Notes under the pieces: model-generated
Told to the model about the DNA's origin: nothing
Databases searched by the model: none
The model's input: the letters and a program-made list of their open reading frames with translations, nothing else
Shown here: positions 1 through 64,000 of the stretch, one piece after another
Layout of the letters: each line of letters begins with the position of its first letter
Numbering within the stretch: position 1 is the first letter of the stretch
Source of the DNA: a virus
Strand: one strand, 5' to 3'
Length of the DNA: 64,000 nt
IMG/VR virus record: IMGVR_UViG_3300037258_000046
Span: 10,209 to 74,208 of that record
Made by a program: the position numbers and the translations under genes

Positions 1-205
1 TCCCGTCAGCGCGCAACCGCTCGCGATGCGGATGCTTCACCACGCTCTGCGACGGCGTGCCGTCGCGACGCACCTTCCGGCAGCGCTCACCGGCTGCCGC
101 CTGACGCCGCGGGCACGCCACGCGCTCGTGGACCGTCTCCTGCCGCTCTACCAGCTCGCGCGCTACCCGCTCAAGCTGCTCGCCGAAGTCGTCGAGCGCA
201 CTCAC
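1..205 (-). CDS. partial small protein, phage zinc-finger-like (CPR..A..G..C...HPH.ER)
   Basis: GTG at 205 overlaps the stop of the upstream gene; frame MSALDDFGEQL... is open to the window edge. Confidence 0.5.
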   Translation of the reverse strand, partial: MSALDDFGEQLERVARELVERQETVHERVACPRRQAAAGERCRKVRRDGTPSQSVVKHPHRERLRADG

Positions 206-735
206 GCCCGCGCGCGGTCAGCCGCCGCGTCCACCGACGCCATGCCAGCACCCGCGCGCATCGTCCCGTTCGCGATCGCCTCGCCGTCGCTGTCGAGCCC
301 CATCGCGCCCAACGTCTCGCGCGCCAGCACCGCGACCGCCAGCGTGCGCGCCAGCTCGTCGAGTTCCTGCGCCGCCAGCTCCATCCGACCGGCATGCGTC
401 GCCGCCATCGCCGCGACCATCTCCTGCGCCGTCGCCGGATTCGCGAGCATCAGCAGGAACCCGACCCAACCGTCGCGCATCATGTCCGGCACAACGCGCT
501 GCACCGACCGCGCGTCAGCCTCCAGCACCTCACGGCCGACACGCTTCGGGCCCGCAAGCCCGTCGTCGCCGATGATGCCGTCAGCCACCCCGAGCACCAT
601 CACCGCGCCGCGGCCCTGCTCGACCGGCGTCGAACGCTCCACATGCCACGTCTTGCGCTCGATCGACAGGTCCCCCGGAACGATCAGCTCCTCCGTCCCG
701 TCCAGGTACGTCACGCGAAACATCTGACTAGCCAT
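202..735 (-). CDS. hypothetical protein (MASQMFRVTY...)
   Basis: ATG at 735 with GAGGAGG SD and the conserved leader/promoter at 755-775. Confidence 0.7.
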   Translation of the reverse strand: MASQMFRVTYLDGTEELIVPGDLSIERKTWHVERSTPVEQGRGAVMVLGVADGIIGDDGLAGPKRVGREVLEADARSVQRVVPDMMRDGWVGFLLMLANPATAQEMVAAMAATHAGRMELAAQELDELARTLAVAVLARETLGAMGLDSDGEAIANGTMRAGAGMASVDAAADRARA

Positions 736-778
736 CGCTGCCTCCTCTAGGTCGCGGGTTGCGCGGCGCAGCGTAGCA

Positions 779-1522
779 CTACACGCCGCTGAGCGCTCGC
801 AGCGCAACCGCGCCGTCGCCGCGCAGCTCGACGTGGCGTCCCGGCCCGAGCAGCGTCGCCACAACGTCCGCGACGTCCTCGCGGTCAGCCTCAAGCTGCG
901 TCGCCAGCTCAGCCTCCGTCATCGGCCCGCCACGGATCGCCGCGAGGATCTCGCCCTCCAGCCGCCGCAACCGTGCGGCGCGCTGATTGCCCATCCCGCC
1001 GTTCGTCACACCGTTGCGCTCACGCTCGATCCGGTCCCGATCAGCCGTGATCCAATACCGGGTCGCAGCGGTCTTGCCCTCCGTCGTCACGACCGACCTG
1101 TCGCGAAGCTCCTGGAGCGCCTTCGTCAGCCCACCCGAGCCCATCAGCTCACCCGCGTGCTCAAGCAGCGTCCGGAAGCTCGCGGGCTGATGCTCACGCA
1201 CGAGCTGCTCGACCTTGTCGCGGCGCTCCTGCGTCAGCGCGTCCTGCTCGTCCGTCGACAGCGGCGAGCGCCTGCGCGTCACCGTCGAGCGCAACGGCGG
1301 CAACGCGAGCCCTGTCCCGCGCGTAGCCGTGTCCTGCGACGACGGCGCCGCATCCGACTGCACGTCATGCCGTGCCGCGGGCGCCGGAGCGGGTGACAGC
1401 ACCTCGTACGCCGCGCGCAGCTTCTCCAGATGCCCGTCGAGCGCTTGCACCCGCTCGATCGCCAGCTCGCGCTTCTCTTCCGTCTCGGCGATCTCCGCCG
1501 CCAAAGCCTCCACCGCGCCCAT
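779..1522 (-). CDS. coiled-coil plus tandem winged-helix DNA-binding protein
   Basis: N-terminal coiled coil; wHTH-like segments (LTKALQELRDRSVVTTEG...RYW; PMTEAELATQL...DVVATL); GAGGAGG SD. Confidence 0.6.
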   Translation of the reverse strand: MGAVEALAAEIAETEEKRELAIERVQALDGHLEKLRAAYEVLSPAPAPAARHDVQSDAAPSSQDTATRGTGLALPPLRSTVTRRRSPLSTDEQDALTQERRDKVEQLVREHQPASFRTLLEHAGELMGSGGLTKALQELRDRSVVTTEGKTAATRYWITADRDRIERERNGVTNGGMGNQRAARLRRLEGEILAAIRGGPMTEAELATQLEADREDVADVVATLLGPGRHVELRGDGAVALRALSGV

Positions 1523-1566
1523 CGACCCGCCTCCTCGTCCACCGTCGGATTGCGCGACGCAACGTA

Positions 1567-1851
1567 TCAGCGCACAACGACAGTGCGCTTGCGCTCCGCG
1601 CCACACCGACGGCACTTGTCCAGCTCCACGAAGTAGCCCGGATGCGGACGCCGCATCAGCGCCACGATCCGCCAGTCATGGAACCCCGGCGGGCACTCCG
1701 GCGACGTCGCATTGAGCAGCGCGCTCACCCCCGCACCCGCGACAGCGACAGCGACAGCGAAGATCACGGCCTCGTTGTTCCACGTCGCCGACAGGATCAG
1801 CACCGCGACCATCGTCGCTGCCAGCACGATCAGGCCAGCCCACCCTCGCAT
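1567..1851 (-). CDS. small membrane protein with C-terminal Zn-ribbon-like motif
   Basis: Two hydrophobic segments, C..G.HDW and CRRC; leaderless start 6 nt after TAGGCT. Confidence 0.6.
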   Translation of the reverse strand: MRGWAGLIVLAATMVAVLILSATWNNEAVIFAVAVAVAGAGVSALLNATSPECPPGFHDWRIVALMRRPHPGYFVELDKCRRCGAERKRTVVVR

Positions 1852-1959
1852 GCCGGGAGCCTACAACGCGCGAAGGCGCCTCTTGTCCAGAGACGCCCTC
1901 GCTGACACCGGCTCCGCCGGGGTCGATCGCGCCACCATCGTGTCACGCGCCCCGGACGC

Positions 1960-1996
1960 AAAGAGAGCCGCCCGCGTGCTCGCGCGGACGGCTCCC
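1960..1996 (-). terminator. intrinsic terminator after the collagen-like gene
   Basis: Hairpin 1963-1976/1983-1996 followed by TTT on the minus strand. Confidence 0.6.
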
Positions 1997-2022
1997 TGAG
2001 TGTCTGAGACGACGCCTACAGC

Positions 2023-3000
2023 TTAGCCGTCGATGTTGCCCGTGCCCCCGTTGGCACCGCTCGGCGTGTTGCTATCGACCCACGACTCGTTCGCGTTCGC
2101 GTTCGAGTGATAGACGAAATCGTAGTTGTCGAGCGCGTACGTCGAGCCCGGGAAGTACGCCGCCTCGAACGCCGCGTTGCCCGCCTCGGCGCTAGACCCG
2201 CTCGTCGTGTGAGCATCGCACGCCGAGCAGCTCGCGACCGGATCGAAGTCCGCAGACTCGCCAGCAGCAGGCGCCGGAACGACCCACGACTCCGTGCCGT
2301 AGAACGTGCCAGTCACTCCACCGACCTGCGGCGGCCCCGGGCACGTCCCGGGATTCGGCTCGTCCACCGACGCGATCGTCGTGAACGTGCCCGTGATCAG
2401 CTCCGACACGTCGTAGCTGCCGTCCGGCAACGGGTTGACCTGGAAGGTCCGGCTGTAGCTGTCGTTCGCCCACGCGTTGCCACAGTCGCCGCTATCCGGC
2501 CCCGAGTTGCTCGCGTAGGTGTAGGTGAACGCGCCGTTGCTTCCCGGCGTGCCAGCGGGCCCCTGCGGGCCCTCAGCGCCGTCCGAGCCGTTGAAGCCAC
2601 GCGGACCCTGCTCGCCCTGAACGCCCTGCGGTCCCTGAGCGCCCTGCGCGCCGGTAGCGCCAGTGTCGCCCTTGATGCCGTTCGCGTCCACGCCAGCCAC
2701 GCCCTGCGGGCCCTGCGGGCCCTGCGGCCCGACGGCGCCCTGCGGACCAGCCGGGCCCTGCGGCCCGGGAGCACCCGTCGCACCCGTCAGACCTGTAGCG
2801 CCCGTGTCGCCCTTCGGGCCCTGAATGCCGACCGTGATCGCGTTGCCCTCGAACTTCTTGAGCACGCTCGGCGCGACCTGCGACGTCGACGTGATCAGGT
2901 AGTGGTGCTTCTTCTTGCCCGCGGCCAGCGCCGCGCCTGTACAACCGAACGCCACGACGGCCACAGCCGCCAGCAGCGTCAGGATCTTTGAAACTCGCAT
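2023..3000 (-). CDS. exported collagen-like (Gly-X-Y repeat) protein
   Basis: Signal peptide ([26 protein letters not shown]), about 30 GXY triplets, Cys-containing C-terminal domain. Confidence 0.85.
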
Positions 3001-3056
3001 CAGACCTGCTCCTTGTTCGGGTTGCCCTGCCTAGTAATGCGACACACTGTAGCAGC

Positions 3057-3281
3057 TCAGTGCGTCACGTAGCGACTCGTTCCCGTCGACGAATCCCACA
3101 CCCGCCACGGCGGCCCGAAGCTCGACGGCGGCGTCGCCAGCGTGCGAGCGTACTCGACCTGGAGCTGACACCGCCGCGAGCAGAACTCGACGCCCACGAG
3201 CGCGTGAGCGCCTTTCCAGCGCGACCCGAGCGCCAGCACGTCGAACGTGCGACGGCAGCCCGGGTTCGCGCACGCGGCCAC
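3057..3281 (-). CDS. small Cys-rich (Zn-finger) protein
   Basis: CANPGC...FCSRRC motif. Confidence 0.5.
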   Translation of the reverse strand: MAACANPGCRRTFDVLALGSRWKGAHALVGVEFCSRRCQLQVEYARTLATPPSSFGPPWRVWDSSTGTSRYVTH

Positions 3282-3283
3282 GA

Positions 3284-3571
3284 CTACAGCGCGCGAACCA
3301 TCACGCGCAGCAGCAGCCACTCCCCGTCGACGAGCGCCTCCGCCACGTAGTCGCGCTTCTGCACCTCCAGCACGCGCATCGCCATCTCCGTGTTCTCGTA
3401 GTGGAGGTGATAGTCGAAGTCCTCGGGGATCCGCGCGCACATCTCCCACAGCCTGCCGATCTCGACGCCAAGCGTGAACTGCGGATCGTCGCTCTCGAAC
3501 GGCAAGACCGGCACCTCGCCGTAGCTGCCGTGACCTTCCTGCTCCGTGAAGTCCTCGCCCTCGTCGCTCAC
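3284..3571 (-). CDS. hypothetical protein
   Basis: Acidic globular-looking ORF, GTGA overlap with the upstream gene. Confidence 0.55.
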   Translation of the reverse strand: MSDEGEDFTEQEGHGSYGEVPVLPFESDDPQFTLGVEIGRLWEMCARIPEDFDYHLHYENTEMAMRVLEVQKRDYVAEALVDGEWLLLRVMVRAL

Positions 3572-3906
3572 GACTTCACCCGCTGCGCGAGCCACTCGCG
3601 CGCCGCCTTGTCCGCCTCGCGCTCGACCGTCGTCGTGTGCCGCCAGTGCTCGTGACCCTCCGCGCACAGATTGCAGTCCGTCAGCCTCGCGCCATACACG
3701 AGCAGCTTGCGCCCAGCGTTCTCGACCCACTCAGCCTTCCGTGCCTCCATGTCCGCGAGCAGCTCCGGCGTCGGCTCGACACCCGCCGGATCGAGCCACC
3801 CGAACGTGCCGCCGCAATCCAAGCAGTAGAACTCCGCGCCCGAGAACGCGAGCGTCATCACGACCGGCACCCGGCACTTCGGACACATCGCGATCCTGCG
3901 GCTCAC
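3568..3906 (-). CDS. Zn-ribbon hypothetical protein
   Basis: CPKC, CLDC and CNLC motifs; coupled start/stop. Confidence 0.6.
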   Translation of the reverse strand: MSRRIAMCPKCRVPVVMTLAFSGAEFYCLDCGGTFGWLDPAGVEPTPELLADMEARKAEWVENAGRKLLVYGARLTDCNLCAEGHEHWRHTTTVEREADKAAREWLAQRVKS

Positions 3907-4096
3907 TCCTCGACCTCCAGCGCCCTCGCGAACCCGAACGGCACGACACGCTTCCCGGCAGCCTTCGCGTCCTCAACGCGCTTGCGCTCAGCCTCCGTGG
4001 CCTTGGCGCTCGCGGGCTCCAGCACAGAGATCGACTGCACCGACGTCGGCGCCTTGAGCTTCCAGCGCCACATAGAACCGCCAGCGGGCCCGGGCA

Positions 4097-4360
4097 TCAG
4101 CGGATGCTCCACGTCAGCGGCTCGCCCAACCCACGCGGCCGCGTCGCCGTCACCGTGCGCCGGTAGCGCATGCGCTTCAGCGACAGCTCGACGTCGTGCA
4201 AGCTCAGCCCAGCGATGCCCGGTGTCTGCTCCTCGTCGCGGGCGCGGAAGTAGCGCACGTGAAACGCCGTCACGCCATGCGTCCACGTCCGCCGCAGCAG
4301 CCACCGCAGCTCGGCGCGCACAGCGACGTCGATCGCGTCGCGCTCCGCCTTCGACGTCAT
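4097..4360 (-). CDS. hypothetical protein
   Basis: Start and stop overlap the neighbouring genes. Confidence 0.5.
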   Translation of the reverse strand: MTSKAERDAIDVAVRAELRWLLRRTWTHGVTAFHVRYFRARDEEQTPGIAGLSLHDVELSLKRMRYRRTVTATRPRGLGEPLTWSIR

Positions 4361-4947
4361 CGCGCCTGATCCGCGTCGCGAGCAGCGATCACGTCGCGGA
4401 AGTCCTCCGGCGCGCCGCCGTGATCGGGATGCGCGCGCTTGAGCGCCTCAGCGAGAGATCCCGCATCCTCGATCAGCTCGCGGCCGTGCGCGGCGTTGCC
4501 CTCACCCACAGCCGCTTCGAGCTGCTTCCACCCGGCATACTGCTCGCCGCGGCGCGTCACGCCGTACCTGTCGACCGCCCTGAGCGCCTCCAGCGCCAGC
4601 GCGACGCCTCGCACGTTGTCTCGCCAGTCGACGAACGTCGTGACCTCGTAGCGAAGCTGGGGATGCCCCACAACGCGCATCGCTTGGAAGCTCAGCACGA
4701 TCCCCGCGCTGCGAGCGTTGCGAGCAGCTCGTGGCAGACCGTCTTGGCGCAGATCGCTCTCGCGGAAGTCCATCTCCAGCACCGCCGCGCGAGCGCCATG
4801 CAGATCCAGCTCGCGCGTCAGCAGCCGCACCGTCGAGCGCCAAGGCGCTTTGAACTGCGAGTGCATCGCGCCGTGCGCGAGCAGCGGACGCTCCAGCGGC
4901 CGGAACGTCACGAGCCTCGACAGCGCGAAGTAGTCCTCGCCGCTCAT
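4357..4947 (-). CDS. phage protein with C-terminal J-domain-like HPD motif
   Basis: WRDNVRGVALALEALRAVDRYGV...QYAGWKQL and AHPDHGG. Confidence 0.7.
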   Translation of the reverse strand: MSGEDYFALSRLVTFRPLERPLLAHGAMHSQFKAPWRSTVRLLTRELDLHGARAAVLEMDFRESDLRQDGLPRAARNARSAGIVLSFQAMRVVGHPQLRYEVTTFVDWRDNVRGVALALEALRAVDRYGVTRRGEQYAGWKQLEAAVGEGNAAHGRELIEDAGSLAEALKRAHPDHGGAPEDFRDVIAARDADQAR

Positions 4948-5261
4948 GCTTGCTCCGCGCGCACGCGCTCGTCCTCCGAGCGCACGCGCTCGTTGCGCTT
5001 CGACGGCAGCTCGCGACCCTGCGCCCGAGCGCGAACGCCCATCACGCGCAGCATCCACGCGCAGCACTCCTCGCACAGATCGAGTGCCCACCGCTCGCTG
5101 CCGTGGCCGGGCCCGGGCGTGCGCACGAACTCGCCGAACGGCCAGCCCGTCGGCTTGAAGAGCGCGTCAGCGCCGCACACGTCGCAGCGCAGCTCGACGA
5201 TCACGAGCGTCGACGTCGGCTTCATCAGCGTTCTGACTTCGCGCGTCGCGCTCACAGCCAT
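4944..5261 (-). CDS. Zn-finger hypothetical protein
   Basis: CDVC...DLCEEC. Confidence 0.55.
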   Translation of the reverse strand: MAVSATREVRTLMKPTSTLVIVELRCDVCGADALFKPTGWPFGEFVRTPGPGHGSERWALDLCEECCAWMLRVMGVRARAQGRELPSKRNERVRSEDERVRAEQA

Positions 5262-5731
5262 CCCTGCCTTGCGGCCGAGCGCGTCAGCAGATTCGCGAGC
5301 GCCTCCGGGATCTCGAAGCGCGTCGTGTTGATCGCGATTGACCGCAGCAGATCGCCGTCGTCGTGGCGCAGCGTTGCCGCCTTCCAGTCCGCGAGCATCT
5401 CGATCAGGTCGATCAGGTCCATCTCCTCGATGCCCGTCAGATGGTGCTCGGGATGGTGGCGATTGTGGGCGTAGTGGTGATCGAGCGCGTCCTGCATGTG
5501 CGCGAGCGCCTGCCGGTACTCCGGCGATCCGTACGTCAGCTTCCGCAGCTCCGGCGTGTACTGATCGAAGGCGCTCTTTTCGGGCTCCGCCAGCTTGCTC
5601 GCGTCGTGGTTCGCGGCGCGCTGTAGGAGCTGCTGCGCCATCTCGATCAGGAACGCCTGCACCACGGCGATGTGCTCCATCGTGTCGGCGCGCGAGTCGT
5701 AGTCGCTCTCGCGACGCTTCTCGACGGTCAT
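5252..5731 (-). CDS. HD-like metal-binding protein (DUF5662-like)
   Basis: H...HDASK...HHYAHNRHHPEH...EMLADW pattern. Confidence 0.75.
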   Translation of the reverse strand: MTVEKRRESDYDSRADTMEHIAVVQAFLIEMAQQLLQRAANHDASKLAEPEKSAFDQYTPELRKLTYGSPEYRQALAHMQDALDHHYAHNRHHPEHHLTGIEEMDLIDLIEMLADWKAATLRHDDGDLLRSIAINTTRFEIPEALANLLTRSAARQGWL

Positions 5732-5991
5732 ACCTTCACCGCTCGAAAGCTCTCGGCCATGTCCGCGCCGTCGTGGCGCTGCGCGTAGTCCGCTAGCTCC
5801 TCGGCCGCGTCGTTCCACATCTTCACCATCTCCTCGCGCCACGCGGGCTCGTCGGTCAGCAGCTCGTCTCGCATCGACATCGCCAGCTCGCGCGCGTCGT
5901 GGTTCCAAAGCCACGTCGTCGCCGTCACGTAACCGGACACCGTGCCGCGATGCGTTGCCTCCGCGATCTCCTGGAAAGGTGTCAGCGTCAC
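5728..5991 (-). CDS. hypothetical protein
   Basis: Coupled GTGA/ATGA overlaps with neighbours. Confidence 0.5.
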   Translation of the reverse strand: MTLTPFQEIAEATHRGTVSGYVTATTWLWNHDARELAMSMRDELLTDEPAWREEMVKMWNDAAEELADYAQRHDGADMAESFRAVKV

Positions 5992-6181
5992 AGCCCGTTC
6001 ACCTCCACGCTGCCGTTCGACTGCGACCGCGGCACCACGACCACGCGCCACCCGTCAGCCGCGTAACCGCTCGCGCTCGCCTCGTTGCACAGCTCCTCGC
6101 GGCCATCCGGGAACGTCACGAGCCACAGCCCGTCCGTCGCCGTCGTGGCCGTGGAGCGCATGTAGAGCGTTCCCTTCGCGC

Positions 6182-6538
6182 TCATGGCACCTTCACCTCC
6201 AAGATCGCCGTGATCGGCAGCCTGTCCACGAGCGCGTCGAGCACGATGCCGCGCGTATGCGCACGCTCGACCCTGCCGCGATCCAGCAGACGCACCCACC
6301 ACGGAAGCTGAACCGTCACCGTGACTTTGTGCTCGCCTCCCAGCACACCCACACGGCAGCGCCCGACGATCGCTCGCACGATCAACCGCACACCGCCAGC
6401 CGTCAGCGGCATGCCTTCGAGCGACAAGCTGTACGCCACGCGAGCGCGGAACTGCGGCATGCTCTCACCGGGCGCCGGAGTGAAGCCAAGACGCCCAGCA
6501 GCATCGACGTCGAGCAGGTCTTCCTGAGCCGTGCTCAC
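6182..6538 (-). CDS. hypothetical protein
   Basis: Coupled overlaps, globular composition. Confidence 0.45.
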   Translation of the reverse strand: MSTAQEDLLDVDAAGRLGFTPAPGESMPQFRARVAYSLSLEGMPLTAGGVRLIVRAIVGRCRVGVLGGEHKVTVTVQLPWWVRLLDRGRVERAHTRGIVLDALVDRLPITAILEVKVP

Positions 6539-6757
6539 GACCGACCCGACACCTTGTCGGCGATGATCGCCAGCGAGTCCGCGGCATGCACCGCGAGCGC
6601 GAAGCACGTGAGCGCGATGCACGCCGCCAGCTCCGCCGTGTCGTCGTCCGTGATCCCTTCGTCCTCGACGTCCTGCGCCACGATCGCGAGCGCCCGATCC
6701 ACGCAGGCCACCGCATAGCGCGTCGGGTGAGCGCGAAACTCTCCCGCGCTCGGCAGA

Positions 6758-7207
6758 TCACTCAGAGCCACCGTCGACCTCCTCCGGGTTCGGCGGATTG
6801 TCGGCGCTGATGCCCTCGCCGCCCTCAGTGCCCGATCCCGCCGTCGACGTCATCAGCTCCTCGCCCGCAGGAACGATCTCCACCTCGCCGTCGGCCTGCT
6901 CGTTCACGACCGACACGATCCCGCTCGCCGTGATCGCCTCGTACTCGACTCTTTCGCCGTGCGCCTGACGCACGCCTCGCACGACGATCGCCCACCGCGT
7001 CGTGTGCTGCCGCAGCCCTTGCGTCTTGAGTCGATCGAGCGGAAGCGGCTCCGGCCGGTACACGAGCAGCATCGCGCGCTCGTTGTTCTCGCCCGTCTCG
7101 ACCGCCGCATGCCCGATCAGCTTGCACGGCCTGCCGAGCTGCTCCTGGAGCTGCCCCATCGCGCTCTCAGCGTCAGCCTTCAACGCTGCCGCCTGCTCCT
7201 TCGTCAT
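6758..7207 (-). CDS. hypothetical protein, first gene of an accessory operon
   Basis: Preceded by the conserved promoter/leader at 7226-7246 and GAGGAGG. Confidence 0.7.
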   Translation of the reverse strand: MTKEQAAALKADAESAMGQLQEQLGRPCKLIGHAAVETGENNERAMLLVYRPEPLPLDRLKTQGLRQHTTRWAIVVRGVRQAHGERVEYEAITASGIVSVVNEQADGEVEIVPAGEELMTSTAGSGTEGGEGISADNPPNPEEVDGGSE

Positions 7208-7277
7208 CGCATCCTCCTCAGTCGTCGGGTTGCGCGGCAGACTGTAGCACCCTGCCGAACGGAATAGCGACCGGAGG

Positions 7278-7850
7278 CTAGCGCGCTGCTCGGGCTGTAC
7301 TGATCGACCGCACGTTGTCCGGCTGCTCCGGCAAATGCCGCCTCACGACGTCGTGGATCTTCGCCAACGTCTCCTCGCCCACGCCGTCCTTCTCCATCAC
7401 GTCGAGCACCTCGCGCACGATCACGTTGAAGTCGGCCTCCGCACGCCAGCGCGTCAGATTGCGCGGCAGCTTCCCGATCGCCTGTAGCAGCGTCATGCGC
7501 TCAGCGTCGACCTCGCGCATCTCGCGCATCGCGCCGACCGCAGCCGACGGGTGCACATCGCGATTGGCCTGCCAGAACTCGTCCAGCTCCTCAAGCATCC
7601 GCTCGCGCAGCGCGATCGCGTCCTCGACCACCTCGTTCGGCACGACCGGCGCCGCGAGCTGCTCGCCGTCGCGCAGATAGCGCTGCGCCGTGTCCTCGCT
7701 GATGCCCAGCTCTTTCGCGATCTGCCGCCACGTCATCGGGCGCGAGCGGCCACGCGCATCGACGCGCGCGCGCATCTCCGCGATCTCGCGAGCGAGCTTC
7801 ACGCGCCGGTAGAGAACTCCCCCCCGTGCCGCCGCAACCGTTGCGGCCAT
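7278..7850 (-). CDS. HTH protein, terminase small subunit-like
   Basis: MTWRQIAKELGISEDTAQRYL HTH followed by a helical oligomerisation-type region. Confidence 0.55.
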   Translation of the reverse strand: MAATVAAARGGVLYRRVKLAREIAEMRARVDARGRSRPMTWRQIAKELGISEDTAQRYLRDGEQLAAPVVPNEVVEDAIALRERMLEELDEFWQANRDVHPSAAVGAMREMREVDAERMTLLQAIGKLPRNLTRWRAEADFNVIVREVLDVMEKDGVGEETLAKIHDVVRRHLPEQPDNVRSISTARAAR

Positions 7851-8287
7851 CAGACGATCCCCTCGACCGGCCAGATGACGGAGCGGCCGAGCTGGACGCG
7901 CATAACGCCGACCGCCGATGCGAACCGCTCGAACGCGTCCTCGCCCAGCGCCTCGCGCAGGGATGCTCGCCGCGCGTCGATGTAGTCGTCGAGCGCGTCC
8001 GTCTGCTCGTCTAGCCAAGTCTCCAGGTCCCCGTCGATCGTGAACCACTCGTTATGCAGGCGGAGCGCGTCGAAGCGCGCGTGCAGCTCGCGCTCGCAGT
8101 GTCGTGGATCGTCGGCCGTGTAGAGCAGCGCGCGGAGCCTGAGGGGCACTGGCGAGTCCGCCTGAATCCCCGATGCTCGCCGCGTCAGCGCTAGGTGCGT
8201 CGGCGAGAAGACACAGCCGATCTTGACGCGCCCGAGCCCCTGAGCCTCAAGCGCGTAGACCTGGCCGACCGATGGCTCGAACTCCAT
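7850..8287 (-). CDS. GIY-YIG/T5orf172-family protein
   Basis: VYAL...VKIG...ERELHARF...HNEWF motifs; leaderless start after TAGCAT. Confidence 0.8.
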   Translation of the reverse strand: MEFEPSVGQVYALEAQGLGRVKIGCVFSPTHLALTRRASGIQADSPVPLRLRALLYTADDPRHCERELHARFDALRLHNEWFTIDGDLETWLDEQTDALDDYIDARRASLREALGEDAFERFASAVGVMRVQLGRSVIWPVEGIV

Positions 8288-8473
8288 CGGCGTGATGCTA
8301 CCCGTTGCGTGGTCGTCTGCGTCCGTGTTCGTCGTAGTCGCGATCGGAGTGTCTTCCGATGCTTTCTACGCGCTTTGTGCGTCGTGGTGGGGCGCCTGAG
8401 CCGTACTTTCGGCCCATCTCCGGGCCCTGTCGCTTCACCCGTGGCTGTCCCGGGCGTACGCGTTCGTCGTCGG

Positions 8474-8794
8474 TCACGTCAACGGCTGCATGTTGATCGG
8501 GTGGTTCGCGCCGACGTCGGCGGGCAGTAGCGGGCACTGTCGCGTGAGCCGTCCCGCGTCCGTCTTCCTGCCCGGGTCGACGTGGTAGGTATGGCAGACC
8601 GGGCACCACTCCTTCTCGCCGACCGGGATCGCTACCGGCTCCTCGATCAGCCTGCGGGCGCGCGCGAGCAGCTCCGGCTGCTCCGCGAGCATGCCGCCCA
8701 CGAACCGCTCGGCCGCGTCGAACGCTGTCGGGTTGAGCACCGCGAGCGCGTACAGCGCGTACTCGATCTTCGTGCGCACCGTGTCGCCGGTCAT
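8474..8794 (-). CDS. hypothetical protein
   Basis: Coupled overlaps; CPVC..H. Confidence 0.5.
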   Translation of the reverse strand: MTGDTVRTKIEYALYALAVLNPTAFDAAERFVGGMLAEQPELLARARRLIEEPVAIPVGEKEWCPVCHTYHVDPGRKTDAGRLTRQCPLLPADVGANHPINMQPLT

Positions 8795-9051
8795 GCCGTC
8801 TTCTCCGCCAGCGGCGTGTAGCGGCCGTTGTCGCCCATGACCTCGACCGACTCCAGATCGTGCGGGTAGATCGTCTTCCAGTGCGGGCCGCGCGCGCCGC
8901 CCGGGAAGCGCACGCGCGCTTGTTCTCCGAGCGTCGGATGCGTCTGTATGCCCATGACCGTGCCGACGATCCTACGGCCACGGAACGGCATCCGGACGCG
9001 CTCGCCGGGATGCTCGCGCGCCCACGCCACGAACTCCTCGTAGGTCATCAC
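8791..9051 (-). CDS. small SH3-like beta-barrel hypothetical protein
   Basis: PGERVR...GTV...VRF pattern. Confidence 0.5.
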   Translation of the reverse strand: MMTYEEFVAWAREHPGERVRMPFRGRRIVGTVMGIQTHPTLGEQARVRFPGGARGPHWKTIYPHDLESVEVMGDNGRYTPLAEKTA

Positions 9052-9473
9052 ACGCCCGCCGGGATCTTCGACAGCAGCCCGATCAGCGTCGCGTTGTCGA
9101 TCGACGTCGTCCTCGCCCCGACCTCGGCGCCCCCCTCGTTGTCGTCGTCGCCGATGCCGAGCGCTGCCAGCATCGCGCGCAGGCGGTCGCGCTGCTCCAG
9201 TCGCGCCGCGAGTCGCGCCATTGCCTCCTCGTCCGCGTCCGTCCAGTCGTGGCGCACGTGCTGCGCGATCACGACAACCTTGTGGCCGACAGGGAGCATC
9301 ACGCGGCGCCAGTCGCGCGTCTCGACCGGCGCGGCCAGCTCGAACTCGATGCCCTTCGCGCGGCCATACGGCATCCGCGCGTCCAGATCGGTCAGCGTCG
9401 CCTTCGCGACGGTGCGCCGATGGTCGACCTCGACGGCATAGACGCCGCCGACGATCATGTCCTTGCGCTGCAT
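9048..9473 (-). CDS. hypothetical protein
   Basis: TGATG overlap start. Confidence 0.55.
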   Translation of the reverse strand: MQRKDMIVGGVYAVEVDHRRTVAKATLTDLDARMPYGRAKGIEFELAAPVETRDWRRVMLPVGHKVVVIAQHVRHDWTDADEEAMARLAARLEQRDRLRAMLAALGIGDDDNEGGAEVGARTTSIDNATLIGLLSKIPAGV

Positions 9474-9675
9474 CAGTCCACCGTCCTCAGCTTCGAGATT
9501 GTCCGCTTCGCGCGCTTGCCGCTCGCGAGCCTCAGAGTCACCATCTGCCCATCGACCGCGATCACCACGCCGATCACGAGCGGCTGCCCCGCACCGTGGC
9601 GGCCGCGGCTCGTGACCCACGCGCCGGGGACGATGCCACGCCCCCAGCGATCGTCTCTCGTGAGCAGCGAGCCCA

Positions 9676-10428
9676 TCAGAGCGCCGCCATCACGCTGCGC
9701 CGCGTCGCCTTCTTCGCGACGTCGGCCCACACGTGGAAAGCGTTGTCGTAGCCCTTAGAGAACCGGCCGACCACCGTTGCGTCGTAGGCGGCGCGCCATG
9801 CGTCGGTCCCGTTGATCGTCGCCGTCACGTCGAGCCCGAACGCGTCTACCAGCTCGTCAACCTTGAGCGCCAGCGAGTGCGCGCGCGGCACCTTCGCCAG
9901 CTCCTTCTCCAGCTTGGCAGCCCCGCGTGCTGCCTTGCGCGCCTCGACCTCGGCGCGCGAGTGAGCCTTCCGCTGCTCCGTCGTCATCTGCGCGACCGGC
10001 GCCGTCGGATAGCAGACCGTGCACGCCGTCATCGCGATCTCGGCGATGATCTCCGCCTCGCTCTTGCCCGACAGCCACGTCTGCCACGTAAAGCTCGTAT
10101 CCCACCGGCAGGTCGAGCAGTCCATCGTCCGGTGCACGTGGCCGCCGTGAGCGGTGCAGAAGAACGCGCGCTCCCAGCCGCCGCGGCGATCGAACTCTGC
10201 GTTGAGGGGAGCCATCTGCTCGCGCAGCTCCGCGAGCTTCGCGGCGTGCTCTTCGAGCCGTGCTGTGCGCTCCGCCAGCTCGCGCTCGCTCTCGGCGCGC
10301 CACGGCATCCGCGGCTTGCTGTCGGCTGCCTGCCATGCGCGTCGCTGCTGGACCTTCCCGTGCAGCTCCGCGAGCTGCTCGTCGATCTCGGGAGGGGTCT
10401 GCTCTGTGATCGGTGTCGTGGTGGTCAT
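9676..10428 (-). CDS. early hypothetical protein with coiled coil and His/Cys metal-binding motif
   Basis: GGHVH..MDCSTC...CTVCYP; strong promoter/leader upstream. Confidence 0.75.
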   Translation of the reverse strand: MTTTTPITEQTPPEIDEQLAELHGKVQQRRAWQAADSKPRMPWRAESERELAERTARLEEHAAKLAELREQMAPLNAEFDRRGGWERAFFCTAHGGHVHRTMDCSTCRWDTSFTWQTWLSGKSEAEIIAEIAMTACTVCYPTAPVAQMTTEQRKAHSRAEVEARKAARGAAKLEKELAKVPRAHSLALKVDELVDAFGLDVTATINGTDAWRAAYDATVVGRFSKGYDNAFHVWADVAKKATRRSVMAAL

Positions 10429-10435
10429 CGTCTGC

Positions 10436-10491
10436 TCCTTAGTTCCGGGTTGCGTTGCAAACTGTAGCACAACGCGGCCCGGACGTGTCAA
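10436..10491 (-). promoter_or_regulatory. strong promoter TTGACA-N19-TACAGT with GCAACCCG leader and SD
   Basis: -35 at 10486-10491, extended -10 at 10461-10466, GCAACCCG at 10446-10453. Confidence 0.85.
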
Positions 10492-10727
10492 GCAGATATC
10501 GGCGCTCCGTCGCCGTACTCCTCGATCGACTCGCGCACGAGATCCCCCCACGTCTGCCGTCGCGTCCAGCGCAGCATCCAGCCGTTCGGGAACTGCGGCG
10601 ATGTCACGCGCAGCTCGCGGATCGGGTCGCGGTAGCCCGCGCGCTCCAGGATCGCCGCGACGGCCTCCAGCGCCTCGTCCAGCTCGGCGTGATGCTCGGC
10701 GAGAACGTCCTGCATGAAGTAGGCCAT
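10488..10727 (-). CDS. hypothetical protein
   Basis: TGATG-coupled start. Confidence 0.5.
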   Translation of the reverse strand: MAYFMQDVLAEHHAELDEALEAVAAILERAGYRDPIRELRVTSPQFPNGWMLRWTRRQTWGDLVRESIEEYGDGAPISA

Positions 10728-10987
10728 CAGAGCGCCACCGCGTACGCGCTGCGCCGCACGAGTTCCTCGACCGCCTGCTTCCGCGTCGGCTCGGCGCACG
10801 CCTGCATCAGCGAGCCGTCGGCGAGCATGACCTGCCGCCACCAATGGCGATCGTGCGCGTAGCGCCGGTACACCTTCCCGAGCGGGCAGATCACCGCGTC
10901 GCGGTCGTCGAGCACTCCGACGTTGCCGTCGACGTCGATCGAGACGCGCAGCCCCGGCCGTACGGTCAGCTTCGTGTAGCGCGCCAT
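10727..10987 (-). CDS. hypothetical protein
   Basis: Fills the operon between coupled neighbours. Confidence 0.55.
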   Translation of the reverse strand: MARYTKLTVRPGLRVSIDVDGNVGVLDDRDAVICPLGKVYRRYAHDRHWWRQVMLADGSLMQACAEPTRKQAVEELVRRSAYAVAL

Positions 10988-10988
10988 G

Positions 10989-11300
10989 TCAGATCCCCAG
11001 CGCGCGGCGCTCGGCCTGCCAGAAGCGGCAGATGGGCCCGGTGTACTTCTGCTCCGTGTAGAGCGGCGAGTCGACGATCGCGCGCACCGCCTCGTTGCCC
11101 TTCGCCAGATGGTTGTCGATCGCGCGGCGCGTCGCTGCCGCGTTGCGGCCGGTCAGCGAGCCGTTGCCCATGCGCCGGTCGATCGACGTCAGTCCGTTCG
11201 TCGCGCGCTGGAGCTGCCCTTCGAGCCGCAGCATCTCGCGGACGTCCTGGAAGCTCGGCTCGCTCGTCTGTGTCTGTGTCTGTGTCTGTGTCGTGGTCAT
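10989..11300 (-). CDS. early hypothetical protein with N-terminal TQ repeat
   Basis: AGGAG SD and conserved leader; (ACACAG)n microsatellite encodes TQTQTQTQT. Confidence 0.7.
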   Translation of the reverse strand: MTTTQTQTQTQTSEPSFQDVREMLRLEGQLQRATNGLTSIDRRMGNGSLTGRNAAATRRAIDNHLAKGNEAVRAIVDSPLYTEQKYTGPICRFWQAERRALGI

Positions 11301-11306
11301 CGTCTG

Positions 11307-11355
11307 CTCCTGTCGTCGTCGGGTTGCGTTGCAAACTGTAGCACAACGCAACCCG
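11307..11355 (-). promoter_or_regulatory. conserved promoter/leader embedded in a 12-bp inverted repeat
   Basis: CGGGTTGCGTTG (11320-11331) and CAACGCAACCCG (11344-11355) flank TACAGT. Confidence 0.8.
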
Positions 11356-11366
11356 CGATGCGTCCG

Positions 11367-11744
11367 TCAGCTCGCCCATCTCGGCGACTTCGGCTCGCCG
11401 ACGGTCGAGTACTCGCCGTCCATCGGCCACGGGCTCCAGTCGCGCAGGTCCGGGTACGCCTCCAGAATCAGCTCGCGCGCCTCCGCGTACAGCGCGGCGC
11501 GGCGCAGCTCGCACGCCTCGACGCGCTCCGGAGATCCCGGGCGCATGCGCTCGATCTCCTCGGGCAGCGGCCGCGCCGTGACGAGCCCCCAGCGCTCGCC
11601 GTCGACGGTGCGGACGGTCGAGTGTCCCGCGTAGCGCTCCCACGCGCGGTACACGTGCACGCGCGTGGTGAGGATATGCGTGCGGGTCACGAGCCGCTCG
11701 CCGACAGCGACGTGGGAGGGGATCGAATCAGTGATGGTGGGCAT
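11367..11744 (-). CDS. hypothetical protein
   Basis: AAGGAG SD upstream of the ATG. Confidence 0.6.
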   Translation of the reverse strand: MPTITDSIPSHVAVGERLVTRTHILTTRVHVYRAWERYAGHSTVRTVDGERWGLVTARPLPEEIERMRPGSPERVEACELRRAALYAEARELILEAYPDLRDWSPWPMDGEYSTVGEPKSPRWAS

Positions 11745-11760
11745 GATTGGCAAGCTCCTT

Positions 11761-12231
11761 TCAGAACTCGTCGTGGTAGCAGGATGCGCGGTAGGCGGCT
11801 TCGCCGACCTCGTCGCAATACACGTTCGTGCGCTCGCCCTTGACCCACACCTTCGAGCCGCGCTTGAAGACGCGCCGGACGGTGTAGGTGTCATCGAAGG
11901 CTAGGTCGACGGTCACGCTGTAGCCGTGAGCGACCGGGAGAGTAATCCCCGTCTCGCGGACGCCGACGCGGCCGCCGCTGATGCCGAGCACGTTCATGCG
12001 CCCGATCTGCGCGACGATCGTCTTGGCGTCGGCGCGATCGTCGAACTCCTGCGCCGCCGCCTCCTCCGTCTCGCCGACGAACTTCTTGTGGATCGCCAGC
12101 GCGATGTCCTTCGTGTCGATCCCGGTCTGCTCGCTCGCGACGGCCAGCGCTTGCTCGACCGTGGCGCCCGCGTTGCGGCGGCTGTAGAAGTGATCGACTG
12201 CGGCGGGGAGAAGGTTGCTAGTGATGGTCAT
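11761..12231 (-). CDS. early hypothetical protein
   Basis: IVAQIGRMNVLGISGG...VDLAFDDTYTV...VYCDEV; strong promoter upstream. Confidence 0.75.
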   Translation of the reverse strand: MTITSNLLPAAVDHFYSRRNAGATVEQALAVASEQTGIDTKDIALAIHKKFVGETEEAAAQEFDDRADAKTIVAQIGRMNVLGISGGRVGVRETGITLPVAHGYSVTVDLAFDDTYTVRRVFKRGSKVWVKGERTNVYCDEVGEAAYRASCYHDEF

Positions 12232-12237
12232 GTCGGG

Positions 12238-12300
12238 CTCCTTGTCGTTCGTTCCGGGTTGCGTTGCAAACTGTAGCACATCTCCCGGCCGAGCTGTCAA
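12238..12300 (-). promoter_or_regulatory. strong promoter TTGACA-N19-TACAGT with GCAACCCG leader
   Basis: -35 at 12295-12300, -10 at 12270-12275, motif at 12255-12262. Confidence 0.85.
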
Positions 12301-12360
12301 GAGTCGCTCGACGAATTGCGGGCGCGCCGCAGACCATCGCGACGCGCCCGCTTCGCTACC

Positions 12361-12885
12361 TCAGCCGCCGCACTCCGGCACCGTGACCGGCCACGCCAGC
12401 CGATGCCCCGGCTCCCAATAGTCGAACACGGCCACCTGCTCAGCAGGCGTCGCGACGACAGACCCCGCGAGCGGATCCTGCGGGTCGCTGCTCAACGGCC
12501 AATCCTCACCCATGTCGGCCGTCGCCTCGTCCCACGTCGACGGCTCGAACTGAAAGCCGCCCATGAATCCGTTCCCCGTGTTGATCGTCCAATCGTCGGT
12601 GCTCTCGTGCTCGAAGACGCACGACGCGAGCGCCGACATCGACGGCGCCGCGTCAGTCTCGACAACGACGGCCGCCGCGTGAGCCTCTGCGCGAGCATCC
12701 GCGCGCAACGCGATCCGACAATGCCAGCGGTCGAGGTGATGCGACCGACGGCAGGCGTGGCGTGCTACCCGAACGATGCAGCCCCGATGCGGGCCGCAGT
12801 GCTTCTCCTGATGATGAACGCTGCCAGCTACACCGAATCCGGCGAGCAGTGCAACGAATGTGAAAGCGAGTCGGTGGACTTCAAC
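12361..12885 (-). CDS. resuscitation-promoting factor (Rpf)-like lytic transglycosylase, secreted; start uncertain
   Basis: C..EHES...W.INTGNGFMGGFQF..STW...ATPAEQ...AWP...C matches the Rpf core; the frame extends upstream through a signal-peptide-like segment. Confidence 0.8.
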   Translation of the reverse strand, partial: VEVHRLAFTFVALLAGFGVAGSVHHQEKHCGPHRGCIVRVARHACRRSHHLDRWHCRIALRADARAEAHAAAVVVETDAAPSMSALASCVFEHESTDDWTINTGNGFMGGFQFEPSTWDEATADMGEDWPLSSDPQDPLAGSVVATPAEQVAVFDYWEPGHRLAWPVTVPECGG

Positions 12886-12935
12886 CGGCCTCCTCTTCGT
12901 TTTCGCGTCGTGACCACGACGCCGGGCGCCGAGCG

Positions 12936-13370
12936 CTAGTCGCTCGACCCTTCCGGGGTGACCTGCTCCCCCGAAGCTGTGATGGTGGCGCTGCCGTCTG
13001 TCAGCCGCTCAAGCCATGCCGAGCGGTGGGCGCGCATCTCCAGGATCAGGTTCGCGATCTGCTCCAGCTCGAAGCCGCTCGCTTTCAGGTACGCGACGAA
13101 CGCCGCATCGCGCTCAGCCTCGACCGCGGCGTCGAGCACGATCAGCGCGTGCATCCGCGCCTGCGGCGTCGACCACGACCACGACACCTCACCGGAGCGC
13201 AAGTGCACCTCGGGCAGCAGGTCGGAGTCGCGCACGATCGGGTCGACCCTGATCATGTCGCCGATCCCGGGCGCCGCGTTCATCTGCTCCGCCAGCAGCG
13301 ACTCCAGCGACCGCACGCGCGCGATCAGCTCCGCCTTCGACATGCCTCGCAGCTCGGCGCGCGCGCTCAT
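12936..13370 (-). CDS. hypothetical protein
   Basis: Helical ORF with GGAG SD. Confidence 0.55.
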   Translation of the reverse strand: MSARAELRGMSKAELIARVRSLESLLAEQMNAAPGIGDMIRVDPIVRDSDLLPEVHLRSGEVSWSWSTPQARMHALIVLDAAVEAERDAAFVAYLKASGFELEQIANLILEMRAHRSAWLERLTDGSATITASGEQVTPEGSSD

Positions 13371-13490
13371 GCTTTGCGCTCCGCTCTCGGGCATGCGAGC
13401 GCGAGCCGCAGCGCGTGCCACCATCGAGCCCGTCTCGGGAAGTTCGGGTGTCCGCGCACGTGGCGGAAGCACTCCCCACAGAAGCGCCGA

Positions 13491-14102
13491 CTATTCATCG
13501 CCGCACCGCATGCCGTGACCGAAGCGCCGCTCGAACTCGCGCCACGGCATCCAGACGCCGCTCTTGAAGAACCCCCACTCGCGCTGTAGCGCGCCCATCG
13601 CCACGATCGTCCACGCGCCGCTCGAATGCACGCGCGTCCGGTGCCGATGCTCCGCAGCCCGGTAGCGAACCATCCCCGCGCGCATCGTCTCGCGCAGCGT
13701 CACGCCGTCGCCGTCGCAGATCCCGCAGACCTTCTCCTCCCACCGCGGCTCCGTTCCGTACAGCCACATCGACCGGCACGAGCAGACCGGCAGACCGACG
13801 TCGGTGCGTCCCGGCATCGGCGGAGCGAGCTTGCACAGCGCGCAGACGCGCCAGCGCGCCTCCCCAGCGCAGAACGGACACGGCGCCATGTCGTCATAGG
13901 CGCCGCGCAGCACGAACGTCAGGAACGGCCGCGGGTGATCGTGCACCGCGCGATCGTCAGCGTTCGGCAGGAACCGATGAACCATCAGCTTCCCCACGCG
14001 CGGCCCGAGATTGAGCAGCGTCCAGCGATGCAGCAGCGGGCACTCCGGCGGCCCGATCACCTCGCGCCGCAGAGGCCAATACCCGGTCAGCGAATGGATC
14101 AC
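13491..14102 (-). CDS. cupin-like protein with inserted Cys-rich Zn-finger
   Basis: VHRF...D.AVHDHP...L.G.Y and HRHR...WTIV, interrupted by CPFC/CALC/CSC/CGIC. Confidence 0.65.
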   Translation of the reverse strand: MIHSLTGYWPLRREVIGPPECPLLHRWTLLNLGPRVGKLMVHRFLPNADDRAVHDHPRPFLTFVLRGAYDDMAPCPFCAGEARWRVCALCKLAPPMPGRTDVGLPVCSCRSMWLYGTEPRWEEKVCGICDGDGVTLRETMRAGMVRYRAAEHRHRTRVHSSGAWTIVAMGALQREWGFFKSGVWMPWREFERRFGHGMRCGDE

Positions 14103-14335
14103 GGGAGCGGCCACCGCGCGATCACGCCGTCGGCCTCTTCGTCCGGTCGGTTGTAGTAGCGCGTCAGCATCGCCTTCACGTCCGCATCGGTCCAGCGCCG
14201 CTCGCCGCGGATCTCGTCCTCGGCGTCCAGGATCGCGTCGATCAGGGGATCGGCGAGCGTGCCGAGCCCCGGTGCGATGCCGTCGAGTCGATCTCGCCAC
14301 GCCGCACGCCGCGGCGCGTCGGTTGCTTGTGCCAT
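14099..14335 (-). CDS. hypothetical protein
   Basis: Conserved leader at 14351-14371 plus GAGGAGG. Confidence 0.65.
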   Translation of the reverse strand: MAQATDAPRRAAWRDRLDGIAPGLGTLADPLIDAILDAEDEIRGERRWTDADVKAMLTRYYNRPDEEADGVIARWPLP

Positions 14336-14587
14336 CGTCGCCTCCTCAGTCGGGTTGCGCGACGGAAGGTAGCAGCTCCTCGATCGGCACGTCCTCCTGC
14401 GAGCGGCGCGCGACCATCCTCGAATTGTAGGTGCGCGTCTCGGCTTCCTTGTCGAGCGACACGCGGATCTCGTCCATCCGCTGCTTGCAGCCCGGGCACA
14501 AGAACGACTTCGGCGCGCGCTCGTTCTTGCAGTTGAAGCCGCCGCAGATGTTGCCCTTGCGCTTGCTCGGCGCGAATGCCCCGCGGC

Positions 14588-14890
14588 TCACCCGGGCCCC
14601 AGCTCGTGAACGGTTCCCTTCTCCGCTTCCCGGTAGTGCGGGTGACAGAGCGGATGGCCGTGCGACGGGTGCACATGCCACGAGATCCTCTTGCAGCCGT
14701 CGACGTGACACTCGTGGAGCTGCTTCCAGTGAGAGAACGCCTTCCGCGCTCCCCACGCCACGACCGCCAGCGAGATCAGCCACTCGACCCACTGCTGCGC
14801 GTCGCTCTCGACGCCGCTCCAGAGCTGATAGCCGTTGCCGTGCAGCGGGTGCGCGACGCCGCCGCCGAGGAATGCGAGCACGAGATGCAC
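14588..14890 (-). CDS. membrane protein with His/Cys-rich C-terminus
   Basis: One TM segment, HECH..GC.R...LC..H; leaderless GTG 6 nt after TACCCT. Confidence 0.6.
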   Translation of the reverse strand: MHLVLAFLGGGVAHPLHGNGYQLWSGVESDAQQWVEWLISLAVVAWGARKAFSHWKQLHECHVDGCKRISWHVHPSHGHPLCHPHYREAEKGTVHELGPG

Positions 14891-14919
14891 GCCCGCAGGG
14901 TAGACCGGGCCCCCGACGT

Positions 14920-15201
14920 CTAGAACAGCTTCGGGTGCTCCTCACGACCCACGTGCGCGCGCTTGCCGTACTCCTTGCAGGTCGAGTGATGCGGCGTCCA
15001 GGTCTGCGGCACCATCTCGTCAGCGACCGCGGCGAGCGCCTGCGCGTGGTTCGGCCACTTCCGCGCGAAGCCGTCCTCGCCGACCGTGACGGTCCCGGCC
15101 TCGTTGTTGGGCTCAGCGTCGAGCGGGATGCGGTTCTGATTGATCGTCGCGACCCACCGCATCATCAGCCCGCAGTCGCGGCACGGCTCCATGCGCGCCA
15201 T
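14920..15201 (-). CDS. Zn-finger hypothetical protein
   Basis: CRDCG...W....IPLDAEP...HHSTC, a common phage pattern. Confidence 0.6.
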   Translation of the reverse strand: MARMEPCRDCGLMMRWVATINQNRIPLDAEPNNEAGTVTVGEDGFARKWPNHAQALAAVADEMVPQTWTPHHSTCKEYGKRAHVGREEHPKLF

Positions 15202-15421
15202 CAGCTCACCCGCACCCATCCCTCGACGAGCTGCTGCCGCGTCCGCCAGACCGCGCGGACGCCGCCGTACATCTGCCCGCCGCTCTGCGCGTCGCTCACG
15301 TCGAGCCCGAGCGGATACAGCCTGATCCCCCAGCGCGACTCCTCCACGGCCACGATCCGCCACAGACGCCCGCAGCCTCGCCGCGGGCGCCATACCTGAT
15401 GAAGCGCTGGACCGTCTGTCG

Positions 15422-15712
15422 TCACTGGCACATCTCGCAGCGATCGTCTGGCGGGCAGCCCACGCGCCCCGTCGCCGCCCAATGTTCGAGGGCGTAGGGA
15501 TCGACGCCGAACGCGTCCGCCTCCGTCCACTCCTCCGGCGGCAGGTCAGCCCGACACACCGAAAACGCCGCGCCGAAGATCCCCACGCTCGGATCGTCGG
15601 GCTCGAAGTCAATCACCTCGAAGCGTCCGGTGATCTTGCACGACAGGCCACCGGACGTCGTGGCCGGAAAGTCGACGAAGTCGAACTCGCGCCCGACGAG
15701 CGGCGCGCTCAT
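15422..15712 (-). CDS. hypothetical protein
   Basis: ATGA overlap; EPDDPSVGI motif. Confidence 0.55.
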   Translation of the reverse strand: MSAPLVGREFDFVDFPATTSGGLSCKITGRFEVIDFEPDDPSVGIFGAAFSVCRADLPPEEWTEADAFGVDPYALEHWAATGRVGCPPDDRCEMCQ

Positions 15713-16581
15713 GCGACCACCGCGACTTCCAGCAGCTCCGCCTTCGAGGGGCGCATGAAGAACCCGAAGCTCTCGTCGTCGCGGCTGGCCTCGACCGTCG
15801 CCGTGAACGTCACGCGCGAGCCCTTCTCGACGCCCGGGATCTCCTGATACATGCCGTCTGCGTCGTGGAAGCGCGACATCTCGATCGCGGCCGGAACGCT
15901 CCCCCACACCTTGAAGCCGCGGTCGTCACGGACGAGCATCTTGTGCTGCTCGCCGTAGTCGCTCGTCTGCCACTTCTCCGAGAGCACCTCGCCCGTGATC
16001 ACGATGCGACCCTCGACCACCGGCGCCGTCGGCTCCGGCGCCACGTCCTCGGCGAGCAGGTCGCGAGCCATCGTGCGCATGATCGCCGCGACGTAGCGGT
16101 CGCTCGTCGAGCCGTAGTTGCGGACCTTCTGCGCGAACTTGTGGCAGAACTCGGACGGGTGATCAGCGGCGAAGCCGAACGCCACCTCGCGGTCCGGGTC
16201 GATCGCGAACCACCGCAGCCGGATCGTCTTGATGCGCTGCGCTGCGCGGTCAAGCTCGGCGCGCTTGCGCATCGCGTGGAACTCGCCGGTCGCGCGCTCG
16301 AAGCGATTGTCTAGGCACGTCTCGCCGACGCGGATCAGCTCGCCCGTCGGCAGGTATTCCATCACCGCGTAGTAGCGGATGCGCGCGCCGCAGTGATAGC
16401 AGCTCCCCGCGCTGTAGTTCTCGCCGAACTTCTTGCCGTCTGCCGTCGCCGCGCGAATCGTCGGGTCGATGTAGGCAGGCTCGCCGTCAGCGCCGCCGAA
16501 GTCGCCGCAGCCGACGAACTCGTAATCCTCAGTGACTAGGTTCTTTGGGGCGTGGACGTCGGTGCGAATGTTGCGTGTCAT
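15709..16581 (-). CDS. early protein with Zn-finger and C-terminal OB-fold (ssDNA-binding-like)
   Basis: CYHCG...VGETC; ITGEVLS...YG...KMLV...KVWGS...G.RVTFTATV...FGFF.RP. Confidence 0.7.
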   Translation of the reverse strand: MTRNIRTDVHAPKNLVTEDYEFVGCGDFGGADGEPAYIDPTIRAATADGKKFGENYSAGSCYHCGARIRYYAVMEYLPTGELIRVGETCLDNRFERATGEFHAMRKRAELDRAAQRIKTIRLRWFAIDPDREVAFGFAADHPSEFCHKFAQKVRNYGSTSDRYVAAIMRTMARDLLAEDVAPEPTAPVVEGRIVITGEVLSEKWQTSDYGEQHKMLVRDDRGFKVWGSVPAAIEMSRFHDADGMYQEIPGVEKGSRVTFTATVEASRDDESFGFFMRPSKAELLEVAVVA

Positions 16582-16587
16582 CGTGGG

Positions 16588-16645
16588 CTCCAGTCGTCTC
16601 GGGTTGCGCTGCAAACTGTAGCACAACCGTCGGCGTGTGTGTCAA
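16588..16645 (-). promoter_or_regulatory. strong promoter TTGACA-N19-TACAGT with GCAACCCG leader
   Basis: -35 at 16640-16645, -10 at 16615-16620, motif at 16600-16607. Confidence 0.85.
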
Positions 16646-16910
16646 GTCCTCGATCGCCCCGCAGAGCGGGCACGGCGCGCGCTCTCTCCCGCCCTCCGGG
16701 TTGCGCATCCGGGCCCCACACTCGCACTCCCGCCACGCATGCCCGGCGTACACGTACGCGCCGCGCACGAGCCGATACAGGGCCCTCCCGGGCCCCGGCC
16801 GGTCGAAGCACATGCCGCCCGAGCGCCGCTCGCCAATCCAGACGAACGGCGCCCGAGCGCACGCATCAAGCCCGTCGTGCGGGCCGCCCACTACAGCGAC
16901 CCGCGGCACC

Positions 16911-17786
16911 TCAGCTCGCCGGGACCGACGGCACCTTCGCCGCGTCCGCCAGCAGCTTCGACCAGTCCACGCCGTTGATCGTCCGCGACTTCTGGCCGAG
17001 CTGGTCATGCGTGAGCACAAAAAATCCCTGCACCGCGTACGCGTGGTCGAAGTCGTTGTCCTCGACCAGCTCCGAGCCCCACGTCACGACCAGCAGCCCG
17101 TTCTGATCGTAGGAGCGCAACGGAATGTCGTGATAGCCCCACGAGCCGACCGCGCTGTCGCCCTTGAGCTTCGGATCGACCAGCTCCCACTCGCCGCTCG
17201 CCGTCTGCTTCTGCGCCGTCATCGGCAGCCCGACCGCCCGGAAGCAGACCATGAACTCGTAGATCGCGAGCTGCGTCAGCGCGAGCTGCGACGGGTCGAC
17301 ATAGACGGAGACGGGCGCCTTGTGCCGCGTCTTGTTCGCCTGACAGTAGATCCCCGGGTTCTTCCAATACTGCGAGAGCACCTTGTTATCGGTGCCCTGA
17401 TCGGTGTCCGGATCACCGGGCACGTAGCCGCCCACGTGCTCGTAGAGCCGCTCCGCGTCCTCGTCGACGAACTGCACGTGCGCCTCGCCCTCGATCGCGC
17501 GCATCGCCTCGATGCCGTGGCAGGCCATCGCCTCGCCGCAGTCGCCGAGCGTGTCGTTCATCAGCATTCCCCACGGGTAGCCCGGCAGGTCGCGATGCAC
17601 CGCGGGCGGCAGCGTCTCGGCGATGTTGTCGGGGTCCGCCGTCAGGTAGTCCGACAGGTCCAGGTCGGGCTCGTGCGGCTTCGTGATCGGCCCGTTCACA
17701 CGCAGGCGCTCCGGATGCTTGAGCGCCGGGTGAAGCGTGCGGTCGATGCTGCGCAGGGAGAAAGATGCGTCGCGCTCGCCACTCAT
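16911..17786 (-). CDS. papain-like cysteine peptidase
   Basis: MLMNDTLGDC (catalytic Cys region), GYH (His), VVTWG (NSWG-like). Confidence 0.7.
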   Translation of the reverse strand: MSGERDASFSLRSIDRTLHPALKHPERLRVNGPITKPHEPDLDLSDYLTADPDNIAETLPPAVHRDLPGYPWGMLMNDTLGDCGEAMACHGIEAMRAIEGEAHVQFVDEDAERLYEHVGGYVPGDPDTDQGTDNKVLSQYWKNPGIYCQANKTRHKAPVSVYVDPSQLALTQLAIYEFMVCFRAVGLPMTAQKQTASGEWELVDPKLKGDSAVGSWGYHDIPLRSYDQNGLLVVTWGSELVEDNDFDHAYAVQGFFVLTHDQLGQKSRTINGVDWSKLLADAAKVPSVPAS

Positions 17787-17826
17787 TGCAGGTATGGCTC
17801 CTCGTACTCGATGGTGGGCGGCGCGC

Positions 17827-18051
17827 CTAGTTCTCGGGCGCCGCGCTGATGATCTGCTCGATCGCGCCGACCGCTGACGCGGGCACGACCACCTCTTCGT
17901 AATGCTCGGAGTCCGGATTCGCAATGCTGATCCGAAGCTCCGGCGCCGACCCGTCGGGCTCGGCCCAAATCCCGATCGTCAGGTCACGCTCGCGCTGCTC
18001 GTGATTGAGCGTGCGAATCGTTGTCGCTTGGCCTGTTTGCTCTAGCGCCAT
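17827..18051 (-). CDS. hypothetical protein
   Basis: AAGGTGAGG SD and TACACT -10 at 18082-18087. Confidence 0.6.
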   Translation of the reverse strand: MALEQTGQATTIRTLNHEQRERDLTIGIWAEPDGSAPELRISIANPDSEHYEEVVVPASAVGAIEQIISAAPEN

Positions 18052-18100
18052 GCCTCACCTTCCGCTGTCGTGGTCGCGCTCAGTGTACCCCGAACGCAGA

Positions 18101-18126
18101 CGGGACCGGCATCCGTGCCGGTCCCG
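18101..18126 (-). terminator. hairpin terminator
   Basis: CGGGACCGGCA/TGCCGGTCCCG 11-bp stem with a 4-nt loop. Confidence 0.6.
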
Positions 18127-18151
18127 ATTCACAGCCTACGCTCAGACGGCG

Positions 18152-18307
18152 CTACTCGCCGTCGACGTCCTCGCCTTGCTCGCCCTGCTCGGCGTCGCCC
18201 TGCTCCGTCTCCGGCGTCTCCGGCGTCTCGGCGGGCTCCTGCGTGATCTCCACATCGCCGTCGCCGTGCTGCTCGACGTGCACTCCGTCTCGCTGCTCTT
18301 CCGTCAT
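18152..18307 (-). CDS. 51-aa highly acidic protein (not in the ORF track)
   Basis: AAGGAG SD; MTEEQRDGVHVEQHGDGDVEITQEPAETPETPETEQGDAEQGEQGEDVDGE. Confidence 0.6.
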   Translation of the reverse strand: MTEEQRDGVHVEQHGDGDVEITQEPAETPETPETEQGDAEQGEQGEDVDGE

Positions 18308-18355
18308 CGCCTGCTCCTTCGTCGGGTTGACCGCCCGGGAGACTACCCGGACGGT

Positions 18356-19150
18356 CTACGCCTCTACCGGCTCGGCTTCGCGCGGCGCCAGCCCGGCCGC
18401 AGCAGCAGCAGCGCCGAACTGCGCCAGATGCAGCTCTTCGACGTACGCCAGCCGCGCGTCGACGGCCGTGTCCGATGCCGTGTCGACCGCGGGCGCGTCG
18501 CCGCGCTTGCGCGCGAACGCGTTGACCAGCTCGATCGCGGTCCCGACCGCCTGCTCCGTGACCGCGACGTCGTCGAGACGCACGTCGGCGCCGGGCTCGG
18601 CGAAGTCGTTGAAGAACGCCAGCTCGCACAGCATCAGCGCGTTCCCGCCGCGGCGCGGCCGCAGCACGCCGAGCTTCTCGCGCGACGTCGAGATCCACTT
18701 CACGACCGCCACGCGGTCGGTCTTGTGCAGCGCTTGCGTGAGCAGCTTGAGCGCCGGGCCCGTGCCGTTGCGCGGCTGAACCCAATACGAGCCGACGATG
18801 CGCTCCGTCGGCACCGATCGGTAGTCGATCGTCTCCAGCACCTCCATCGCCGGATGCGCCTCGACCGACGCCTCCGTGATCGCCGCGAGCCGCTCAGGGT
18901 CGAGCTTGATCACGCGGCTGTCGCTGACGCGCACCGCCTTGTAGACGCCATCTGCGGGCGTCCGCGAGCCGCCGCCGCCGCCGCCCATGGTCGACGTGAC
19001 CGGCACCGCCTCGCCCGTCTCCGGGTCGACCTCGTCGCGAACGTACTCCGTCTTCGGCTCACGGCTGTGCACCGTCTTCGCGAACGAAACCTCAAGCTGA
19101 AAGTCGCCAAATGCGATCGCCGTGTTCCGTGCTCCACGTCCTGCCATCAC
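18356..19150 (-). CDS. ku: Ku-like DNA end-binding protein
   Basis: IAFG...V; SYWVQP; LLTQAL..TDRVAVVKW...REKLGVLRP...LML..LAF match the prokaryotic Ku core. Confidence 0.85.
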   Translation of the reverse strand: MMAGRGARNTAIAFGDFQLEVSFAKTVHSREPKTEYVRDEVDPETGEAVPVTSTMGGGGGGSRTPADGVYKAVRVSDSRVIKLDPERLAAITEASVEAHPAMEVLETIDYRSVPTERIVGSYWVQPRNGTGPALKLLTQALHKTDRVAVVKWISTSREKLGVLRPRRGGNALMLCELAFFNDFAEPGADVRLDDVAVTEQAVGTAIELVNAFARKRGDAPAVDTASDTAVDARLAYVEELHLAQFGAAAAAAGLAPREAEPVEA

Positions 19151-19189
19151 TGCCTCCTGTCTGTCGGGTTGCGCGACAGACTGTAGCAG

Positions 19190-19696
19190 CTACGGGGACG
19201 CCGCGGGCGCCGGGCCGATGCCGACGCGCGCGTTGCAATCCTCGTGCGGCTGGAGCGTGTTGATCAGCGCGACCGTGAACGCGCGCGTGCCCGCGAGCTG
19301 CCTGCTCACCGCCTGCCGCTGCGACGGCGGCGTCTGCGCGATGACCGCCGCGAACTGCTGATTGAGCACCTTGAGCGTGTTCGCGTTGCGCGTGTTCTGC
19401 GCGTTGCACGAGTCCAACCGCGACGCCTGAATCTCCCCGATCGCCTTCTGATTCTGCACGCTCGCGTGCCGCGCGTCGTCGCTCGCATGACGCGCACCCT
19501 CGACGCCCACCGCCGCGAGCGCCACTCCCCCGAGCGCCAGCACCGACACGATCAGCACCCCCCACAGCAGCCGCCGCGAGAGCTGCGCCCACGCGTTGCG
19601 CATGTCGTGGAAGCGCGCATCGAACTCCTCGTGCGTCACATGGCTCTTGGGGTCCCGATCGAACGGCAGAGTGTCATGCGGGGGCATCGTCGTCAC
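19190..19696 (-). CDS. membrane-anchored coiled-coil protein (possible lysis accessory)
   Basis: Single TM segment, then coiled coil with two Cys. Confidence 0.6.
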   Translation of the reverse strand: MTTMPPHDTLPFDRDPKSHVTHEEFDARFHDMRNAWAQLSRRLLWGVLIVSVLALGGVALAAVGVEGARHASDDARHASVQNQKAIGEIQASRLDSCNAQNTRNANTLKVLNQQFAAVIAQTPPSQRQAVSRQLAGTRAFTVALINTLQPHEDCNARVGIGPAPAASP

Positions 19697-19869
19697 GGCC
19701 GTCTCCTCAGATGGTAGAGACACAGCGTCACCACGCACACGATGTAAGCCGCGATCGCCGGGCGCGCCGCGCTCGCGTCGACGCGATACCAGCAGTACAC
19801 GCCGATCGTGCCCGCCGCCGTTAGCAGCGTGATCTTCGCCTGAGTGAACAGCGAGCGCATCGCGCTCAC
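19693..19869 (-). CDS. small two-TM membrane protein
   Basis: Two hydrophobic helices and a basic C-terminus; coupled overlaps. Confidence 0.5.
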   Translation of the reverse strand: MSAMRSLFTQAKITLLTAAGTIGVYCWYRVDASAARPAIAAYIVCVVTLCLYHLRRRP

Positions 19870-20123
19870 CGCTCGCCCTCGGCATCCTCGCCCGGGTGCC
19901 GCGCCTGATGCGTGCGGTCGATCTTCTCGAACACCCGAGCCACGCTGTCCCACGTCTGCCCGGTCGCGACGAGCCCGCCCGAAGCAAAGATCAAATCCGC
20001 GTCCTCGCGACCCGTCACGAACCACAAAACGGCGAATGCGATCAGCAGCGCGAGCCCGATGATCTGGATGGTCCGCGGCGAAAGCGGGCGCGGCGGATCT
20101 CTGCGTGGCGGCTGCGTCGGCAT
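19866..20123 (-). CDS. small membrane protein, holin-like
   Basis: TM segment plus charged C-terminus. Confidence 0.5.
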   Translation of the reverse strand: MPTQPPRRDPPRPLSPRTIQIIGLALLIAFAVLWFVTGREDADLIFASGGLVATGQTWDSVARVFEKIDRTHQARHPGEDAEGER

Positions 20124-20194
20124 TCATCGACTGCGCTCTACGTGAAGGGGACGCACCCCTCCGATCGTACCCGCACGCGCGGGCAGCCCCTAGA

Positions 20195-20455
20195 TCACGC
20201 AGGCGCAGCCGTCGCGCGCTTGCGCTTCGGCTTGCTCGGCGCCGGACCATGCGGCCGCGGCGCACGACGCTCGGCGAACTCCTCGATGTCGTCGCGCGTC
20301 CAGACCGGCGTCCTGCCGACCTTCGCGGGCTCGATCGTGAAGTACCCCGAAGACTGCCAGCGATAGAACGTCATCCGGTCGATGCCGAAGATTGTCGCTA
20401 CCTCGTTGATGCCGACCAGCGGCGGGAGATCCTTCGTCCGCCTCAACCTAGCCAC
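20195..20455 (-). CDS. excisionase/AlpA/MerR-superfamily HTH DNA-binding protein
   Basis: LVGINEVATIFGIDRMTFYRW...PVWTRDDIEEF. Confidence 0.8.
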   Translation of the reverse strand: MARLRRTKDLPPLVGINEVATIFGIDRMTFYRWQSSGYFTIEPAKVGRTPVWTRDDIEEFAERRAPRPHGPAPSKPKRKRATAAPA

Positions 20456-20543
20456 GCCGCATCACCTTCGACGCGAGCCACATCGCCACGAACGGCGCAG
20501 CGGCCAGCGCTCCGTACCACCATGTCGAGAAGTCTCTGTGCAT
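20448..20543 (-). CDS. 31-aa membrane peptide
   Basis: AAGGAG SD and conserved promoter/leader at 20559-20579. Confidence 0.55.
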   Translation of the reverse strand: MHRDFSTWWYGALAAAPFVAMWLASKVMRRG

Positions 20544-20584
20544 CGCCAGCTCCTTAGTCGGGTTGCGCGACACACTGTAGCAGC

Positions 20585-21217
20585 TCAGTCCGCGAGCGCG
20601 AGCCGCGGCTGCTCGCCTTCGGCCGACACGAGCCCGACGGCCTCCGGCAGCGTGAAGATCGACACCTCCGCGCGCGGGCGCCCGAAGTCGACCATCCACA
20701 CGCCGCGCACGAAGCGCTTGTCGTCGAACACGAGAAACTTGTTCAGCGCATCCTCGACGGCGCGCAGCAGCTTCGTCCCGTCACCCGTCTGCCGACGATG
20801 CGGGAACCGCGGCGCCGACGGCTTGAGCACCCCCGCGTTGCGCCCTGTCCCGTAGTGGCTCGCGCTGCGCGCGACGTACGTGTGCAGCACGATCACGAGT
20901 GGCCCGTCGAGCAGCTCGTGGATCTCGCCCAGCTCGACGAGCACAGCGTCGCGCACATCGCCGCGCCACGTCTTGCCCGCAGCGCCGACGTCGTCCTTCG
21001 TGAACGTCACGTAGCGGCCGCCGCGCATGACCGGCTCCTTCTTGCCGGTCGTCGGGTTCTTGCGCATCGCGACACCCGACACCTTCGAGCCCGCGGGCTT
21101 CGCGTCGCCCCATGCCGTGAACGTGATCGCGTGGTCGGTCCCGGCAGGCAGCAGCATGCGCCCGAGCGACTGACGCGCCAGCGACACCTCGTCGACGAAC
21201 TCGCCCTCCTCGATCAC
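20585..21217 (-). CDS. rusA: RusA-family Holliday junction resolvase
   Basis: G..KPAGSK...W....GPL...D.TKLLRAVEDAL.....DD..V. Confidence 0.85.
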   Translation of the reverse strand: MIEEGEFVDEVSLARQSLGRMLLPAGTDHAITFTAWGDAKPAGSKVSGVAMRKNPTTGKKEPVMRGGRYVTFTKDDVGAAGKTWRGDVRDAVLVELGEIHELLDGPLVIVLHTYVARSASHYGTGRNAGVLKPSAPRFPHRRQTGDGTKLLRAVEDALNKFLVFDDKRFVRGVWMVDFGRPRAEVSIFTLPEAVGLVSAEGEQPRLALAD

Positions 21218-21969
21218 GACACCCTCCGATCCGGGCCGCCGAGCTGAATCGACGCGCAGTAGCCGACGAGCCGCGAGACGATCGCCTCGCCGAACGGCTC
21301 CGGCAACCGGGTCGCCAGCTCCGTCGGCGTCGTGTTCATCGTGACCAGCAGCCGCGCCCCGTGGTTCACGCGATTGTCGATCGCCGCCAAGAGCTGCTCC
21401 GCCACGTGCTCCGTCGGGCGCGCCTTATCCAAGTCGTCGAGCACGAGTGCACCGTGCCCCGCCACGAGCGCCATCGCCCGCGCGCGCGCCTCCGTGCCGA
21501 AGCCACTGTCGATCGACGTCACGAGCGCCGACGCCGACGTCCACCGCAAGTTCTCGAACCGCAGCCGATACCACGCCGCCGCCGCCGCCGCGTACGTCTT
21601 GCCACGCCCGACAGCACCCGCCAGCAGCAGCCCCTTCGGCGCGTCCTCGCCGCCCTCAGCCCACAGCCGCACGAGCGCAATCGACCGCTCCCGCCCGACG
21701 GTGTCCAGCTCGTCGAGCTTGATCCGGCGCAACCCGACCGGCAGCCCGCATTCACGCTCGCGGCCCTGCACGAGCGCCGCCATCCGCGCCATCTCCGCCT
21801 CGCGATCCGCGGCCGCCCACGCAGCCTCCGCCTCGACGCGATGCGCCGGGCACCGCCGCGGGATCTTCCGCAAGAACTCGCCGAAGATCCCCTCGTCCTC
21901 GGGCAGTTCGATCTCGACCGCGACACCGCAGTCGACGCACGTCGTCTTGTGGATCGTGGTGGACGTCAT
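21214..21969 (-). CDS. DnaC/IstB-like AAA+ helicase loader
   Basis: Walker A GAVGRGKT, Walker B LVLDDL, IDNR, IVSRL; N-terminal CVDC. Confidence 0.85.
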   Translation of the reverse strand: MTSTTIHKTTCVDCGVAVEIELPEDEGIFGEFLRKIPRRCPAHRVEAEAAWAAADREAEMARMAALVQGRERECGLPVGLRRIKLDELDTVGRERSIALVRLWAEGGEDAPKGLLLAGAVGRGKTYAAAAAAWYRLRFENLRWTSASALVTSIDSGFGTEARARAMALVAGHGALVLDDLDKARPTEHVAEQLLAAIDNRVNHGARLLVTMNTTPTELATRLPEPFGEAIVSRLVGYCASIQLGGPDRRVS

Positions 21970-22760
21970 CAGTCAGTCACCATCGGCTTCTCGTAGGCGC
22001 TCAAGTCCTGCTGACTATGAGCTAAGCGCGTCTGTCGGACGTTACCGTTTGTCGCACGACGCGCGATCTCGCCCATCCGGTCGATCGTCGCATCCGGGCT
22101 CGGCGACTTCCCGCCACCCTTGAGCGCGTAGCTGATGTCGCGGTACTCGTGCTGGACGTGATAGTCGCTCACCGCGAGCCCGTCGATCGCAGCGCAGCAC
22201 TCCACGGTCGTCCGCACCTTGAGCGCGTCGCGGATGATCTTCCGGCGCCGAGCGTCGAGCACGAAGCGACTGCCGAACACCTCCAGGTATGTCGCCCACA
22301 CTGTCGCGATCTGATCCTCGTCGCTTGACGGGGGGGAGGGGGGGGCTTCTTCTTCCTTAGCTCTAGGTAGTTCGGACGTCTCACCTGCGCGCGTGAGTCC
22401 GCCACTTTGGCGGGCTGTCACTCCGCCACTTTGGCGGTTGGCGGGCTCGACTTCGCCAAGTTGGCGGACTCGCTCGATCAAGACCCTGTAGCTCAGCCCG
22501 CGATCCCACGCGTCGCCCTGCTCCGACACCTCGATTAGCTCCAGCTCGCGCAGCTTCGCGAGCACTCGTTCGGTCGTGCGCTTGCTCCAGAACGGGAAGA
22601 TCTCGCGCCACGCCGCGACCGTGTTGCGTACCCATCCGTCGTCGGAGCGCTCGCCCATCCAGAAGACCTGCTGGAGCGCGATCGCCTCGTTCAGCCCGAT
22701 CTCCACGGCGAGCGACGGGATCACCTGTAGCGGCGGCTCAGAGATCAGCAGCTTGCTCAC
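21969..22760 (-). CDS. phage replication initiator (replisome organiser, N-terminal wHTH)
   Basis: MSKLLISEPPLQVIPSLAVEIGLNEAI.LQQ...W...FPFWS..T..R.L..L; adjacent to the DnaC-like gene. Confidence 0.8.
   Translation of the reverse strand: MSKLLISEPPLQVIPSLAVEIGLNEAIALQQVFWMGERSDDGWVRNTVAAWREIFPFWSKRTTERVLAKLRELELIEVSEQGDAWDRGLSYRVLIERVRQLGEVEPANRQSGGVTARQSGGLTRAGETSELPRAKEEEAPPSPPSSDEDQIATVWATYLEVFGSRFVLDARRRKIIRDALKVRTTVECCAAIDGLAVSDYHVQHEYRDISYALKGGGKSPSPDATIDRMGEIARRATNGNVRQTRLAHSQQDLSAYEKPMVTD
22399..22467. repeat. iteron-like repeats, putative replication origin
   Basis: CCGCCACTTTGGCGG at 22399 and 22423; TCGCCAAGTTGGCGG at 22453. Confidence 0.7.
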
Positions 22761-22804
22761 CGGCCCACCCCGGCCCGCGACGACACCGACAGCGATAGCT
22801 GCAT
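22757..22804 (-). CDS. 15-aa leader peptide coupled to the initiator
   Basis: GGAGG SD; MQLSLSVSSRAGVGR; its TGA overlaps the GTG of the initiator. Confidence 0.5.
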   Translation of the reverse strand: MQLSLSVSSRAGVGR

Positions 22805-22828
22805 CTCACCCTCCTGCGATCGAAGTTG

Positions 22829-22858
22829 AAAGGGAGCCGCCAGACCACGACGGCTCCC
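22829..22858 (-). terminator. hairpin terminator/attenuator upstream of the replication genes
   Basis: GGGAGCCG/CGGCTCCC stem followed by TTT. Confidence 0.5.
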
Positions 22859-22864
22859 CACTGC

Positions 22865-23320
22865 TCAGCCCGTCGCGGACGCCGGGTCTGCCGCTGCGTC
22901 GGCGATCGCCTCGACGAACGTCGGGCGAAGCACCTGCCGGATCTTGTAGCCGACGATCCGGCCCTCCTTGCGCTTCACCACGACCTGCGCCGCCGTCGCG
23001 ATCTCGTAGCTGACCATCACGCGGCCCGGACTGTCCGGGTCGATCATGCCCGCGCTGACCGGCACCTCCGCCGACATCAGCGACGCCGTGACCTCGACCG
23101 GCAGGCCCGGCTTGATCAGGTTCTTGAGCGTCTTCTTTGGATCGCCCTCGACCGTCCCGAGCGGGAACAGCTCCTCCTGCTCGTCGTCGTCGGCCATCTC
23201 CGCGATCGACTTGCCGTCAGCCGCCGCGGCTTCTGCGGCTTCGCGGTCTTGGCGCTCCTGCCGCCGCCGCGCTATCTCGTTGTCCGCTGATGTTGCCTCG
23301 TTCTCGTCTTCCACCGTCAT
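22865..23320 (-). CDS. hypothetical protein
   Basis: GAGGAGGA SD fused to GCAACCCG at 23336-23343. Confidence 0.7.
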   Translation of the reverse strand: MTVEDENEATSADNEIARRRQERQDREAAEAAAADGKSIAEMADDDEQEELFPLGTVEGDPKKTLKNLIKPGLPVEVTASLMSAEVPVSAGMIDPDSPGRVMVSYEIATAAQVVVKRKEGRIVGYKIRQVLRPTFVEAIADAAADPASATG

Positions 23321-23532
23321 CGGTGTCTTCCTCCTCGGGTTGCTTGAGATGGACGCGCACCACGGGCCCGAGCCCGGGCACCACGTTCGCCGCGACCGAT
23401 CCGACAGCCTCGATCAGCAGCGCCTTCCTACCTTCCTGCAACAGCTCGCCTTCTGTGACGATCACCACGTCGATGATCGCCACGTCGAGCGGTTCACTGT
23501 ACGCCTCGCCGGGCGCGAGAGTGATCCTCAGC

Positions 23533-23922
23533 TCACCCGTCGACATCGACTTTGCGGCGATCTTCGAGCACCTGCAATGGCTCGTCGACCGTGACCGTCC
23601 CCTTCCACGCCGACCACGCCACCGCGCGGAACTGCCCGGGCACCGCGCCCTCACCCTTGCCGGTATATGACTCGATCGCGAGCGCCTGCGACCGCGCGAC
23701 GACAGGCACCTTCACGCCCGCCACGGCCGCCCACACGCCGTCCTGGAGCAGCGGGAACTCCGCCGAGCGGACGTTCTCGAACACCTCCGTGTAGTCGCTC
23801 ACGGGCTGCACATGCAGCAGCTTCAACACGACATAGCGCGTCGGCTCCGCCTCGGGCTTAGGCTCCTCCTGCTGCGCCTTTCGCGTCCGCTTCGAGCCCT
23901 GCGACCCGTCTGTTTCGGCCAT
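23533..23922 (-). CDS. hypothetical protein
   Basis: GGAGGT SD. Confidence 0.6.
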   Translation of the reverse strand: MAETDGSQGSKRTRKAQQEEPKPEAEPTRYVVLKLLHVQPVSDYTEVFENVRSAEFPLLQDGVWAAVAGVKVPVVARSQALAIESYTGKGEGAVPGQFRAVAWSAWKGTVTVDEPLQVLEDRRKVDVDG

Positions 23923-24451
23923 ACCTCCGCCTTCCTGATTGTGGATAGAGACGCTCCAGGAGCGCCACGAATGGCTCGCCCAGCTCGGCCGCGAACGCGC
24001 GCGCCGACGCCGGAACGTCCTGAGCCAAGAATGGATCGCGCGGCATCGGCGCCTCGTGGTCGACGTGGCACTCCCCGCAGACCGGCGACACGTTGCGCGG
24101 GTCGTTGATCAGCTTCCGCGTCAGCCTGCGCTCCTCGTTCTCGTCGAGCCGCTCCGCGGCCGCGTGACGGCGAAGCGCCTGCTGCGGCACCCAATGGTGC
24201 CAAGACCTCGCGCGTCGCTTCCTGGCGCGCCGCTCGCACCTCACGCAGTACAGCTCGCGCGCCGCGCCCGGCGCTTTGAACTCGACGCGCGCACGCTTCG
24301 CGGGCGCCGCCTGCGCCGGAGCATCGAACGCCGTCGCCGACGGCCGCAGCCTCTTGCCGTACCACGGCTTCAAGCAGTGCGGGCAGAGCTGCTGCCGCGC
24401 GTCGGTAATCCAGATCCCGCCGCAATGCTTGCACCCGGCTGTGACCGTCAC
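23858..24451 (-). CDS. HNH endonuclease-like protein with Zn-fingers
   Basis: CVRC...HH...N..PVC..CH..H. Confidence 0.65.
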   Translation of the reverse strand: MTVTAGCKHCGGIWITDARQQLCPHCLKPWYGKRLRPSATAFDAPAQAAPAKRARVEFKAPGAARELYCVRCERRARKRRARSWHHWVPQQALRRHAAAERLDENEERRLTRKLINDPRNVSPVCGECHVDHEAPMPRDPFLAQDVPASARAFAAELGEPFVALLERLYPQSGRRRYGRNRRVAGLEADAKGAAGGA

Positions 24452-25791
24452 TCGCCGTTACGCCGTCGAGCAGCGCGCGTCCGTGCGCCCTTCCGTGCGC
24501 TGACCGACCGCCGCGTCGCTGCGGCAAGCATCTTCTCCGTCGCCACGACCTCGTCGAGCATCGGCGGCGCGTCCTTCGGGTTGTACGCCTCGAACTTCGT
24601 GACCGACCTCGTGCGATACAGCTTCGTCGGATCGAGCCCCTGCGCGATCGCCTCGCGCATCTCCGCCTCGCTCGGCCTCGTCGTCTGCTGCCGGATCACC
24701 GGGCCCCACAGCCGCGTCCGCTTCGAGTCCTTGATCGCGAGCGGCCCGTGCATATTCGTCCACGGCCGCAGCGACTCGCTCAACCGGCGCTTCACCGCAT
24801 CGACGACGGCGAACATCTTCCCAACGCGCTCGGCCTCCTCAAGCGACGCGATGCGCCCGTCTCGACGCAAGCTCGGCAGGATCGGACAGTGCTCCGGCTG
24901 CGCGCAATTCCAGCAGTGAGATCCCGGCGACGGCTTCCACACGCCCTCTTCGTATGAGCGGTCGAAGCGCTCGACGATCTGCGTGAACTCCGACAGCAGC
25001 TCCGGCATCTTGTAGCGGTGGATCGACGCCTCGCGCGTCGGCTTCTGCGACGTCGACGTCATGTAGCGCACGTACACCTCGCGCAGCGTCACGCGCTGAA
25101 TGCCCGGGAACGTCAAGAACACGAGCAGCGCGTAGAACCGCTGCTGGAAGTAGCCCTCCTCGCTGATCGGCTCGTCGTCCGGGTCAGCGCCGTCCGGGAG
25201 ATCCTCCGCCGCCACCCGCTCCGGCGGCAGACCCCACCCGCTCTTGAAATCCGGCACGATCGCGTGCCACCCGTTGCGCTCGATCAGCAGCAGATCCGGG
25301 CGGCCCGTGATCGTGCGCTGCACCATCAGGTCCCCGGGCGCCGGGTACGGCTTCGCCGGGTACTCGATCACCGCCTCCATGCGCTGCTCGATCCCCGCGA
25401 TGTCTCGCACGTCCCACTCACTCCCGAGCGCCCACGTGATCACACACACCCGCGCTTCGGCGATCCACCGCAGCGGCAGCGGCGCGACGCTGTCCTCGTC
25501 GCCGAGCATCGGCACGTCGGCCTGCCTGATCGTCCGCTCGAACTCCTGAATCGCGATCTCGACCGGGCAGCGCGTCTCGCCCCGCGCCAGCATCAGCCGC
25601 ATGCACCGCGCGATCGTCCGGTGCACGATCGTGCCCGCCGCCGCCGGGAAGCTAGAGAACTGATGATCCTCGAACTGCATCGACCACCGCGCGCTCAACG
25701 GGCACGCGTCGAACGCCGCGAGCTGCGACTGCCGCAGCCTCGGGAACGCCGCCATCGCCCGCGGGAACGGGACCACCTCCGTGCTCGTCAT
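24448..25791 (-). CDS. PD-(D/E)xK exonuclease (Cas4/RecB/AddB-like, Fe-S)
   Basis: CP...GTIVH...E...GRPD...DFKSG...Q...YA...C..C.....C. Confidence 0.85.
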   Translation of the reverse strand: MTSTEVVPFPRAMAAFPRLRQSQLAAFDACPLSARWSMQFEDHQFSSFPAAAGTIVHRTIARCMRLMLARGETRCPVEIAIQEFERTIRQADVPMLGDEDSVAPLPLRWIAEARVCVITWALGSEWDVRDIAGIEQRMEAVIEYPAKPYPAPGDLMVQRTITGRPDLLLIERNGWHAIVPDFKSGWGLPPERVAAEDLPDGADPDDEPISEEGYFQQRFYALLVFLTFPGIQRVTLREVYVRYMTSTSQKPTREASIHRYKMPELLSEFTQIVERFDRSYEEGVWKPSPGSHCWNCAQPEHCPILPSLRRDGRIASLEEAERVGKMFAVVDAVKRRLSESLRPWTNMHGPLAIKDSKRTRLWGPVIRQQTTRPSEAEMREAIAQGLDPTKLYRTRSVTKFEAYNPKDAPPMLDEVVATEKMLAAATRRSVSARKGARTRAARRRNGE

Positions 25792-25802
25792 CGCGCCGGA
25801 GT

Positions 25803-27002
25803 CTAGAAGTCGACTGAATCGTCGCCGCTGCTACGCGGACGCCACCCGAGCGGCACGCCGAGCGTCGTGAGCTGCTGATCGAGCCAATTCAGCTCGTCGA
25901 CCAGCTCGGCGTCCTGCTTCTCGTTCGCGTTCTCGCGCAGCTCGTCGATCGCCGTCAGGCGCTCTAGGAACGGGTGCACCTGCGCACGCCACGTCGCGTC
26001 GCTCTCCCACCGCGCCTGCGCCGCAGTCCAGTCCGCGCCCGTCTCCTCGCCCGCCTCGGGCTCCACGTCGCCGGAGACGGCCTCCTGCGCGCCCTCGACG
26101 CCGTTCTCGGCCATCGCAGCCTCAGCGCTCGGCGACACATCGTCAGCCACGACGACGGCATCCTCCGGCTCGTTCTCGGCAAGCCACTGCTCCAGCTCGC
26201 GCTTCACCTGAGCGAGCTGCACCGGAGTCGCGCCCTGCGTCCTCGCGCGCAGCACGCCCTCCGTGAACGCCGTCGGGTCCAAGTCGCGGATGCGCTCATA
26301 CAGCGGAGCGATCTCCGGATCGAGCGGCTGAAAGTCACCGACGTCGGCGGCGCCAAGGCCACCGCTTGCGCCCGGCAGGTCGAGCCCAGCGCCCAGCTCG
26401 TCGAAGGGCACTGGCCCGGACACGCCATAGGTGATTCGCGTGATGTAGCTCGTCGCGGCTTTGACCATCATCGCGTGCAGAAATGACCATGCCGACCTCG
26501 CAGCGTCTTTGGCGTACTCCGCCCTCGGGGCGTAGAAGTAGCGATCCGGCTTGCCCTGACGGCGCAGGATCGCGTACGCGCCCACGACCTCGCCCCGCTT
26601 GCTCGGGTGGTCGTACTCGTGCACGATCGTGCGCTTGCCGTTCTCGGCGCGCCGAACGCGAAAGACGTCGTTCTCGCACACGACGTCGGCGTCGACGTCG
26701 ATGAAGTGCTCGTCGCGGCGCGCGATCTTGAGGTAGCCATCACGGCCGACCATGACCGCGAGCCTCCCCGGCGCGCCGTTCTTGCCCGGCATCTGCGCCA
26801 GCCAAATCTCGTTCAGCAGCGGATTCAGGTCGAGCGCCGCCGCCTCTTCGAGATAGCGCTGGAGCAGCGCCGTGTCGTTGATCGCGGGCGCGCCAACCGT
26901 GGCGGCAATCGTCGAGACGAGCGCCGGACTAAAAGTGCGCTTCGCCGCGGCGGAGAGACGGACTACGTTCGTGCCCGGAGCGGGCGGAGATTGCGTTGGC
27001 AT
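25803..27002 (-). CDS. bet: RecT/Bet-family single-strand annealing recombinase
   Basis: LNPLLNEIW...VGRDGYLKIA.R...GAYA..R...EY...W...M..K; upstream of the exonuclease. Confidence 0.8.
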   Translation of the reverse strand: MPTQSPPAPGTNVVRLSAAAKRTFSPALVSTIAATVGAPAINDTALLQRYLEEAAALDLNPLLNEIWLAQMPGKNGAPGRLAVMVGRDGYLKIARRDEHFIDVDADVVCENDVFRVRRAENGKRTIVHEYDHPSKRGEVVGAYAILRRQGKPDRYFYAPRAEYAKDAARSAWSFLHAMMVKAATSYITRITYGVSGPVPFDELGAGLDLPGASGGLGAADVGDFQPLDPEIAPLYERIRDLDPTAFTEGVLRARTQGATPVQLAQVKRELEQWLAENEPEDAVVVADDVSPSAEAAMAENGVEGAQEAVSGDVEPEAGEETGADWTAAQARWESDATWRAQVHPFLERLTAIDELRENANEKQDAELVDELNWLDQQLTTLGVPLGWRPRSSGDDSVDF

Positions 27003-27054
27003 CGTGGACTCCGTTCGGGTTGCAGTGCGAGCACCCTAGCAGCCGTGCCAAACG

Positions 27055-27095
27055 AAAAAACGGGCCGCCCGGGGAAGGTGTTCCGGGCGGCCCGT
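27055..27095 (-). terminator. strong intrinsic terminator
   Basis: CGGGCCGCCCGG/CCGGGCGGCCCG stem followed by TTTTTT. Confidence 0.9.
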
Positions 27096-27153
27096 GAGTG
27101 CAGCACCCCGACAATGACCAGTGCAACCCGGACGTAGGAGGGGGCGCCGCTTC
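27055..27153 (-). ncRNA. putative antisense small RNA complementary to the conserved GCAACCCG-SD leaders
   Basis: -10 TATGAT at 27160-27165; 10-bp stem 27141-27150/27100-27109; loop CUCCUACGUCCGGGUUGCAC; terminator at the 3' end. Confidence 0.65.
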
Positions 27154-27171
27154 CTACGCATCATAGCCGCT

Positions 27172-28356
27172 CTACGCCTTGATGATGAAGCTGCGAACCG
27201 TCAGGTACGGCGGAAGGTTGTTATGCGCCGCACCACCGCCCTGCGAGCTGATCGACAGCGCCCCCACCGACAGCGACGGGATCGACAGCGCAGGGATCGT
27301 GACCGCCGGGATCGCGTGCGTGTGCCCGAACCCCGTGAACTTGCGAAAGTCGTTCGAGATGAACGTGCCGCCCTCGACCGCGGAGGTGCCCGCGAGAATG
27401 AACGGCTCCCACTCGTTGCCCGACATCGCGCCGTTCGGGTTGTAGACGCCACCGTCCTCCCACGTCGGCTCGCCCGTCGGGCCCACCGACGCCGATCCGC
27501 CGCCCGTCGACCCGCTGCCCGTCGAGCCTGAGCCCGTCGCGCCGCCGTGGTTGTGCGACGGCGCCTCGCCGATCGTCAGCACATGCGTCGCCTCGCCACC
27601 GCCCGCGCCAGCAGTCAGCGCCGTCGCTCGACCGGCCGCGCCCGCCGAGCCCATGTTGTCCGGGCCGACCGCCGTGCGCGCCCGCATGTCCGGCAGCGCG
27701 AAGTTCCCCGCCGACACCGCCGTGCCGTGCGTCGCGAGATAGTCCGCGTTGTAGAGCGTCCCGATCACGCCATACAGCGCCGGGTAGGTCGCCTGCGCCA
27801 CCTGCGACCCGTCGCAGATCAGCCACCCCGTCGGCGCGGCCGAGCCGCTCCACGGCAGCGGGCCGAGCCCCGTCGGCAGGATCGGCGACGCGAGCAGGCT
27901 CGCGAGGTTCGGCTGCCCCACGAGCTGCGTGAGCTGCGTGATCGCCGTCCCGTTCCACGCGACCGTCGCGACCTTGCGATACGCGTAGACGCCCGTCGGC
28001 GTCGAGCCCGACGCCACGCTCACCATCGAGAAGCCCGCGGGCGAACTGTCGACGCTCGCCGTGTACGAGTTCGCTCCCGACGTCGTCACGAAGATGTCGT
28101 AGTTGCCCGCGGCACCCGACACGGTGCACGTCACCGTGCCCGAGTTCACGTAGCGGTAGAGCCCGCCGATCGAGATGCTGACCTGCTGATCGCCCGTCCC
28201 CGGGTTGTTTCCCTGCTGATTGACCGCGGAGAGCTGCGTCGTCCCGATGACCGCGAGCTGAAAGTTCGGCGCGGAGCCCGAGAGCATCTCCTGCACCGCC
28301 TCGAAGAACCGCGCCGCGGCCGCCTGCGAATAGCTGAGGGGAACGTCCTGTGTGAT
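27172..28356 (-). CDS. tail fibre protein with tail-collar domain
   Basis: PTGWLICDGS....YPALY.VIG..Y...F.LPDMR.R; GGEATHVLT..E.PSH.H; AHNNLPPY; the open frame extends to 28356. Confidence 0.85.
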   Translation of the reverse strand: MTQDVPLSYSQAAAARFFEAVQEMLSGSAPNFQLAVIGTTQLSAVNQQGNNPGTGDQQVSISIGGLYRYVNSGTVTCTVSGAAGNYDIFVTTSGANSYTASVDSSPAGFSMVSVASGSTPTGVYAYRKVATVAWNGTAITQLTQLVGQPNLASLLASPILPTGLGPLPWSGSAAPTGWLICDGSQVAQATYPALYGVIGTLYNADYLATHGTAVSAGNFALPDMRARTAVGPDNMGSAGAAGRATALTAGAGGGEATHVLTIGEAPSHNHGGATGSGSTGSGSTGGGSASVGPTGEPTWEDGGVYNPNGAMSGNEWEPFILAGTSAVEGGTFISNDFRKFTGFGHTHAIPAVTIPALSIPSLSVGALSISSQGGGAAHNNLPPYLTVRSFIIKA

Positions 28357-28406
28357 CCCTCAAGGGTACGGCGCCCAGCGGCAGCGACGTAGATTCTAGA
28401 ATTGTC

Positions 28407-28958
28407 CTAGATCACGTCGCCGACGGCCGAGATGCCGACGATGAAGTGGCCGGTCCCCGAGCCGCCACCCGAGCCGCCCGACGCGCCCGCGATCAGATAG
28501 TTCGCCGGGATCAACCGGCGCGCGATCACCGCGATCACGCCCTGAAAGTAAGACGTCGACGGGAACGTCGTCGTAATCGTGATCTCGCCCGTCGACGGCA
28601 CGCCCACCTGATAGCTCCACGTCGTCGAGCCCAGCAGCGTGTTCATCGCGTTGACCCACTCCGCCGTCGTGCGACACCTGCGCCCGACCATCGCCGCCTG
28701 CACCGCCTGCTGCCTCACCGCCAGCGACTCGCTCGGCGGCGCGATCGGCAACCCCAAGATGCCCTCCCAAATCGACAGCATCCCCAGCGAGTCGTCGGCG
28801 AGCGTCGGCACGAGCCCGTTCTGCACGCTGATCAGATACGCCTCGCAGCGGTCGATCTCGTTCGCGATGCCCTGCACGATCCGCGCGAGCGTCGGATCGC
28901 CCCCATAGTAAGGAGGGAGACTGTCGAAGATGCGCGCCGCGGTCGGAGAGAGCGCCAT
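28407..28958 (-). CDS. baseplate wedge protein (DUF2313/gpI-like)
   Basis: LPPYY...LSIWEGILGL...R; follows baseplate J. Confidence 0.75.
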   Translation of the reverse strand: MALSPTAARIFDSLPPYYGGDPTLARIVQGIANEIDRCEAYLISVQNGLVPTLADDSLGMLSIWEGILGLPIAPPSESLAVRQQAVQAAMVGRRCRTTAEWVNAMNTLLGSTTWSYQVGVPSTGEITITTTFPSTSYFQGVIAVIARRLIPANYLIAGASGGSGGGSGTGHFIVGISAVGDVI

Positions 28959-28962
28959 GCGC

Positions 28963-30162
28963 CTAGCTCAGCGTCGCCGTCGAGAACAGCGCCACGTCCG
29001 CCGAGCTGATCGGCAGATCCGCCGCCGTCCCGTTGAGCTTGAGCGCACTCGATCCCGCCACGCTCACGTTCGCGACACCCTCGACGTCGAGGATCGCCGC
29101 CAGCACCTTGTTCAGGATCACGTAGCCGCCAGCCGGAAGCGAGCTGATGTAAGCCTGAATCGCCGCGACGATGTTCGCACGGATCGCCCGCGTGCCCGCC
29201 GTCCCGTCGTAGCTGTACCCCGAGTTGAAGGTGACCGTCGCCGCGACCGTCACCGCCAGCCCGACCGGCGTAGCGATCGTGAGGATATGCCCGATCGGCC
29301 CGAGCCCCGACCCGTCGCCGTTCGCGTTCGGATCCCAAGCCGCCTGCTGCGCCGCGATGAACGCCGTCGACAGCGGGTTGTTGTTCTCGTCGGTCACCAT
29401 CACGCGCACCGTGCACGTGCCCGCCCAATTCGACTGCACCGACACGTTGCCGACACCCGGGATCGCAAGGAACCACCGCTGATAGTCGGAGATCGTGCCC
29501 GCCCCCTGCGTGCCCGCCAGCGCGTTCCCGAGCCGGTCCTGGAGCTGCGAGTCGCTCTCGACGTCGGCACCGCCCGACATCGGCAGCGCGTTCGTGACGG
29601 CCGTGATCCCGCCGACGCCCGTGTTGAGCTGCGAGATCGCGCCCGAGAGCACGTTCCCCGCCGACCCCGCGAGCTGCGCCACGACCGGCAGCATCACGAC
29701 GCCCTGCCCGCCGCCGAGACTCGAATCGACAGTGCCGCCCGCCGTCGTCTGGAAAGCCTGCCCGTTCGCGTCGGGCGCCGGAGCCTCCGTCGCGACCACC
29801 ACGCCCGTGTTCACGATCGTCCCCGCCGCACCCGTGAAGGTCACGAGCCCGTCCGCCGGATTGGCCTCCTTGCGCGCCAGCCCATTCGCCTCCGCATGCG
29901 CGTCCAGGAACGGGCCCTGCGCCAGCGTCGGGATTCCCGTGCGCGGCACCTCGTTGCTCGCGAAGTCGCGCAGCCGGTCAATCTCGATCGAGAAGGCCAC
30001 GTCGAAGTCGTTCGCGATCGCGCCCGGCGTCAGGTCCAGGAACGACGGATCGTTGGGGTCGATGCCCGCGTTCTGATCGGCGACGATCCGGCCCAGGATC
30101 GTCTCGACCGTGTCCACGCTGAGCGGCGGAGCGGCCTGCTGAAAATAGTCCAAGCTGCTCAT
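28963..30162 (-). CDS. baseplate J-like protein
   Basis: LDAHA...GL.RK.A..A.G.VTF; GGADVESD..L..R; GT..DY..W...IPGV. Confidence 0.9.
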   Translation of the reverse strand: MSSLDYFQQAAPPLSVDTVETILGRIVADQNAGIDPNDPSFLDLTPGAIANDFDVAFSIEIDRLRDFASNEVPRTGIPTLAQGPFLDAHAEANGLARKEANPADGLVTFTGAAGTIVNTGVVVATEAPAPDANGQAFQTTAGGTVDSSLGGGQGVVMLPVVAQLAGSAGNVLSGAISQLNTGVGGITAVTNALPMSGGADVESDSQLQDRLGNALAGTQGAGTISDYQRWFLAIPGVGNVSVQSNWAGTCTVRVMVTDENNNPLSTAFIAAQQAAWDPNANGDGSGLGPIGHILTIATPVGLAVTVAATVTFNSGYSYDGTAGTRAIRANIVAAIQAYISSLPAGGYVILNKVLAAILDVEGVANVSVAGSSALKLNGTAADLPISSADVALFSTATLS

Positions 30163-30608
30163 GCGGCAGCCCTCCTCTCGCGCTGCCGTTCACGGTCGCA
30201 ACGACGGCATCGCCGCTGTCCGCCGCGGATGGATAGGTTCAGGCCCGCGTAAGCGTGCCCCCACGGACAGTGCGTCTTTCGCGCGTTGATCGCGGCGGCC
30301 GTGTCGCTCAGATGCACATGCTCGGCCCGCGTCACTGGCCGCAGATGCGCCGGGTTGACGCACGGCTCGTTCTCGCAGAGATGGTGAAGCTCGTGCCCGT
30401 TCGGGACAGGGCCCACGTTCAGCTCGTAGGAGACGATGTGCGCGAGCGCCATCGTGCGCGGCACGCCCCGCTGAATCTGTCCGTACCCCGTCGGTTGACA
30501 GGATGCGGTCCAGAGCCAGCACGGTCCCAGCTCCGGCTTGAGCGTCGGCCCGTCCTTGTCGACCTTCGACCAAAACCGCACCTCCAGCGAGCCGTTCACG
30601 CGAGCCAT
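30159..30608 (-). CDS. HNH homing endonuclease
   Basis: RFWSKV...CWLW...GYG...AH..SY...HHLC.N..CVNPAHL...THCP.GH. Confidence 0.85.
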   Translation of the reverse strand: MARVNGSLEVRFWSKVDKDGPTLKPELGPCWLWTASCQPTGYGQIQRGVPRTMALAHIVSYELNVGPVPNGHELHHLCENEPCVNPAHLRPVTRAEHVHLSDTAAAINARKTHCPWGHAYAGLNLSIRGGQRRCRRCDRERQRERRAAA

Positions 30609-30611
30609 TCG

Positions 30612-31187
30612 TCAGCCTCCTTGGACCGATGGGCCCGGGGTTGTAAGGGGGTAGCGCGTCACCTGGAGCGGGTCAAGATCGTTGCCCTCCGGCACCACGA
30701 CAAAGCTCACGAACATCGCATCGTCAGGCGTGTTGCCCGACTCCAGCCCGTCGTCGTAGTCCACCTCGAAGTCAGTGATCGCGGAGATCCGCGGGTGCTG
30801 CGTCAGCGCGTCGGAGATCAGCGCCTCAAGCTCCGCCGCTCGCGCCGCGTCGAACGGCGTGCCGTCGATGAACTCGTTCGCGCCATCCAACCCGTAGTCG
30901 TTCGCCATGTGCACCGGAGCGGCCGCGCGATCGGTGATCAACGTCTTGCCGATCCACTGCTTGAGCGCGTCGAGCCCGTACGCCATCAGCGGCCCGCCCG
31001 CGATCGTCGGCACGAGCGTCTGATTCACGAAGTCGAAGACGTAGGTGCGCCCGAGCGGCGGAGGCTCCTGCGCCTGCGTGACCGGCGACGCCGGGTCCGC
31101 GAGCTGATCGAGCAGCGAGAGCTGATCCGCGGGGAGCGCCGGATCGGTCACGTCCGGGATCAGGCTGTATCCGGTGTTATCGGCCAT
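30612..31187 (-). CDS. baseplate wedge subunit (gp25/DUF2634-like)
   Basis: FDF...ALKQW..K.L.T.R....YG...I.DAL..HPRI. Confidence 0.75.
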   Translation of the reverse strand: MADNTGYSLIPDVTDPALPADQLSLLDQLADPASPVTQAQEPPPLGRTYVFDFVNQTLVPTIAGGPLMAYGLDALKQWIGKTLITDRAAAPVHMANDYGLDGANEFIDGTPFDAARAAELEALISDALTQHPRISAITDFEVDYDDGLESGNTPDDAMFVSFVVVPEGNDLDPLQVTRYPLTTPGPSVQGG

Positions 31188-31203
31188 CGTTCGATCCTAC
31201 GAG

Positions 31204-33012
31204 CTACGCGGTCCCGTTGTTTGCCGTCGGGCGCATGATCTCCTCGATCGTGAACGAATCGCCGAAGCTCGCCGCCCCGTTGAGAATCGTGGCGCCAGTG
31301 CTCGCCAACCATCCCGGCTGATAGAGGTGCGATCCGGCGCCCACCGCCATCTCCTCGTCGATCAGGAAAAGCCCATAGGCGCCCACGACCGGAAGCTGGA
31401 CCACCGTCACGTTGCCGGTTGCCGTGTTGTCGATGAACGCCACCGACTCGTAGACGCCGCCCGAAGCATTCGCCGTCACGTTGATGGTCGCGATGTAGCG
31501 AAAGCGCACCTCGCTCCCGCCGGACTCGAAGCGCAGCGAAAGGTGCGTCGTGTCGATGGGCGCGTAGCTCGAACCGCTCGAACTCGCGTTAGTGCCCGAG
31601 CTCTGGATCTTCGCCCTCCCGCCCATCGCCCACGGCCGTCGATCGCGCCCCGATGCAGGGATCGGCGAGCCGGTAGCGGGCGTGCCTGCGATCAGGCTGT
31701 AGTTGACGCCGGTCACCTGGCCGATGCCGTCCCACATCATCACGTTCGTCCCGTTGTTGGACGCGAGGCGCTGATCGCCCGCGGCCGTCGCTCCGGTGCT
31801 GCGGTTCCCGAAGAAGTAGAGGCTCGCCGTCGCCGTGCCGCCCGGCGTCGGAGTCGCAGTCAGCACCACCCCCACGTACATGCAGTCCCCGGTCGTGATG
31901 CCCGCCGCCGTCAGCGACAGCGCCGGAGCGGACGGCACGACGTTGCGCACGAGCAACCCGCTCGGCAACGGCAGCCACACCGCGTCGCCCGTCGGCCAGT
32001 GAGTGAACGTCAGCGCCCCGCCGCTCGCGACCGACGCGGAGATCACGCCCGGGTTCGTGATGCCGACGACGCCCGCCCGAATCGCATCCGGGTAGGCGTA
32101 GGGCGCGCCCGGCGCCGTGTAGCTCAGCACGAGATCCCCGGCCGTCGTCGCGAATGTGCCGTTGATCGCGATGTTCACGATGTCGAGTTCGTAATAGCCG
32201 GTATGGCTCACCACGCCGCTGAGCTGCGCGAGCAGGAAGTGCGCCGGGTTCGAGTTCGAGAACAGCTTGATGACGCCGCCCGCGAGCATCTCGCTGATCC
32301 ACACGCCCACATTGATCCCGGCCGCGTCGATCTGATCAACGTAGATCGCGGTCACGCTCGCCAGCGTCGCGTTGTTCACCCGCAGCTTCCCCGACCCCGG
32401 GTCCGCGTTCGTGACGCCCGTGTCGAACGTCCACGCGAAGCTGTCGCCGCCAGCCTGCCCGTTCGCGCCAGCAGGCCCCGAGAGCGCCCCAGCGGCCACC
32501 GCAGCATCGACGTACGCCGTCGACGCCGCCTGCACGTTGTCGGTCAGCGGCGCCGCCGTCGGCACCGTCGGCGTGCCCGTCAGCGACGCGTTATTGAGTG
32601 GCGCGGCGCCCGTCACCTGGCCGACCGTGTAGTCGCCGCTCACCGGCGCCACGGCGCCCTTGCGGCCGTTGAAGCTGATCACCGCGCGCCCCGAGAGCGG
32701 CGCGACGTCGGTGTCGCCCTGCACGTCCGTGGCAACCCACTCCCCGACGTCCGTCTCGACGAGCAGCAGCGTGTCCCCGACCGCGAGCCCGCTCAGCACG
32801 TCGTAGGTGTAGACGTTCTGCCCGAGGATCACGTGCGTCTCGTCGAGCGAATAGTCAGCGTCGAACGGCTGGAGCGTGAACGTGCGGTTGCCCGCCGACC
32901 CGCCGAGCGCCGTGATGTTGGCGCGGCTCGTCTGCTTGCCGTGGCGGCGCACGTGCGACTCGATGACCGGCCGCATCGCGCGCACGAACTCTCTAGCGAC
33001 CGCGCGGCTCAT
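31204..33012 (-). CDS. baseplate spike-like N-terminus fused to a fibre/receptor-binding region
   Basis: Short OB-like N-terminus (L.VGD.LLL), then VISFNGRKGAV and LTGTPTVPTA...AST AYV fibre motifs. Confidence 0.65.
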   Translation of the reverse strand: MSRAVAREFVRAMRPVIESHVRRHGKQTSRANITALGGSAGNRTFTLQPFDADYSLDETHVILGQNVYTYDVLSGLAVGDTLLLVETDVGEWVATDVQGDTDVAPLSGRAVISFNGRKGAVAPVSGDYTVGQVTGAAPLNNASLTGTPTVPTAAPLTDNVQAASTAYVDAAVAAGALSGPAGANGQAGGDSFAWTFDTGVTNADPGSGKLRVNNATLASVTAIYVDQIDAAGINVGVWISEMLAGGVIKLFSNSNPAHFLLAQLSGVVSHTGYYELDIVNIAINGTFATTAGDLVLSYTAPGAPYAYPDAIRAGVVGITNPGVISASVASGGALTFTHWPTGDAVWLPLPSGLLVRNVVPSAPALSLTAAGITTGDCMYVGVVLTATPTPGGTATASLYFFGNRSTGATAAGDQRLASNNGTNVMMWDGIGQVTGVNYSLIAGTPATGSPIPASGRDRRPWAMGGRAKIQSSGTNASSSGSSYAPIDTTHLSLRFESGGSEVRFRYIATINVTANASGGVYESVAFIDNTATGNVTVVQLPVVGAYGLFLIDEEMAVGAGSHLYQPGWLASTGATILNGAASFGDSFTIEEIMRPTANNGTA

Positions 33013-33911
33013 GTAGGCAGCGGCAAGACGTCGCAGGTCACGGTGTCCTGCGCCCACCCGCTGATCGCAAGGAACGCGCGGCGCGTCAGCGAAATGTCCT
33101 CGTCCTGCGTCTCGTCCGGGAAGTTGCGCGCCGCGTACAGCAGCACCGCGGCCGTCGCCTGATAGACGCCGTAGCGGCGGATGACCAGGATGCGCTCGCC
33201 GACGTAGCCCTCCATCGCGCCGCCGATGCGCGCGAGCGCGAACGCTCCCGTCTCGACGTCGAAGTTCACGCCATGCCAGCCGACCACGACCTCGGGGATC
33301 TCGCCGAGGTTGCCGCGCGGGATCGCCCCGGCCGCCCCGAACGCGCGCTGCGACAGCTCCCACGGCAGCCGCCCCAGGTAGACGTCGGTCACGTTGTCGG
33401 GCGCGCTCCACGACTCGAACAGCGTCGCGTAGAACGGCAGCCCGTCGCTGATGCCCGTCCACGCGCCCGGGCTCGCGAGGCTGCCCGGCAGCGTCTCGTC
33501 CTCCGGCGTCGTCACCGCGGCGTAGCCCGCGTTCTCGTTCGCGTGGAGCACCCCGAGGATGCGCGCCGCGTTGCCGCCCGGCAGCCCGTAGAGCGCGATC
33601 GTGTAGGTGTCCGGGTTCAGCAGCATCCCGGTCAGCGTCGGCGACAGGAAGTCGACCCACCCGGCCGCCTGCCCCGGCACGATCGTGACCGGCAAGCTCG
33701 TCGCGAGCAGCACGTCGCCCGTCGCACCGCCGCGGTAGAACAGCGCAATCACCTGCTGCGCGCCGCCGCCACCGCCGCCGTCCATGTAGACGCTGATCTT
33801 CGAGAGCGCCTGCGTCACCGTCCCCGACGGGATCGAGCAGCGCAGCCCATACAGCTCGCTCGACCCGACCGCGATCGGATCGGTCCCCGCCTGCGGCAAC
33901 CCCAGCAGCAT
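33009..33911 (-). CDS. virion-associated beta-rich protein
   Basis: Position in the baseplate module; coupled overlaps. Confidence 0.55.
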   Translation of the reverse strand: MLLGLPQAGTDPIAVGSSELYGLRCSIPSGTVTQALSKISVYMDGGGGGGAQQVIALFYRGGATGDVLLATSLPVTIVPGQAAGWVDFLSPTLTGMLLNPDTYTIALYGLPGGNAARILGVLHANENAGYAAVTTPEDETLPGSLASPGAWTGISDGLPFYATLFESWSAPDNVTDVYLGRLPWELSQRAFGAAGAIPRGNLGEIPEVVVGWHGVNFDVETGAFALARIGGAMEGYVGERILVIRRYGVYQATAAVLLYAARNFPDETQDEDISLTRRAFLAISGWAQDTVTCDVLPLPT

Positions 33912-33913
33912 CG

Positions 33914-35221
33914 CTAGCCCTTCGTCTTCCCGGCGTGCACGACCGCCTTCGCCGTCTTCGGCCGAGCCGACGCCGCGAGATAGTGCGAGCCCTTCTGATT
34001 GTGCAGGCCACGGATCCGCGTCGACCCCGTCTTGCTCGACTGATCCTCCAGCCACGGATCGTTATAGCCGCACACGATGTCCATGCTGTAGGTCCCCGCA
34101 CTGACCGCGTGCGTCACCGACTGCACGTAAACCATCTGATTGAACTTGATCTCCGGGATCGTCAGGAGCAGCGCGTCGCCGACGTCGACCCACGGGATAC
34201 CCGGATGCGTGACCTCGATGCTCGGATGCGGCGTCGCGTAGCGCGCGAGGTACTTGAGCCCATAGTCGTAGAGCCCGGCGCTCGTGTTGATGTTCGACGG
34301 CGCCGTGATCACCTTCTGCACGTAGCCGAAGCGCTTGATCCCGAGGTGATTCACGACCGTCATCTGCACCGAACTCGACCCGCGCCGCGCGTTCCCCGCC
34401 GACGTCTTCCCCGTGTTCTTCGCGTGCCCCTCAACCACGACCGCGTTCGCGTAGTAGCTGCCCGTGAAGCTCGACTTGACCGCCTCCATCAGCGCCGGGC
34501 CCAGCGGCAGCATGTAGCGCGGCTTGCTCACCTCCGTGACCTCCAGGTTCCCGCGGTCGTCGTCGATGACGTACCGGCGGCCGGTCAGCACGCGCTCCTG
34601 CTGCCACGCCTTGATGATCACGTCATAGGCGCTCGCGTTGTCCTTGATCGCCGAGAGCTTTGCCGTCGACGGCGCGATCTTCCCGATCGGCGCATTGAAG
34701 CGATTGCACGCGTAGACCGTGATCTCCGGCGCCGTCCACCCGCCCGGATGCTGCTTGTCCGGCGAGAACAACCACTTAGCCTTCGACTGCGTGAGCGACG
34801 CAATGTTGATCGTCTCCAGCGTCAGGTCCGTCACCCCTGCCACGACCGACTCCTGCGGGTTGCTCACGCCCAGCCGGAGAAACTGATACCACGGGCCCTT
34901 CGGGCCGGTCAGCGAGACGTCAATCTCGATCTGATCGGCCTGCTGAATCGTGTCGGCCTCGTCGTACCCCAGCGGCCGGTAGAACTCCAGCGTGCCCGTC
35001 CGCGGCGCCGCGCCGTTGCGCTCCCACCCGATCTGATCGACGAGCTGATCGAGGCTCACCGTCGGGCGCTGCTTGCGATACGCCGTCACCCGGAAGCTCT
35101 CGCGGCCGAACACGTAGTTAGTCATCTTCGGCTGCCAGTAGTTCTGCGCCGTCGTCGGCGGGAACGGGTCCGCATGCTTCGCGCCCGTCGCCGTCGCCGC
35201 GTACGCGGTAGCGCCGCTCAC
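33914..35221 (-). CDS. baseplate hub protein (XkdQ/gpD-like)
   Basis: IKRFG..Q...G.P.V..GD...V..V.H; position after the LysM gene. Confidence 0.7.
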   Translation of the reverse strand: MSGATAYAATATGAKHADPFPPTTAQNYWQPKMTNYVFGRESFRVTAYRKQRPTVSLDQLVDQIGWERNGAAPRTGTLEFYRPLGYDEADTIQQADQIEIDVSLTGPKGPWYQFLRLGVSNPQESVVAGVTDLTLETINIASLTQSKAKWLFSPDKQHPGGWTAPEITVYACNRFNAPIGKIAPSTAKLSAIKDNASAYDVIIKAWQQERVLTGRRYVIDDDRGNLEVTEVSKPRYMLPLGPALMEAVKSSFTGSYYANAVVVEGHAKNTGKTSAGNARRGSSSVQMTVVNHLGIKRFGYVQKVITAPSNINTSAGLYDYGLKYLARYATPHPSIEVTHPGIPWVDVGDALLLTIPEIKFNQMVYVQSVTHAVSAGTYSMDIVCGYNDPWLEDQSSKTGSTRIRGLHNQKGSHYLAASARPKTAKAVVHAGKTKG

Positions 35222-36165
35222 TGACCGGCCGCCGACGGCGTCGAGGAGTGCTTCACCTTCGGCGGCAGCAGCAGCGTCGTCTTGTGATGCGCCTGCATCC
35301 ACGCCTGCAACTGCCCCGCGTCGCTCGCCGACACGTTCGTGATGCCGTTCAGCGCCGCGACGTTGCGCCAGTCGCTCGGCGAGCCCATCTGCTTGCGCGC
35401 GACGTCGTAGAGCGAATCGGTACTCAGTACCCGGTACGCGACCGGCATGACCCCGGCACCATGCCCCGGGCTCGGGCCGCCCGACCCTCCCGAGCTGCCA
35501 GCGCCCGGCGTCGACCCCGACCGCGCGCGGCGCGTGCCGTCGGCCGTCAGCTCCCGGTACTGCTGAAAGGTGACCGTCACGTACTCCGTGCCGATCTCGC
35601 CCGCCTTCTGCGTCGGCGACACGCCCGTGAGCGTCGCGAGCGAGTTCACGATCGGCTTGCTCCATATCTTCGGCTCGTCAGCGAGCAGCCGGAAGATCCC
35701 GTTAGCCTCGGCGATCGCCTCCAGCTCCGCGATGAAAGCCTGCGGCTCGAAGAACCCGTTTTTGGCGTTCGCGGGCCGCTGATCGGTGCCCTTCCAGACC
35801 ACGAACGGCTCGTTGTCCCACACGAAGAGCGTGTCGAACTGCCACTGCCGCAGCGACGCTCCCTGCGGCCGCGACTGCTCCCTCGCGCTCAGCGTCTCGA
35901 ACGGATTCCACGGCGCCAGCAGCGGGCGCGTGAACTCGTTCAGCGGCGGGCACTGAAACCGAAATGGCGTCTTGAGGATGCCGTCGGCCGTGACGCCCTT
36001 CTCCGCCCGCAGCGTCACGCGGATCCCGCCGTCCTTGTCAAAGCCCACGTTCTGACGGTTGCTCCCGTCGCTCGCTGACTTCTTGCCCGACTGCGTCGAC
36101 GTCGGATACTTCGACGTCGGCTGCGTCTGCCCCTGCCCCGGCGCGTAGCTATTCGCCGGGCTCAC
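35218..36165 (-). CDS. LysM-domain tail tube initiator/baseplate protein
   Basis: YRVLSTDSLYDVA...G....W..VA.LN; follows the tape measure. Confidence 0.75.
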   Translation of the reverse strand: MSPANSYAPGQGQTQPTSKYPTSTQSGKKSASDGSNRQNVGFDKDGGIRVTLRAEKGVTADGILKTPFRFQCPPLNEFTRPLLAPWNPFETLSAREQSRPQGASLRQWQFDTLFVWDNEPFVVWKGTDQRPANAKNGFFEPQAFIAELEAIAEANGIFRLLADEPKIWSKPIVNSLATLTGVSPTQKAGEIGTEYVTVTFQQYRELTADGTRRARSGSTPGAGSSGGSGGPSPGHGAGVMPVAYRVLSTDSLYDVARKQMGSPSDWRNVAALNGITNVSASDAGQLQAWMQAHHKTTLLLPPKVKHSSTPSAAGQ

Positions 36166-39100
36166 CGCAGCAGACTCAATTCGCTCTCGAAGCTCACGCG
36201 CTCGTGCTCCTCGGCGATCTCGCTCGCGAGCTGCCGCAGCTCCGCCTCGACCGCCGCACGCACCTCGCGGTGCAAGTCGCCCGGGCGCTTCCACTCGATG
36301 TTCTGAATCGTCACCTGCACGATCACATCACCACGGCCGGTCGAGCTGCTCCCACTCGCCGGGCTGATCGACACCGTCTCCGGCACATCACCGACGCCGA
36401 TCAGCGTCGGCCGGTCATAGGTGAACTCGCCGCCCGCGGCATGCCAGCCACCCCACTTCGGGCGCCCGCCCTTCGCGTACCAGCCGTCGGCCTCCTCGTG
36501 GCCCCACGCCGCGCCCGGCGAGCCGTAGCGCTGCCTGATGTACCCAAGCCCCCAAGCGATCTGCCCGGCCGCGTCTCCGAGCGCCACGGGCCCGTGCCCG
36601 AGGCTCTGAGCGATCCCGGCCGCGCCGCTAGTGGGATTGACCGCCGTGTCGCTCCAGCCGCTCTCACGCGTCCACAGCGCGTTCAGGTACGGCCACTGAG
36701 ACGCAGGCCACCCGGCCGAGATCATCATGCGCCGCCCGATCTGCTGATTCACGCTCGGCGCCGTCCCCATCCCGCCGGGCACCGCGCCACCGCCGCCGCC
36801 TAGTGAGTTCATCCCGCTGAGGAGCGCCATCAGCTCCTTGATCAGCGGCGAGTTCACGAGCGCCCCCGCGATGCCGCCCGCCGCGCTCGACGTCTTCACG
36901 CCCACGCCAGCGAAGATGTTGCCGCCCGTCGCGTACCCCGGCGCCATGTGCGCGCTCGTCTCCCCCGCCACGAGCTGCCCGAGCGTCTTGCCGTACGCCG
37001 CCATCGTCGCGGCGCTCGCGCGCGCCTCCGTGTGCCGGTTCGCGATCAGCAGCTCGCCACCGCCGACGAACCCCGCGACGTTGCCGGACGGGTCGAGGAT
37101 CGACCACGTGTCGCCCGAGATCGCGCCCGGCACGCGCATGCCCGTCGCCGCCGACGGCGGCGCCAGCCCGACGTAGTTCGTCGACCCTGCCTTCGCCACG
37201 AGCCCCGGGCTCCCCGGCTTCGCGGGCAGGCCCGTGTTCGTGCTCTTGCTCGACGAGAGCTGCGACACGTACTTCGACGCCTGCGCCGGGCTGTAGCCCA
37301 TCGCCTCAAGTGCCCCCAGCGCCTCGCTCTTCATTGTCGCGAAATCCCCGGCCAGCTTCGCCTGAGCCCGGTCGATCGGGTTCGAGATGGCCGTGCTGAT
37401 CTGGCTCCACTGCTGAGTCGACCCGTCGAGCACCTGGCCGTTGACCACCTTGATATTCGAGCCGAGGGTATGCATGTCCTGAGTGATCCCGGCCTGCAAA
37501 TCGTCCATCGGCTTTTTGACGGCCGGGTTCTTCTGCTGCATCTGCTGAGCCCACGAATCCATCGCCTGCGCGAGCGACAGCCGCCCCGTCGGCGTCAGGT
37601 CATCGAGCTGCTGCTTGATCCCGGCGGCGAGCGCCGTCGTCTGCCGCTGCACCATCGAAGCTCGCGTGTCCGGCGTCGCCGCGTCATAGCCGGAGAGCCC
37701 CTTCATAAACGCATCGGTCCAGCTCTTCGCCGCCGAGCGGCCCTCACCCTCGACCGCGGCGATCGCGACGCCATGGACCCACTTACCCATCTGATGCTGC
37801 GCCGGAGTGTCGGAGTCCGAGCTAGTGACGCGCGCCAGCTCCGCCTCGTGGATCGCCTGCGTCCACAGCCCCTTCGCCAGATCCGAGGTGGCCTTCTTTG
37901 CCTGCGCCTTGAGCGCCGCGTCCTGCTGCGCCCCGCCGCCAGCGGACCCCTCGTAAAGACCCATCGTCGCCGCCACCGGGATCGTGACCGGCAGCAGCGC
38001 CGCGCCCAGCCCCGCACCGACCGCGCGGCCCACGGACCCGCCGATGACTCGCTGCCCGAGATTCGCGCCGCCGCGGATCGGCACCGCCGCGCCAGCCGCG
38101 ATGTCGGTCCCCTCGCCGCTCGCCGTCTGCGTCGACCCGAGCCCCTTCAAGATCGCCTGCGTCGCCATCCCGACCACCGCACCGATGATCGGATTGCCGC
38201 CGCTCAACACCGTCCCCGCGACCGCGCCGAGCGCCGACCCAGCGCCGAGGCCGCCGACCGTCTTCCCGAGCTGCCCCGGGAGAAGCTGCCCGAGGATCTG
38301 CGTCGCCGCGTACGCCATGCCAGCCGACGTCCCCGCCCGCAGCAGCGTCGCCGCACCACCCGCCAAGCCCCCAAGCGCCGACCGGCCAAGCGCCGAGATC
38401 CCGCCCGTCGTCTCCGCGCCGACGATGCCCTCCACGCCAGCCCCGCCCGCAGCCTCCGCCGCGGGCAGCGCCGCGCGCTCCGCCGCCACCGACTCCGGCA
38501 CCAACAGGCCCGAGTTGACGCGCGCGAACCCCGGCGTCAGCAGCGCAGCCTCCTCAGCACCCGTCGCCGACGCCGCAGTCGCCGCAGGCATCGCCGACGT
38601 CCGCGCGACCGTCGCATCAGTCGCCGCCGTCTCCTCAGCCGTCGCCGCCACCCCGGCCGGAGTGAACGGCACGCCGCCCGGGCCCGCGACCACCATCACC
38701 GCCAGTGGATTCTCGATCGACCCCGGCCCGACGAACGACTTGTAACCCCACCCGAGCGCCGACGTCCCCGCCGACGTCCCCGCCGCCGCCGTGGCCGCCC
38801 CGCCGCCGCCAGCGTAGGCATCGAGCTTGTTCGCCATCTGGAAGGGGAAGCTCGCGACGCTCTTGCCGAACTCCGCGAAGGTCTTGACCGCCCCACCGAT
38901 CCGGCGCGCCACGTTCACCCCGAGCGCCACGACGCTCGCGACCAGCACCCCACCGATCACGGCCGCCAGCGCCTCCGCCGCGGTCTTGTTCTCCGTGAAC
39001 CAGTGAAACACCTCCTTCCCGTCGTCGATGACCTTCTCGACCTCCGGGATCAAAACGTCGCCGAGCCGGACGCCCAGCGACTCCGCGGCCCCCTCGAACT

Positions 39101-40379
39101 GATGGAACTGCACGCCCAGGGTGCCGTACGCCTTCGTGACGTCGGTATTGAATCGGCTCGCGGTCTGCCCGAGCTGCTCGTACTTGCCCTGGAGCTTGTC
39201 CTGAGACTGGAAGAGGTTCTCGACGATCGTCGCGCCGCGAATGCCGCCGAAGGACCGCGAGATCACCGCCGCCGCGCCGCTCGCCGACAACCCCGACGCC
39301 TCCATGTGCTTCTGCAAATCGCGCAGCGCCACGAGCACGCCATCCGGCTTGCGCAGATCGTCAGCGACCCGCGTCGTCGACACGCCCGCCTTCTCCAGCA
39401 GCGCCGACATCTGCGCGCTCGCCGAGAGCGCCTGCGTCGGCGTCAGCCCGATCTGCTCCAAGATCCCGGCCGCCATCTTCGGCGGCGCCGCCATCTCCAC
39501 GAGCGCCGTGCGCAGCAGCGTCGCCGCGCGCTGCGCAGGCTGCCCCTTGTCGGTCAGCACGTCGAGCGCCGCGCCGACGCTCTGCATCGAGATGCCGAAG
39601 TTCCGCGCCGTCGGCACGATCCCGGTCGAGAGCGCATTCATCAAATCCTGCATGTGCATGTCGCCAGCGCCGACGATCGCGTTGAGCATCGCCATGCTCT
39701 TGTGCGCTTGCGGGATCGTGGTCTGCCCGAGCGCGTTCATCAACGACGACAGCACGTAGGTGGTCTGCGTCAGATTCGAGCCGCCGACGGTCGCGCCCTC
39801 AGCTGCGATCCGCAAGATCCCCAGCTCCGTTCGCGCCCGCCCAACGGACGGGATCAGGTTGTTCATCGACGAGACGATGTGATACATGCCGCCCGCCAGT
39901 TCGTCCGGCGTCTGGCCGACCGCCCCCGCCATGTCGAGAATGCCCTTGCGCAGCTTGTCGGTCGCGGCCACCCCGACGTTCGCCTGAGTCTCGAACTGCG
40001 TCGTCATGCTCTGAAACTTCGTCGCGAGATCCACCCCGGCCGCAGCGACGCCAACCATCGTCGCGATCGTCGCCTTCCCGGTCGTGACCATCGCGCTGCC
40101 GCTATCAGCCCACGCCTTAGTCACCCGCCCCGCCGCGGCCTCGTGAGTCGCCGCAGCCCGAGTCGCCGTCGCCGCGCTCGCGCCAGCCGCGGCATCCATC
40201 TCCCCGAACGCCACAGCGCCCTTCCGCGTCCCGGCCGACACCTGAGCCATCGACTCGTCGGCCGTGACGCCCAGCACCTTGAGCCGCTCTTCCGTCTTGT
40301 CGGCGGCCGCGTTGATCTCGCCCAGCAGCTCGGGAGCGTTCGAGACAAGCTCGAAGGTGCCCGTGATCACCGCAGTCAT
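36162..40379 (-). CDS. tape measure protein (TP901-type) with C-terminal lytic transglycosylase domain
   Basis: 1405 aa, Ala/Gly-rich; LWTRESGW...A.NP.SGA.GI.Q...QI.WG..YI..RYG.P. Confidence 0.92.
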   Translation of the reverse strand: MTAVITGTFELVSNAPELLGEINAAADKTEERLKVLGVTADESMAQVSAGTRKGAVAFGEMDAAAGASAATATRAAATHEAAAGRVTKAWADSGSAMVTTGKATIATMVGVAAAGVDLATKFQSMTTQFETQANVGVAATDKLRKGILDMAGAVGQTPDELAGGMYHIVSSMNNLIPSVGRARTELGILRIAAEGATVGGSNLTQTTYVLSSLMNALGQTTIPQAHKSMAMLNAIVGAGDMHMQDLMNALSTGIVPTARNFGISMQSVGAALDVLTDKGQPAQRAATLLRTALVEMAAPPKMAAGILEQIGLTPTQALSASAQMSALLEKAGVSTTRVADDLRKPDGVLVALRDLQKHMEASGLSASGAAAVISRSFGGIRGATIVENLFQSQDKLQGKYEQLGQTASRFNTDVTKAYGTLGVQFHQFEGAAESLGVRLGDVLIPEVEKVIDDGKEVFHWFTENKTAAEALAAVIGGVLVASVVALGVNVARRIGGAVKTFAEFGKSVASFPFQMANKLDAYAGGGGAATAAAGTSAGTSALGWGYKSFVGPGSIENPLAVMVVAGPGGVPFTPAGVAATAEETAATDATVARTSAMPAATAASATGAEEAALLTPGFARVNSGLLVPESVAAERAALPAAEAAGGAGVEGIVGAETTGGISALGRSALGGLAGGAATLLRAGTSAGMAYAATQILGQLLPGQLGKTVGGLGAGSALGAVAGTVLSGGNPIIGAVVGMATQAILKGLGSTQTASGEGTDIAAGAAVPIRGGANLGQRVIGGSVGRAVGAGLGAALLPVTIPVAATMGLYEGSAGGGAQQDAALKAQAKKATSDLAKGLWTQAIHEAELARVTSSDSDTPAQHQMGKWVHGVAIAAVEGEGRSAAKSWTDAFMKGLSGYDAATPDTRASMVQRQTTALAAGIKQQLDDLTPTGRLSLAQAMDSWAQQMQQKNPAVKKPMDDLQAGITQDMHTLGSNIKVVNGQVLDGSTQQWSQISTAISNPIDRAQAKLAGDFATMKSEALGALEAMGYSPAQASKYVSQLSSSKSTNTGLPAKPGSPGLVAKAGSTNYVGLAPPSAATGMRVPGAISGDTWSILDPSGNVAGFVGGGELLIANRHTEARASAATMAAYGKTLGQLVAGETSAHMAPGYATGGNIFAGVGVKTSSAAGGIAGALVNSPLIKELMALLSGMNSLGGGGGAVPGGMGTAPSVNQQIGRRMMISAGWPASQWPYLNALWTRESGWSDTAVNPTSGAAGIAQSLGHGPVALGDAAGQIAWGLGYIRQRYGSPGAAWGHEEADGWYAKGGRPKWGGWHAAGGEFTYDRPTLIGVGDVPETVSISPASGSSSTGRGDVIVQVTIQNIEWKRPGDLHREVRAAVEAELRQLASEIAEEHERVSFESELSLLR

Positions 40380-40389
40380 CCGGCGCCCC

Positions 40390-40680
40390 CTACGGCCGCG
40401 GCATAGCCCCTCTCGCGTGCGGCGAGCGCTCCAGCGGCGTCACGTCCACCTCGACCAGCTCCTCGTCGCGCAGCCCCGCGTAGCGGCCGCACGCATACAT
40501 GAAATGGCGATAGGCAGGCAGCCGGGGGAACTGCGGCGGCAGTTCCGGATGACCGATCGGCCGGAGATCCGCCCCGAGCCCGTTGAAGACCCGAAACGGC
40601 TCCAGCCAATCGCCCCCGCCCGTACGCCAGACGTGGTACGCCAGCCACGCCTCGCGACGGGCCCCGATCAGGACTTTCCC
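40390..40680 (-). CDS. -1 frameshift extension of the tail assembly chaperone (gpGT-like)
   Basis: Slippery G GGA AAG at 40674-40680; the -1 frame is open for 96 codons to TAG at 40390. Confidence 0.75.
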   Translation of the reverse strand, partial: GKVLIGARREAWLAYHVWRTGGGDWLEPFRVFNGLGADLRPIGHPELPPQFPRLPAYRHFMYACGRYAGLRDEELVEVDVTPLERSPHARGAMPRP

Positions 40681-41252
40681 GCACTGACCTCCCTGATCGC
40701 GCTCTCGTTGATCGCCAGACGCGACAGGCGCAGGATCTCCGTTTCGAGCTGCAAGATCACGCCCGGGTTCTTGCGAAAGAAGTCGCGCAACATCTGCGCC
40801 GTATCAGCCGGACGCACGTCGCTGTCGATGCCCATACGAACCTCGCCCAGGTCCGGCTTGACGATCCCGTACGCGCACACGTAGCTCGCGCGCTTGAGCG
40901 CCTCCAGCTCGTCGACGCCGCGCTCGCGCTTCACGCCGAGCTTCTGCGCCGCCTGCCACTGATCCCACGTGATCGGCGCACACTTGATCCGCCACAGCTC
41001 CGCATCGGTGCCGGTCGGGCCGATCTCGACGTCGAACTCCTTCTCGTCCTGCGGCGTCTCGCCCGGCCGCGCACGCCGATCGCCGAGAAAGTACGCCGTC
41101 AGCGCATCCTGCTCAACGGCCCCGAGCTTCTCGCCGTCAGCCGCCCGGCCGATCAGCTCGTCATCGGTAGACCGCGGACGCTCCTCGCCGCGCTCGGAAC
41201 CCTCTAGGGCAGCGGAGAGCCCGCTGCGATCATCTGCCTGCTCTTCTGACAT
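40668..41252 (-). CDS. tail assembly chaperone (gpG/XkdN-like)
   Basis: Between tube and tape measure; ends ...AGKS over the slippery site. Confidence 0.8.
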   Translation of the reverse strand: MSEEQADDRSGLSAALEGSERGEERPRSTDDELIGRAADGEKLGAVEQDALTAYFLGDRRARPGETPQDEKEFDVEIGPTGTDAELWRIKCAPITWDQWQAAQKLGVKRERGVDELEALKRASYVCAYGIVKPDLGEVRMGIDSDVRPADTAQMLRDFFRKNPGVILQLETEILRLSRLAINESAIREVSAGKS

Positions 41253-41551
41253 GACTCCTCCGAGTCTCGTTGGCTACGAAGGTGAGGTGCCCCACCATCG
41301 CCAGCGCCGTCCCGTGGATCGGCGCCCGCGAGCGGGTCGGTTGCCTCGTGGTTCTCGGGCAGGAGCCCAAGAAGACTGTCGTAGAAGTGATGCGACACCT
41401 GCCGCAACCACGACTCAAACTGATCGGCCTCGATCGAGTACTCGACCTCAAGCGCCGCGAGCTTCGCCAGCAGAGCGTCCCGCCCATGCGAAGGCTTCGA
41501 CGCGATCTCGCGCTTGATCTCCAGCAGCACCCGCTCGACATCGACGAGCAC
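41204..41551 (-). CDS. hypothetical protein between tube and chaperone
   Basis: Helical ORF VLVDVERVLLEIK... filling a 300-bp gap. Confidence 0.5.
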   Translation of the reverse strand: MLVDVERVLLEIKREIASKPSHGRDALLAKLAALEVEYSIEADQFESWLRQVSHHFYDSLLGLLPENHEATDPLAGADPRDGAGDGGAPHLRSQRDSEESCQKSRQMIAAGSPLP

Positions 41552-41565
41552 CCGGCTCGCCCTTC

Positions 41566-42120
41566 CTACTGCGTCGGCGAGTCGAGGTAGGTGATCAGCG
41601 GCAGACCCGTCGTCGGGTCGACCTGCTGTCCCTGAATCTCGTACAGGTAGATCGGCGTCTCGTCTTCCCAGCGGAAGTCGTACGTCCGCGACTCCAGATC
41701 GTTCGCCGTCTGGAAGCCCAGCGGCAAGTTGAAGAGACGGCACCCGTCGAGCTGCCACGCCTCGATGCCGAGCGCACCCGGATCGTCGAGGTAGACCTGC
41801 ATCGAGAACGTCCGATTGAACGGCGTCCCGGCGTCGCGCATCTTCCGCAGCGTCGCAAGGTCCGTCCCAATGAAGCCGTAGATGTCGTTCTCCCAGCGGC
41901 CGTCGATCTTCTGGATCGTGAGCTGCCCGCCGGTACGCGTGATCATGCCGTCCTTCACGCCGTTACGGTTCGTCCCGGCCAGCGGCACGTCGACCTGAGC
42001 GATCGTCACGGTCGCGGTCACGCCCGTGACCTCCATGAGCTGAACGCCGTCGCGCCACGCCTCGCCGTACTTGCCGGAGATCCGGTAGGAGCCCTGATTG
42101 ATCACGCTCGAAGCTGCCAT
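41566..42120 (-). CDS. contractile tail tube protein (XkdM-like)
   Basis: ISG.YGE.W.DG...LDDP.A.G.E...L.G...LPL.F; directly after the sheath. Confidence 0.85.
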   Translation of the reverse strand: MAASSVINQGSYRISGKYGEAWRDGVQLMEVTGVTATVTIAQVDVPLAGTNRNGVKDGMITRTGGQLTIQKIDGRWENDIYGFIGTDLATLRKMRDAGTPFNRTFSMQVYLDDPGALGIEAWQLDGCRLFNLPLGFQTANDLESRTYDFRWEDETPIYLYEIQGQQVDPTTGLPLITYLDSPTQ

Positions 42121-43628
42121 CAGACCGCCACCGCAATCGAGTTGAAGACCTGGCGCAGCGACGGCGAGAACCGGAAGCCGTACTTGATCGCCACGAAGTC
42201 CTGATCATCGCTCGGCGGCCCAAACGTGCTCGTGTCGATCACGACCGTCGGGTTCGCCTGAATGATGCCCGCGCTCGCACGCTGCCCCGCGAGCTTGCGG
42301 CCCTCACCGATCAGGAAGTCGCGCGTGCGATCGTTCACGTTCAGATCGCCGATGTTGCCGTCGGACTCCTCCAGGAGCGCCTGTAGGTCGCTCTCGAAGC
42401 CCGCCATGATCATCAGGTACTTCACGACGCCGTAGACGTTCGTGCCGTTGAAGAGCGACGGATTGCGCGGATCGAGAGCGCCCGTCGGCTGCGTGAACGT
42501 CGTGCAGCCCTGAGCGATCCTCACGGGCGCGTCCTGACGGCCATCGGCCGAGAACACCGTGAGCCCGAAGCTCGGCGCCTGCTGCTGATCGGACGGCTGC
42601 GGAGCGTCGCTCTTGAGCTTGACCCCCGCGAAGCGCGCCATGATCAGGTCCGCCTTCTCGCCGCGAGCAGCGATCACGCCCGCGACACGCGGCGCGAACT
42701 GCGCCGTCGAAAGATCGACCGGGATCCCCGGAGTGATGTTGCCGACATCGGTGATCGTGCCGACGCCGATGCGAACCACGAACGGATCGTTGAGCCCCGA
42801 CGCCGCCGTCTCGGCCGTGTTGACCGACTCGCCGAGAGCGCCGCCCAAGACCAGCTCGCAGCGCAGCCCGGACGTGTTCTGCGTGTCGACCCACGCCTGC
42901 ACCGACGCCGCGATCGACGGGTCGCTCAGGTTCGCGAACGCGAGCACCCGAAACTCCTGATTGGCCAGCGCCGCCAGAGCGCTCGTGTAGTCGCCCGCGA
43001 TGTAGGTCGTCCCGTCGTTGCCGCCCGAGAGCGCAGCGGCCGAGACGTTCGCGAGCGCCACGCCGTCGATCGTCAGCGACGCCGACACATAGGCCGACAC
43101 CGCGTTGATCTGAGCGACGAGCGAGCTGATCGACGTCGACGTGTAGGTGTACTTCTCGACGACAGCGCCGCCGAGCAGCACGAGAAGCTGAGAGGTGCCG
43201 CCGACCGCACCGGCCTGCACCGTGAGCGTCAGCGAGTTGCCGAGCGTGCCCGGATAGCGCGCGGTCAGCGCGATCGCGGCCGCCGGGGTCGCATTCTGGA
43301 GCGAGTGCGCCGCCGAAGCGATCGCGCTCGACAGACCCATGCGCACGGCGAGCACGGCGCTCGCTCCGCCCTTGCCCGAGACGCCCTCGCCGACGAAAGC
43401 CTGTAGCACCGCGCGACGCAGCTCCGTGTCCCCGGAGCCGAACTTCGCGACGAAGTCGTCGTAGCTGTCGCACAGCGTCGCCTCGTCGTAGGGGCCCCAA
43501 TCATGCAGGCCCGCGACTGCGACGATGCCGCCCGGGCTCGGCGCGATGTTCGGCGCCGACTGAGCGACGAAGTCGGTGTACTCGCCCGGCAGCACCGGAC
43601 GCGCGCCCTGAGTGAACGTGCCCGCCAT
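42120..43628 (-). CDS. contractile tail sheath protein
   Basis: PGEYTDF...DWGP...A.YPG.LGN.L...LSGG.DG. Confidence 0.9.
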   Translation of the reverse strand: MAGTFTQGARPVLPGEYTDFVAQSAPNIAPSPGGIVAVAGLHDWGPYDEATLCDSYDDFVAKFGSGDTELRRAVLQAFVGEGVSGKGGASAVLAVRMGLSSAIASAAHSLQNATPAAAIALTARYPGTLGNSLTLTVQAGAVGGTSQLLVLLGGAVVEKYTYTSTSISSLVAQINAVSAYVSASLTIDGVALANVSAAALSGGNDGTTYIAGDYTSALAALANQEFRVLAFANLSDPSIAASVQAWVDTQNTSGLRCELVLGGALGESVNTAETAASGLNDPFVVRIGVGTITDVGNITPGIPVDLSTAQFAPRVAGVIAARGEKADLIMARFAGVKLKSDAPQPSDQQQAPSFGLTVFSADGRQDAPVRIAQGCTTFTQPTGALDPRNPSLFNGTNVYGVVKYLMIMAGFESDLQALLEESDGNIGDLNVNDRTRDFLIGEGRKLAGQRASAGIIQANPTVVIDTSTFGPPSDDQDFVAIKYGFRFSPSLRQVFNSIAVAV

Positions 43629-43981
43629 CAGACAGACGCCTTCTCGGCAGAGCCGGTCGGGTTGTCGACCTTCACCGGAGTATCGAGCCACTTCTTGACG
43701 CGGCCCGCGATGTAGGAGCGACTCACGCTGCGCAGCTTGGCGTCGGGATTCGCGCGGAGCTTGAGCCAATCGTCGTAGAACGCGCCGACGAGCACGTGAT
43801 GCCCGAAGCGCGTGATCTCCGGGCCCTCCGACCCGAGAACGCGACGAAGCTCGAACTGCTCCTCGTCCGCACTCGCGTCAGCCTGCGGCTCGTCGCGATC
43901 CTCGTGCTCCGTCTCCGTCTCGTCGCGCTCTTCATCGTCGCGCTCGACGTCATCGGATGGCTTGACTCGCGGGGCGGGCAT
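43628..43981 (-). CDS. hypothetical virion-module protein
   Basis: TGATG-coupled to the sheath; promoter upstream. Confidence 0.6.
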   Translation of the reverse strand: MPAPRVKPSDDVERDDEERDETETEHEDRDEPQADASADEEQFELRRVLGSEGPEITRFGHHVLVGAFYDDWLKLRANPDAKLRSVSRSYIAGRVKKWLDTPVKVDNPTGSAEKASV

Positions 43982-43992
43982 GACTCCATCTC

Positions 43993-44023
43993 AGGATAGC
44001 CGCGCTCCGAGAACCAAAGTCAA
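43993..44023 (-). promoter_or_regulatory. late-type promoter TTGACT-N19-TATCCT
   Basis: GCGCGGCTATCCTGA shared with 49873-49887. Confidence 0.7.
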
Positions 44024-44030
44024 TGTCGCC

Positions 44031-44609
44031 CTAGCGGTCGAATATCTCCGCCGCGACCGGCGTCGCCTTGATCCCCGACAGCACCGTCGACCCGCGATCA
44101 GCGACCGCCCCCGCGCGAAACCACGCCAGCCGCATATCGGCCGCGACCGTCATCAGCCGCGGGTTCACATCGTCAGGGATCGAGCGCGTCGCCCAAGACG
44201 TGATCGTCGCGACGTCCGGCGCGTTGCGCGGCGGGTTGTCCTCGCCGGTCGTGTCGTTCACAAAGTCCCACAGCGGGATCACGCCGCCGCGACGCACGAC
44301 CGGCGGCTGCACGAGCACCCCCGCACGAAGGCCAGCGAACAGCACCTCCTCAAGCTCCGCCGCCACCTGCTCGACCTCGGCGCGCGAGCGGCCCTCCGCC
44401 GGGTACAGATGCACCGTCGCCGCGAGCTGCTTGCGCAGCGAATGCTCCCCGTAGCTGCCGATCGTCATGCTCGGCCCGTTCTGCGTCACGAGCGCGTACG
44501 GCCGCTCCGGCGTCGCGTTCTCAAGCGTCACCCGAATATCCCACGGGGCGCCCAGCATCAGCGCCGCATAGCGCTGCACCGACTTGATGACGTCCCAATC
44601 CGTCCTCAC
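44031..44609 (-). CDS. putative tail terminator/neck protein
   Basis: Size and synteny (PERPYALV pattern). Confidence 0.55.
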   Translation of the reverse strand: MRTDWDVIKSVQRYAALMLGAPWDIRVTLENATPERPYALVTQNGPSMTIGSYGEHSLRKQLAATVHLYPAEGRSRAEVEQVAAELEEVLFAGLRAGVLVQPPVVRRGGVIPLWDFVNDTTGEDNPPRNAPDVATITSWATRSIPDDVNPRLMTVAADMRLAWFRAGAVADRGSTVLSGIKATPVAAEIFDR

Positions 44610-45145
44610 GCCTCAGCCCCCACAAGCTCCTCCGCGCCGACCTCTTCGCCAGCGACCGCCTCGACCGCGCCACCCGCAGCCCACGCGTCGAGGATGCCAC
44701 GCCCGATCATCGGCCACTCGCTATCGGTGATCAGCGTCCCGATCGCGAACATATGCTGCCCGTGCGTGCCCGGATGAAAGACGCTGTCGCGGAACACGAG
44801 TGCGCCCTTGTAGGGGAACCGCAGCTGCATCGCATAGCGCGGGTAGATGTAGTGAGCCGTCGTGTCCCACTCGACGTACTCCGCGATCGGATCGTCCGTC
44901 GCCGCGGTCACCTCCCAGCCCTTCGGCGTCCGCAACACCGGCAGCCTGTAGATCGACTTGCGAAGCGTCCCCGGCTTGCGGACCTGCACATAGCCCGGAA
45001 CGTCGATCACCGGCCCGACCGGCGTGTTCTGCCTGATGTTCAGCCACAGCCGATCGCCCACCGCGTCCGTGATCGCATGCCCGACCGCCAGCGTGCGCTC
45101 CGTCGGAACGAGCATCGACAGCGCCCCCGACTGCTTGTAGGCCAT
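44606..45145 (-). CDS. HK97 gp10-like tail completion protein
   Basis: TPV...GTLRKSI...AEYVE..T..H.I.P...V.HPGT.GQHMF. Confidence 0.75.
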   Translation of the reverse strand: MAYKQSGALSMLVPTERTLAVGHAITDAVGDRLWLNIRQNTPVGPVIDVPGYVQVRKPGTLRKSIYRLPVLRTPKGWEVTAATDDPIAEYVEWDTTAHYIYPRYAMQLRFPYKGALVFRDSVFHPGTHGQHMFAIGTLITDSEWPMIGRGILDAWAAGGAVEAVAGEEVGAEELVGAEA

Positions 45146-45555
45146 CAGCCGTTCGCCGCCTCTTCGACGAGCACGCCGAAGCCGTACCAGCCGATGATGT
45201 AGACGCCGTTGTTCAGCAGTTCCGGCTGCCCGTCGACGTCGATCGTCGGCGAGCCCAGCGGGCCCGCGTCGATGAAGCGAATGCGGTCCGACGGGCCGAT
45301 CGTCACCGGGTTGCCCTCGACGTCGACGGGCTGCGCGAGAAACTCGTAGCGCACCGTCACCTCGCGCGCCGTGTCCCCCGCAGCGTTGCCCGCATCCGCC
45401 CGCGGCCGCGTCGGCGCCGGGAACATCAGCCGGGCCGCGAACTGCGGGCCCAGCACCTCGCTCAGCTCGCCGTAGGACCCCTGCGGCGAGCGCACCAGCG
45501 ACCGCGACCGCTCGACGAGCTGCGCGACGTGGATCGTCGCCGACTCCATCGGCAT
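45145..45555 (-). CDS. putative head-closure protein
   Basis: Synteny; beta-rich, 136 aa. Confidence 0.5.
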   Translation of the reverse strand: MPMESATIHVAQLVERSRSLVRSPQGSYGELSEVLGPQFAARLMFPAPTRPRADAGNAAGDTAREVTVRYEFLAQPVDVEGNPVTIGPSDRIRFIDAGPLGSPTIDVDGQPELLNNGVYIIGWYGFGVLVEEAANG

Positions 45556-45680
45556 GCGCTCACCTCGCCTTCACGCTCGCCGGGACCGGATGGCAGACCA
45601 TGCACACCGGCCTACCCGTCCACGGATGCGCCACATGACGCCCAGCATGCTTGAGCGGCCACGAGCAATCCGCCCGCGGC

Positions 45681-46382
45681 TCACTCTCCCCAGCCACCCG
45701 CGCTCCCCGGCCACAGCATGTCGCCGCCCATCCCGGGCGGCCCGAAGCCGGGCAGCGAGCCGGGCAGAGCCCCCGGCATGTCCCACGTGTCGCGGAAGTC
45801 CTGCTCGACCATCATGCTCGCGGGCATCGGCGATCCGAGCCGCATCATCCAGTAGTCGAACTGCTCGGCCGTCAGCAGCAGCCACAGCAGATCCGACAGC
45901 TCCGTCCACGAGTTGATCTGAGGATTGCTCACCGACCCGCGCGAGCGAAGCACCGTCTGCGGATCGCGACGCACCTCCGCGTAGGAGCCCGCCTTGAAGC
46001 TCTGGAGGTAGTCCTGCGACACGACGGCCGTCATGTATCCGGCGCTCTCGTGCACGGCCTCCTGCACCGCCCGAAGGATCACCGCACGCCACCCCACGAT
46101 CCCCAGGTCAAGCTCCGCGCCGTAGCTGTCGAGCGCGAGGATCGGATCGAGCCCCTCGAACACCTCGACCGCCCAATCCGTCGGCTGCACGTTCGGCAAC
46201 GTCGAGTCGATCGTGCGACCCGTCGTCGCCTCCACATAGCCGATCGCCGACGCCGCGAAGCTATCGAGCGGGTCGGGATCTCCACCCGCGGGCGCCGGAA
46301 ACCCGAGGTTCGCTAGAAACTGCGCCGGGATGCGCGACCTGATGTCGACGCCCGCCGGAGGCAACGTGTAGGTGAACGCCAC
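45681..46382 (-). CDS. putative head-tail adaptor
   Basis: A..YVE..TGR; S.KAGSY.E; first gene after the capsid operon, leaderless. Confidence 0.6.
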   Translation of the reverse strand: MAFTYTLPPAGVDIRSRIPAQFLANLGFPAPAGGDPDPLDSFAASAIGYVEATTGRTIDSTLPNVQPTDWAVEVFEGLDPILALDSYGAELDLGIVGWRAVILRAVQEAVHESAGYMTAVVSQDYLQSFKAGSYAEVRRDPQTVLRSRGSVSNPQINSWTELSDLLWLLLTAEQFDYWMMRLGSPMPASMMVEQDFRDTWDMPGALPGSLPGFGPPGMGGDMLWPGSAGGWGE

Positions 46383-46423
46383 TCAGCCCATCCTACCCGC
46401 GCCCACGACCGCCCCTAGATGCA

Positions 46424-46449
46424 CGAAGCGCCCCGTGAGGGGCGCTTCG
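46424..46449 (-). terminator. terminator of the capsid operon
   Basis: CGAAGCGCCCC/GGGGCGCTTCG 11-bp stem. Confidence 0.7.
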
Positions 46450-46486
46450 CAGCTCAGGCGGACAGAGCGTGTGGCGGGGGAGAAGA

Positions 46487-47029
46487 TCAGTCGTCGGCGC
46501 CGTCGCCGTCATCGGCGGCCGGAGCCTTGCGCGTGCGGCGCGTGCTCGTGTGCGCCTCGCTCTCGCGCTGCGCGTCCGCGCGATCCGCAAGACGCTGCCC
46601 CATCTCGCTCTCAGCGAACGCCTCGGCCTCGCTGACGTGCTGCTTGGACTTGCCCGACCCCTTGAGATCGGAGAACGGGAACGCGCCCTTGTAGGCAGCC
46701 CCGCGGGCATCCTCGGCGACGTACACGACCCACGCATCGGCGAGCGTGCGGCCGCGAATCGCGGCGGCAACGACCTCGTGCTCTTCGAGCCCGGCGACCT
46801 TCGCGACCTTCGCGAGATCGAGCTTCGGCGACTCCTCGATCTCGTGCTCGGCGCCCGAGTTGACCGCCTGCGCACGCAGACGAGCGTGATGCGGAAGATG
46901 CGTGGCCTTGAGCAGCGGCCCCGGCCGCGAGTCGTAGACCGCGTTGATCAGATCGCCAGCGACGCTCGCGGTGCCACCGGCACCGACGATGTCCGCGATC
47001 CGCGGGCTGACTTCTGCCGTCTCGGCCAT
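46487..47029 (-). CDS. hypothetical protein after the major capsid gene
   Basis: Abuts the capsid stop codon. Confidence 0.65.
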   Translation of the reverse strand: MAETAEVSPRIADIVGAGGTASVAGDLINAVYDSRPGPLLKATHLPHHARLRAQAVNSGAEHEIEESPKLDLAKVAKVAGLEEHEVVAAAIRGRTLADAWVVYVAEDARGAAYKGAFPFSDLKGSGKSKQHVSEAEAFAESEMGQRLADRADAQRESEAHTSTRRTRKAPAADDGDGADD

Positions 47030-48172
47030 TTAGGCCACCACCGATCGGTAGGTTCCGCGCGGGTCGACCGGCGCAGAGCCGAAGTCGAACTCCGTGATGT
47101 ACTCCAGCGCCCGCAGATCCCACGAGTACGGGTCGCTGTCCGGGCCGACGATCGAGCGGATCTCGGGATTGCGCATCCCGAGGAAAGGCGTCTCGTCGCC
47201 GTCGAGGAAGCTGATCGTGAACGCCGGGATCTGCGACGGATCCGCGAACAGATACCAGTCGTTCGGGTCCGGCAGGAAGTTGTCGACCACCACGCCCCCG
47301 GGCAGCAGCCCGGAGTCGGCTAGCGGGTTCACGTTGCCCGCGGCCATCTGCCCCGCCGCCATGTCGGTGGTATCGGTGCGGATGCCCGTGATCTGCGAGT
47401 TCAGGATGCGACGCGCGATCGCGGCCATGCGGTCGTTCTGCACGACCAGCACGCTCGCCTTCGACACGATCGGCCGGTTCAGGTCATCGCGCTGCGTCTG
47501 GAGCCACACGATCCCGTCCAGCAGCGAGTCCTCAGACAGCGCCGCCGTAGCCGAGTTGCCGACCACGCCGCCGTTCGTCGGCCGCGAGCTGGAGTACACC
47601 GGGTTGCCGTCGGGCGCCGTCGGGTTCGCGACGATCAGAGCGATCACGGCCTGCTGGATGAACACCCCAGCGGAGTAGCCCATCTCGTCAGGCGTCCGCG
47701 ACAGGATCTCGTTCGTGTCGTCGTTGCGAAGCGCCTGCCGCGTGATCTTGTACTCCGCGCCATAGGTGTCGACCATGATCGACGCCTCCGGGCGGAACGT
47801 CCAGCGCATCCCGGGACGCGTCCCAAGCTCGCCGACGTAGCCGATGCCGGTCATACCGGCGAAGCCCTTGATGCGCTTCTCGCGGAAGTCCTGCGCCGAG
47901 TCCTTCGCGGCGTAGCGCTTCCACTGGAAGGCCGCGCGCTCATACCCGGCGTAGAACGCGATGCGCACCGTGCCGTAAAGGAAGCTCGCGAAGTCGGCGC
48001 GCGTGTCCGGCGACGCCTCCTCCAGCAGCATCAGCGCAAGACGCTGATCCTCGTCGAGGTTCTCGGACGCCAGCGTCGCACCGGCCTCCTGTAGCTCGAT
48101 GCACGTGTCGCGCCAGTCCTCGTACATATCGAAGGTGCGGAGCGGCTTGCCCCATCGGCCGTAGTCGCGCAT
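47030..48172 (-). CDS. major capsid protein (HK97 fold, Mu gpT-like)
   Basis: DF...TYG....ITRQAL.NDD...WYLFADP...FLDG.E.P...DFG...D.RG. Confidence 0.85.
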   Translation of the reverse strand: MRDYGRWGKPLRTFDMYEDWRDTCIELQEAGATLASENLDEDQRLALMLLEEASPDTRADFASFLYGTVRIAFYAGYERAAFQWKRYAAKDSAQDFREKRIKGFAGMTGIGYVGELGTRPGMRWTFRPEASIMVDTYGAEYKITRQALRNDDTNEILSRTPDEMGYSAGVFIQQAVIALIVANPTAPDGNPVYSSSRPTNGGVVGNSATAALSEDSLLDGIVWLQTQRDDLNRPIVSKASVLVVQNDRMAAIARRILNSQITGIRTDTTDMAAGQMAAGNVNPLADSGLLPGGVVVDNFLPDPNDWYLFADPSQIPAFTISFLDGDETPFLGMRNPEIRSIVGPDSDPYSWDLRALEYITEFDFGSAPVDPRGTYRSVVA

Positions 48173-48558
48173 CAGAGCGTGTCCTTCGCGTCGAGGTTGA
48201 CCCACATCAGGCCCGTCGGGCAGCCGTAGGTTCCGGGAAGCGCCACGATGCGGCCGACCTTGACCTGCCCGGTCGACGGTGCGCCAAGACCAACGACGCC
48301 CGTGGCCGTCGTGATGTAGACCTCTTCGCCGAACGTTGCGCCGCCGATCGCGGCCACCTCGACGACGCCGGTCGTGATCAGGAAGAACGGCTCGCTGACG
48401 GCGATGACGTTGATGTTCGCGCGAGCGGTCGCGATCGTGTAGCCCTGCTGCTTGACAGCAGTGCCGACGTACCCGCCCTCATAGGTCAGATCGCCGTGGC
48501 TGCATGACCGGGTGGCAGCGGGGACGTGTACCCCGCGGCTGGAGACGTTCAGCGGCAT
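48172..48558 (-). CDS. capsid decoration/cement protein (DUF2190-like)
   Basis: 128 aa between scaffold and capsid; G.AV...TGVVE...G..VY...VG...V.L. Confidence 0.7.
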   Translation of the reverse strand: MPLNVSSRGVHVPAATRSCSHGDLTYEGGYVGTAVKQQGYTIATARANINVIAVSEPFFLITTGVVEVAAIGGATFGEEVYITTATGVVGLGAPSTGQVKVGRIVALPGTYGCPTGLMWVNLDAKDTL

Positions 48559-49868
48559 TACTCAGCGCCTCCCCGCGCCGGAGCGGGCTCACCCGTCAGG
48601 CGCTTCGTGTCGACTCCGGCAGACCGCAGGCCAGTCGCGAAGCTCGCGCGACCGCGGGAACGAGTTCCGTGCGCCGGAGGAGTTCCCCCGTCGCCCGTGG
48701 TGGCCGCACCCTGCCCGCGCACGCGGGTGGGCTGCGCCTCCGCGAGCTTCAAGCGCTCGCGTGCGATGTCGGCGTCCAGAGCCTCCTGGAGCACCTTGAG
48801 CGCAGGCTTCGTGACCGCACCCTCGCCGTCGCGCTCGGCGACGACATCGAGAGCGGCGCTCGGACGCGCCTCGCCCGACTCCTCGATCGAGAGCCGGTAG
48901 CGAAGGTTCAGATCGTCCTGGAAGGTGGGCGGCAGCTTCGACTCCGAGATGACGCGCTTGGCCTCGGCGTGCAGGTCACGAATCTCGACCTGACGACGCG
49001 ACTCCGAGCGGATCTCCGTCTCCAGCGACTCGCGGATCTCGGCGGTCTGCGCCTTCACCTTCGTCTCGACGATCGTGTCGATGGCAGTCGCGAACTCCGT
49101 GGACGCGAGTGCCTCTTCGAGCGTGATGGGCTTGGCGTCGTCGGTCACGAGTGGCTCCGGTTCAGGCGGCTCAGGGGGAGCTGCGGCTTCGAGCAGATGC
49201 GGCCGATGCTCACGGAGGTGAAAGACGAGATCATCGTCTCCCAGCCCCGACAACGTGCGCTCTGCATCACCATGTTCACGATCATAGTCGGCCTCTGCGA
49301 GTGCAAGTACATGCCCGCCCGCTCCGGCGCGCGTCACGAAGTCGACGCTCGACTCGTCCGCGCCATCGAAGCCCTCGACCAGCTCGGACGGCTTGCCGCG
49401 GTAGTTCGCGCGGCGCACCCCGGTCGCGAAAGTGCGGACGCTCAGCTTCACCGCGTTGGGCACCGCCTCGATCAGCTCGCGCATCTCGCGCGTCGGCATA
49501 GCGCGGCCGATGACCGCGCCCTTCTCGTGGCCAAGCTCCGTGTCCTGCGGCGTCTCGAAGTCCGGATCCCAGCTCGTCTCGCGGATCTCGCCGCGCAGAT
49601 CGCCGGTCGGTCGCGGCAGCCCGCCGCGCAGCTTCTTGATCGCCGGGCTCTCGTGGTTGTCGAACATCGGCAACCCCTTGAAGAACGAGTGCTGCGACTC
49701 CAGCAGCTCGCGAGGATAGACGCGCTTCCCGCGGCCGCGCGCCTGCCCCGGCCGGATCAGCACCACGTTCACGGTGCCGTCCTCGTTGAACGGGCCGCCG
49801 CCGTCCGTGCTCTCCTGGAGCAGCAGGGGGATCGTCTCAACGACGTCCGGCGTGCGAGTTCCGGTCAC
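48558..49868 (-). CDS. capsid maturation protease fused to scaffold
   Basis: YP...F.NH...LS...SVDFVT.AGAGG protease domain followed by an acidic coiled coil. Confidence 0.8.
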   Translation of the reverse strand: MTGTRTPDVVETIPLLLQESTDGGGPFNEDGTVNVVLIRPGQARGRGKRVYPRELLESQHSFFKGLPMFDNHESPAIKKLRGGLPRPTGDLRGEIRETSWDPDFETPQDTELGHEKGAVIGRAMPTREMRELIEAVPNAVKLSVRTFATGVRRANYRGKPSELVEGFDGADESSVDFVTRAGAGGHVLALAEADYDREHGDAERTLSGLGDDDLVFHLREHRPHLLEAAAPPEPPEPEPLVTDDAKPITLEEALASTEFATAIDTIVETKVKAQTAEIRESLETEIRSESRRQVEIRDLHAEAKRVISESKLPPTFQDDLNLRYRLSIEESGEARPSAALDVVAERDGEGAVTKPALKVLQEALDADIARERLKLAEAQPTRVRGQGAATTGDGGTPPAHGTRSRGRASFATGLRSAGVDTKRLTGEPAPARGGAE

Positions 49869-49874
49869 ACGGTC

Positions 49875-49905
49875 AGGATAGCCGCGCCAGCCGGACGTTC
49901 ATCAA
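49875..49905 (-). promoter_or_regulatory. late-type promoter TTGATG-N19-TATCCT, leaderless start
   Basis: GTG start 6 nt after the -10. Confidence 0.7.
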
Positions 49906-50175
49906 TCAGTGCTTTGCGTGCCCGTTCGTCGCCTTGTCGCGATCGGCGCGCCACAGCTCGATGATCTCCCGCCGCGCCTGCGGGTCACCGCGCAGCTCCG
50001 GCGCCGACGCGTCAACCCACGGCGGCAGCGGAGCGTTCGTCTTGTGGCGCCCGCGCGCCACGTAGTCGAGGTTCCGCCACATCTGCATCAGGAACCCCGC
50101 GGCGATCGAGCACGCCATGCCGAACGCAGCGAGCGCCAGCACGGCGAGCACGATCAGAAGCAGCAGCGCGATCAT
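49906..50175 (-). CDS. small membrane protein
   Basis: N-terminal hydrophobic helix; TGATG coupling. Confidence 0.6.
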   Translation of the reverse strand: MIALLLLIVLAVLALAAFGMACSIAAGFLMQMWRNLDYVARGRHKTNAPLPPWVDASAPELRGDPQARREIIELWRADRDKATNGHAKH

Positions 50176-50429
50176 CAGAACGGCAGATCGTCGGCGTGGT
50201 CGACGATCGCGACGGCCGGGCGAATCACACGCACGAGCTTGTAGTCAGCGACCACCGCGCGAGCCTCGCGAATGCCCTCCGGCTCCGGGCCCTGCTCCCA
50301 GCTATGAACGGCCATCGCGTCGTACGGGTCGAAGCCCATCGACACCGCGCCCATGCCCACCTCGGCCGCGATCTCGCTCGCCTGCTCCTCCCACTCCTCG
50401 ATCGTGGTGAAGGCTTCATCTACGGTCAT
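50175..50429 (-). CDS. early-type hypothetical protein
   Basis: Conserved promoter/leader at 50452-50472; acidic DDLPF C-terminus. Confidence 0.65.
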   Translation of the reverse strand: MTVDEAFTTIEEWEEQASEIAAEVGMGAVSMGFDPYDAMAVHSWEQGPEPEGIREARAVVADYKLVRVIRPAVAIVDHADDLPF

Positions 50430-50488
50430 CGTCTGCTCCTGTCGGTCGGTTCGGGTTGCGCCGCAAACTGTAGCACAACGCGAACCGC

Positions 50489-51529
50489 CTATGCGTCCCC
50501 GTACGTCGACAGCACATACTCGGAGACTTCCCCCCAATTCTCAGTCGCGAGCGTCAACACCGTCCGCTGCTCCTCCTCCTCCTGCACCTTCTCCTGCCAC
50601 TGATGCCCGTCACGCAGCAGCCCGATCTCAGTACGGATCAACCGGACTAGCGTCTGCGGGTCGAGCGCGTCCAGCTCCCATGAGCTGCTCCCGTAGCGCT
50701 TCACGTAGCCGTGGCCGCGCGAGTCCGACAGCTTCGCCGGGTTCGGCGGAGGGTTGTGCTCCTGGATCTGCTCCCAGGTCAACGCGATGCGCTTCACCTC
50801 CAGCTTCTCCCACAGCTCCGCCTTCATCGTGTCGACGTCGTCGCCGAGATCGCACAGATCCAAGTCGACCGACAGGAACCGCGCGAGCCGATCTTCGATG
50901 TCGCGGGTCATGTCGATGCCCGACGGATCGTGGTCCCCGAGATGCAAGATCACGCACCGCTTGCCCTGCTCGATCTTCCCGCGCAACCGCTGCGCCGAAG
51001 ACCAAATCTCCGATAGCGACGTGTACCCGCGGCACGACAGATAGGTGACGTCCTCGATCGGGCAGCTCCGCTCAAGCATCCCCACGAGCGCGTCCTTCTC
51101 GATCCACACCTCGACGTGAGTGTCCTGCGGCGCCCACTTGTCGATCGCGAACGCCTGCGCGGCCGCCTCGATCAGCTCCGTCGGCGAGTCCCAATGCGGC
51201 GGGCTCTCCGCCTTGCGCGTGCGGTCGACGATGTAGTCCCAATCGAGCTGCCCGGCCAGCCGCGCGTCGGCGACGATGTCGCCCAGCCACTTGTAGTTCG
51301 GCTCCGCGTTCTTCGTGCCGTTCTCGTCGCGAACCCACTTCCCCGCGGCCGTCTGCGACCACGTGCGCGCGTCCGGAAAGTAGTCGTGCGCGACGAACTG
51401 GTAGTAGAGCTGCCGCAGCGTCAAGTCGTAGCGCTGCGCCGCGAACTCCGCGCATATCTGGCGGGCCCGAGCGATCACCCGCCGCGCCTCCGGCGGGAAC
51501 GACTTCGACACGTACTGAATCTCAGGCAT
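50489..51529 (-). CDS. TopoVI-A/Spo11-like wHTH plus Toprim protein
   Basis: LTLRQLYY; VEVWIEKDAL; RGY.S; LGDHDPSG; WELDAL. Confidence 0.75.
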   Translation of the reverse strand: MPEIQYVSKSFPPEARRVIARARQICAEFAAQRYDLTLRQLYYQFVAHDYFPDARTWSQTAAGKWVRDENGTKNAEPNYKWLGDIVADARLAGQLDWDYIVDRTRKAESPPHWDSPTELIEAAAQAFAIDKWAPQDTHVEVWIEKDALVGMLERSCPIEDVTYLSCRGYTSLSEIWSSAQRLRGKIEQGKRCVILHLGDHDPSGIDMTRDIEDRLARFLSVDLDLCDLGDDVDTMKAELWEKLEVKRIALTWEQIQEHNPPPNPAKLSDSRGHGYVKRYGSSSWELDALDPQTLVRLIRTEIGLLRDGHQWQEKVQEEEEQRTVLTLATENWGEVSEYVLSTYGDA

Positions 51530-51908
51530 CACTACCTCCTCGCAGCTCGGCCGCCTTCGCCAAGTAGACCGCGGCCTCCTCCGGCGTGCGGCCCGCGACA
51601 TTCTCCAGCGCCGCGATGCGACGCTCCCGCGGGAACCGCGCCAGCAGCGCGCTCACGTGATCGCGCAGATGCTCAAGCTGCCAGACGATCTCCTCCTCGT
51701 AGGCTTCGCGCGCCAGCGACGAGAACTCCGAGCCCTCCTCGAACAGAAGGTGCGCGAGCCGCATGATCGCTAGCGGAGCGTCTTCGAGCGCCTTCTGCGC
51801 GAGCCTCCAGCGTTCCGGCACCGGCTTCGTCGACCACGAGCCCGCACGCACCCGGCCGACGCCTTGGACGTAGGTCATCTTCGGCATCAGCGCCACAACC
51901 TTCGCCAC
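51522..51908 (-). CDS. hypothetical protein
   Basis: Helical ORF ending ...GRTPEEAA.YLAKA.EL. Confidence 0.55.
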   Translation of the reverse strand: MAKVVALMPKMTYVQGVGRVRAGSWSTKPVPERWRLAQKALEDAPLAIMRLAHLLFEEGSEFSSLAREAYEEEIVWQLEHLRDHVSALLARFPRERRIAALENVAGRTPEEAAVYLAKAAELRGGSDA

Positions 51909-52044
51909 ACGCCGACCTTGCCGAGCCCGCGCCCCACCGCGATGTTCTTCGCGCGCCGCGGCACGTTGCCCGTCCTGATCGCCCTGCCGGTCGCGCTCGC
52001 GCGCGCCGCCCGGTACAGCGTCCCCGTCACCGTGAACTTGCCCA

Positions 52045-52746
52045 TCACTGCACCTTCCTTTCAGCCGCGCGGCGGGCTGCCTGCCAGATCCGCGCGTCCA
52101 TGTCGTAGGTTCGTCCGTCGTTGCGCACGCCGTCCAGCGCGCCCGGCCAAAGCTCTCTCGCGGCCCGCAGCAGCGTCACCCTGAACTGCGTGCCGTGGTG
52201 CTCGTGGTAGTTGCAGATCACATGGACCAGCTCGTGCAGGATCAGCTCTTGCGCGCGCTCCAGCGGCACCGTCGGCCCGAACCGCAGCACCATCCGGTCG
52301 TACCACCACGCCCGCCCCGAGCACCCGCTGCCGATCGCCTTCGAGCGGATGATCTTCACCTCGGGCCGCCATGACGGCGGCTCCGGGTTGACCAGCTCGT
52401 CGCGCGTCGCGGCCCACCGCTCGCGGATCTCCGGCAGCCGCATGCACCGCTCGATGAACGCGAAGACGTCCAGCTCGACGCGCTCGCCATCGGCCGCGAC
52501 AGCCCACACGATCCATCGCTCGCGCTCGCGCTGACGTGCCGCCTTCTCCGCCGTCGCGCGCTTCTCGCTGCTGCGCAGCGCCGACGCGGCGCGCTTGCGC
52601 TCAAGCGACGGCGCCGTGCGCTTCACTAGACGGCCCTCCGCCTGCGAGCACGGCAAGCAGTAGCGCACCACCGCATCGGCGCGCGGACGCGTCGAGCCGA
52701 GCACACCCGGATGCTTGCCGTTCGGGCACTCCCACCGCACGCTCAC
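52045..52746 (-). CDS. SprT-like zinc metalloprotease
   Basis: ILHELVH...HHG..F; N-terminal Zn ribbon. Confidence 0.75.
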   Translation of the reverse strand: MSVRWECPNGKHPGVLGSTRPRADAVVRYCLPCSQAEGRLVKRTAPSLERKRAASALRSSEKRATAEKAARQRERERWIVWAVAADGERVELDVFAFIERCMRLPEIRERWAATRDELVNPEPPSWRPEVKIIRSKAIGSGCSGRAWWYDRMVLRFGPTVPLERAQELILHELVHVICNYHEHHGTQFRVTLLRAARELWPGALDGVRNDGRTYDMDARIWQAARRAAERKVQ

Positions 52747-52961
52747 GTGACCGGCCCTCCCGCCTCGCGCGAGAACGACGCGAGCACGCGCGGCAGAAGC
52801 ACCGTCTCCTCCGTCGCCTCGATCGTGAAGTCAGCCACGCCGCGCAGGCGTAGCTCCATCGCCAGCTTCTCGGCGATCACGGCAACGGCGCCCGCCGCCT
52901 CCTGCTCGCCGTCGTCCGCCTCCGTAGCGCGGACCTCAATCGTGTACTTCGCTGTCGCCAT
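52743..52961 (-). CDS. hypothetical protein
   Basis: AAGGAGT SD and conserved leader at 52978-52998. Confidence 0.6.
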   Translation of the reverse strand: MATAKYTIEVRATEADDGEQEAAGAVAVIAEKLAMELRLRGVADFTIEATEETVLLPRVLASFSREAGGPVT

Positions 52962-53129
52962 CGTTCACTCCTTCGTTCGGGTTGCGCTACACAGTGTAGC
53001 AGTCCCCGTTACGGAGTGTCGCGCGACTAGGTCAGCGGATGGCCTTGATGATCCACACGAACAGCGCCACCGCTGCCAGTGCGAGCACCGCGATCAGGAG
53101 ATCCCCCGCGACGGTCCCGAGCGCCAACA

Positions 53130-53474
53130 TCAGGTCACGAACTCCGTGTTTGAGTTCGAGTCGAGCGCCTCAAGCGTCGGCGGATCGAGATGGCCATGCG
53201 CGCGCAACCCGACCGACCGCTGGAAGCCCTGCACCGCTCCCACCGTGCTCGCACCGTAGTGGCCGGGCGTGTCGCTGTGCGGGAACCCCTTCGCCGCGAG
53301 CTTGCGCTGAGCCGTCCGCACATGCGGGCCCGTCGACCCCGGCGGGATCGACGCAGGCTCCGCATCCGTCGGCCCGTTGTAGGCGCCCATCGCCGTCTCG
53401 CCATCGCCGCCGCCGCCCGGCAGGAACGCCTCTTCGACGACACCGCGGACCAGCGGACGATTCAACGCGCTCAC
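53130..53474 (-). CDS. stand-alone peptidoglycan-binding domain protein
   Basis: GSTG..V...Q..L...G.YG..T..AV..FQR..GL...G..D..T..AL; leaderless. Confidence 0.85.
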   Translation of the reverse strand: MSALNRPLVRGVVEEAFLPGGGGDGETAMGAYNGPTDAEPASIPPGSTGPHVRTAQRKLAAKGFPHSDTPGHYGASTVGAVQGFQRSVGLRAHGHLDPPTLEALDSNSNTEFVT

Positions 53475-53523
53475 GCTCTCAGCCTACTCACCGCCAACCA
53501 TCCCATGTGCATCCCGCGGAATG

Positions 53524-53865
53524 TCATCCGAGCGCGAGCGCGAGCACGACACCCTCGTCGGGCTCCAGCTCCTCCAGATCCTCAAGCGCCGCCATCAACG
53601 AAGCGCTCACCCGCTGAAACCGCGACGGCGCACCCGACCAGCACCGCTCGAACTCGTCCTTAGTCGCCTCCAGCACCGCACGCCACTCACGCCGCTCGAC
53701 CGTCGCATGCGGCCAGCTCTTCTCGCTCACCATCCGCTGCCAGCTCGCGGCCCACGCCGCCTCGAAGTCCACCTCACCCGCAGCGCGCGCCTCGCTCAGC
53801 AGCTCCCGCATCCGAACACACGGCCGCGGCTTGCGGCGGATCGTTCGACGTATTGCCTCAGCCAT
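53524..53865 (-). CDS. hypothetical protein
   Basis: GAGGAGGT SD. Confidence 0.6.
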   Translation of the reverse strand: MAEAIRRTIRRKPRPCVRMRELLSEARAAGEVDFEAAWAASWQRMVSEKSWPHATVERREWRAVLEATKDEFERCWSGAPSRFQRVSASLMAALEDLEELEPDEGVVLALALG

Positions 53866-53874
53866 GCGACCTCC

Positions 53875-54549
53875 TCATAGGGTTGCCAACGCGCCGACGG
53901 CCGCCGACACGTAGTCCATCGTGCACCTGCAACCACCCCCGCACTGCGTCGACCCGTCACCCGGGAACGCAGGCCAATCCGCCTCAGCCATCGGCGGCTG
54001 ATCGCCCATGTACTCGCAGTCACCGCAGCTCGCGTCATCGTCGGCGCAGATCCACGCCAGCAGCTTCCCGTCCGCGTTCGCTGCCTGCGCGAACCCGTGC
54101 TGCTCACCGCCCCACACCGCGAGCCCCGCGCCCATCGCCAGCCGGTAGGCGTTCGACTTCGCCCACGCCGCGACCGCCGCCGCACTCGTGCGCCCCGGAT
54201 GGTCCTTCGAGCCCGGCGCCAGCTCCGGCGTCGTGTTGACCGCCGTGACCTCCCCGACCATCTTGTCGATCGACGCGTACGCCTTCCTGAGCGCCTGCGC
54301 CTTGCGATTCGGGTCAGGCTGCTTCGGAGCGACGAACTTTCGGTGTCGCGCCGCGTACACGGCTGCTACGGCCGCCTGCCCGTCCCGGCGCATGTGCTCA
54401 CGCTCCTCGGGCGTGAAGTCCTCGCCGTCGTCGGGATCCGCGTCCGGCACGTACGCCGCCACCCCGCGCGCCCATGCCTCGTCGTAATAGCGATCGAGCA
54501 GCTCGCGCTGCTTGGCCGCCCAGCTCGCCAGAGCGTTCGCGGGGAGCAC
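53875..54549 (-). CDS. MuF-like minor head protein
   Basis: W...DD..C.DC...PGDG.T.C...CRC; follows the portal. Confidence 0.7.
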   Translation of the reverse strand: MLPANALASWAAKQRELLDRYYDEAWARGVAAYVPDADPDDGEDFTPEEREHMRRDGQAAVAAVYAARHRKFVAPKQPDPNRKAQALRKAYASIDKMVGEVTAVNTTPELAPGSKDHPGRTSAAAVAAWAKSNAYRLAMGAGLAVWGGEQHGFAQAANADGKLLAWICADDDASCGDCEYMGDQPPMAEADWPAFPGDGSTQCGGGCRCTMDYVSAAVGALATL

Positions 54550-56643
54550 TCAGGCGCCCGCGTCACCCTCGTCTGATCGAGCTGCCGCCACCAATTCTCC
54601 GAGGTTGTCCCGCGTCTCTCGCAGGAACTCCGCGCTGATGCGCTCGAAGGTCGGATCGCCGGGCCGCGGCCGCAAACCGCGATACTGCGCCCGAACTGCC
54701 GCCTCTTCGATCACTGCCGCGAACTGCTCCGGCGTCACGCCGTACGCCGTCCACACGTCCTCCGCCTCCTGCACGCTCTTCCCGGCCGCAGCCGACGTCT
54801 TGAAGCTCCCATACGGGTTCGTCGCCGGATGCCGCTTGCCGTCCTGCCCGAGCGCCCCGCCCGCCGCAGCAGGCGGCACCGACGCGCCACGCCCACGACC
54901 ACCCGCGGCGCCCGCCGGGCTGCCATCGGGATTCACGACCATGATCGGCGGCGTCTTCTCCGGCGGCTGATAGTTGCTCGGGAAGACCTCGTCGACGATG
55001 CGCTTCGGATCGTCGACGTCGAACCCCTGCTCCAGGATCAGCCCGAGCAGGAACCGCGACAGCGCCACGTTCTGATCAGCCGGGTCGAACGTCGCCGCGA
55101 TCGTCGAGATCGCCGCCACGAGATCCGGCAGCGCACGCTGCAACGGATTCGGCATCGCGAAGCTGTAGCTCAGATCGCGCTCCATCTGATCCGTCGCCGG
55201 GTCATACGCGTCGATCTTCTCGCCCGGCGTGACCTCACCCGTCACCGGATTCGGGTCCGACGGCGCCATCCGCTCGCGCTCGTCGTCCGTCGGGTCGCGC
55301 GTCGTCGACAGCCACCCCGCATCGACCGCCCGCTTGATCGCGAGATCCGCGAGCGTGCGGAACACGCCCTCCCAAACCTCCTGCTCCTCCTCCGTCATCT
55401 TGAGCACCGGCAGCTCGACGCTCGCCGACGTCGCGAGGTTCGACTGCGACTGATCGCCGAGATAGTGCATCGGGAACGTCCCGGCCGCGATCTGCATGCG
55501 CCCCTGCGTCGCGATCGCCGCCGAGTCCGCCGCATGCGGGTCGAGCGAGAACGGCGAATAGTTGACGCCCTGATTCTCGTAGAGGATCGACGGCCCGGCC
55601 GGAGGTGGCGTCGGCATGTACTGCGCGCCCGCGTACTCCTCGACCGCGAGCTGCGTCAACGGCGACGCCCGGCGCACCGACTGGTAGCTCGCGCGCTCCA
55701 TCGCCGCCCGGCCGCCACGCACGTCCGCCTTCATGTAGACCGACGCCGCCGCCTTCATCAGATCGACCGCCGAGCGCATCGTCTGCTCGTACGCGTTGAA
55801 CCACCGCAGCAGCCGCTTGAAGCGCGGCGTCCCGAAGATCGCCTCGGAGTCCTTGTTCACCGCGACGTGGTACAGCTTGCCCGGCATCAGCATGCTCGCG
55901 GGCGGCGCGCCGACACCCCCGTCCTCCAGGTCGCTCGGATCGACCGCGTCGTCGAGATCCTCAGCGAAAGCGTCCAGCGCCTCGTAGTAAATCGTCCGCG
56001 GCCGCGCCGCCGCATTCGCGACGTAGCAGCCCTTCGCCCAATCCCACGTGACCTGTCGCCGCGAGCCCTTGTAGTACAGGATGCGCTGCCGCTCGTCCGG
56101 ATGCCGGACGGCGTCGACGATCGTGTCATGCTCCGCCAGCGACATGCGCACCCGGCCGTCAGCGCCGTCGTCGAAGAACAGGAAATAGACGTTGGATTGC
56201 AGCGCTAGATCGACGCCCTTCTGCACGAGCGCGGCGTGCGACGTCAGGATCCGCCGGTTCTGCGGGTCGTTCCACGTCATGTCGATGATGTCCTGCACGT
56301 CGGGATCGAACGCCTGCGGCTTCGGCACGCCACGGCCGAACACGAACGCGTTCTTGAGATCGACGATCGCCCCCGCCTGCGGGTCCTCCGCCCACGCCAC
56401 CCGCGACTTCTGGACGATGTTCATGCGCGCGCGCGGCGTCAGCTCATGCGGCTGCTGCCCTGCATAGTTCATGTCGCTGTAGCCGAGCCGGTTCATCTCC
56501 CGGCGCAGCGTCCCGACGTCTTCTGCGGCCTCCTCCAGCCCGACGCGCAGCTCGCTCAGCACGCCCGAGCGCGTGACCTCAAGCCCCGTGTAGCGCTCGA
56601 CCGTCTCGAACGCCTTCCTGACCATCCCGCCCGAGCGCGCCAT
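54550..56643 (-). CDS. portal protein
   Basis: 697 aa; FVFGRG...W.DP.N...H..VN...G...P.HYLGD....NLAT..S.ELP. Confidence 0.8.
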   Translation of the reverse strand: MARSGGMVRKAFETVERYTGLEVTRSGVLSELRVGLEEAAEDVGTLRREMNRLGYSDMNYAGQQPHELTPRARMNIVQKSRVAWAEDPQAGAIVDLKNAFVFGRGVPKPQAFDPDVQDIIDMTWNDPQNRRILTSHAALVQKGVDLALQSNVYFLFFDDGADGRVRMSLAEHDTIVDAVRHPDERQRILYYKGSRRQVTWDWAKGCYVANAAARPRTIYYEALDAFAEDLDDAVDPSDLEDGGVGAPPASMLMPGKLYHVAVNKDSEAIFGTPRFKRLLRWFNAYEQTMRSAVDLMKAAASVYMKADVRGGRAAMERASYQSVRRASPLTQLAVEEYAGAQYMPTPPPAGPSILYENQGVNYSPFSLDPHAADSAAIATQGRMQIAAGTFPMHYLGDQSQSNLATSASVELPVLKMTEEEQEVWEGVFRTLADLAIKRAVDAGWLSTTRDPTDDERERMAPSDPNPVTGEVTPGEKIDAYDPATDQMERDLSYSFAMPNPLQRALPDLVAAISTIAATFDPADQNVALSRFLLGLILEQGFDVDDPKRIVDEVFPSNYQPPEKTPPIMVVNPDGSPAGAAGGRGRGASVPPAAAGGALGQDGKRHPATNPYGSFKTSAAAGKSVQEAEDVWTAYGVTPEQFAAVIEEAAVRAQYRGLRPRPGDPTFERISAEFLRETRDNLGELVAAARSDEGDAGA

Positions 56644-56912
56644 CAGACCTCGTCGCTCTCAGGCAACGGCCCGAGCAGCTCGCTACCGATCAGCTCGCGA
56701 ACCCACGCCGGACGCGGCATCTGCGAGATCGCCTCGATCGCGAGATCCCACGCAGGCGTGTCGCTCTCGGAGTGCACCTTCGACTTCTTGAGCTGCGCTT
56801 CGATGTAGTCGATCACGCGGGCGATCGCCGGGTCATGCTCGCTCGTCAGCTTGATAGCGCCGCGCTCACACAACGTCGCGCGCACCCGCTTCACCTGGAC
56901 CTCTAGCGCCAT
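56643..56912 (-). CDS. hypothetical protein
   Basis: TGATG-coupled to the portal. Confidence 0.6.
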   Translation of the reverse strand: MALEVQVKRVRATLCERGAIKLTSEHDPAIARVIDYIEAQLKKSKVHSESDTPAWDLAIEAISQMPRPAWVRELIGSELLGPLPESDEV

Positions 56913-57217
56913 CAGTCGCGATTACCGACGTCGCCGTAATTCGTGTCCGTCGCGCTGATCGTCTTCGCGCCCTTCGCAAGACGTCCCTGATTGGCCTGCC
57001 ACACCGGGCAGATCCGATAGCCGTCGGCGTTCATGCAATACGCCGCCAGCGTCGTCGGCTCGCGCAGGCCCGACACGAGCGCGTCGACGTGATCGCCGAT
57101 GAACGCGCCGTGCGTGTTCTCGCGCTCGATCACGCCACACACGCACGACGGGCCTTCTCCTGGAGGATCGACCGGCGTGCCCGCGGGACACGCCACCGTC
57201 AGCTCAGCCACGCCCAT
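56912..57217 (-). CDS. Cys-rich hypothetical protein, first gene of the portal operon
   Basis: Leaderless ATG 7 nt after TACGAT. Confidence 0.6.
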   Translation of the reverse strand: MGVAELTVACPAGTPVDPPGEGPSCVCGVIERENTHGAFIGDHVDALVSGLREPTTLAAYCMNADGYRICPVWQANQGRLAKGAKTISATDTNYGDVGNRD

Positions 57218-57235
57218 ACGGGCGATCGTACCCCG

Positions 57236-57613
57236 TTAGGCGGCCGGGAACTCCATGCCGTGCCGCTCCAGCACCACGCGAATGCGCTGAGCGATGCGCC
57301 TCGACTGCTCGCTGCTGTCCGCGCCGTGGAACAGCTCCCACAGCTCCATCAGCACGTCGCCCATGTCCCGAGCGGCCTCGGCGTACTCGCTGTCCGAAGG
57401 CGGCTCGGCCGCCGTGAGCTGCTCCTGCTGGAAGGCAAGCATCGACGCCTGCATCAGCTCCCGCGCCGCCGTCGCATACGCCTGCGCCTGCTCGCTGCGT
57501 TCCATCGCGGGCATCCCGGGCATCGGCGCGCCCGATGGCGGGTTGAGCGTCTCCGCCGCCTTGTCCGCGAACCCCACCGCCTGCTGCCTGAGCCCGTCGC
57601 TAATCCCGCCCAC
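57236..57613 (-). CDS. hypothetical protein
   Basis: GGAGG SD; helical. Confidence 0.55.
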   Translation of the reverse strand: MGGISDGLRQQAVGFADKAAETLNPPSGAPMPGMPAMERSEQAQAYATAARELMQASMLAFQQEQLTAAEPPSDSEYAEAARDMGDVLMELWELFHGADSSEQSRRIAQRIRVVLERHGMEFPAA

Positions 57614-58338
57614 GTCGCCTCCCCTGCCGTAGTTGAATCAGCAGCGCGATCGCTGCTGGAGCCGTGAAGCCCGCCCACACCGCGACCTCGCGCCACGACA
57701 CGATCGCGGCGATCAGACGGATCGCCCCCGTAGCGATGATTCGCGGGTCGCGCCAACGGGGAAGCACCGGGAGCATTGCTCCACGCCAGCGGGCCGCTCC
57801 CGGTGCCAATCCCCGAAGTAGCCGTGGACGCTGCGCGCGACGCCCGCGTAGCCATGTGTCGCGGCGCGATGCAGTCTCGCGTTCGTCACGACATAGCCCG
57901 GTTCATCGCTGCGGAGCGCCACGCTTCGGCGGCGGCTCTCAGACACGATTCGCCACCTTCGACGGATGAGCGAGCCATGCGCCACAGAGGTTGCACCACG
58001 CCTTCACGACATCAAGACGACCGCCGTCTTTGCCACCCCGATAGGCCAGCTCTGTGGCGTGGTTGTAGCGTGATGCGTGATCGCAACGCGGCCTTCCCCG
58101 ACGCTTCCACTCCCGCCGGCACGCCTTGCGGTCCATCCAGATCGTCTCAACAAAGTAGTCGCCGATGCTTATGCTCTGGCGGCGGTTCTCAGCGGGCACG
58201 GTTAGCCTCCTTGGCTTCCATCTCGCGGCCGATCCGCACGCAGTCGTCGCAAAGCACGATGTCGTCGAGCGCAGTCACAAACTCCTCGTAGGACTCAAAG
58301 ACGTGGTTCATCGCGACTCCTCGAATCGGCGGCGCTGC

Positions 58339-58740
58339 TCAGACATCATCGCCGCCCATTTCCTTGAGCCCTTGCGCGACGTGAAGCGCCAGCGTCCAGT
58401 AGTCGTCTACCTGCCCGGAGGTGGGCGGCTCATCGCTGTAGACCTTGATGGACTCCAGCGTGTCGCAGCCCGAGCACGAGCCATAGCCAACCTTGACGAA
58501 CCAGTAGTCACTCGGCTGGTAGCCGGTCCCACCGATCACGAAGACGAGCGTGCCCTGATAGTCACCGTCGTCGATCTGGTGGACACGTTCGGGATCGGGT
58601 CGCTCATAATCCTCAGAGTCCGCGACGTGCTCGACGACGAGCCGAACGATGTCCTTGTACTCGTCGGGATGCTTGACCGCGAGCTTCTCGCGGATGGCCT
58701 GCTCGCTGGCCATGAAACGGTCTACAAACGGCCGAATCAT
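58339..58740 (-). CDS. hypothetical phage protein
   Basis: IDDGDYQG...YGSCSGCD motif; SD present. Confidence 0.7.
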   Translation of the reverse strand: MIRPFVDRFMASEQAIREKLAVKHPDEYKDIVRLVVEHVADSEDYERPDPERVHQIDDGDYQGTLVFVIGGTGYQPSDYWFVKVGYGSCSGCDTLESIKVYSDEPPTSGQVDDYWTLALHVAQGLKEMGGDDV

Positions 58741-59029
58741 CGCGTCTCCCTTCGTCTTACGAATCGGCGGCCGCTCATTGCGGATCCCCGATGCTCATAG
58801 GCCACGGCCGATGCGCGACGTTCGCCGGATGCCGTGCAGCGCAGAAATCGCACCACGGCTCACCCGTCGCGTTCTCGCCCTCGATTGGCCGAGCCCGGGC
58901 CTCGCGACGTCGATCCGCCTCACGGCGTCGAGCGCGCTCAGCCTCGATCAGCGCGAATCTAGTAGCGAGCTGCGCTGTGCGAAAGATCCCCATTACGCTC
59001 TCCTTCTCCGTGGCGCAGGATGCCCTCCA

Positions 59030-59536
59030 TCACGTCCCCGGGAAGTGCCTCGGGTGGAAGCCCGCGAAGCTCGGCGCCGTGAACCACTCAACCCACTCGC
59101 CCGTGTGCGGCGCCTGCGCGTAACGCTGCGTCACCGGCCACTCCGGCATGCCGTGAAAGTCGAAGAAACAATGCTGCTGCACGCCCGGATCGTTGCGAAC
59201 CCAAACCGTGATGTGCTCGCCCTCGCCCGCGTCGCCCCAATCGACCAGCTCCTCCGTGTCCAGCGGCCACGGCGCGGGCTTCTCGACGCCGAGCACGCCG
59301 CCCGCGTGGCTGCCCGCCGACACGAGCCCCGAGCAGTCGTAGCCGATCAAGCCCTTCGGGTTGTAGAGCGGGATGCCCTTCGTCGGCTCGAACCCCGGAC
59401 CATGCCCACCGCCATACACATACGGCGTCAGCCGGTAGATCGGCGGCGTGCCCGACCTGACCGGCCCGATGATCTCCGCGACGCGGCTGTAGACGAGATG
59501 CAGCCTGCGCTTCGGAACCACGATCGACTTCGCCAT
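59030..59536 (-). CDS. NlpC/P60-like cell-wall peptidase
   Basis: PYVYGGGHG...GYDCSGLVS...H. Confidence 0.85.
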   Translation of the reverse strand: MAKSIVVPKRRLHLVYSRVAEIIGPVRSGTPPIYRLTPYVYGGGHGPGFEPTKGIPLYNPKGLIGYDCSGLVSAGSHAGGVLGVEKPAPWPLDTEELVDWGDAGEGEHITVWVRNDPGVQQHCFFDFHGMPEWPVTQRYAQAPHTGEWVEWFTAPSFAGFHPRHFPGT

Positions 59537-60126
59537 CAGAGCCTCCATTGCCCGAAGCTGCCAGCGACAGCCACGTCGGTATCGAACACGCGACCGTAGC
59601 CGACCTGCCGCAGACGCGCATCCGCATGCCAGCGGCCCTCCGACCACGCCTCCGTCTGATAGCCCCACCCGACGGCCTCGTGATCGAACAGCACCGCCAT
59701 CGTGTCGAACCCGCCATACGCGCCGTTCAGACGCGGCGGCGAATGCGCCTCCAGCCCATCGAAGTACGGCAGGATGATCGACGGCGCCGGAGACGTGTCG
59801 AAGTCGACCGCGAAGTAGATCGGCGCGTCGTCGGGCTGTCCCGCCTCCCCCGCGAGCCGCCGCGCGATCTCCGCGTCCTGAGCGCCCGCTGCCTCGCCGT
59901 CGCGTGCGCGCGTCCCTGAGCCCTCGTAGACGCTCACGATCGACAGCCCCGCCTCGCTGTAGGCGTGCGCGCGAGCGCGCGTCAGGCACTTGCCCGGCAC
60001 CTCCGCAAGGTAGGCGATCACGAAGTCCGCGCCCGCCTCCTTGGCCTCCGCGACCGTCACGACGTAGGCGTCGATGCCGCGCGCCTGCTGCGACATGCGC
60101 GGGTCGATCTTGTGGACGCCGATCAC
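59536..60126 (-). CDS. DUF1906 (Rv2525c/GH25-like) glycoside hydrolase
   Basis: FV.AYL...K.LT...AGLSIVSVYE...PIYFAVDFD...GAYG...QT.AWS. Confidence 0.85.
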   Translation of the reverse strand: MIGVHKIDPRMSQQARGIDAYVVTVAEAKEAGADFVIAYLAEVPGKCLTRARAHAYSEAGLSIVSVYEGSGTRARDGEAAGAQDAEIARRLAGEAGQPDDAPIYFAVDFDTSPAPSIILPYFDGLEAHSPPRLNGAYGGFDTMAVLFDHEAVGWGYQTEAWSEGRWHADARLRQVGYGRVFDTDVAVAGSFGQWRL

Positions 60127-60836
60127 TTGTTCACGCCCCTCTCGCGCCAGTCGCCGACGATCGCGAGCGCGTTGTTCGCGTACGCGTCGGCCGCGGCGCC
60201 CGAGCCGTTGTAGTGGTAGAACGCTGCCCACAGCGACCCCGTCTCGTGGATCAGCTCCAGAAAGAACTCGTCGCCCTCCGCGCAGTTGTGCTCGGGGATC
60301 CATGCGCCGCCGCGCCTATTCGCCGCCGCGATCAGGCTGGCGCTCGTGAGCTGCTTCGCGCCGACACCGTTGCTCACGGCGCCCTTCTCGACCTCGCTCC
60401 AGAACCACTTGAAGTTCCCGGGCGTGACCGGCCGCTCCCACAGCGTCCCGAACGGGCCGCGGTTCATCCAGCTCGACGCCGGATCGGCGCCGTAGATGTT
60501 GCGGCCACCCGATTCGAGCTGCGTCGTCGTGCACGCCACGGCCGTCTCCAGCCCGACGTAGTCAGCGGCGAACACCTCCGGCACGCCGTCGAGCAGGTAG
60601 CGCGAAACGGTCGTCGCGCGGACGATCTGATGCGGCGTCAGCTTGAGCTTCACGGTCGCGCCGTGGCGCAGCTCCGGCATCTCGTAGTCCTGCTCCGTCA
60701 GCGTCGGCTGCTCGCGCTCGGCGATCCGCGCGATGACCTTCTCGCGCAGCTCCGTGCGCTCCTCGTCGCTCGGCAGATCCTCCTGACTCTCATACTCCGG
60801 GTACTCCAGCGGCAGCAACTCCACTTCGTCAGGCAT
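60123..60836 (-). CDS. lysozyme-like/lytic transglycosylase endolysin
   Basis: ESGG.NIYG.D...GVG..QLT...YNGSG..A..YA. Confidence 0.75.
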   Translation of the reverse strand: MPDEVELLPLEYPEYESQEDLPSDEERTELREKVIARIAEREQPTLTEQDYEMPELRHGATVKLKLTPHQIVRATTVSRYLLDGVPEVFAADYVGLETAVACTTTQLESGGRNIYGADPASSWMNRGPFGTLWERPVTPGNFKWFWSEVEKGAVSNGVGAKQLTSASLIAAANRRGGAWIPEHNCAEGDEFFLELIHETGSLWAAFYHYNGSGAAADAYANNALAIVGDWRERGVNK

Positions 60837-61179
60837 GTCCAGCTCCTCGCTCGGGTTGCGGTTGGTCCTCAAGATAGCGGCGGCCCGCATCGGTCAGCGC
60901 GTACGCCGCCCCGCTGCGCCCATCCCGACGGCCCACATGGGCGATCAGCCCGCGGCCGCGACTCAGCGACGTGAGCACCGGGATGATCTGCTGCGCCAGC
61001 CCGAACGTGCGCGACCCTCTCCCGCGACCGCCCTGCCCGCGACCGCCTTGGATTATGCGCGCGCCGATCGCGTGCCCGATCTCGTTCGGCGTCATCGGGT
61101 AGCTGCTCGTGCGGCGCGCGCGGTCGAGCCCCTTGAGCACCTTGAGCTGTAGATCGGTCAGCGGCCGATCACTCGTCAT
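60829..61179 (-). CDS. winged-helix DNA-binding protein
   Basis: LT.LQL.VL..L...TP.EIG...L.SL...GLI...YALTDAGR. Confidence 0.6.
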   Translation of the reverse strand: MTSDRPLTDLQLKVLKGLDRARRTSSYPMTPNEIGHAIGARIIQGGRGQGGRGRGSRTFGLAQQIIPVLTSLSRGRGLIAHVGRRDGRSGAAYALTDAGRRYLEDQPQPERGAGHA

Positions 61180-61474
61180 AGCCGCTCGCGTTCCGGTACG
61201 CGTCGAGCGCGAGCCCGTCGGCCTGATCGCCGAGCCGCATGTGCTCCATCGCGTGCGCGACCGACGCCGCGGTGCTGTCGCCGAGATAGTCGCTTGACTG
61301 CGGGAACGGCGGAGGGTTCGGCAGCCACGCCCGCTCGACGTCTTCGAGGATCCGCCAGCGACCGTGACGGTCGTAGTACTCCACGCCATCCTTCGAGATC
61401 CGCAGCATCACGTGCGCCGTCGCCGTGCCATCCGGCTCGGCGTGCATCAGCGTGACCGCCTGCACCGTGCTCAC
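61169..61474 (-). CDS. hypothetical protein
   Basis: GTGA-coupled start. Confidence 0.5.
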   Translation of the reverse strand: MSTVQAVTLMHAEPDGTATAHVMLRISKDGVEYYDRHGRWRILEDVERAWLPNPPPFPQSSDYLGDSTAASVAHAMEHMRLGDQADGLALDAYRNASGYDE

Positions 61475-62139
61475 GACTCCGCCCCCGTCTCCGGCAGCTC
61501 GACGCTTCCGCCGAAGTTCCACGCCAGCCGCACCTCGTCAGCGACATTTAGCCCCGACTGAATCACGAGCGCCTCGCCATCCGCGAATCGCAGCACAAGG
61601 CGCGGCATGACGAAATCCCCCAGCCGGAAGGTGTTGCGCTCAATCGAGACGCCGCGCTTCGCGAGCTGCTGATCGAACCACTCCGGCGAGAACTCCTCCT
61701 CCTCCTCGGGCGACTCGACGACGCCATCGGCGCTCGTGCCCGCGAAGTGCCGCGCATCGAATCTCGGCGCGCCCTCGCGGAAGACTCGCTCGGCGATCAC
61801 CGCGCGCACCTTCCACGCGTCGCGATCAGAGATCAACTGCCGCACCTGCTCGGCCCCGGCCTGCCGCGTCTGCTCCCACGTCGCGCGCTCACGCTCAAGC
61901 GTCGCCCGCAGCCCGACAAGCTCGTCGTGCTGCTCCGTCAGCGTCGACTGCTCGCGCTCGGCGAGCAAAAACACTTCGAGCCCCGCCGGAGAAACTTCGA
62001 GCACCTCGACCGCGTACTCAAGCGCCGCGTCCTGCGTCTCGAAACCGTCGATCGGCTGCCGCAGCAGCGATCCCCTATGTCCCGTCAGTCGCGGCTGCCT
62101 CGCCACGTACCAGCGGCCCGGAGTGAACAGCATCGCCAT
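61471..62139 (-). CDS. coiled-coil hypothetical protein
   Basis: AGGAGG SD and conserved leader at 62156-62176. Confidence 0.65.
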   Translation of the reverse strand: MAMLFTPGRWYVARQPRLTGHRGSLLRQPIDGFETQDAALEYAVEVLEVSPAGLEVFLLAEREQSTLTEQHDELVGLRATLERERATWEQTRQAGAEQVRQLISDRDAWKVRAVIAERVFREGAPRFDARHFAGTSADGVVESPEEEEEFSPEWFDQQLAKRGVSIERNTFRLGDFVMPRLVLRFADGEALVIQSGLNVADEVRLAWNFGGSVELPETGAES

Positions 62140-62176
62140 CGTCGCCTCCTGTAGTCGGGTTGCGCGACAGAATGTA

Positions 62177-62704
62177 TCAGAGCGCTAGGAGATCAGCGAG
62201 CGTCGCCGTCTTCGGCGAGATCGGCACGCTGCACACCCTCAGACACGCCGCCACGACCTCCGCCGGAGCGAACCCGTCCGTGCCGCGACCCGCCGCCATG
62301 CGCGCGCACACGCGCAGCATCTCCAGCTCCTCCAGCGGCCTCACGAGCGTCTCCGCGTGCTCCGCCGCCATCCTGCGGTGCTGCACGTTGTCGAGCACCG
62401 TCACGACCATGCGCCTGCACTCGTGGAACTCGCCGACGTGCCCGACCTTCACGCCCTCGCGCGTCGCGTGCACGAGCTGCCCGCGCGTCCCGGTGAAGAC
62501 CGCCGCGTGGTTCCACTCCAGCCCGCGAGCACCGAACAGCCAATTGCCGAACACCGCGCTGTCGGCGAAGAGATCCCGCGGCCGCTTCACGAGCACGAAG
62601 TCGCCCGGCCGCGTCTCGAACAGCGGCTCGCCCGGTTCGAGCGTGACGCGGTGCGCGCCGACTGAGTGTGTGCGGTCACCCAGCCGACGCATCACCGTCA
62701 CCAT
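62177..62704 (-). CDS. permuted papain-like (YaeF/YiiX-type) protein, possibly inactive
   Basis: PGDFVL...WNHAAVF.G...VHA...GV; the expected CSELV reads PAEVV. Confidence 0.55.
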   Translation of the reverse strand: MVTVMRRLGDRTHSVGAHRVTLEPGEPLFETRPGDFVLVKRPRDLFADSAVFGNWLFGARGLEWNHAAVFTGTRGQLVHATREGVKVGHVGEFHECRRMVVTVLDNVQHRRMAAEHAETLVRPLEELEMLRVCARMAAGRGTDGFAPAEVVAACLRVCSVPISPKTATLADLLAL

Positions 62705-62752
62705 CGGAGAATTGTCGAGCGCAGCCCGCCGACACCGGGAGCCTACCTAACC

Positions 62753-63121
62753 CTAAAAGCCGAGAACGTCGAACTCGCGCGGCAGCGTCGCCACGAGCGG
62801 CTGCGCATCGTCGTCGATGCCGCGGCCCGAGTAGCGATACGTCGTCTTCGCGACCATGCTCACCACCGGGAGGTCAGTGAAATACTCGCCCGGCGCCGCG
62901 CGCGTGATGTCACCGCCAGTCAGCGTCGACGGCTCACCCCACTGCCCCGCGACCGTCGCCGTCTTGAAGTCGAAGAACGCGATCGCCGCGTCCACGCCGA
63001 CGCCCTCCGGCAAGCCCTGCCCCGCAAGGAACGCCCCATCCTCCGTCGGCGTCAGCTTGCGGGAGGTGAACCCAAAGCGGCACCGGACGCGGTTACCCGA
63101 CTGGTACGGGCCGCCACTCAC
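62753..63121 (-). CDS. small beta-sandwich virion-like protein
   Basis: Coupled to the repeat protein; G.Y..D....Y.Y.G.G pattern. Confidence 0.5.
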   Translation of the reverse strand: MSGGPYQSGNRVRCRFGFTSRKLTPTEDGAFLAGQGLPEGVGVDAAIAFFDFKTATVAGQWGEPSTLTGGDITRAAPGEYFTDLPVVSMVAKTTYRYSGRGIDDDAQPLVATLPREFDVLGF

Positions 63122-64000
63122 TCCGCATCACCGACCGCGTCCGCATAGACAAGCTCGTCACCGGCCAGAGAGTACACCGCGAGCCCGTCGCCGACGGCCG
63201 CCCAGCAGACGAGATCATCGCCAGCGGTCGACGATGCGCCCTTGCCCGGCTCGAACGCGACGAAGACACCGCCCGCGCTGTAGACGTAGACCGCGCTCGC
63301 CGCGTCCGGGTAGAACGCCCGGCCGCCTCCGCTCGACGTGTATGCATAGACGGCGCTCGGCGAATCGGCCACGACCACGCCGCCAGCGCCGCCGCTGACA
63401 TAGTCGTACGTGACTGATGCCTGATCGGCCACGACCACGCTAGCCCCAGCGCTCGACATGTAGCCATAGACCGTGCGCCCAGCACCCGCGATCCGCGTCT
63501 CCGCGTCCACAGACGCCGCGTAGGCGTACGTGACGATCCCGGCGCCACCGACGCTCACCGCTCCGGCCGCGTGCGTCGAATAGTCGTATATGACTGACGC
63601 CGCGCCGGTCACGATGACCTTCCCCGCAAGCGACGCCGAGTAGCCATAAACGATGCTCGCCCCGCCTGCCGCGCCCACCGATCCCGTCGCGCTCGCGGAG
63701 TAGGAGTAGACCGTCTCGCCAGCCGCACTCACGCCCACGACCCCAGCGACGCTCGCCGCGTAGCCGTAGACCGTCGCCGCGGAGCCCGGGACCTGGACCA
63801 TCCCGAGCGCGCTCCCCTCATAGACGTAGACGACGCTCGACTCCACGCCGTCGATCACCAGTCCGCCCGACTGCGCCACGTAGCTGTAGACGCTCGACGC
63901 CGCCGCCGGGACGATCACGCCGCCGCCGAGCTGCCCCGTGTAGCCGTAGGTCACGATCGCACCGCCCGGCACCGTGACCGACCCCGGAGCGGTCGAGGAG
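63118..64000 (-). CDS. partial repeat-rich protein (about 20-aa G.V.V....VYxY.AS repeats), probably virion-associated
   Basis: More than 10 repeats; frame open to the window edge. Confidence 0.7.
   Translation of the reverse strand, partial: SSTAPGSVTVPGGAIVTYGYTGQLGGGVIVPAAASSVYSYVAQSGGLVIDGVESSVVYVYEGSALGMVQVPGSAATVYGYAASVAGVVGVSAAGETVYSYSASATGSVGAAGGASIVYGYSASLAGKVIVTGAASVIYDYSTHAAGAVSVGGAGIVTYAYAASVDAETRIAGAGRTVYGYMSSAGASVVVADQASVTYDYVSGGAGGVVVADSPSAVYAYTSSGGGRAFYPDAASAVYVYSAGGVFVAFEPGKGASSTAGDDLVCWAAVGDGLAVYSLAGDELVYADAVGDAE

Follow-up and report, generated by a model that had tools for sequence, protein, structure and literature searches.

The closest published analogue of the element described here is the still unexplained SAS/ESAS of the Cluster K mycobacteriophages. 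The original prediction, made from sequence alone, had compared the element with start-associated sequences, and the comparison is apt. The phage that bears it is uncultivated and was found only in DNA soil metagenomes. In the 64-kb stretch of DNA analysed, which we call the window, the exact motif GCAACCCG occurs 25 times, compared with 2.67 ± 1.64 copies expected from dinucleotide shuffles, and none of 100 shuffles reached 25 copies. The predicted enrichment over a shuffled background was thus observed, whereas the chance level proposed previously, 2-3 copies per strand, fell to ~1.3 per strand on recomputation. Twenty of the 25 copies lie on the minus strand, which is the coding strand and carries essentially all genes of the window. 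An SD and a start codon are found within 25 nt downstream of 17 of these 20 copies, and 16 of the 20 fall within the ~3.6% of sequence that lies just upstream of starts (binomial p ∼ 4e-20). The cassettes and copies, with one-mismatch variants at three further leaders, are as follows.

62137..62179, minus strand: cassette, TGA-TACATT-N7-GCAACCCG (62156-62163), SD, ATG 62139; 222-aa orphan
60834..60859, minus strand: promoter-less copy, GCAACCCG (60852-60859) in the last codons (..DQPQPERGAGHA, then stop) of an upstream winged-helix-like ORF, 5 nt before SD, ATG 60836
53863..53886, minus strand: promoter-less variant, GCAACCCT (53879-53886) over the final codons of the upstream ORF and its stop; SD GAGGAGG, ATG 53865
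52959..53001, minus strand: cassette, perfect palindrome GCTACA-ctg-TGTAGC, -10 TACACT, GCAACCCG (52978-52985), SD, ATG 52961; second palindrome-like site 22 nt upstream
50427..50475, minus strand: cassette, TGC-TACAGT-N7-GCAACCCG (50452-50459), SD, ATG 50429
34841..34863, minus strand: copy inside tail gene, motif (34856-34863), then CAGGAG-N6-GTG (34843) in frame, a possible internal start of that gene
27000..27041, minus strand: RecT cassette (Pfam PF03837), TGC-TAGGGT, 9 nt, GCAACCCG (27016-27023), SD GGAG, ATG 27002
23318..23343, minus strand: promoter-less copy, motif (23336-23343) inside the end of the upstream ORF (..VHLKQPEEE..), 1 nt before SD AGGAGG, ATG 23320
20541..20582, minus strand: cassette, GCTACA-gtg-TGTCGC palindrome, TACAGT, GCAACCCG (20559-20566), SD, ATG 20543; heads a short ORF preceding an HTH_17 gene (20195-20455)
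19145..19188, minus strand: Ku cassette (PF02735), GCTACA-gtc-TGTCGC, GCAACCCG (19165-19172), SD, ATG 19147
18305..18345, minus strand: variant cassette, TAGTCT, 9 nt, TCAACCCG (18323-18330), SD, ATG 18307; 51 aa
16579..16645, minus strand: cassette, -35 TTGACA (16640-16645), 19-nt spacer, TACAGT (16615-16620), N7, GCAACCCG (16600-16607), SD, ATG 16581
14333..14374, minus strand: cassette, TGC-TACCTT-N7-GCAACCCG (14351-14358), SD, ATG 14335
12229..12300, minus strand: cassette, TTGACA (12295-12300), N19, TACAGT, N7, GCAACCCG (12255-12262), SD, ATG 12231
11298..11355, minus strand: cassette, CGGGTTGCGTTG (11355-11344) and CAACGCAACCCG bracketing the -10 as a perfect 12-bp inverted repeat; GCAACCCG (11320-11327), SD, ATG 11300
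10426..10491, minus strand: cassette, TTGACA (10486-10491), N19, TACAGT, N7, GCAACCCG (10446-10453), SD, ATG 10428
7205..7249, minus strand: cassette, TGC-TACAGT-N7-GCAACCCG (7226-7233), SD, ATG 7207
2998..3054, minus strand: displaced cassette, complete TGC-TACAGT-gTGTCGC promoter/palindrome, 13-nt insertion, GCAACCCG (3018-3025), SD, ATG 3000; collagen-repeat protein
1520..1569, minus strand: variant cassette, TGA-TACGTT-N7-GCAATCCG (1546-1553), SD, ATG 1522
733..778, minus strand: cassette, TGC-TACGCT-N7-GCAACCCG (755-762), SD, ATG 735

All 16 coordinates listed in the original prediction are exact minus-strand copies followed by GGAG or GGAGG, with the ATG 13-23 nt downstream. Its list of one-mismatch variants was correct at 18323 and 53879 and missed the one at 1546. 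Its description of the motif as genome-wide was overstated: the structural block (∼27.2-50.4 kb) is empty except for the copy at 34856, and none was found in the 10 kb of contig outside the window. The tagged genes are mostly recombination genes and orphan accessory genes. RecT and Ku are motif-led, as had been claimed; a motif-led lysozyme-like gene, also claimed, is not supported, as Pfam and PHROGs gave no recognizable lysozyme-like match for any motif-led product.

In 13 leaders an extended -10 box (TGC-TACAGT) precedes the motif by exactly 7 nt. Among exact copies, 12 have the 7-nt spacing to TANNNT, the number given in the original prediction (62156, 52978, 50452, 20559, 19165, 16600, 14351, 12255, 11320, 10446, 7226, and 755). 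The -10 box sits within a 6-3-6 palindrome common to relatives, GCTACA-nnn-TGTCGC, to which both the TGC and the 7-nt linker belong; this palindrome is probably a separate DNA-level operator for a phage regulator. The spacing fits the proposed location of the motif at the 5' end of the transcript, and in relatives the start codons of leaderless genes stand at this very position behind the same palindrome-bearing promoter. We infer that the short A/C-rich leaders (21-31 nt) of one class of the phage's mRNAs open with the eight bases of GCAACCCG, or begin very close to them.

Several observations favor a function at the RNA level, as had been suggested. The -10 is displaced or absent at the predicted places: it is displaced by the 13-nt insertion at 3018, is a TAGGGT at 9 nt at 27016, and is absent at 23336 and 60852. 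Where the promoter is displaced, at 3018 and at 3658/6419 of the relative G002, the motif stays with the SD. Four copies are promoter-less, three in the last codons of an upstream gene (23336, 60852, and 53879) and one inside the tail gene, and each is 1-5 nt before an SD. G002 and a second relative, G004, also have leaderless genes driven by this palindromic promoter, and these lack the motif; a G(C/T)AAC(C/G) tag is present in 9 of 11 SD-bearing leaders but in only 1 of 20 SD-less leaders (Fisher p = 2.5e-5). The promoter therefore does not need the motif. The third line of support is a small RNA-like antisense element that co-varies with the tag across lineages. It lies in the non-coding gap between the tail genes and RecT, with the RecT cassette directly downstream of its terminator.

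27055..27165, minus strand: candidate ∼100-nt small RNA unit ("anti-leader RNA"), from sequence and fold

This unit (27165-27055) holds the only reversed motif copy in non-coding DNA of the window. It begins with a -10 (TATGAT, 27165-27160) preceded by a weak -35, and its 5' end is predicted at about 27153. The loop, presented by a stem (27150-27141 with 27109-27100), reads CCUCC-N6-CGGGUUGC, that is, an anti-SD (27141-27137), a 6-nt spacer, and the anti-motif (27130-27123). An intrinsic terminator with a 13-bp stem and U6 follows (27093-27062, U-run to 27055). The predicted fold has an energy of -59.3 kcal/mol (z = -3.2), and the antisense box has a P(unpaired) of 0.65 versus 0.35 for the rest of the unit. 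Across the 74-kb contig the coding strand has exactly one antisense motif with an adjacent anti-SD, where ∼0.1-0.3 are expected.

The order tail genes, unit, RecT is syntenic in G006, G007, G008 (L015/L457), G011 (L465), G012 (L461), and G013 (L463), whose proteins are 27-40% identical to those of this phage; six or seven distantly related phages share the unit. In seven genomes the reversed copy at the RecT locus comes with the anti-SD, with a -10 on one side and a terminator on the other. In each genome the box matches the tag of its own RecT leader, 100-170 nt downstream, and the tags are of four types (box/tag CGGGUUGC/GCAACCCG, CUCGGGUA/UACCCGAG, UUCGGGUGGUG/CACCACCCGAA, and UCCUUGGUCGG/CCGACCAAGGA). 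The relatives' tags are likewise repeated genome-wide (16 exact 11-mers on the coding strand of G013; 8+3 in G011 versus 0/0 in controls; 9+6 in G006; 9+3 in G007). Complements of at least 10 nt to the genome's own leader were found at 4 of 16 RecT loci compared with 2.9% for swapped leaders, in a test of the neighboring RecT leader only, so that a purely local (cis) role is possible. Seven of the 16 loci show no antisense element. G002, which has the same tag as this phage and a motif-led RecT homologue, has no convincing antisense unit; the copy upstream of its RecT is in sense orientation and leader-like. Two inverted sites of one DNA-binding protein, one in the leader and one upstream of it, would likewise be expected to co-vary.

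On balance we lean toward a small RNA of the phage docking on the motif and thereby covering the SD. In this scheme, transcription from the TGC-TACAGT promoter within the palindrome would place the motif at about +1 to +8, followed by the SD and start codon. The ∼100-nt RNA would be made from 27153 to 27055, and its loop would dock on the leader tag in trans, pairing with tag and SD and so hiding the ribosome-binding site. Repression, rather than activation, of all ∼20 tagged mRNAs together would follow as the RNA accumulates, and one RNA could plausibly switch the whole set.

The main rival, which we consider improbable, is a long dyad-symmetric operator, CGGGTTGC-GCGACC-N3-GGTCGC-GCAACCCG, that has GCAACCCG as its outer arm and is bound by a phage regulator blocking initiation at +1. 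Promoter-less copies would then be roadblocks, like the stoperators of Cluster A mycobacteriophages, and the reversed copy ahead of RecT a second, inverted site. Indeed, the G002 palindrome is flanked symmetrically (left gGGGTTGC, right GCAACCgg, with three strong copies on each side), resembling a long DNA palindrome and suggesting a DNA-level origin. For this reason the repressor alternative raised in the original prediction is weakened but still stands. In this phage, however, the motif is strictly one-sided (13 right and 0 left at ≥7/8 matches), although in cassettes 11320 and 10446 the -10 is flanked by inverted copies on either side. Spacing is fixed from motif to -10 and variable (1-13 nt) from motif to SD, which favors an operator; conservation is perfect in the motif and often poor in the inner palindrome, which speaks against one. 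Palindromes in G002 and G004 are often paired, 33-46 nt apart, like cooperative operators, and from one phage to another both inner half-sites have changed in concert (ACC/GGT to ACA/TGT). Against this, the leaderless genes use the palindromic promoter without the motif, which tracks the SD, and the promoter-less copies lack any palindrome. A binding site has no need of the anti-SD, -10, and terminator at the RecT locus, and a search of this phage's genes identified no repressor or integrase.

Rather less probable still is that the antisense element acts only in cis, masking the adjacent RecT SD in read-through transcripts from the tail operon. The other ∼19 tags would then have a different partner, either an RNA-binding protein of phage or host or the ribosome itself, for which they would be a standby/enhancer site favoring SD-led initiation where the host has many leaderless mRNAs. 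The constant placement of the box upstream of the tagged RecT leader is consistent with this, as are the association of the tag with SD-led leaders and a tag-to-SD spacer of 50% A and 29% C (genome ∼15% A), which is unstructured and enhancer-like. However, the strong terminator between box and leader means that both would rarely be on one RNA, and a conserved -10 precedes the box. Its best matches in the window are the 10446 and 12255 leaders (10 contiguous pairs, GCAACCCGGA in the latter) and not that of RecT. The motif shows no special accessibility (P(unpaired) 0.51 versus 0.49 for shuffled 8-mers) and no conserved intramolecular structure. The known 16S 3' end cannot pair with the motif, although this is a general sequence that may not be the host's.

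We give very little weight to a motif without function of its own, conserved by descent while duplication spreads its cassette or the cassette supplies micro-homology for module exchange by RecT. Cassettes head unrelated orphan genes, near-identical cassettes form two subclasses, and the phage encodes RecT and a PD-(D/E)XK exonuclease. Yet 16 copies have the 8-mer without a single change, next to a linker that varies at 4 of its 7 positions and an SD spacer that cannot be aligned between cassettes. G002 and G004 also retain the 8-mer despite different -10 hexamers, and at three gene junctions it persists within coding sequence.

ECF promoters require a fixed ∼16-17-nt spacer. The GCAACC-to-CGAT distance of 13-22 nt already contradicts the motif being the -35 element of an ECF-sigma promoter, a reading we dismiss since it also implies a transcription start inside coding sequence, past the SD, and the contig encodes no sigma region 2, for all that CGATG is frequent at start codons, that Streptomyces sigma-E sites read G(G/C)AAC(C), CGCAACCCGA included, and that the motif is literally identical to some S. 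coelicolor sigma-E -35 boxes (PMC6767563).

Docking by a small RNA is consistent with the pairing energies. Duplexes of box and leader range from -24.5 to -29.9 kcal/mol within a lineage, compared with -18 to -19 when box and leader come from different lineages and -13 to -16 when the leader is shuffled, although such energies over long segments are non-discriminating at 69% GC. In the window the box pairs better with the 20 tagged leaders than with 62 SD leaders that lack the tag (Mann-Whitney p = 2.6e-9), a comparison that is partly circular as tagged leaders contain the complement by definition. The internal variants GCAAUCCG, GUAACCCG, GCGACCCG, and CCAAUCCG, which mutation bias alone could explain because all are transitions, retain pairing via G.U, and the C-to-U change in GCAATCCG at 1546 likewise leaves a G.U wobble with the antisense box.

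The 8-mer GCAACCCG, described in the original prediction as an element recurring ahead of gene starts, is enriched as claimed, with 25 copies in the window against 2.67 expected. Twenty of the 25 lie on the coding strand, which is the minus strand for essentially all genes. In 17 of these 20 a Shine-Dalgarno sequence (SD) and a start come next, and 16 of the 20 fall within the 3.6% of the sequence just upstream of starts (P ~4e-20). Every one of the 16 copies listed in the prediction has an SD and an ATG 13-23 nt downstream, and the exact 7-nt distance from a TANNNT hexamer to the motif was reproduced for 12 copies, whose consensus is tgTGCTACAgTnTGccGC-GCAACCCG-Ac. The motif is asymmetric, occurs in one orientation just upstream of start codons, and in this phage ends 1-13 nt upstream of a separate GGAG or GGAGG; the spacer is 50% A and 29% C. 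It is a real, strongly non-random element. Three leaders carry it with one mismatch, the last of them missed by the original prediction.

18323, leader TCAACCCG, heads a gene
53879, leader GCAACCCT, heads a gene
1546, leader GCAATCCG, a full cassette (extended -10, motif, SD and start codon)

PHROGs and Pfam assignments place a myovirus-type structural block (portal, protease/capsid, sheath, tape measure, baseplate and fibres) from ~56.6 down to 27.2 kb, followed by RecT, a PD-(D/E)XK exonuclease, a DnaC-like loader, RusA, Ku, an HTH_17 protein and many orphans. The structural operons from 27.2 to 50.4 kb are without the motif, except for a copy at 34856 inside a tail gene, which has its own SD and start (CAGGAG-N6-GTG, in frame). 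The exact composite pattern had no match in IMG/VR, and a metagenome scan with the cassette type of this phage returned only coding coincidences of the Tyr-x-Leu-x-Arg-Asn-Pro type. The motif with flank, GCGCAACCC (e.g. 20559-20568), reproduces the sequence of the universal 16S rRNA segment CAACGAGCGCAACCC at the 1100 primer site rather than its complement, probably by coincidence. A chance in-frame copy (M-R-N-P-E) occurs at 16697 within a small Cys-rich ORF (16642-16869; CxC...CxxC, zinc-ribbon-like) in the 330 nt that precede the 16600 cassette.

In its promoter part the cassette is ordinary, an early promoter with an operator-like dyad lying across it. Both the TGC and the 7-nt linker named in the original prediction are present but do not stand alone; together with the -10 they make up the 6-3-6 palindrome GCTACA-nnn-TGTCGC, which lies upstream of 13 of the 20 motif copies and is perfect at 52978. 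The extended -10, TG(C/A)-TAC(A/G/C)nT, is found in 13 cassettes and, by the sigma-70-type rule (TGn plus TANNNT, start 6-8 nt downstream), fits the predicted start. Leaderless starts, both here and in the relatives, have a matching geometry. No cassette has a sigma-70 -35 hexamer at 17 +/- 1 bp: TTGACA occurs in three only (16640-16645, 12295-12300 and 10486-10491), in each case with a 19-bp spacer, and the others have no -35. The host polymerase or a DNA-twisting regulator may account for this 19-bp spacing of three perfect boxes. Operators that overlap an extended -10 are familiar from phage early promoters, and conserved inverted repeats from phiC31. The palindrome resembles these in lying over the -10 at many early promoters with lineage-specific half-sites, often paired in the relatives; however, the likeness concerns the palindrome and not the 8-mer.

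At 11320 the two arms of a perfect inverted repeat, 12 bp each, CGGGTTGCGTTG and CAACGCAACCCG (11344-11355 with 11316-11327), flank the -10 of the cassette and would sequester the motif in a hairpin if included in read-through RNA. The 10446 cassette has an 11/13 version of this repeat. A second class of promoter consists of TAGGMT, TATCCT or TAGCAT with ATG or GTG 6-7 nt on, implying leaderless mRNAs. Promoters of this class, at the gene starts 53474, 49868, 46382, 31187, 14890, 8287 and 1851, head the structural operons and some early genes and are without palindrome or motif.

Related viral contigs were reached through baseplate homologues. Contigs G002 (69 kb) and G004 (43.6 kb) encode baseplate proteins 42-44% identical to those of this phage and contain 30 and 19 copies, respectively, of G(C/T)(G/T)ACC-N3-GGT(C/A)(G/A)C, against 3-5 expected. 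A palindrome-plus-motif scan of IMG/VR gave 84 matches, among which only these two contigs were real, the rest being chance or a coding motif. In both, the -10 comes from the left arm and loop of the palindrome, and leaderless start codons lie 0-10 nt after the right arm, the position that GCAACCCG occupies in leadered genes. The element G(C/T)AAC(C/G) begins or occurs in 9 of the 11 SD-carrying leaders vs 1 of the 20 SD-less leaders of at least 8 nt (Fisher 2.5e-5). Given this distribution and the leaderless starts at the same position, the motif accompanies SD-led leaders, and the promoter can do without it. The RecT gene of G002 (27% identical to that of this phage) is likewise motif-led. 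The half-sites of the palindrome are ACA/TGT here vs ACC/GGT in G002 and G004, both halves having shifted together, which fits the expectation for an operator or a hairpin. Because the flanks of the palindrome are symmetric in G002 (gGGGTTGC on the left, GCAACCgg on the right), the motif, which is strictly one-sided in this phage, probably arose from a longer palindrome in the DNA, of which it was the outer arm.

Three copies have no -10 and lie within the last codons of upstream ORFs, 1-5 nt before the next SD.

23336, promoter-less copy, codons K-Q-P-E-E-E of the upstream ORF
60852, promoter-less copy, codons D-Q-P-Q-P-E-R-G-A-G-H-A-stop of the upstream ORF
53879, promoter-less copy, codons A-L-A-T-L-stop of the upstream ORF

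The displacement of the -10 proposed for 3018 was borne out: a 13-nt insertion parts an intact promoter from the motif, which keeps beside the SD. At 3658 and 6419 of G002 the motif likewise keeps with the SD away from the promoter. No conserved structure was found in the leaders, the motif having a P(unpaired) of 0.51 vs 0.49 for shuffled 8-mers. The ORF that precedes the 23320 gene (23217-23654) continues without a stop for ~100 nt of the next gene, in a different frame, a possible overlap, a frameshift or merely one of the long open frames of GC-rich DNA.

A candidate small RNA of ~100 nt is encoded on the coding strand between the structural block and RecT.

27172, coding strand, stop codon of the last tail-fibre gene, followed by the antisense unit
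27165-27160, coding strand, -10 TATGAT, first feature of the unit
27150-27141 with 27109-27100, 10-bp stem, with a loop that begins CCUCC-UACGUC-CGGGUUGC (27141-27123)
27093-27055, 13-bp terminator with U6, followed by the RecT cassette

This arrangement of anti-SD and anti-motif occurs just once on the coding strand of the 74.2-kb contig, where 0.1-0.3 are expected. In the predicted fold the antisense box, CCUCC-N6-CGGGUUGC, is mostly in the loop (P(unpaired) 0.65), and it is complementary to 20 leaders, the RBS region included. Its pairing is stronger with the 20 tagged leaders than with 62 SD leaders that have no tag (P 2.6e-9), a comparison that is partly circular; RNAduplex with long segments gave no discrimination at 69% GC. 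The -35 of the predicted promoter is weak. Taken alone, the unit could be a decayed inverted cassette, since GACAAT-N7-GCAACCCG is found on the opposite strand. No equivalent unit is present in G002.

Two complete genomes, G006 (77.8 kb) and G007 (86.2 kb), are distant relatives that share the module order of this phage at 27-38% protein identity. Each has a unit between tail genes and RecT, as in the window, in the order stop, TACGAT or TATCAT, 24-27 nt, box and terminator, the box being UCCUC-GUGCGG-CUCGGGUA or CCUCUUC-GUGCGA-CUCGGGUA. The terminator is followed by a promoter, an SD-bearing (U)ACCCGAG leader and RecT, and the tag TACCCGAG heads 9-12 leaders per genome. Alignment of the three units gave a common core, ACCCG/CGGGU, with flanks that differ correspondingly, including an A.U to U.A exchange. 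The covariance model built from them was weak, and beyond its training set recovered only G008 (L015/L457, 62% GC). The G008 unit lies between fibre and RecT and comprises TATGCT, CCUCC, a GGGG-aa-CCCC mini-hairpin, CGGUCGGGUUGC and a terminator; its RecT leader is CCAAUCCGACCG.

With the exonuclease as anchor, 16 usable RecT loci were obtained. A complement of at least 10 nt to the genome's own leader was present at 4 of the 16 vs 2.9% of swapped leaders, a control inflated by related genomes, and 7 of the 16 loci show no antisense unit. Boxes and leaders of three further contigs were as follows.

G011 (L465), box UUCGGGUGGUG, leader CACCACCCGAA
G013 (L463), box UCCUUGGUCGG, leader CCGACCAAGGA
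G012 (L461), box GUCGGGUUGC, leader gcACCCGAC

The -10 box in the units of seven genomes is TATGAT, TACGAT, TATCAT, TATGCT, TATTCT, TAGACT or TAGCCT, and all seven predicted units have an intrinsic terminator. In G013 tag and SD are contiguous (CCGACCAAGGA), unlike the separate tag and SD of the window. This 11-mer has 21 exact copies in G013, 16 on the coding strand and 5 reversed, including the one upstream of RecT; the other four reversed copies may be further antisense units or belong to other-strand genes. The G011 tag is repeated genome-wide (8+3 vs 0/0 in controls), and the genome-wide count of the G012 tag is no higher than control. Box and leader pair at -24.5 to -29.9 kcal/mol within a lineage vs -18 to -19 across lineages and -13 to -16 with shuffled leaders. 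The relatives show co-variation of the predicted RNA and its target, with four tag/anti-tag types at one syntenic locus. A RecT-anchored scan yielded only one phage, unrelated and of low GC, and a generic detector of any tag and its antisense produced an excess of false positives in GC-rich sequence.

G006 has a second antisense element, ACUCCUAAC..CUCGGGUA, across the stop codon of a 363-aa ORF (63741-63800; L444); a hairpin and then another tagged leader come next. In G002, a ~400-nt non-coding region (L094/L093) contains a tRNA-like sequence, GGAGGGGTGGCAGAGCGGTTGAATGC... (~18320-18410, minus strand), as well as CCUCGUGC-N12-GGGUUGC, a possible diverged antisense unit in a non-syntenic position.

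On balance, we lean towards the 8-mer being an RNA-level tag that is recognised, together with the SD, by a conserved predicted phage small RNA. The RNA would pair with tag and SD of the leaders, with occlusion of the RBS on all tagged mRNAs as the expected result. The reading in the original prediction, which favoured an RNA-level function, appears largely right, and the mechanism proposed here is well backed by comparison. Start-associated repeated motifs have been known in actinobacteriophages since 2011 with no explained mechanism, and the present case offers a concrete, testable one, in which a single small RNA would address tag and RBS on about twenty mRNAs. If this holds, the phage would encode an unusually large post-transcriptional regulon and have a simple means to time or silence its accessory genes, and the orthogonal tag and antisense RNA of each phage could be used as genetic parts.

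That the motif is a DNA operator seems unlikely to us. The symmetric palindrome flanks in G002 and the inverted motif copies at 11320 and 10446 speak for an operator, and two inverted protein sites would co-vary too. The nearest DNA-level analogue is the stoperators of Cluster A mycobacteriophages, 13-14-bp DNA sites bound by the immunity repressor throughout both genome arms, with many asymmetric copies co-oriented with transcription at or near gene boundaries and one overlapping an early promoter (PMC9283540, PMC6550527). The sites in the window are likewise many, short, asymmetric, co-oriented with transcription and at or near gene boundaries, but they are absent from structural operons (34856 apart), track the SD and have an RNA-like antisense partner. 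No recognisable repressor, integrase or serine recombinase was found among the proteins of this phage, whose contig is only ~70% complete. It is rather improbable that the tag acts at the RNA level with another partner, the antisense element working only in cis on RecT. Hitchhiking or a recombination boundary is very improbable. An ECF-sigma promoter with a GGAAC/GCAAC-type -35 was rejected, as CGAT lies anywhere from 13 to 22 nt away where a fixed spacer of ~16-17 nt to a CGTC-type -10 is needed, and the contig has no gene with sigma region 2 (one weak region-4-like HTH at 7278-8048 scored 18 bits, below cut-off).

Returning to the tag and its small RNA, the nearest known kind by mechanism would be the antisense immunity RNAs of P1/P7 (c4) and P4 (CI), in which membership is not claimed. 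These are small phage RNAs whose short exposed segments pair with RBS-containing targets and shut off downstream genes; they arise by processing of a longer transcript and act within their own operon, on one or two targets. The predicted RNA resembles them in presenting a segment that can pair with the RBS regions of its targets. It differs in that the targets would be ~20 dispersed mRNAs with a common tag, in that it appears to have its own -10 and terminator, and in that c4 and CI have no sequence or Rfam relationship to the unit. We found no description in the literature of a tag/anti-tag small-RNA regulon in actinophages.

The closest published analogue is the SAS/ESAS system of Cluster K mycobacteriophages, of which the present system is not a member. 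SAS is a short asymmetric motif with 11-19 co-oriented copies just upstream of unrelated non-structural gene starts; inverted repeats lie upstream of about half of the copies, with a consensus that differs by sub-lineage, in K4 phages the right repeat may extend just to the start codon, SAS can include the stop codon of the upstream gene, and each K1 genome has one reversed SAS away from gene starts (PMC3203893; PMC12699233). The 13-bp consensus, GGGATAGGAGCCC, itself contains the SD, 3-7 nt from the start, and ESAS are 17-bp repeats with a variable spacer; the function of SAS was still unexplained as of 2025, and we found no proposal of an antisense RNA in the SAS literature (PMC3203893; PMC12699233). 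The likeness extends to the co-oriented asymmetric copies just before starts, confined in the window to non-structural genes (except 34856), to lineage-specific inverted repeats (here before 13 of 20 copies), to the K4 right repeat, which recalls the leaderless starts of G002 and G004, and to the upstream stop codon that may fall within the motif. However, GCAACCCG does not resemble GGGATAGGAGCCC at two or fewer mismatches, SAS holds the SD core at the RBS position whereas the tag here is separate and fixed relative to the -10 box, ESAS differ from the 6-3-6 palindrome over the -10, and the phage lineage is unrelated, this phage being a myovirus. In Mycobacterium phage Anaya (L454, Cluster K1) the single reversed SAS (59870-59882, coding strand) lies in the 385-nt non-coding gp96|gp97 gap, after a terminator-like hairpin, and overlaps a promoter-like pair, TTGACC-N17-TATCCC; this would fit the tag/antisense logic and proves nothing.

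More tentatively, a broad uncultivated family of high-GC myophages may possess a private RNA 'address code', each phage having its own tag beside the SD and one small RNA, encoded at a fixed locus ahead of RecT, with a loop antisense to tag plus SD, and Cluster K SAS may work alike. The tag would then mark the leaders of an early or accessory gene set in each phage, translational control would be regulon-wide and co-evolve as a tag/anti-tag pair, and the single reversed non-coding copy in K phages would be the SAS counterpart.

The parent contig is 74.2 kb long, ~70% complete and 69% GC, and the window comprises its bases 10209-74208. An Rpf-type transglycosylase domain (PF06737, 40 bits) in ORF 12361-12900, outside the tape measure, together with Ku, leaderless starts and GC content, points to a probable actinobacterial host. 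A scan of bacterial genomes for prophage relatives, made to assign the host, was uninformative (best 33% identity, Firmicutes), megablast and tblastn found no close relative among isolated phages, single-protein scans with RecT and baseplate gave no match, and tRNA and Rfam scans across the window found nothing. Several soil metagenomes contain the same phage without variants. Four soil DNA runs compared over 7210-27200 showed zero variants.

Two other sequences are repeated within the phage. GCTTGAGG has 14 coding-strand copies against ~1 expected, all inside genes, three of them upstream of the window and the others at 56584, 53587, 53175, 44355, 41453, 30831, 24844, 19097, 8252, 7596 and 896. 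In the examples inspected it reads Leu-Glu with the rare CTT codon. GGGGATCT, with 11 copies against 1.2 expected, behaves similarly, and both are possibly a DNA-level signal (Chi-like, methylation or packaging).

Follow-up and report, generated by a model that had tools for sequence, protein, structure and literature searches.

Among the closest described counterparts of the locus considered here are the C4 RNA of phages P1 and P7 and the CI RNA of P4, small structured antisense immunity RNAs whose loops pair with mRNA boxes that include the ribosome-binding site (RBS) (PMC12197685). The phage antisense RNAs known so far act on one or a few neighboring targets (review, PMC12197685). The 6C sRNA of high-G+C Gram-positive bacteria uses C-rich loops to bind many mRNAs at G-rich starts without Hfq (PMC6486639), and the RegA protein of T4, a repressor with a loose AU-rich target, stops the translation of many early mRNAs at their start regions (PMC3014915). 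In Cluster K mycobacteriophages, a 13-bp motif (SAS) precedes 11 to 19 mostly non-structural genes, nearly all copies having one orientation (PMC3203893), and one copy is opposite in orientation and away from gene starts (PMC3203893, PMC11373665). The partner of SAS, “RNA or protein”, was left open (PMC3203893), and its role was still called unknown in 2024 (PMC11373665).

The window that we analyzed, 64,000 nucleotides in length, covers positions 10209-74208 of an IMG/VR virus record that is 74,208 bases long and, by estimate, ~70% complete. PHROGs and Pfam matches describe a contractile-tail phage (portal, sheath, tape measure, baseplate, and tail fibers) with a G+C content of 68.7% and nearly all genes on the minus strand. 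The tail fibers are followed by a RecT-family protein and then an exonuclease (PHROGs, Pfam). Proteins encoded further along resemble Ku, RusA, and IstB/AAA, and a transglycosylase domain of the Rpf-like type is present as well. A search of the 74-kb record for an integrase found none. The phage DNA is present in five soil metagenome runs; all five listed runs are soil DNA, and no RNA run holding the sequence of the locus was found. The phage is read as an uncultured soil myovirus, and its host, judging by the Rpf-like domain, the leaderless TANNNT promoters, and the Ku-like gene, is probably an actinobacterium. The nearest RecT homolog (57%) is labeled as a Myxococcales MAG, and a protein atlas search returned no host signal.

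A short motif, GCAACCCG, occurs 25 times against 2.67 expected, a count that 0 of 100 shuffles reached. Twenty minus-strand copies, 17 exact and 3 with one mismatch, sit before a Shine-Dalgarno (SD) box and a start codon, in agreement with a preliminary description that had counted at least 16 genes with this leader. One of them belongs to the RecT promoter-leader (27000..27041, minus strand), which reads TGCTAGGGT-N9-GCAACCCG with the motif at 27023-27016, followed by AAC, GGAG, and the ATG at 27002. Two more lie at 62146..62163 (GCAACCCG-ACTAC-AGGAG; gene 62139..61471) and at 52968..52985 (gene 52961..52743). The others, given by their first bases, all on the minus strand and exact unless the variant is shown, lie at 60859, 53886 (GCAACCCT), 50459, 34863, 23343, 20566, 19172, 18330 (TCAACCCG), 16607, 14358, 12262, 11327, 10453 (10446..10453), 7233, 3025, 1553 (GCAATCCG), and 762. 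The 5-nt spacer between motif and SD that had been pointed out for the copies at 62146-62163 and 52968-52985 is limited to these two (2/20), the spacer ranging from 0 to 12 nt across the 20 leaders. The ~20 leader-bearing genes are mostly early or accessory (RecT, the Ku-like protein, and many small unknowns, whose products gave no match in Pfam), and structural operons start with leaderless genes instead. The split between early and late genes is not clean, since some leader genes (62163, 60859, 53886, 52985, 50459, and 34863) occur within the structural region.

In 13 of the 20 leaders, TANNNT is found exactly 7 nt upstream of the motif, as an extended -10 of the type TGCTACAGT, and TTGACA is also present upstream in 3 of these 13. 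As a ruler for transcription start sites (TSSs), we used the phage's own leaderless genes, eight in number (TANNNT-N6/7-ATG/GTG), in which the TSS lies 7-8 nt past the box. This ruler puts the TSS of the promoter-leader cassette on the G of GCAACCCG, and those mRNAs are therefore predicted to begin with the motif. Furthermore, the motif stands, inside operons and without a promoter, directly before an SD at 34863 (right after the upstream stop) and at 53886 (within the upstream gene), and at 3025 it is displaced by 13 nt from its own promoter. Since these promoterless or displaced copies remain at SDs, the motif follows the start site and not just the promoter, which suggests that GCAACCCG matters at the RNA level, beyond a promoter role. 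As for the three variant leaders, two alter an end base and the internal change is C to U opposite a G, a wobble; judged by these letters, they would fit an RNA duplex.

The composite GCAACCCG-N5-AGGAG occurs three times against 0.11 expected, on the minus strand at 52968-52985 and 62146-62163 and on the plus strand at 27123. The latter (27123-27142, extended to AGGAGG) is the only inverted copy of the motif that also has an SD-like box, and it lies between the tail-fiber stop and RecT, where the late (tail) genes finish. The last late gene (27172..28296, minus strand) is a tail-fiber/tail-collar-like open reading frame (ORF) that matches PHROGs tail and tail-fiber families with E values down to 1.6e-21 and ends in TAG at 27174-27172. 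The gene on the other side, earlier named bet, encodes a RecT-family protein (PF03837). A second inverted copy forms a perfect 12-bp inverted repeat, CGGGTTGCGTTG-N12-CAACGCAACCCG (11316..11357, minus strand), which flanks the promoter of gene 11300..10989 and could be either a cis-acting anti-leader in read-through RNA or a palindromic DNA site.

The inverted copy at 27123 belongs to a unit that spans 27055-27170 on the minus strand. At its upstream end, GCGGC followed by TATGAT (GCGGCTATGAT, 27160..27170) forms a candidate -10 of the late, leaderless type, with the hexamer at 27160-27165 as first described. This box had been said to resemble the promoters of the structural genes. In the window, GCGGCTANNNT occurs three times against 1.5 expected, a count that is not significant; all three copies are intergenic and on the minus (gene) strand. 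We nevertheless liken the box to the late class because the other two copies (43993 and 49875) precede leaderless starts, at 43990 and 49868, so the resemblance holds in context and not by count. The leaderless-gene calibration predicts a TSS on the 7th or 8th nucleotide past the box, at 27153 or 27152 (27152..27153), in line with the start near 27153 proposed earlier.

RNAfold of the RNA from 27153 to 27055 gives, in both the minimum free energy (MFE) and the centroid structure, a first hairpin that begins 3 nt past the predicted TSS. Its 5' arm GCGGCGCCCC (27141..27150) and 3' arm GGGGUGCUGC (27100..27109) form a 10-bp stem with two G-U pairs around a 31-nt loop beginning CUCCUACGUCCGGGUUGCAC, as had been reported. 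The loop, CUCCUACGUCCGGGUUGCACUGGUCAUUGUC (27110..27140), is the reverse complement of GACAAT-N7-GCAACCCG-N5-AGGAG, and its match to the motif-N5-AGGAG portion is exact. Its mRNA boxes are perfect (8/8 and 6/6), whereas the promoter-like part is degenerate (4/6) and, falling within the top 3.4% of background under the cassette matrix, has a weak resemblance to the promoter. The anti-SD CUCCU (27136..27140), which together with the preceding C residues reads CCCCCUCCU, is mostly unpaired in the ensemble, C27138 being the exception (probability unpaired, 0.29). The anti-leader CGGGUUGC (27123..27130), located by motif search, is GCAACCCG on the plus strand. The loop does not stand entirely open, however: CCGG/CUGG (27131-27128 with 27121-27118) forms an inner helix of 4 bp that partly closes it and includes the CGG of the anti-leader, leaving GUUGCA (27127-27122) as an apical loop and CUCCUAC in an internal loop.

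The claimed strong terminator of this ~100-nt non-coding unit was recovered at 27095-27055, four bases past the first hairpin. It has a 13-bp stem (27095-27060; 12 G-C and one A-U), a 10-nt loop AACACCUUCC, and U6 (RNAfold), and in a custom scan of the whole 74-kb record it was the only canonical terminator in intergenic DNA. The whole RNA (27153..27055) folds at -58.6 kcal/mol (z = -5.6). The MFE of the first hairpin is in the top 5% of 54-nt windows, and the 64 kb contain 93 hairpins whose stems reach 10 bp or more with no more than two G-U pairs, such stems being common in this G+C-rich genome. In a read-through late mRNA, GCGUAGGA (27154..27161) can pair with UCCUACGU (27139-27132), and the preliminary description held that this helix hides the anti-SD, so that only the short transcript would be active. 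Constraint folding and the RNAfold comparison do not bear this out: the masking helix lies 1.1-1.4 kcal/mol above the MFE and is a minor conformer (P ~0.10) rather than the equilibrium structure.

Being non-coding, headed by a late-type -10, carrying a hairpin by the predicted start, and ended by a terminator, the unit looks like a transcription unit. Moreover, we judge that its inverted copy is not there by chance, because it is the only inverted one with AGGAGG, the composite is so strongly over-represented, and the mRNA boxes are perfect. A blastn-short search of the loop against the rest of the genome found no significant similarity, the nearest leader being that at 52985 (16/18 bases). 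Contigs from four other soil runs are identical across the unit and so show no variation.

To predict targets, duplex energies were combined with opening energies in the manner of RNAup. The predicted energy of the loop with the 20 leader mRNAs averages -10.1 kcal/mol, compared with -0.2 kcal/mol for SD-led starts lacking the motif (47 regions; Mann-Whitney p = 1e-9) and -1.9 kcal/mol for 8 leaderless 5' ends. In the predicted duplexes, GCAACCCG:CGGGUUGC and GGAG:CUCC form two clamps between which the spacer, of variable length, bulges out, and the anti-SD pairs (A)GGAG in 17/20. Opening the loop costs ~9 kcal/mol, the seed being partly closed by the inner helix. When 25 loop-shuffled RNAs were scored against the leaders, they reached -5.6 ± 2.8 kcal/mol, with a best value of -11.7 against -10.1 for the native loop. 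Since some shuffled loops bind as well, energy alone fails to single out the native one. As such, the modeled pairing is clearly selective for leaders, while its absolute energy is not exceptional. Selectivity and an accessible seed are what is expected of a trans-acting base-pairing sRNA; here the seed is predicted to lie partly in the apical loop.

Compared with C4 and CI, the unit is likewise predicted to be a structured phage RNA whose loops are complementary to phage mRNA boxes, including the RBS. The two differ in that C4 and CI are cut from the transcript that carries their few targets and serve temperate-phage immunity, whereas the candidate targets here are ~20 separate mRNAs, spread over 62 kb and each with its own promoter. 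A role in RNA-based immunity, suggested earlier, is unsupported, given that the record yielded no integrase. The C4 and CI families were absent from Rfam matches over 26900-27300 at E values up to 10; the likeness to P1 C4 and P4 CI is one of mechanism and not of kinship. The proposed Infernal/Rfam search matched no family at gathering scores. The best weak matches under permissive settings were ar14 (RF02344; 31.6 bits against a gathering score of 58.8) and CcsR1 (RF02791; 21.6 against 65.3), both far below threshold and driven by the terminator and the C/U-rich loops. The unit resembles these cuckoo sRNAs in its length of ~100 nt, in its stem-loops with a CCUCC-type anti-SD, and in the C/U-rich terminator loop (PMC4615179). 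It differs in that the first helix is unmatched (non-standard pairs) and the box CCUCCUCCC is absent, the loops being CCCCCUCCU... and AACACCUUCC; moreover, ar14 and CcsR1 come from Alphaproteobacteria, and the likely host phylum here is another.

The 6C RNA was absent from the Rfam matches, both gathering and permissive. It is similar in having a hairpin with a C-rich loop, and its mode of action is the likely one here if the host is an actinobacterium; yet 6C belongs to the host, has two short C-rich loops, and lacks a long specific seed. Among sRNAs derived from 3' untranslated regions (3'UTRs), DapZ and MicL have their own promoter and CpxQ arises by processing; they are Hfq-dependent, enterobacterial, and directed at host targets. 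The present unit is like them in sharing the terminator of the upstream operon, in having a promoter-like box at the end of the upstream gene, and in placing the seed in a 5' hairpin. Its likeness to RegA is that of one late factor facing many early mRNAs, although the effector proposed here is an RNA with an exact target box.

An independent parallel was found in Cluster K1. In Adephagia, sixteen SAS copies are forward and one is reverse, at 58682-58694 of the record, within the 432-nt non-coding gap between gp92 and gp93, in which late transcription appears to start (PMC11373665). Read on the gene strand, this reverse copy is GGCCUCCUAUCCC and occupies the apical loop (CCUCCUAUCC) of a two-tier hairpin of ~19 bp (58,660-58,715). 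A second, 17-bp hairpin adjoins it, and the region folds at -83.9 kcal/mol (z = -6.5). The region occurs across 143 records of Cluster K phages. Among six diverged phages of the Anayavirus type, the loop does not vary, and where the stem has changed it still pairs: eight pairs differ on one side, and one differs on both (GC to AU); non-pairing cells occur only at one inner-stem pair, in two sequences. In Ekdilam, which keeps 17 SAS, the homologous loop matches only 5 + 3 bases, and the homologous hairpin carries a different loop in Keshu, SirPhilip, and Pixie, of which Pixie keeps SAS (PMC3203893). The antisense loop is therefore neither universal nor required for the SAS motif, as Pixie and Ekdilam keep SAS without the full loop.

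Thus, two unrelated actinophage lineages have a lone antisense copy of a start motif in a hairpin loop attached to a late transcription unit. In both, the start-site motif is asymmetric and one reverse copy lies in a gene-strand hairpin loop. The motifs themselves are different: SAS (GGGATAGGAGCCC) lies 3-9 nt before starts and includes the SD, whereas GCAACCCG is at the mRNA 5' end and has a separate SD. The antisense copy is on the 5' side of the late unit in Cluster K and at its 3' end here, and Cluster K phages are temperate siphoviruses, unlike the soil myovirus. The locus is hence an analog of the Cluster K arrangement and not a member of the SAS family. An RNA role for SAS was not proposed in PMC3203893 or PMC11373665. 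The Cluster K1 parallel raises the odds of a function at the soil locus and does not prove one.

Relatives of the soil phage were sought in several collections. Megablast and tblastn against the phage collection found none, scans of viral contigs with the RecT peptide and the promoter pattern found no relative with the unit, and the promoter-leader pattern gave single matches in metagenome and genome contigs, apparently by chance or in coding sequence (e.g., Y-S-L-A-R-N-P). A 70.5-kb Logan/ENA contig carries RecT at 40% (P0010) and the sheath at 50% (P0018). In a further relative (G001), the structural genes are syntenic at 45-70% identity (sheath, 61%), the gene order past the fiber differs, and no RecT, motif enrichment, repeated regulatory motif, canonical terminator, or unit was found.

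Several other readings of the locus were set aside. A small protein encoded by a 42-codon frame (27164..27036) is unlikely because the third-position G+C is low (~0.62 by hand count, against 0.8-0.9 in genes) and the frame spans the terminator. As for a plus-strand gene behind the inverted leader, no start codon occurs 5-10 nt past AGGAGG, the fold is not special (z = -0.6), and the -10-like GACAAT is without the first T. Descent from a “YVGLH” coding segment of a fiber was considered as well; the look-alike at 4821 of the genome is in a coding frame, and blastn-short showed no significant similarity. Finally, 16S rRNA mimicry of GCGCAACCC was considered and dropped.

Our preferred reading, which we hold tentatively and rate somewhat short of even, is that the unit encodes an antisense RNA, an anti-leader, coupled to transcription of the late genes. 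According to this proposal, the ~20 phage mRNAs that would begin 5'-GCAACCCG, with the SD 0-12 nt beyond, are the targets. The RNA might come from a separate transcript of ~97 nt started at 27153/27152 from the TATGAT box, or each late transcript ending at the terminator might carry it as its 3' end, possibly freed by processing; the two sources could act singly or together. The separate promoter-driven sRNA, as a part of this reading, is on its own unlikely, if still worth serious consideration. In either form, the anti-SD CUCCU and CGGGUUGC in the loop would pair with the SD and the 5' end of the leader mRNAs, and this two-clamp pairing, with the spacer bulged out, would block 30S loading. 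Translation would then shift to the leaderless late mRNAs, which should escape the pairing. The sequence complementarity, fold, and terminator can be seen at the locus, as can its position and the promoter-like box; we infer that an RNA is made, that it pairs with its targets in vivo, and which way the effect runs. Altogether, the features first described were recovered at the coordinates given, and the interpretation first offered for them is partly supported and, at the level of the genome's letters, would amount to a coherent prediction.

The same features could instead be leftovers, and we consider it unlikely, though a possibility of some weight, that the inverted copy is a relic or by-product of an inverted duplication or recombination at the boundary between the late and early modules, with a hairpin that only stabilizes the 3' end of the late mRNA and does not act on other mRNAs. 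The loop matches the whole cassette end to end (the -10-like GACAAT, N7, GCAACCCG, N5, and AGGAG), which is what copying a cassette would produce; hairpin stems this long abound in the genome, a terminator is needed at that place anyway, and shuffled loops bind nearly as well. That no extant cassette or other genome sequence is significantly similar also agrees with this account, since the copy could then be old and decaying. Such decay, however, would have spared just the two mRNA boxes and not the promoter part, and the copy occupies the loop of a hairpin on the transcribed strand, immediately past a late-type -10; an unrelated phage group, moreover, shows the same arrangement with a conserved loop. 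A different account, less probable in our view, places the function in the DNA: a transcription regulator of the phage would bind GCAACCCG as an asymmetric site (in the manner of a stoperator, or of an operator spanning +1 to +8) and so exert transcriptional control, and the inverted copies at 27123 and 11348 would be extra half-sites forming a palindrome or loop with the neighboring promoter copy. The rigid distance of 7 nt from the -10 in 13 copies, against a variable distance from the SD, agrees with such a site, as does the nearly single orientation relative to transcription (20 minus-strand copies at starts), which is like that of L5-type stoperators (named in PMC3203893). So do the 11348/11327 copies, whose perfect 12-bp inverted repeat surrounds a -10, the 107 bp (~10 helical turns) between the 27123 copy and the RecT copy, and the ESAS repeats of Cluster K, for which the authors favored DNA-binding proteins (PMC3203893, PMC11373665). 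A DNA site nevertheless leaves unexplained the AGGAGG at a leader-like distance in the inverted copy (p ~0.01 from base composition), the promoterless copies before SDs, and the displaced copy at 3025. Furthermore, the comparison with stoperators turned up no candidate repressor or other regulator, the small leader-gene products being blank in Pfam.

Finally, the anti-leader might act in cis only, pairing in read-through late transcripts with the RecT leader 100 nt downstream and so leaving RecT and the exonuclease untranslated from late mRNA, with the 12-bp repeat at 11348 acting likewise on the gene at 11300. Both inverted copies do lie just upstream of a same-strand leader copy, and the match between the anti-leader and the RecT leader runs through UGCAACCCG, ACG, and GAG in turn (-9.2 kcal/mol). 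The 13-bp G+C-rich terminator with its U6, however, stands between the two, so read-through into RecT should be rare, and the MFE structure of the 201-nt read-through RNA keeps the first hairpin, unpaired with the RecT leader. We therefore regard a purely cis-acting element as quite improbable.

By analogy between the soil phage and Cluster K1, the anti-leader reading can be extended to a general actinophage switch, in which a late transcript carries the hairpin-displayed antisense of the early start motif; we offer this as a speculative idea that is doubtful but deserves attention. The antisense would anneal to all motif-bearing early mRNAs and free ribosomes for late mRNAs, which in the soil phage are leaderless, and the switch would have arisen independently in the soil myovirus, at the 3' end of the late unit, and in Cluster K1, on its 5' side. 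Since Adephagia has published RNA-seq data and recombineering tools (PMC11373665), the Cluster K1 parallel allows the idea to be tested without delay in a phage that can be cultured, and it bears on the role of SAS. If the general switch is true, a function could for the first time be assigned to the SAS motifs, which have gone without a known role since 2011. Should the unit turn out to be only a relic, an uncultured phage would still have, in its promoter-leader cassette and its leaderless late class, a regulatory map of unusual clarity. If the anti-leader reading is true, one RNA set against a leader shared by ~20 mRNAs, with the leaderless late genes exempt, would represent a new translational timing of phage infection.

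Promoter-leader cassettes, in which the leader is a short motif at predicted mRNA 5' ends, precede about 20 genes of this phage, with 20 minus-strand sites of the form TGCTACAGT-N7-GCAACCCG-N0-12-AGGAG-start within window positions 735-62163. Their 7-nt spacer falls into two sub-types, TTGCAAC and GTGTCGC, and three of the cassettes also have a TTGACA element that precedes the -10 by 19 bp. At 11316-11357, a perfect 12-bp inverted repeat, CGGGTTGCGTTG-N12-CAACGCAACCCG, flanks the -10 that precedes gene 11300; this repeat would mask the leader in read-through RNA or, alternatively, could be a palindromic protein site.

The window also holds a second promoter class, in which TANNNT is followed after 6-7 nt by ATG or GTG without an SD. 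Leaderless starts of this class lie at 1851, 8287, 14890, 31187, 46382, 49868, 53474, and 57217, and also at 43990, and it is with such genes that the structural operons begin.

When the whole 74-kb record was scanned, a single canonical intrinsic terminator was found in intergenic DNA (window 27055-27095); the sole other match (39081-39057) lies within the tape-measure gene. RecT and an exonuclease are encoded at 27002-24448. Outside the window, the resemblance of DNA at record 4821 (CTACGTC-GGGTTGCAC) to the anti-leader, an inverted leader copy with an SD-like box in a hairpin loop, was attributed to chance; this DNA encodes the motif YYVGLHNGSPG... of a separate minus-strand ORF (record 4537-5175). 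A reading frame that stays open for at least 1229 codons (L094, the part of the record before the window, 2-3688, minus strand) runs off the contig end.

In Cluster K1 mycobacteriophages, the single reverse start-associated sequence (SAS) lies in a hairpin within the gp92-gp93 gap (Adephagia, JF704105, record 58589-58744); this hairpin is conserved, and the SAS makes up its apical loop, CCUCCUAUCC. In Adephagia, late transcription reportedly appears to begin within this gap (PMC11373665). A palindrome, GCACA(A/G)CTGT(G/A)C, lies directly upstream of the hairpin and is kept in 10/10 aligned Cluster K phages.

The relative IMGVR_UViG_3300009400_000005 (67.9 kb, 64% G+C) shares the structural module with our phage at 45-70% protein identity. 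The leader motif, RecT, and a canonical terminator are all absent from its 67.9 kb, so at that distance conservation does not extend to the regulatory layout.

Among the other genes, a Ku-like DNA-end-binding protein (18356-19147, minus strand; PF02735, E = 9e-15) is preceded by a leader cassette. A minus-strand ORF at 12364-13008, without an obvious canonical start, matches PF06737 (E = 7e-10), and this Rpf-like transglycosylase domain hints that the host of the phage is an actinobacterium.
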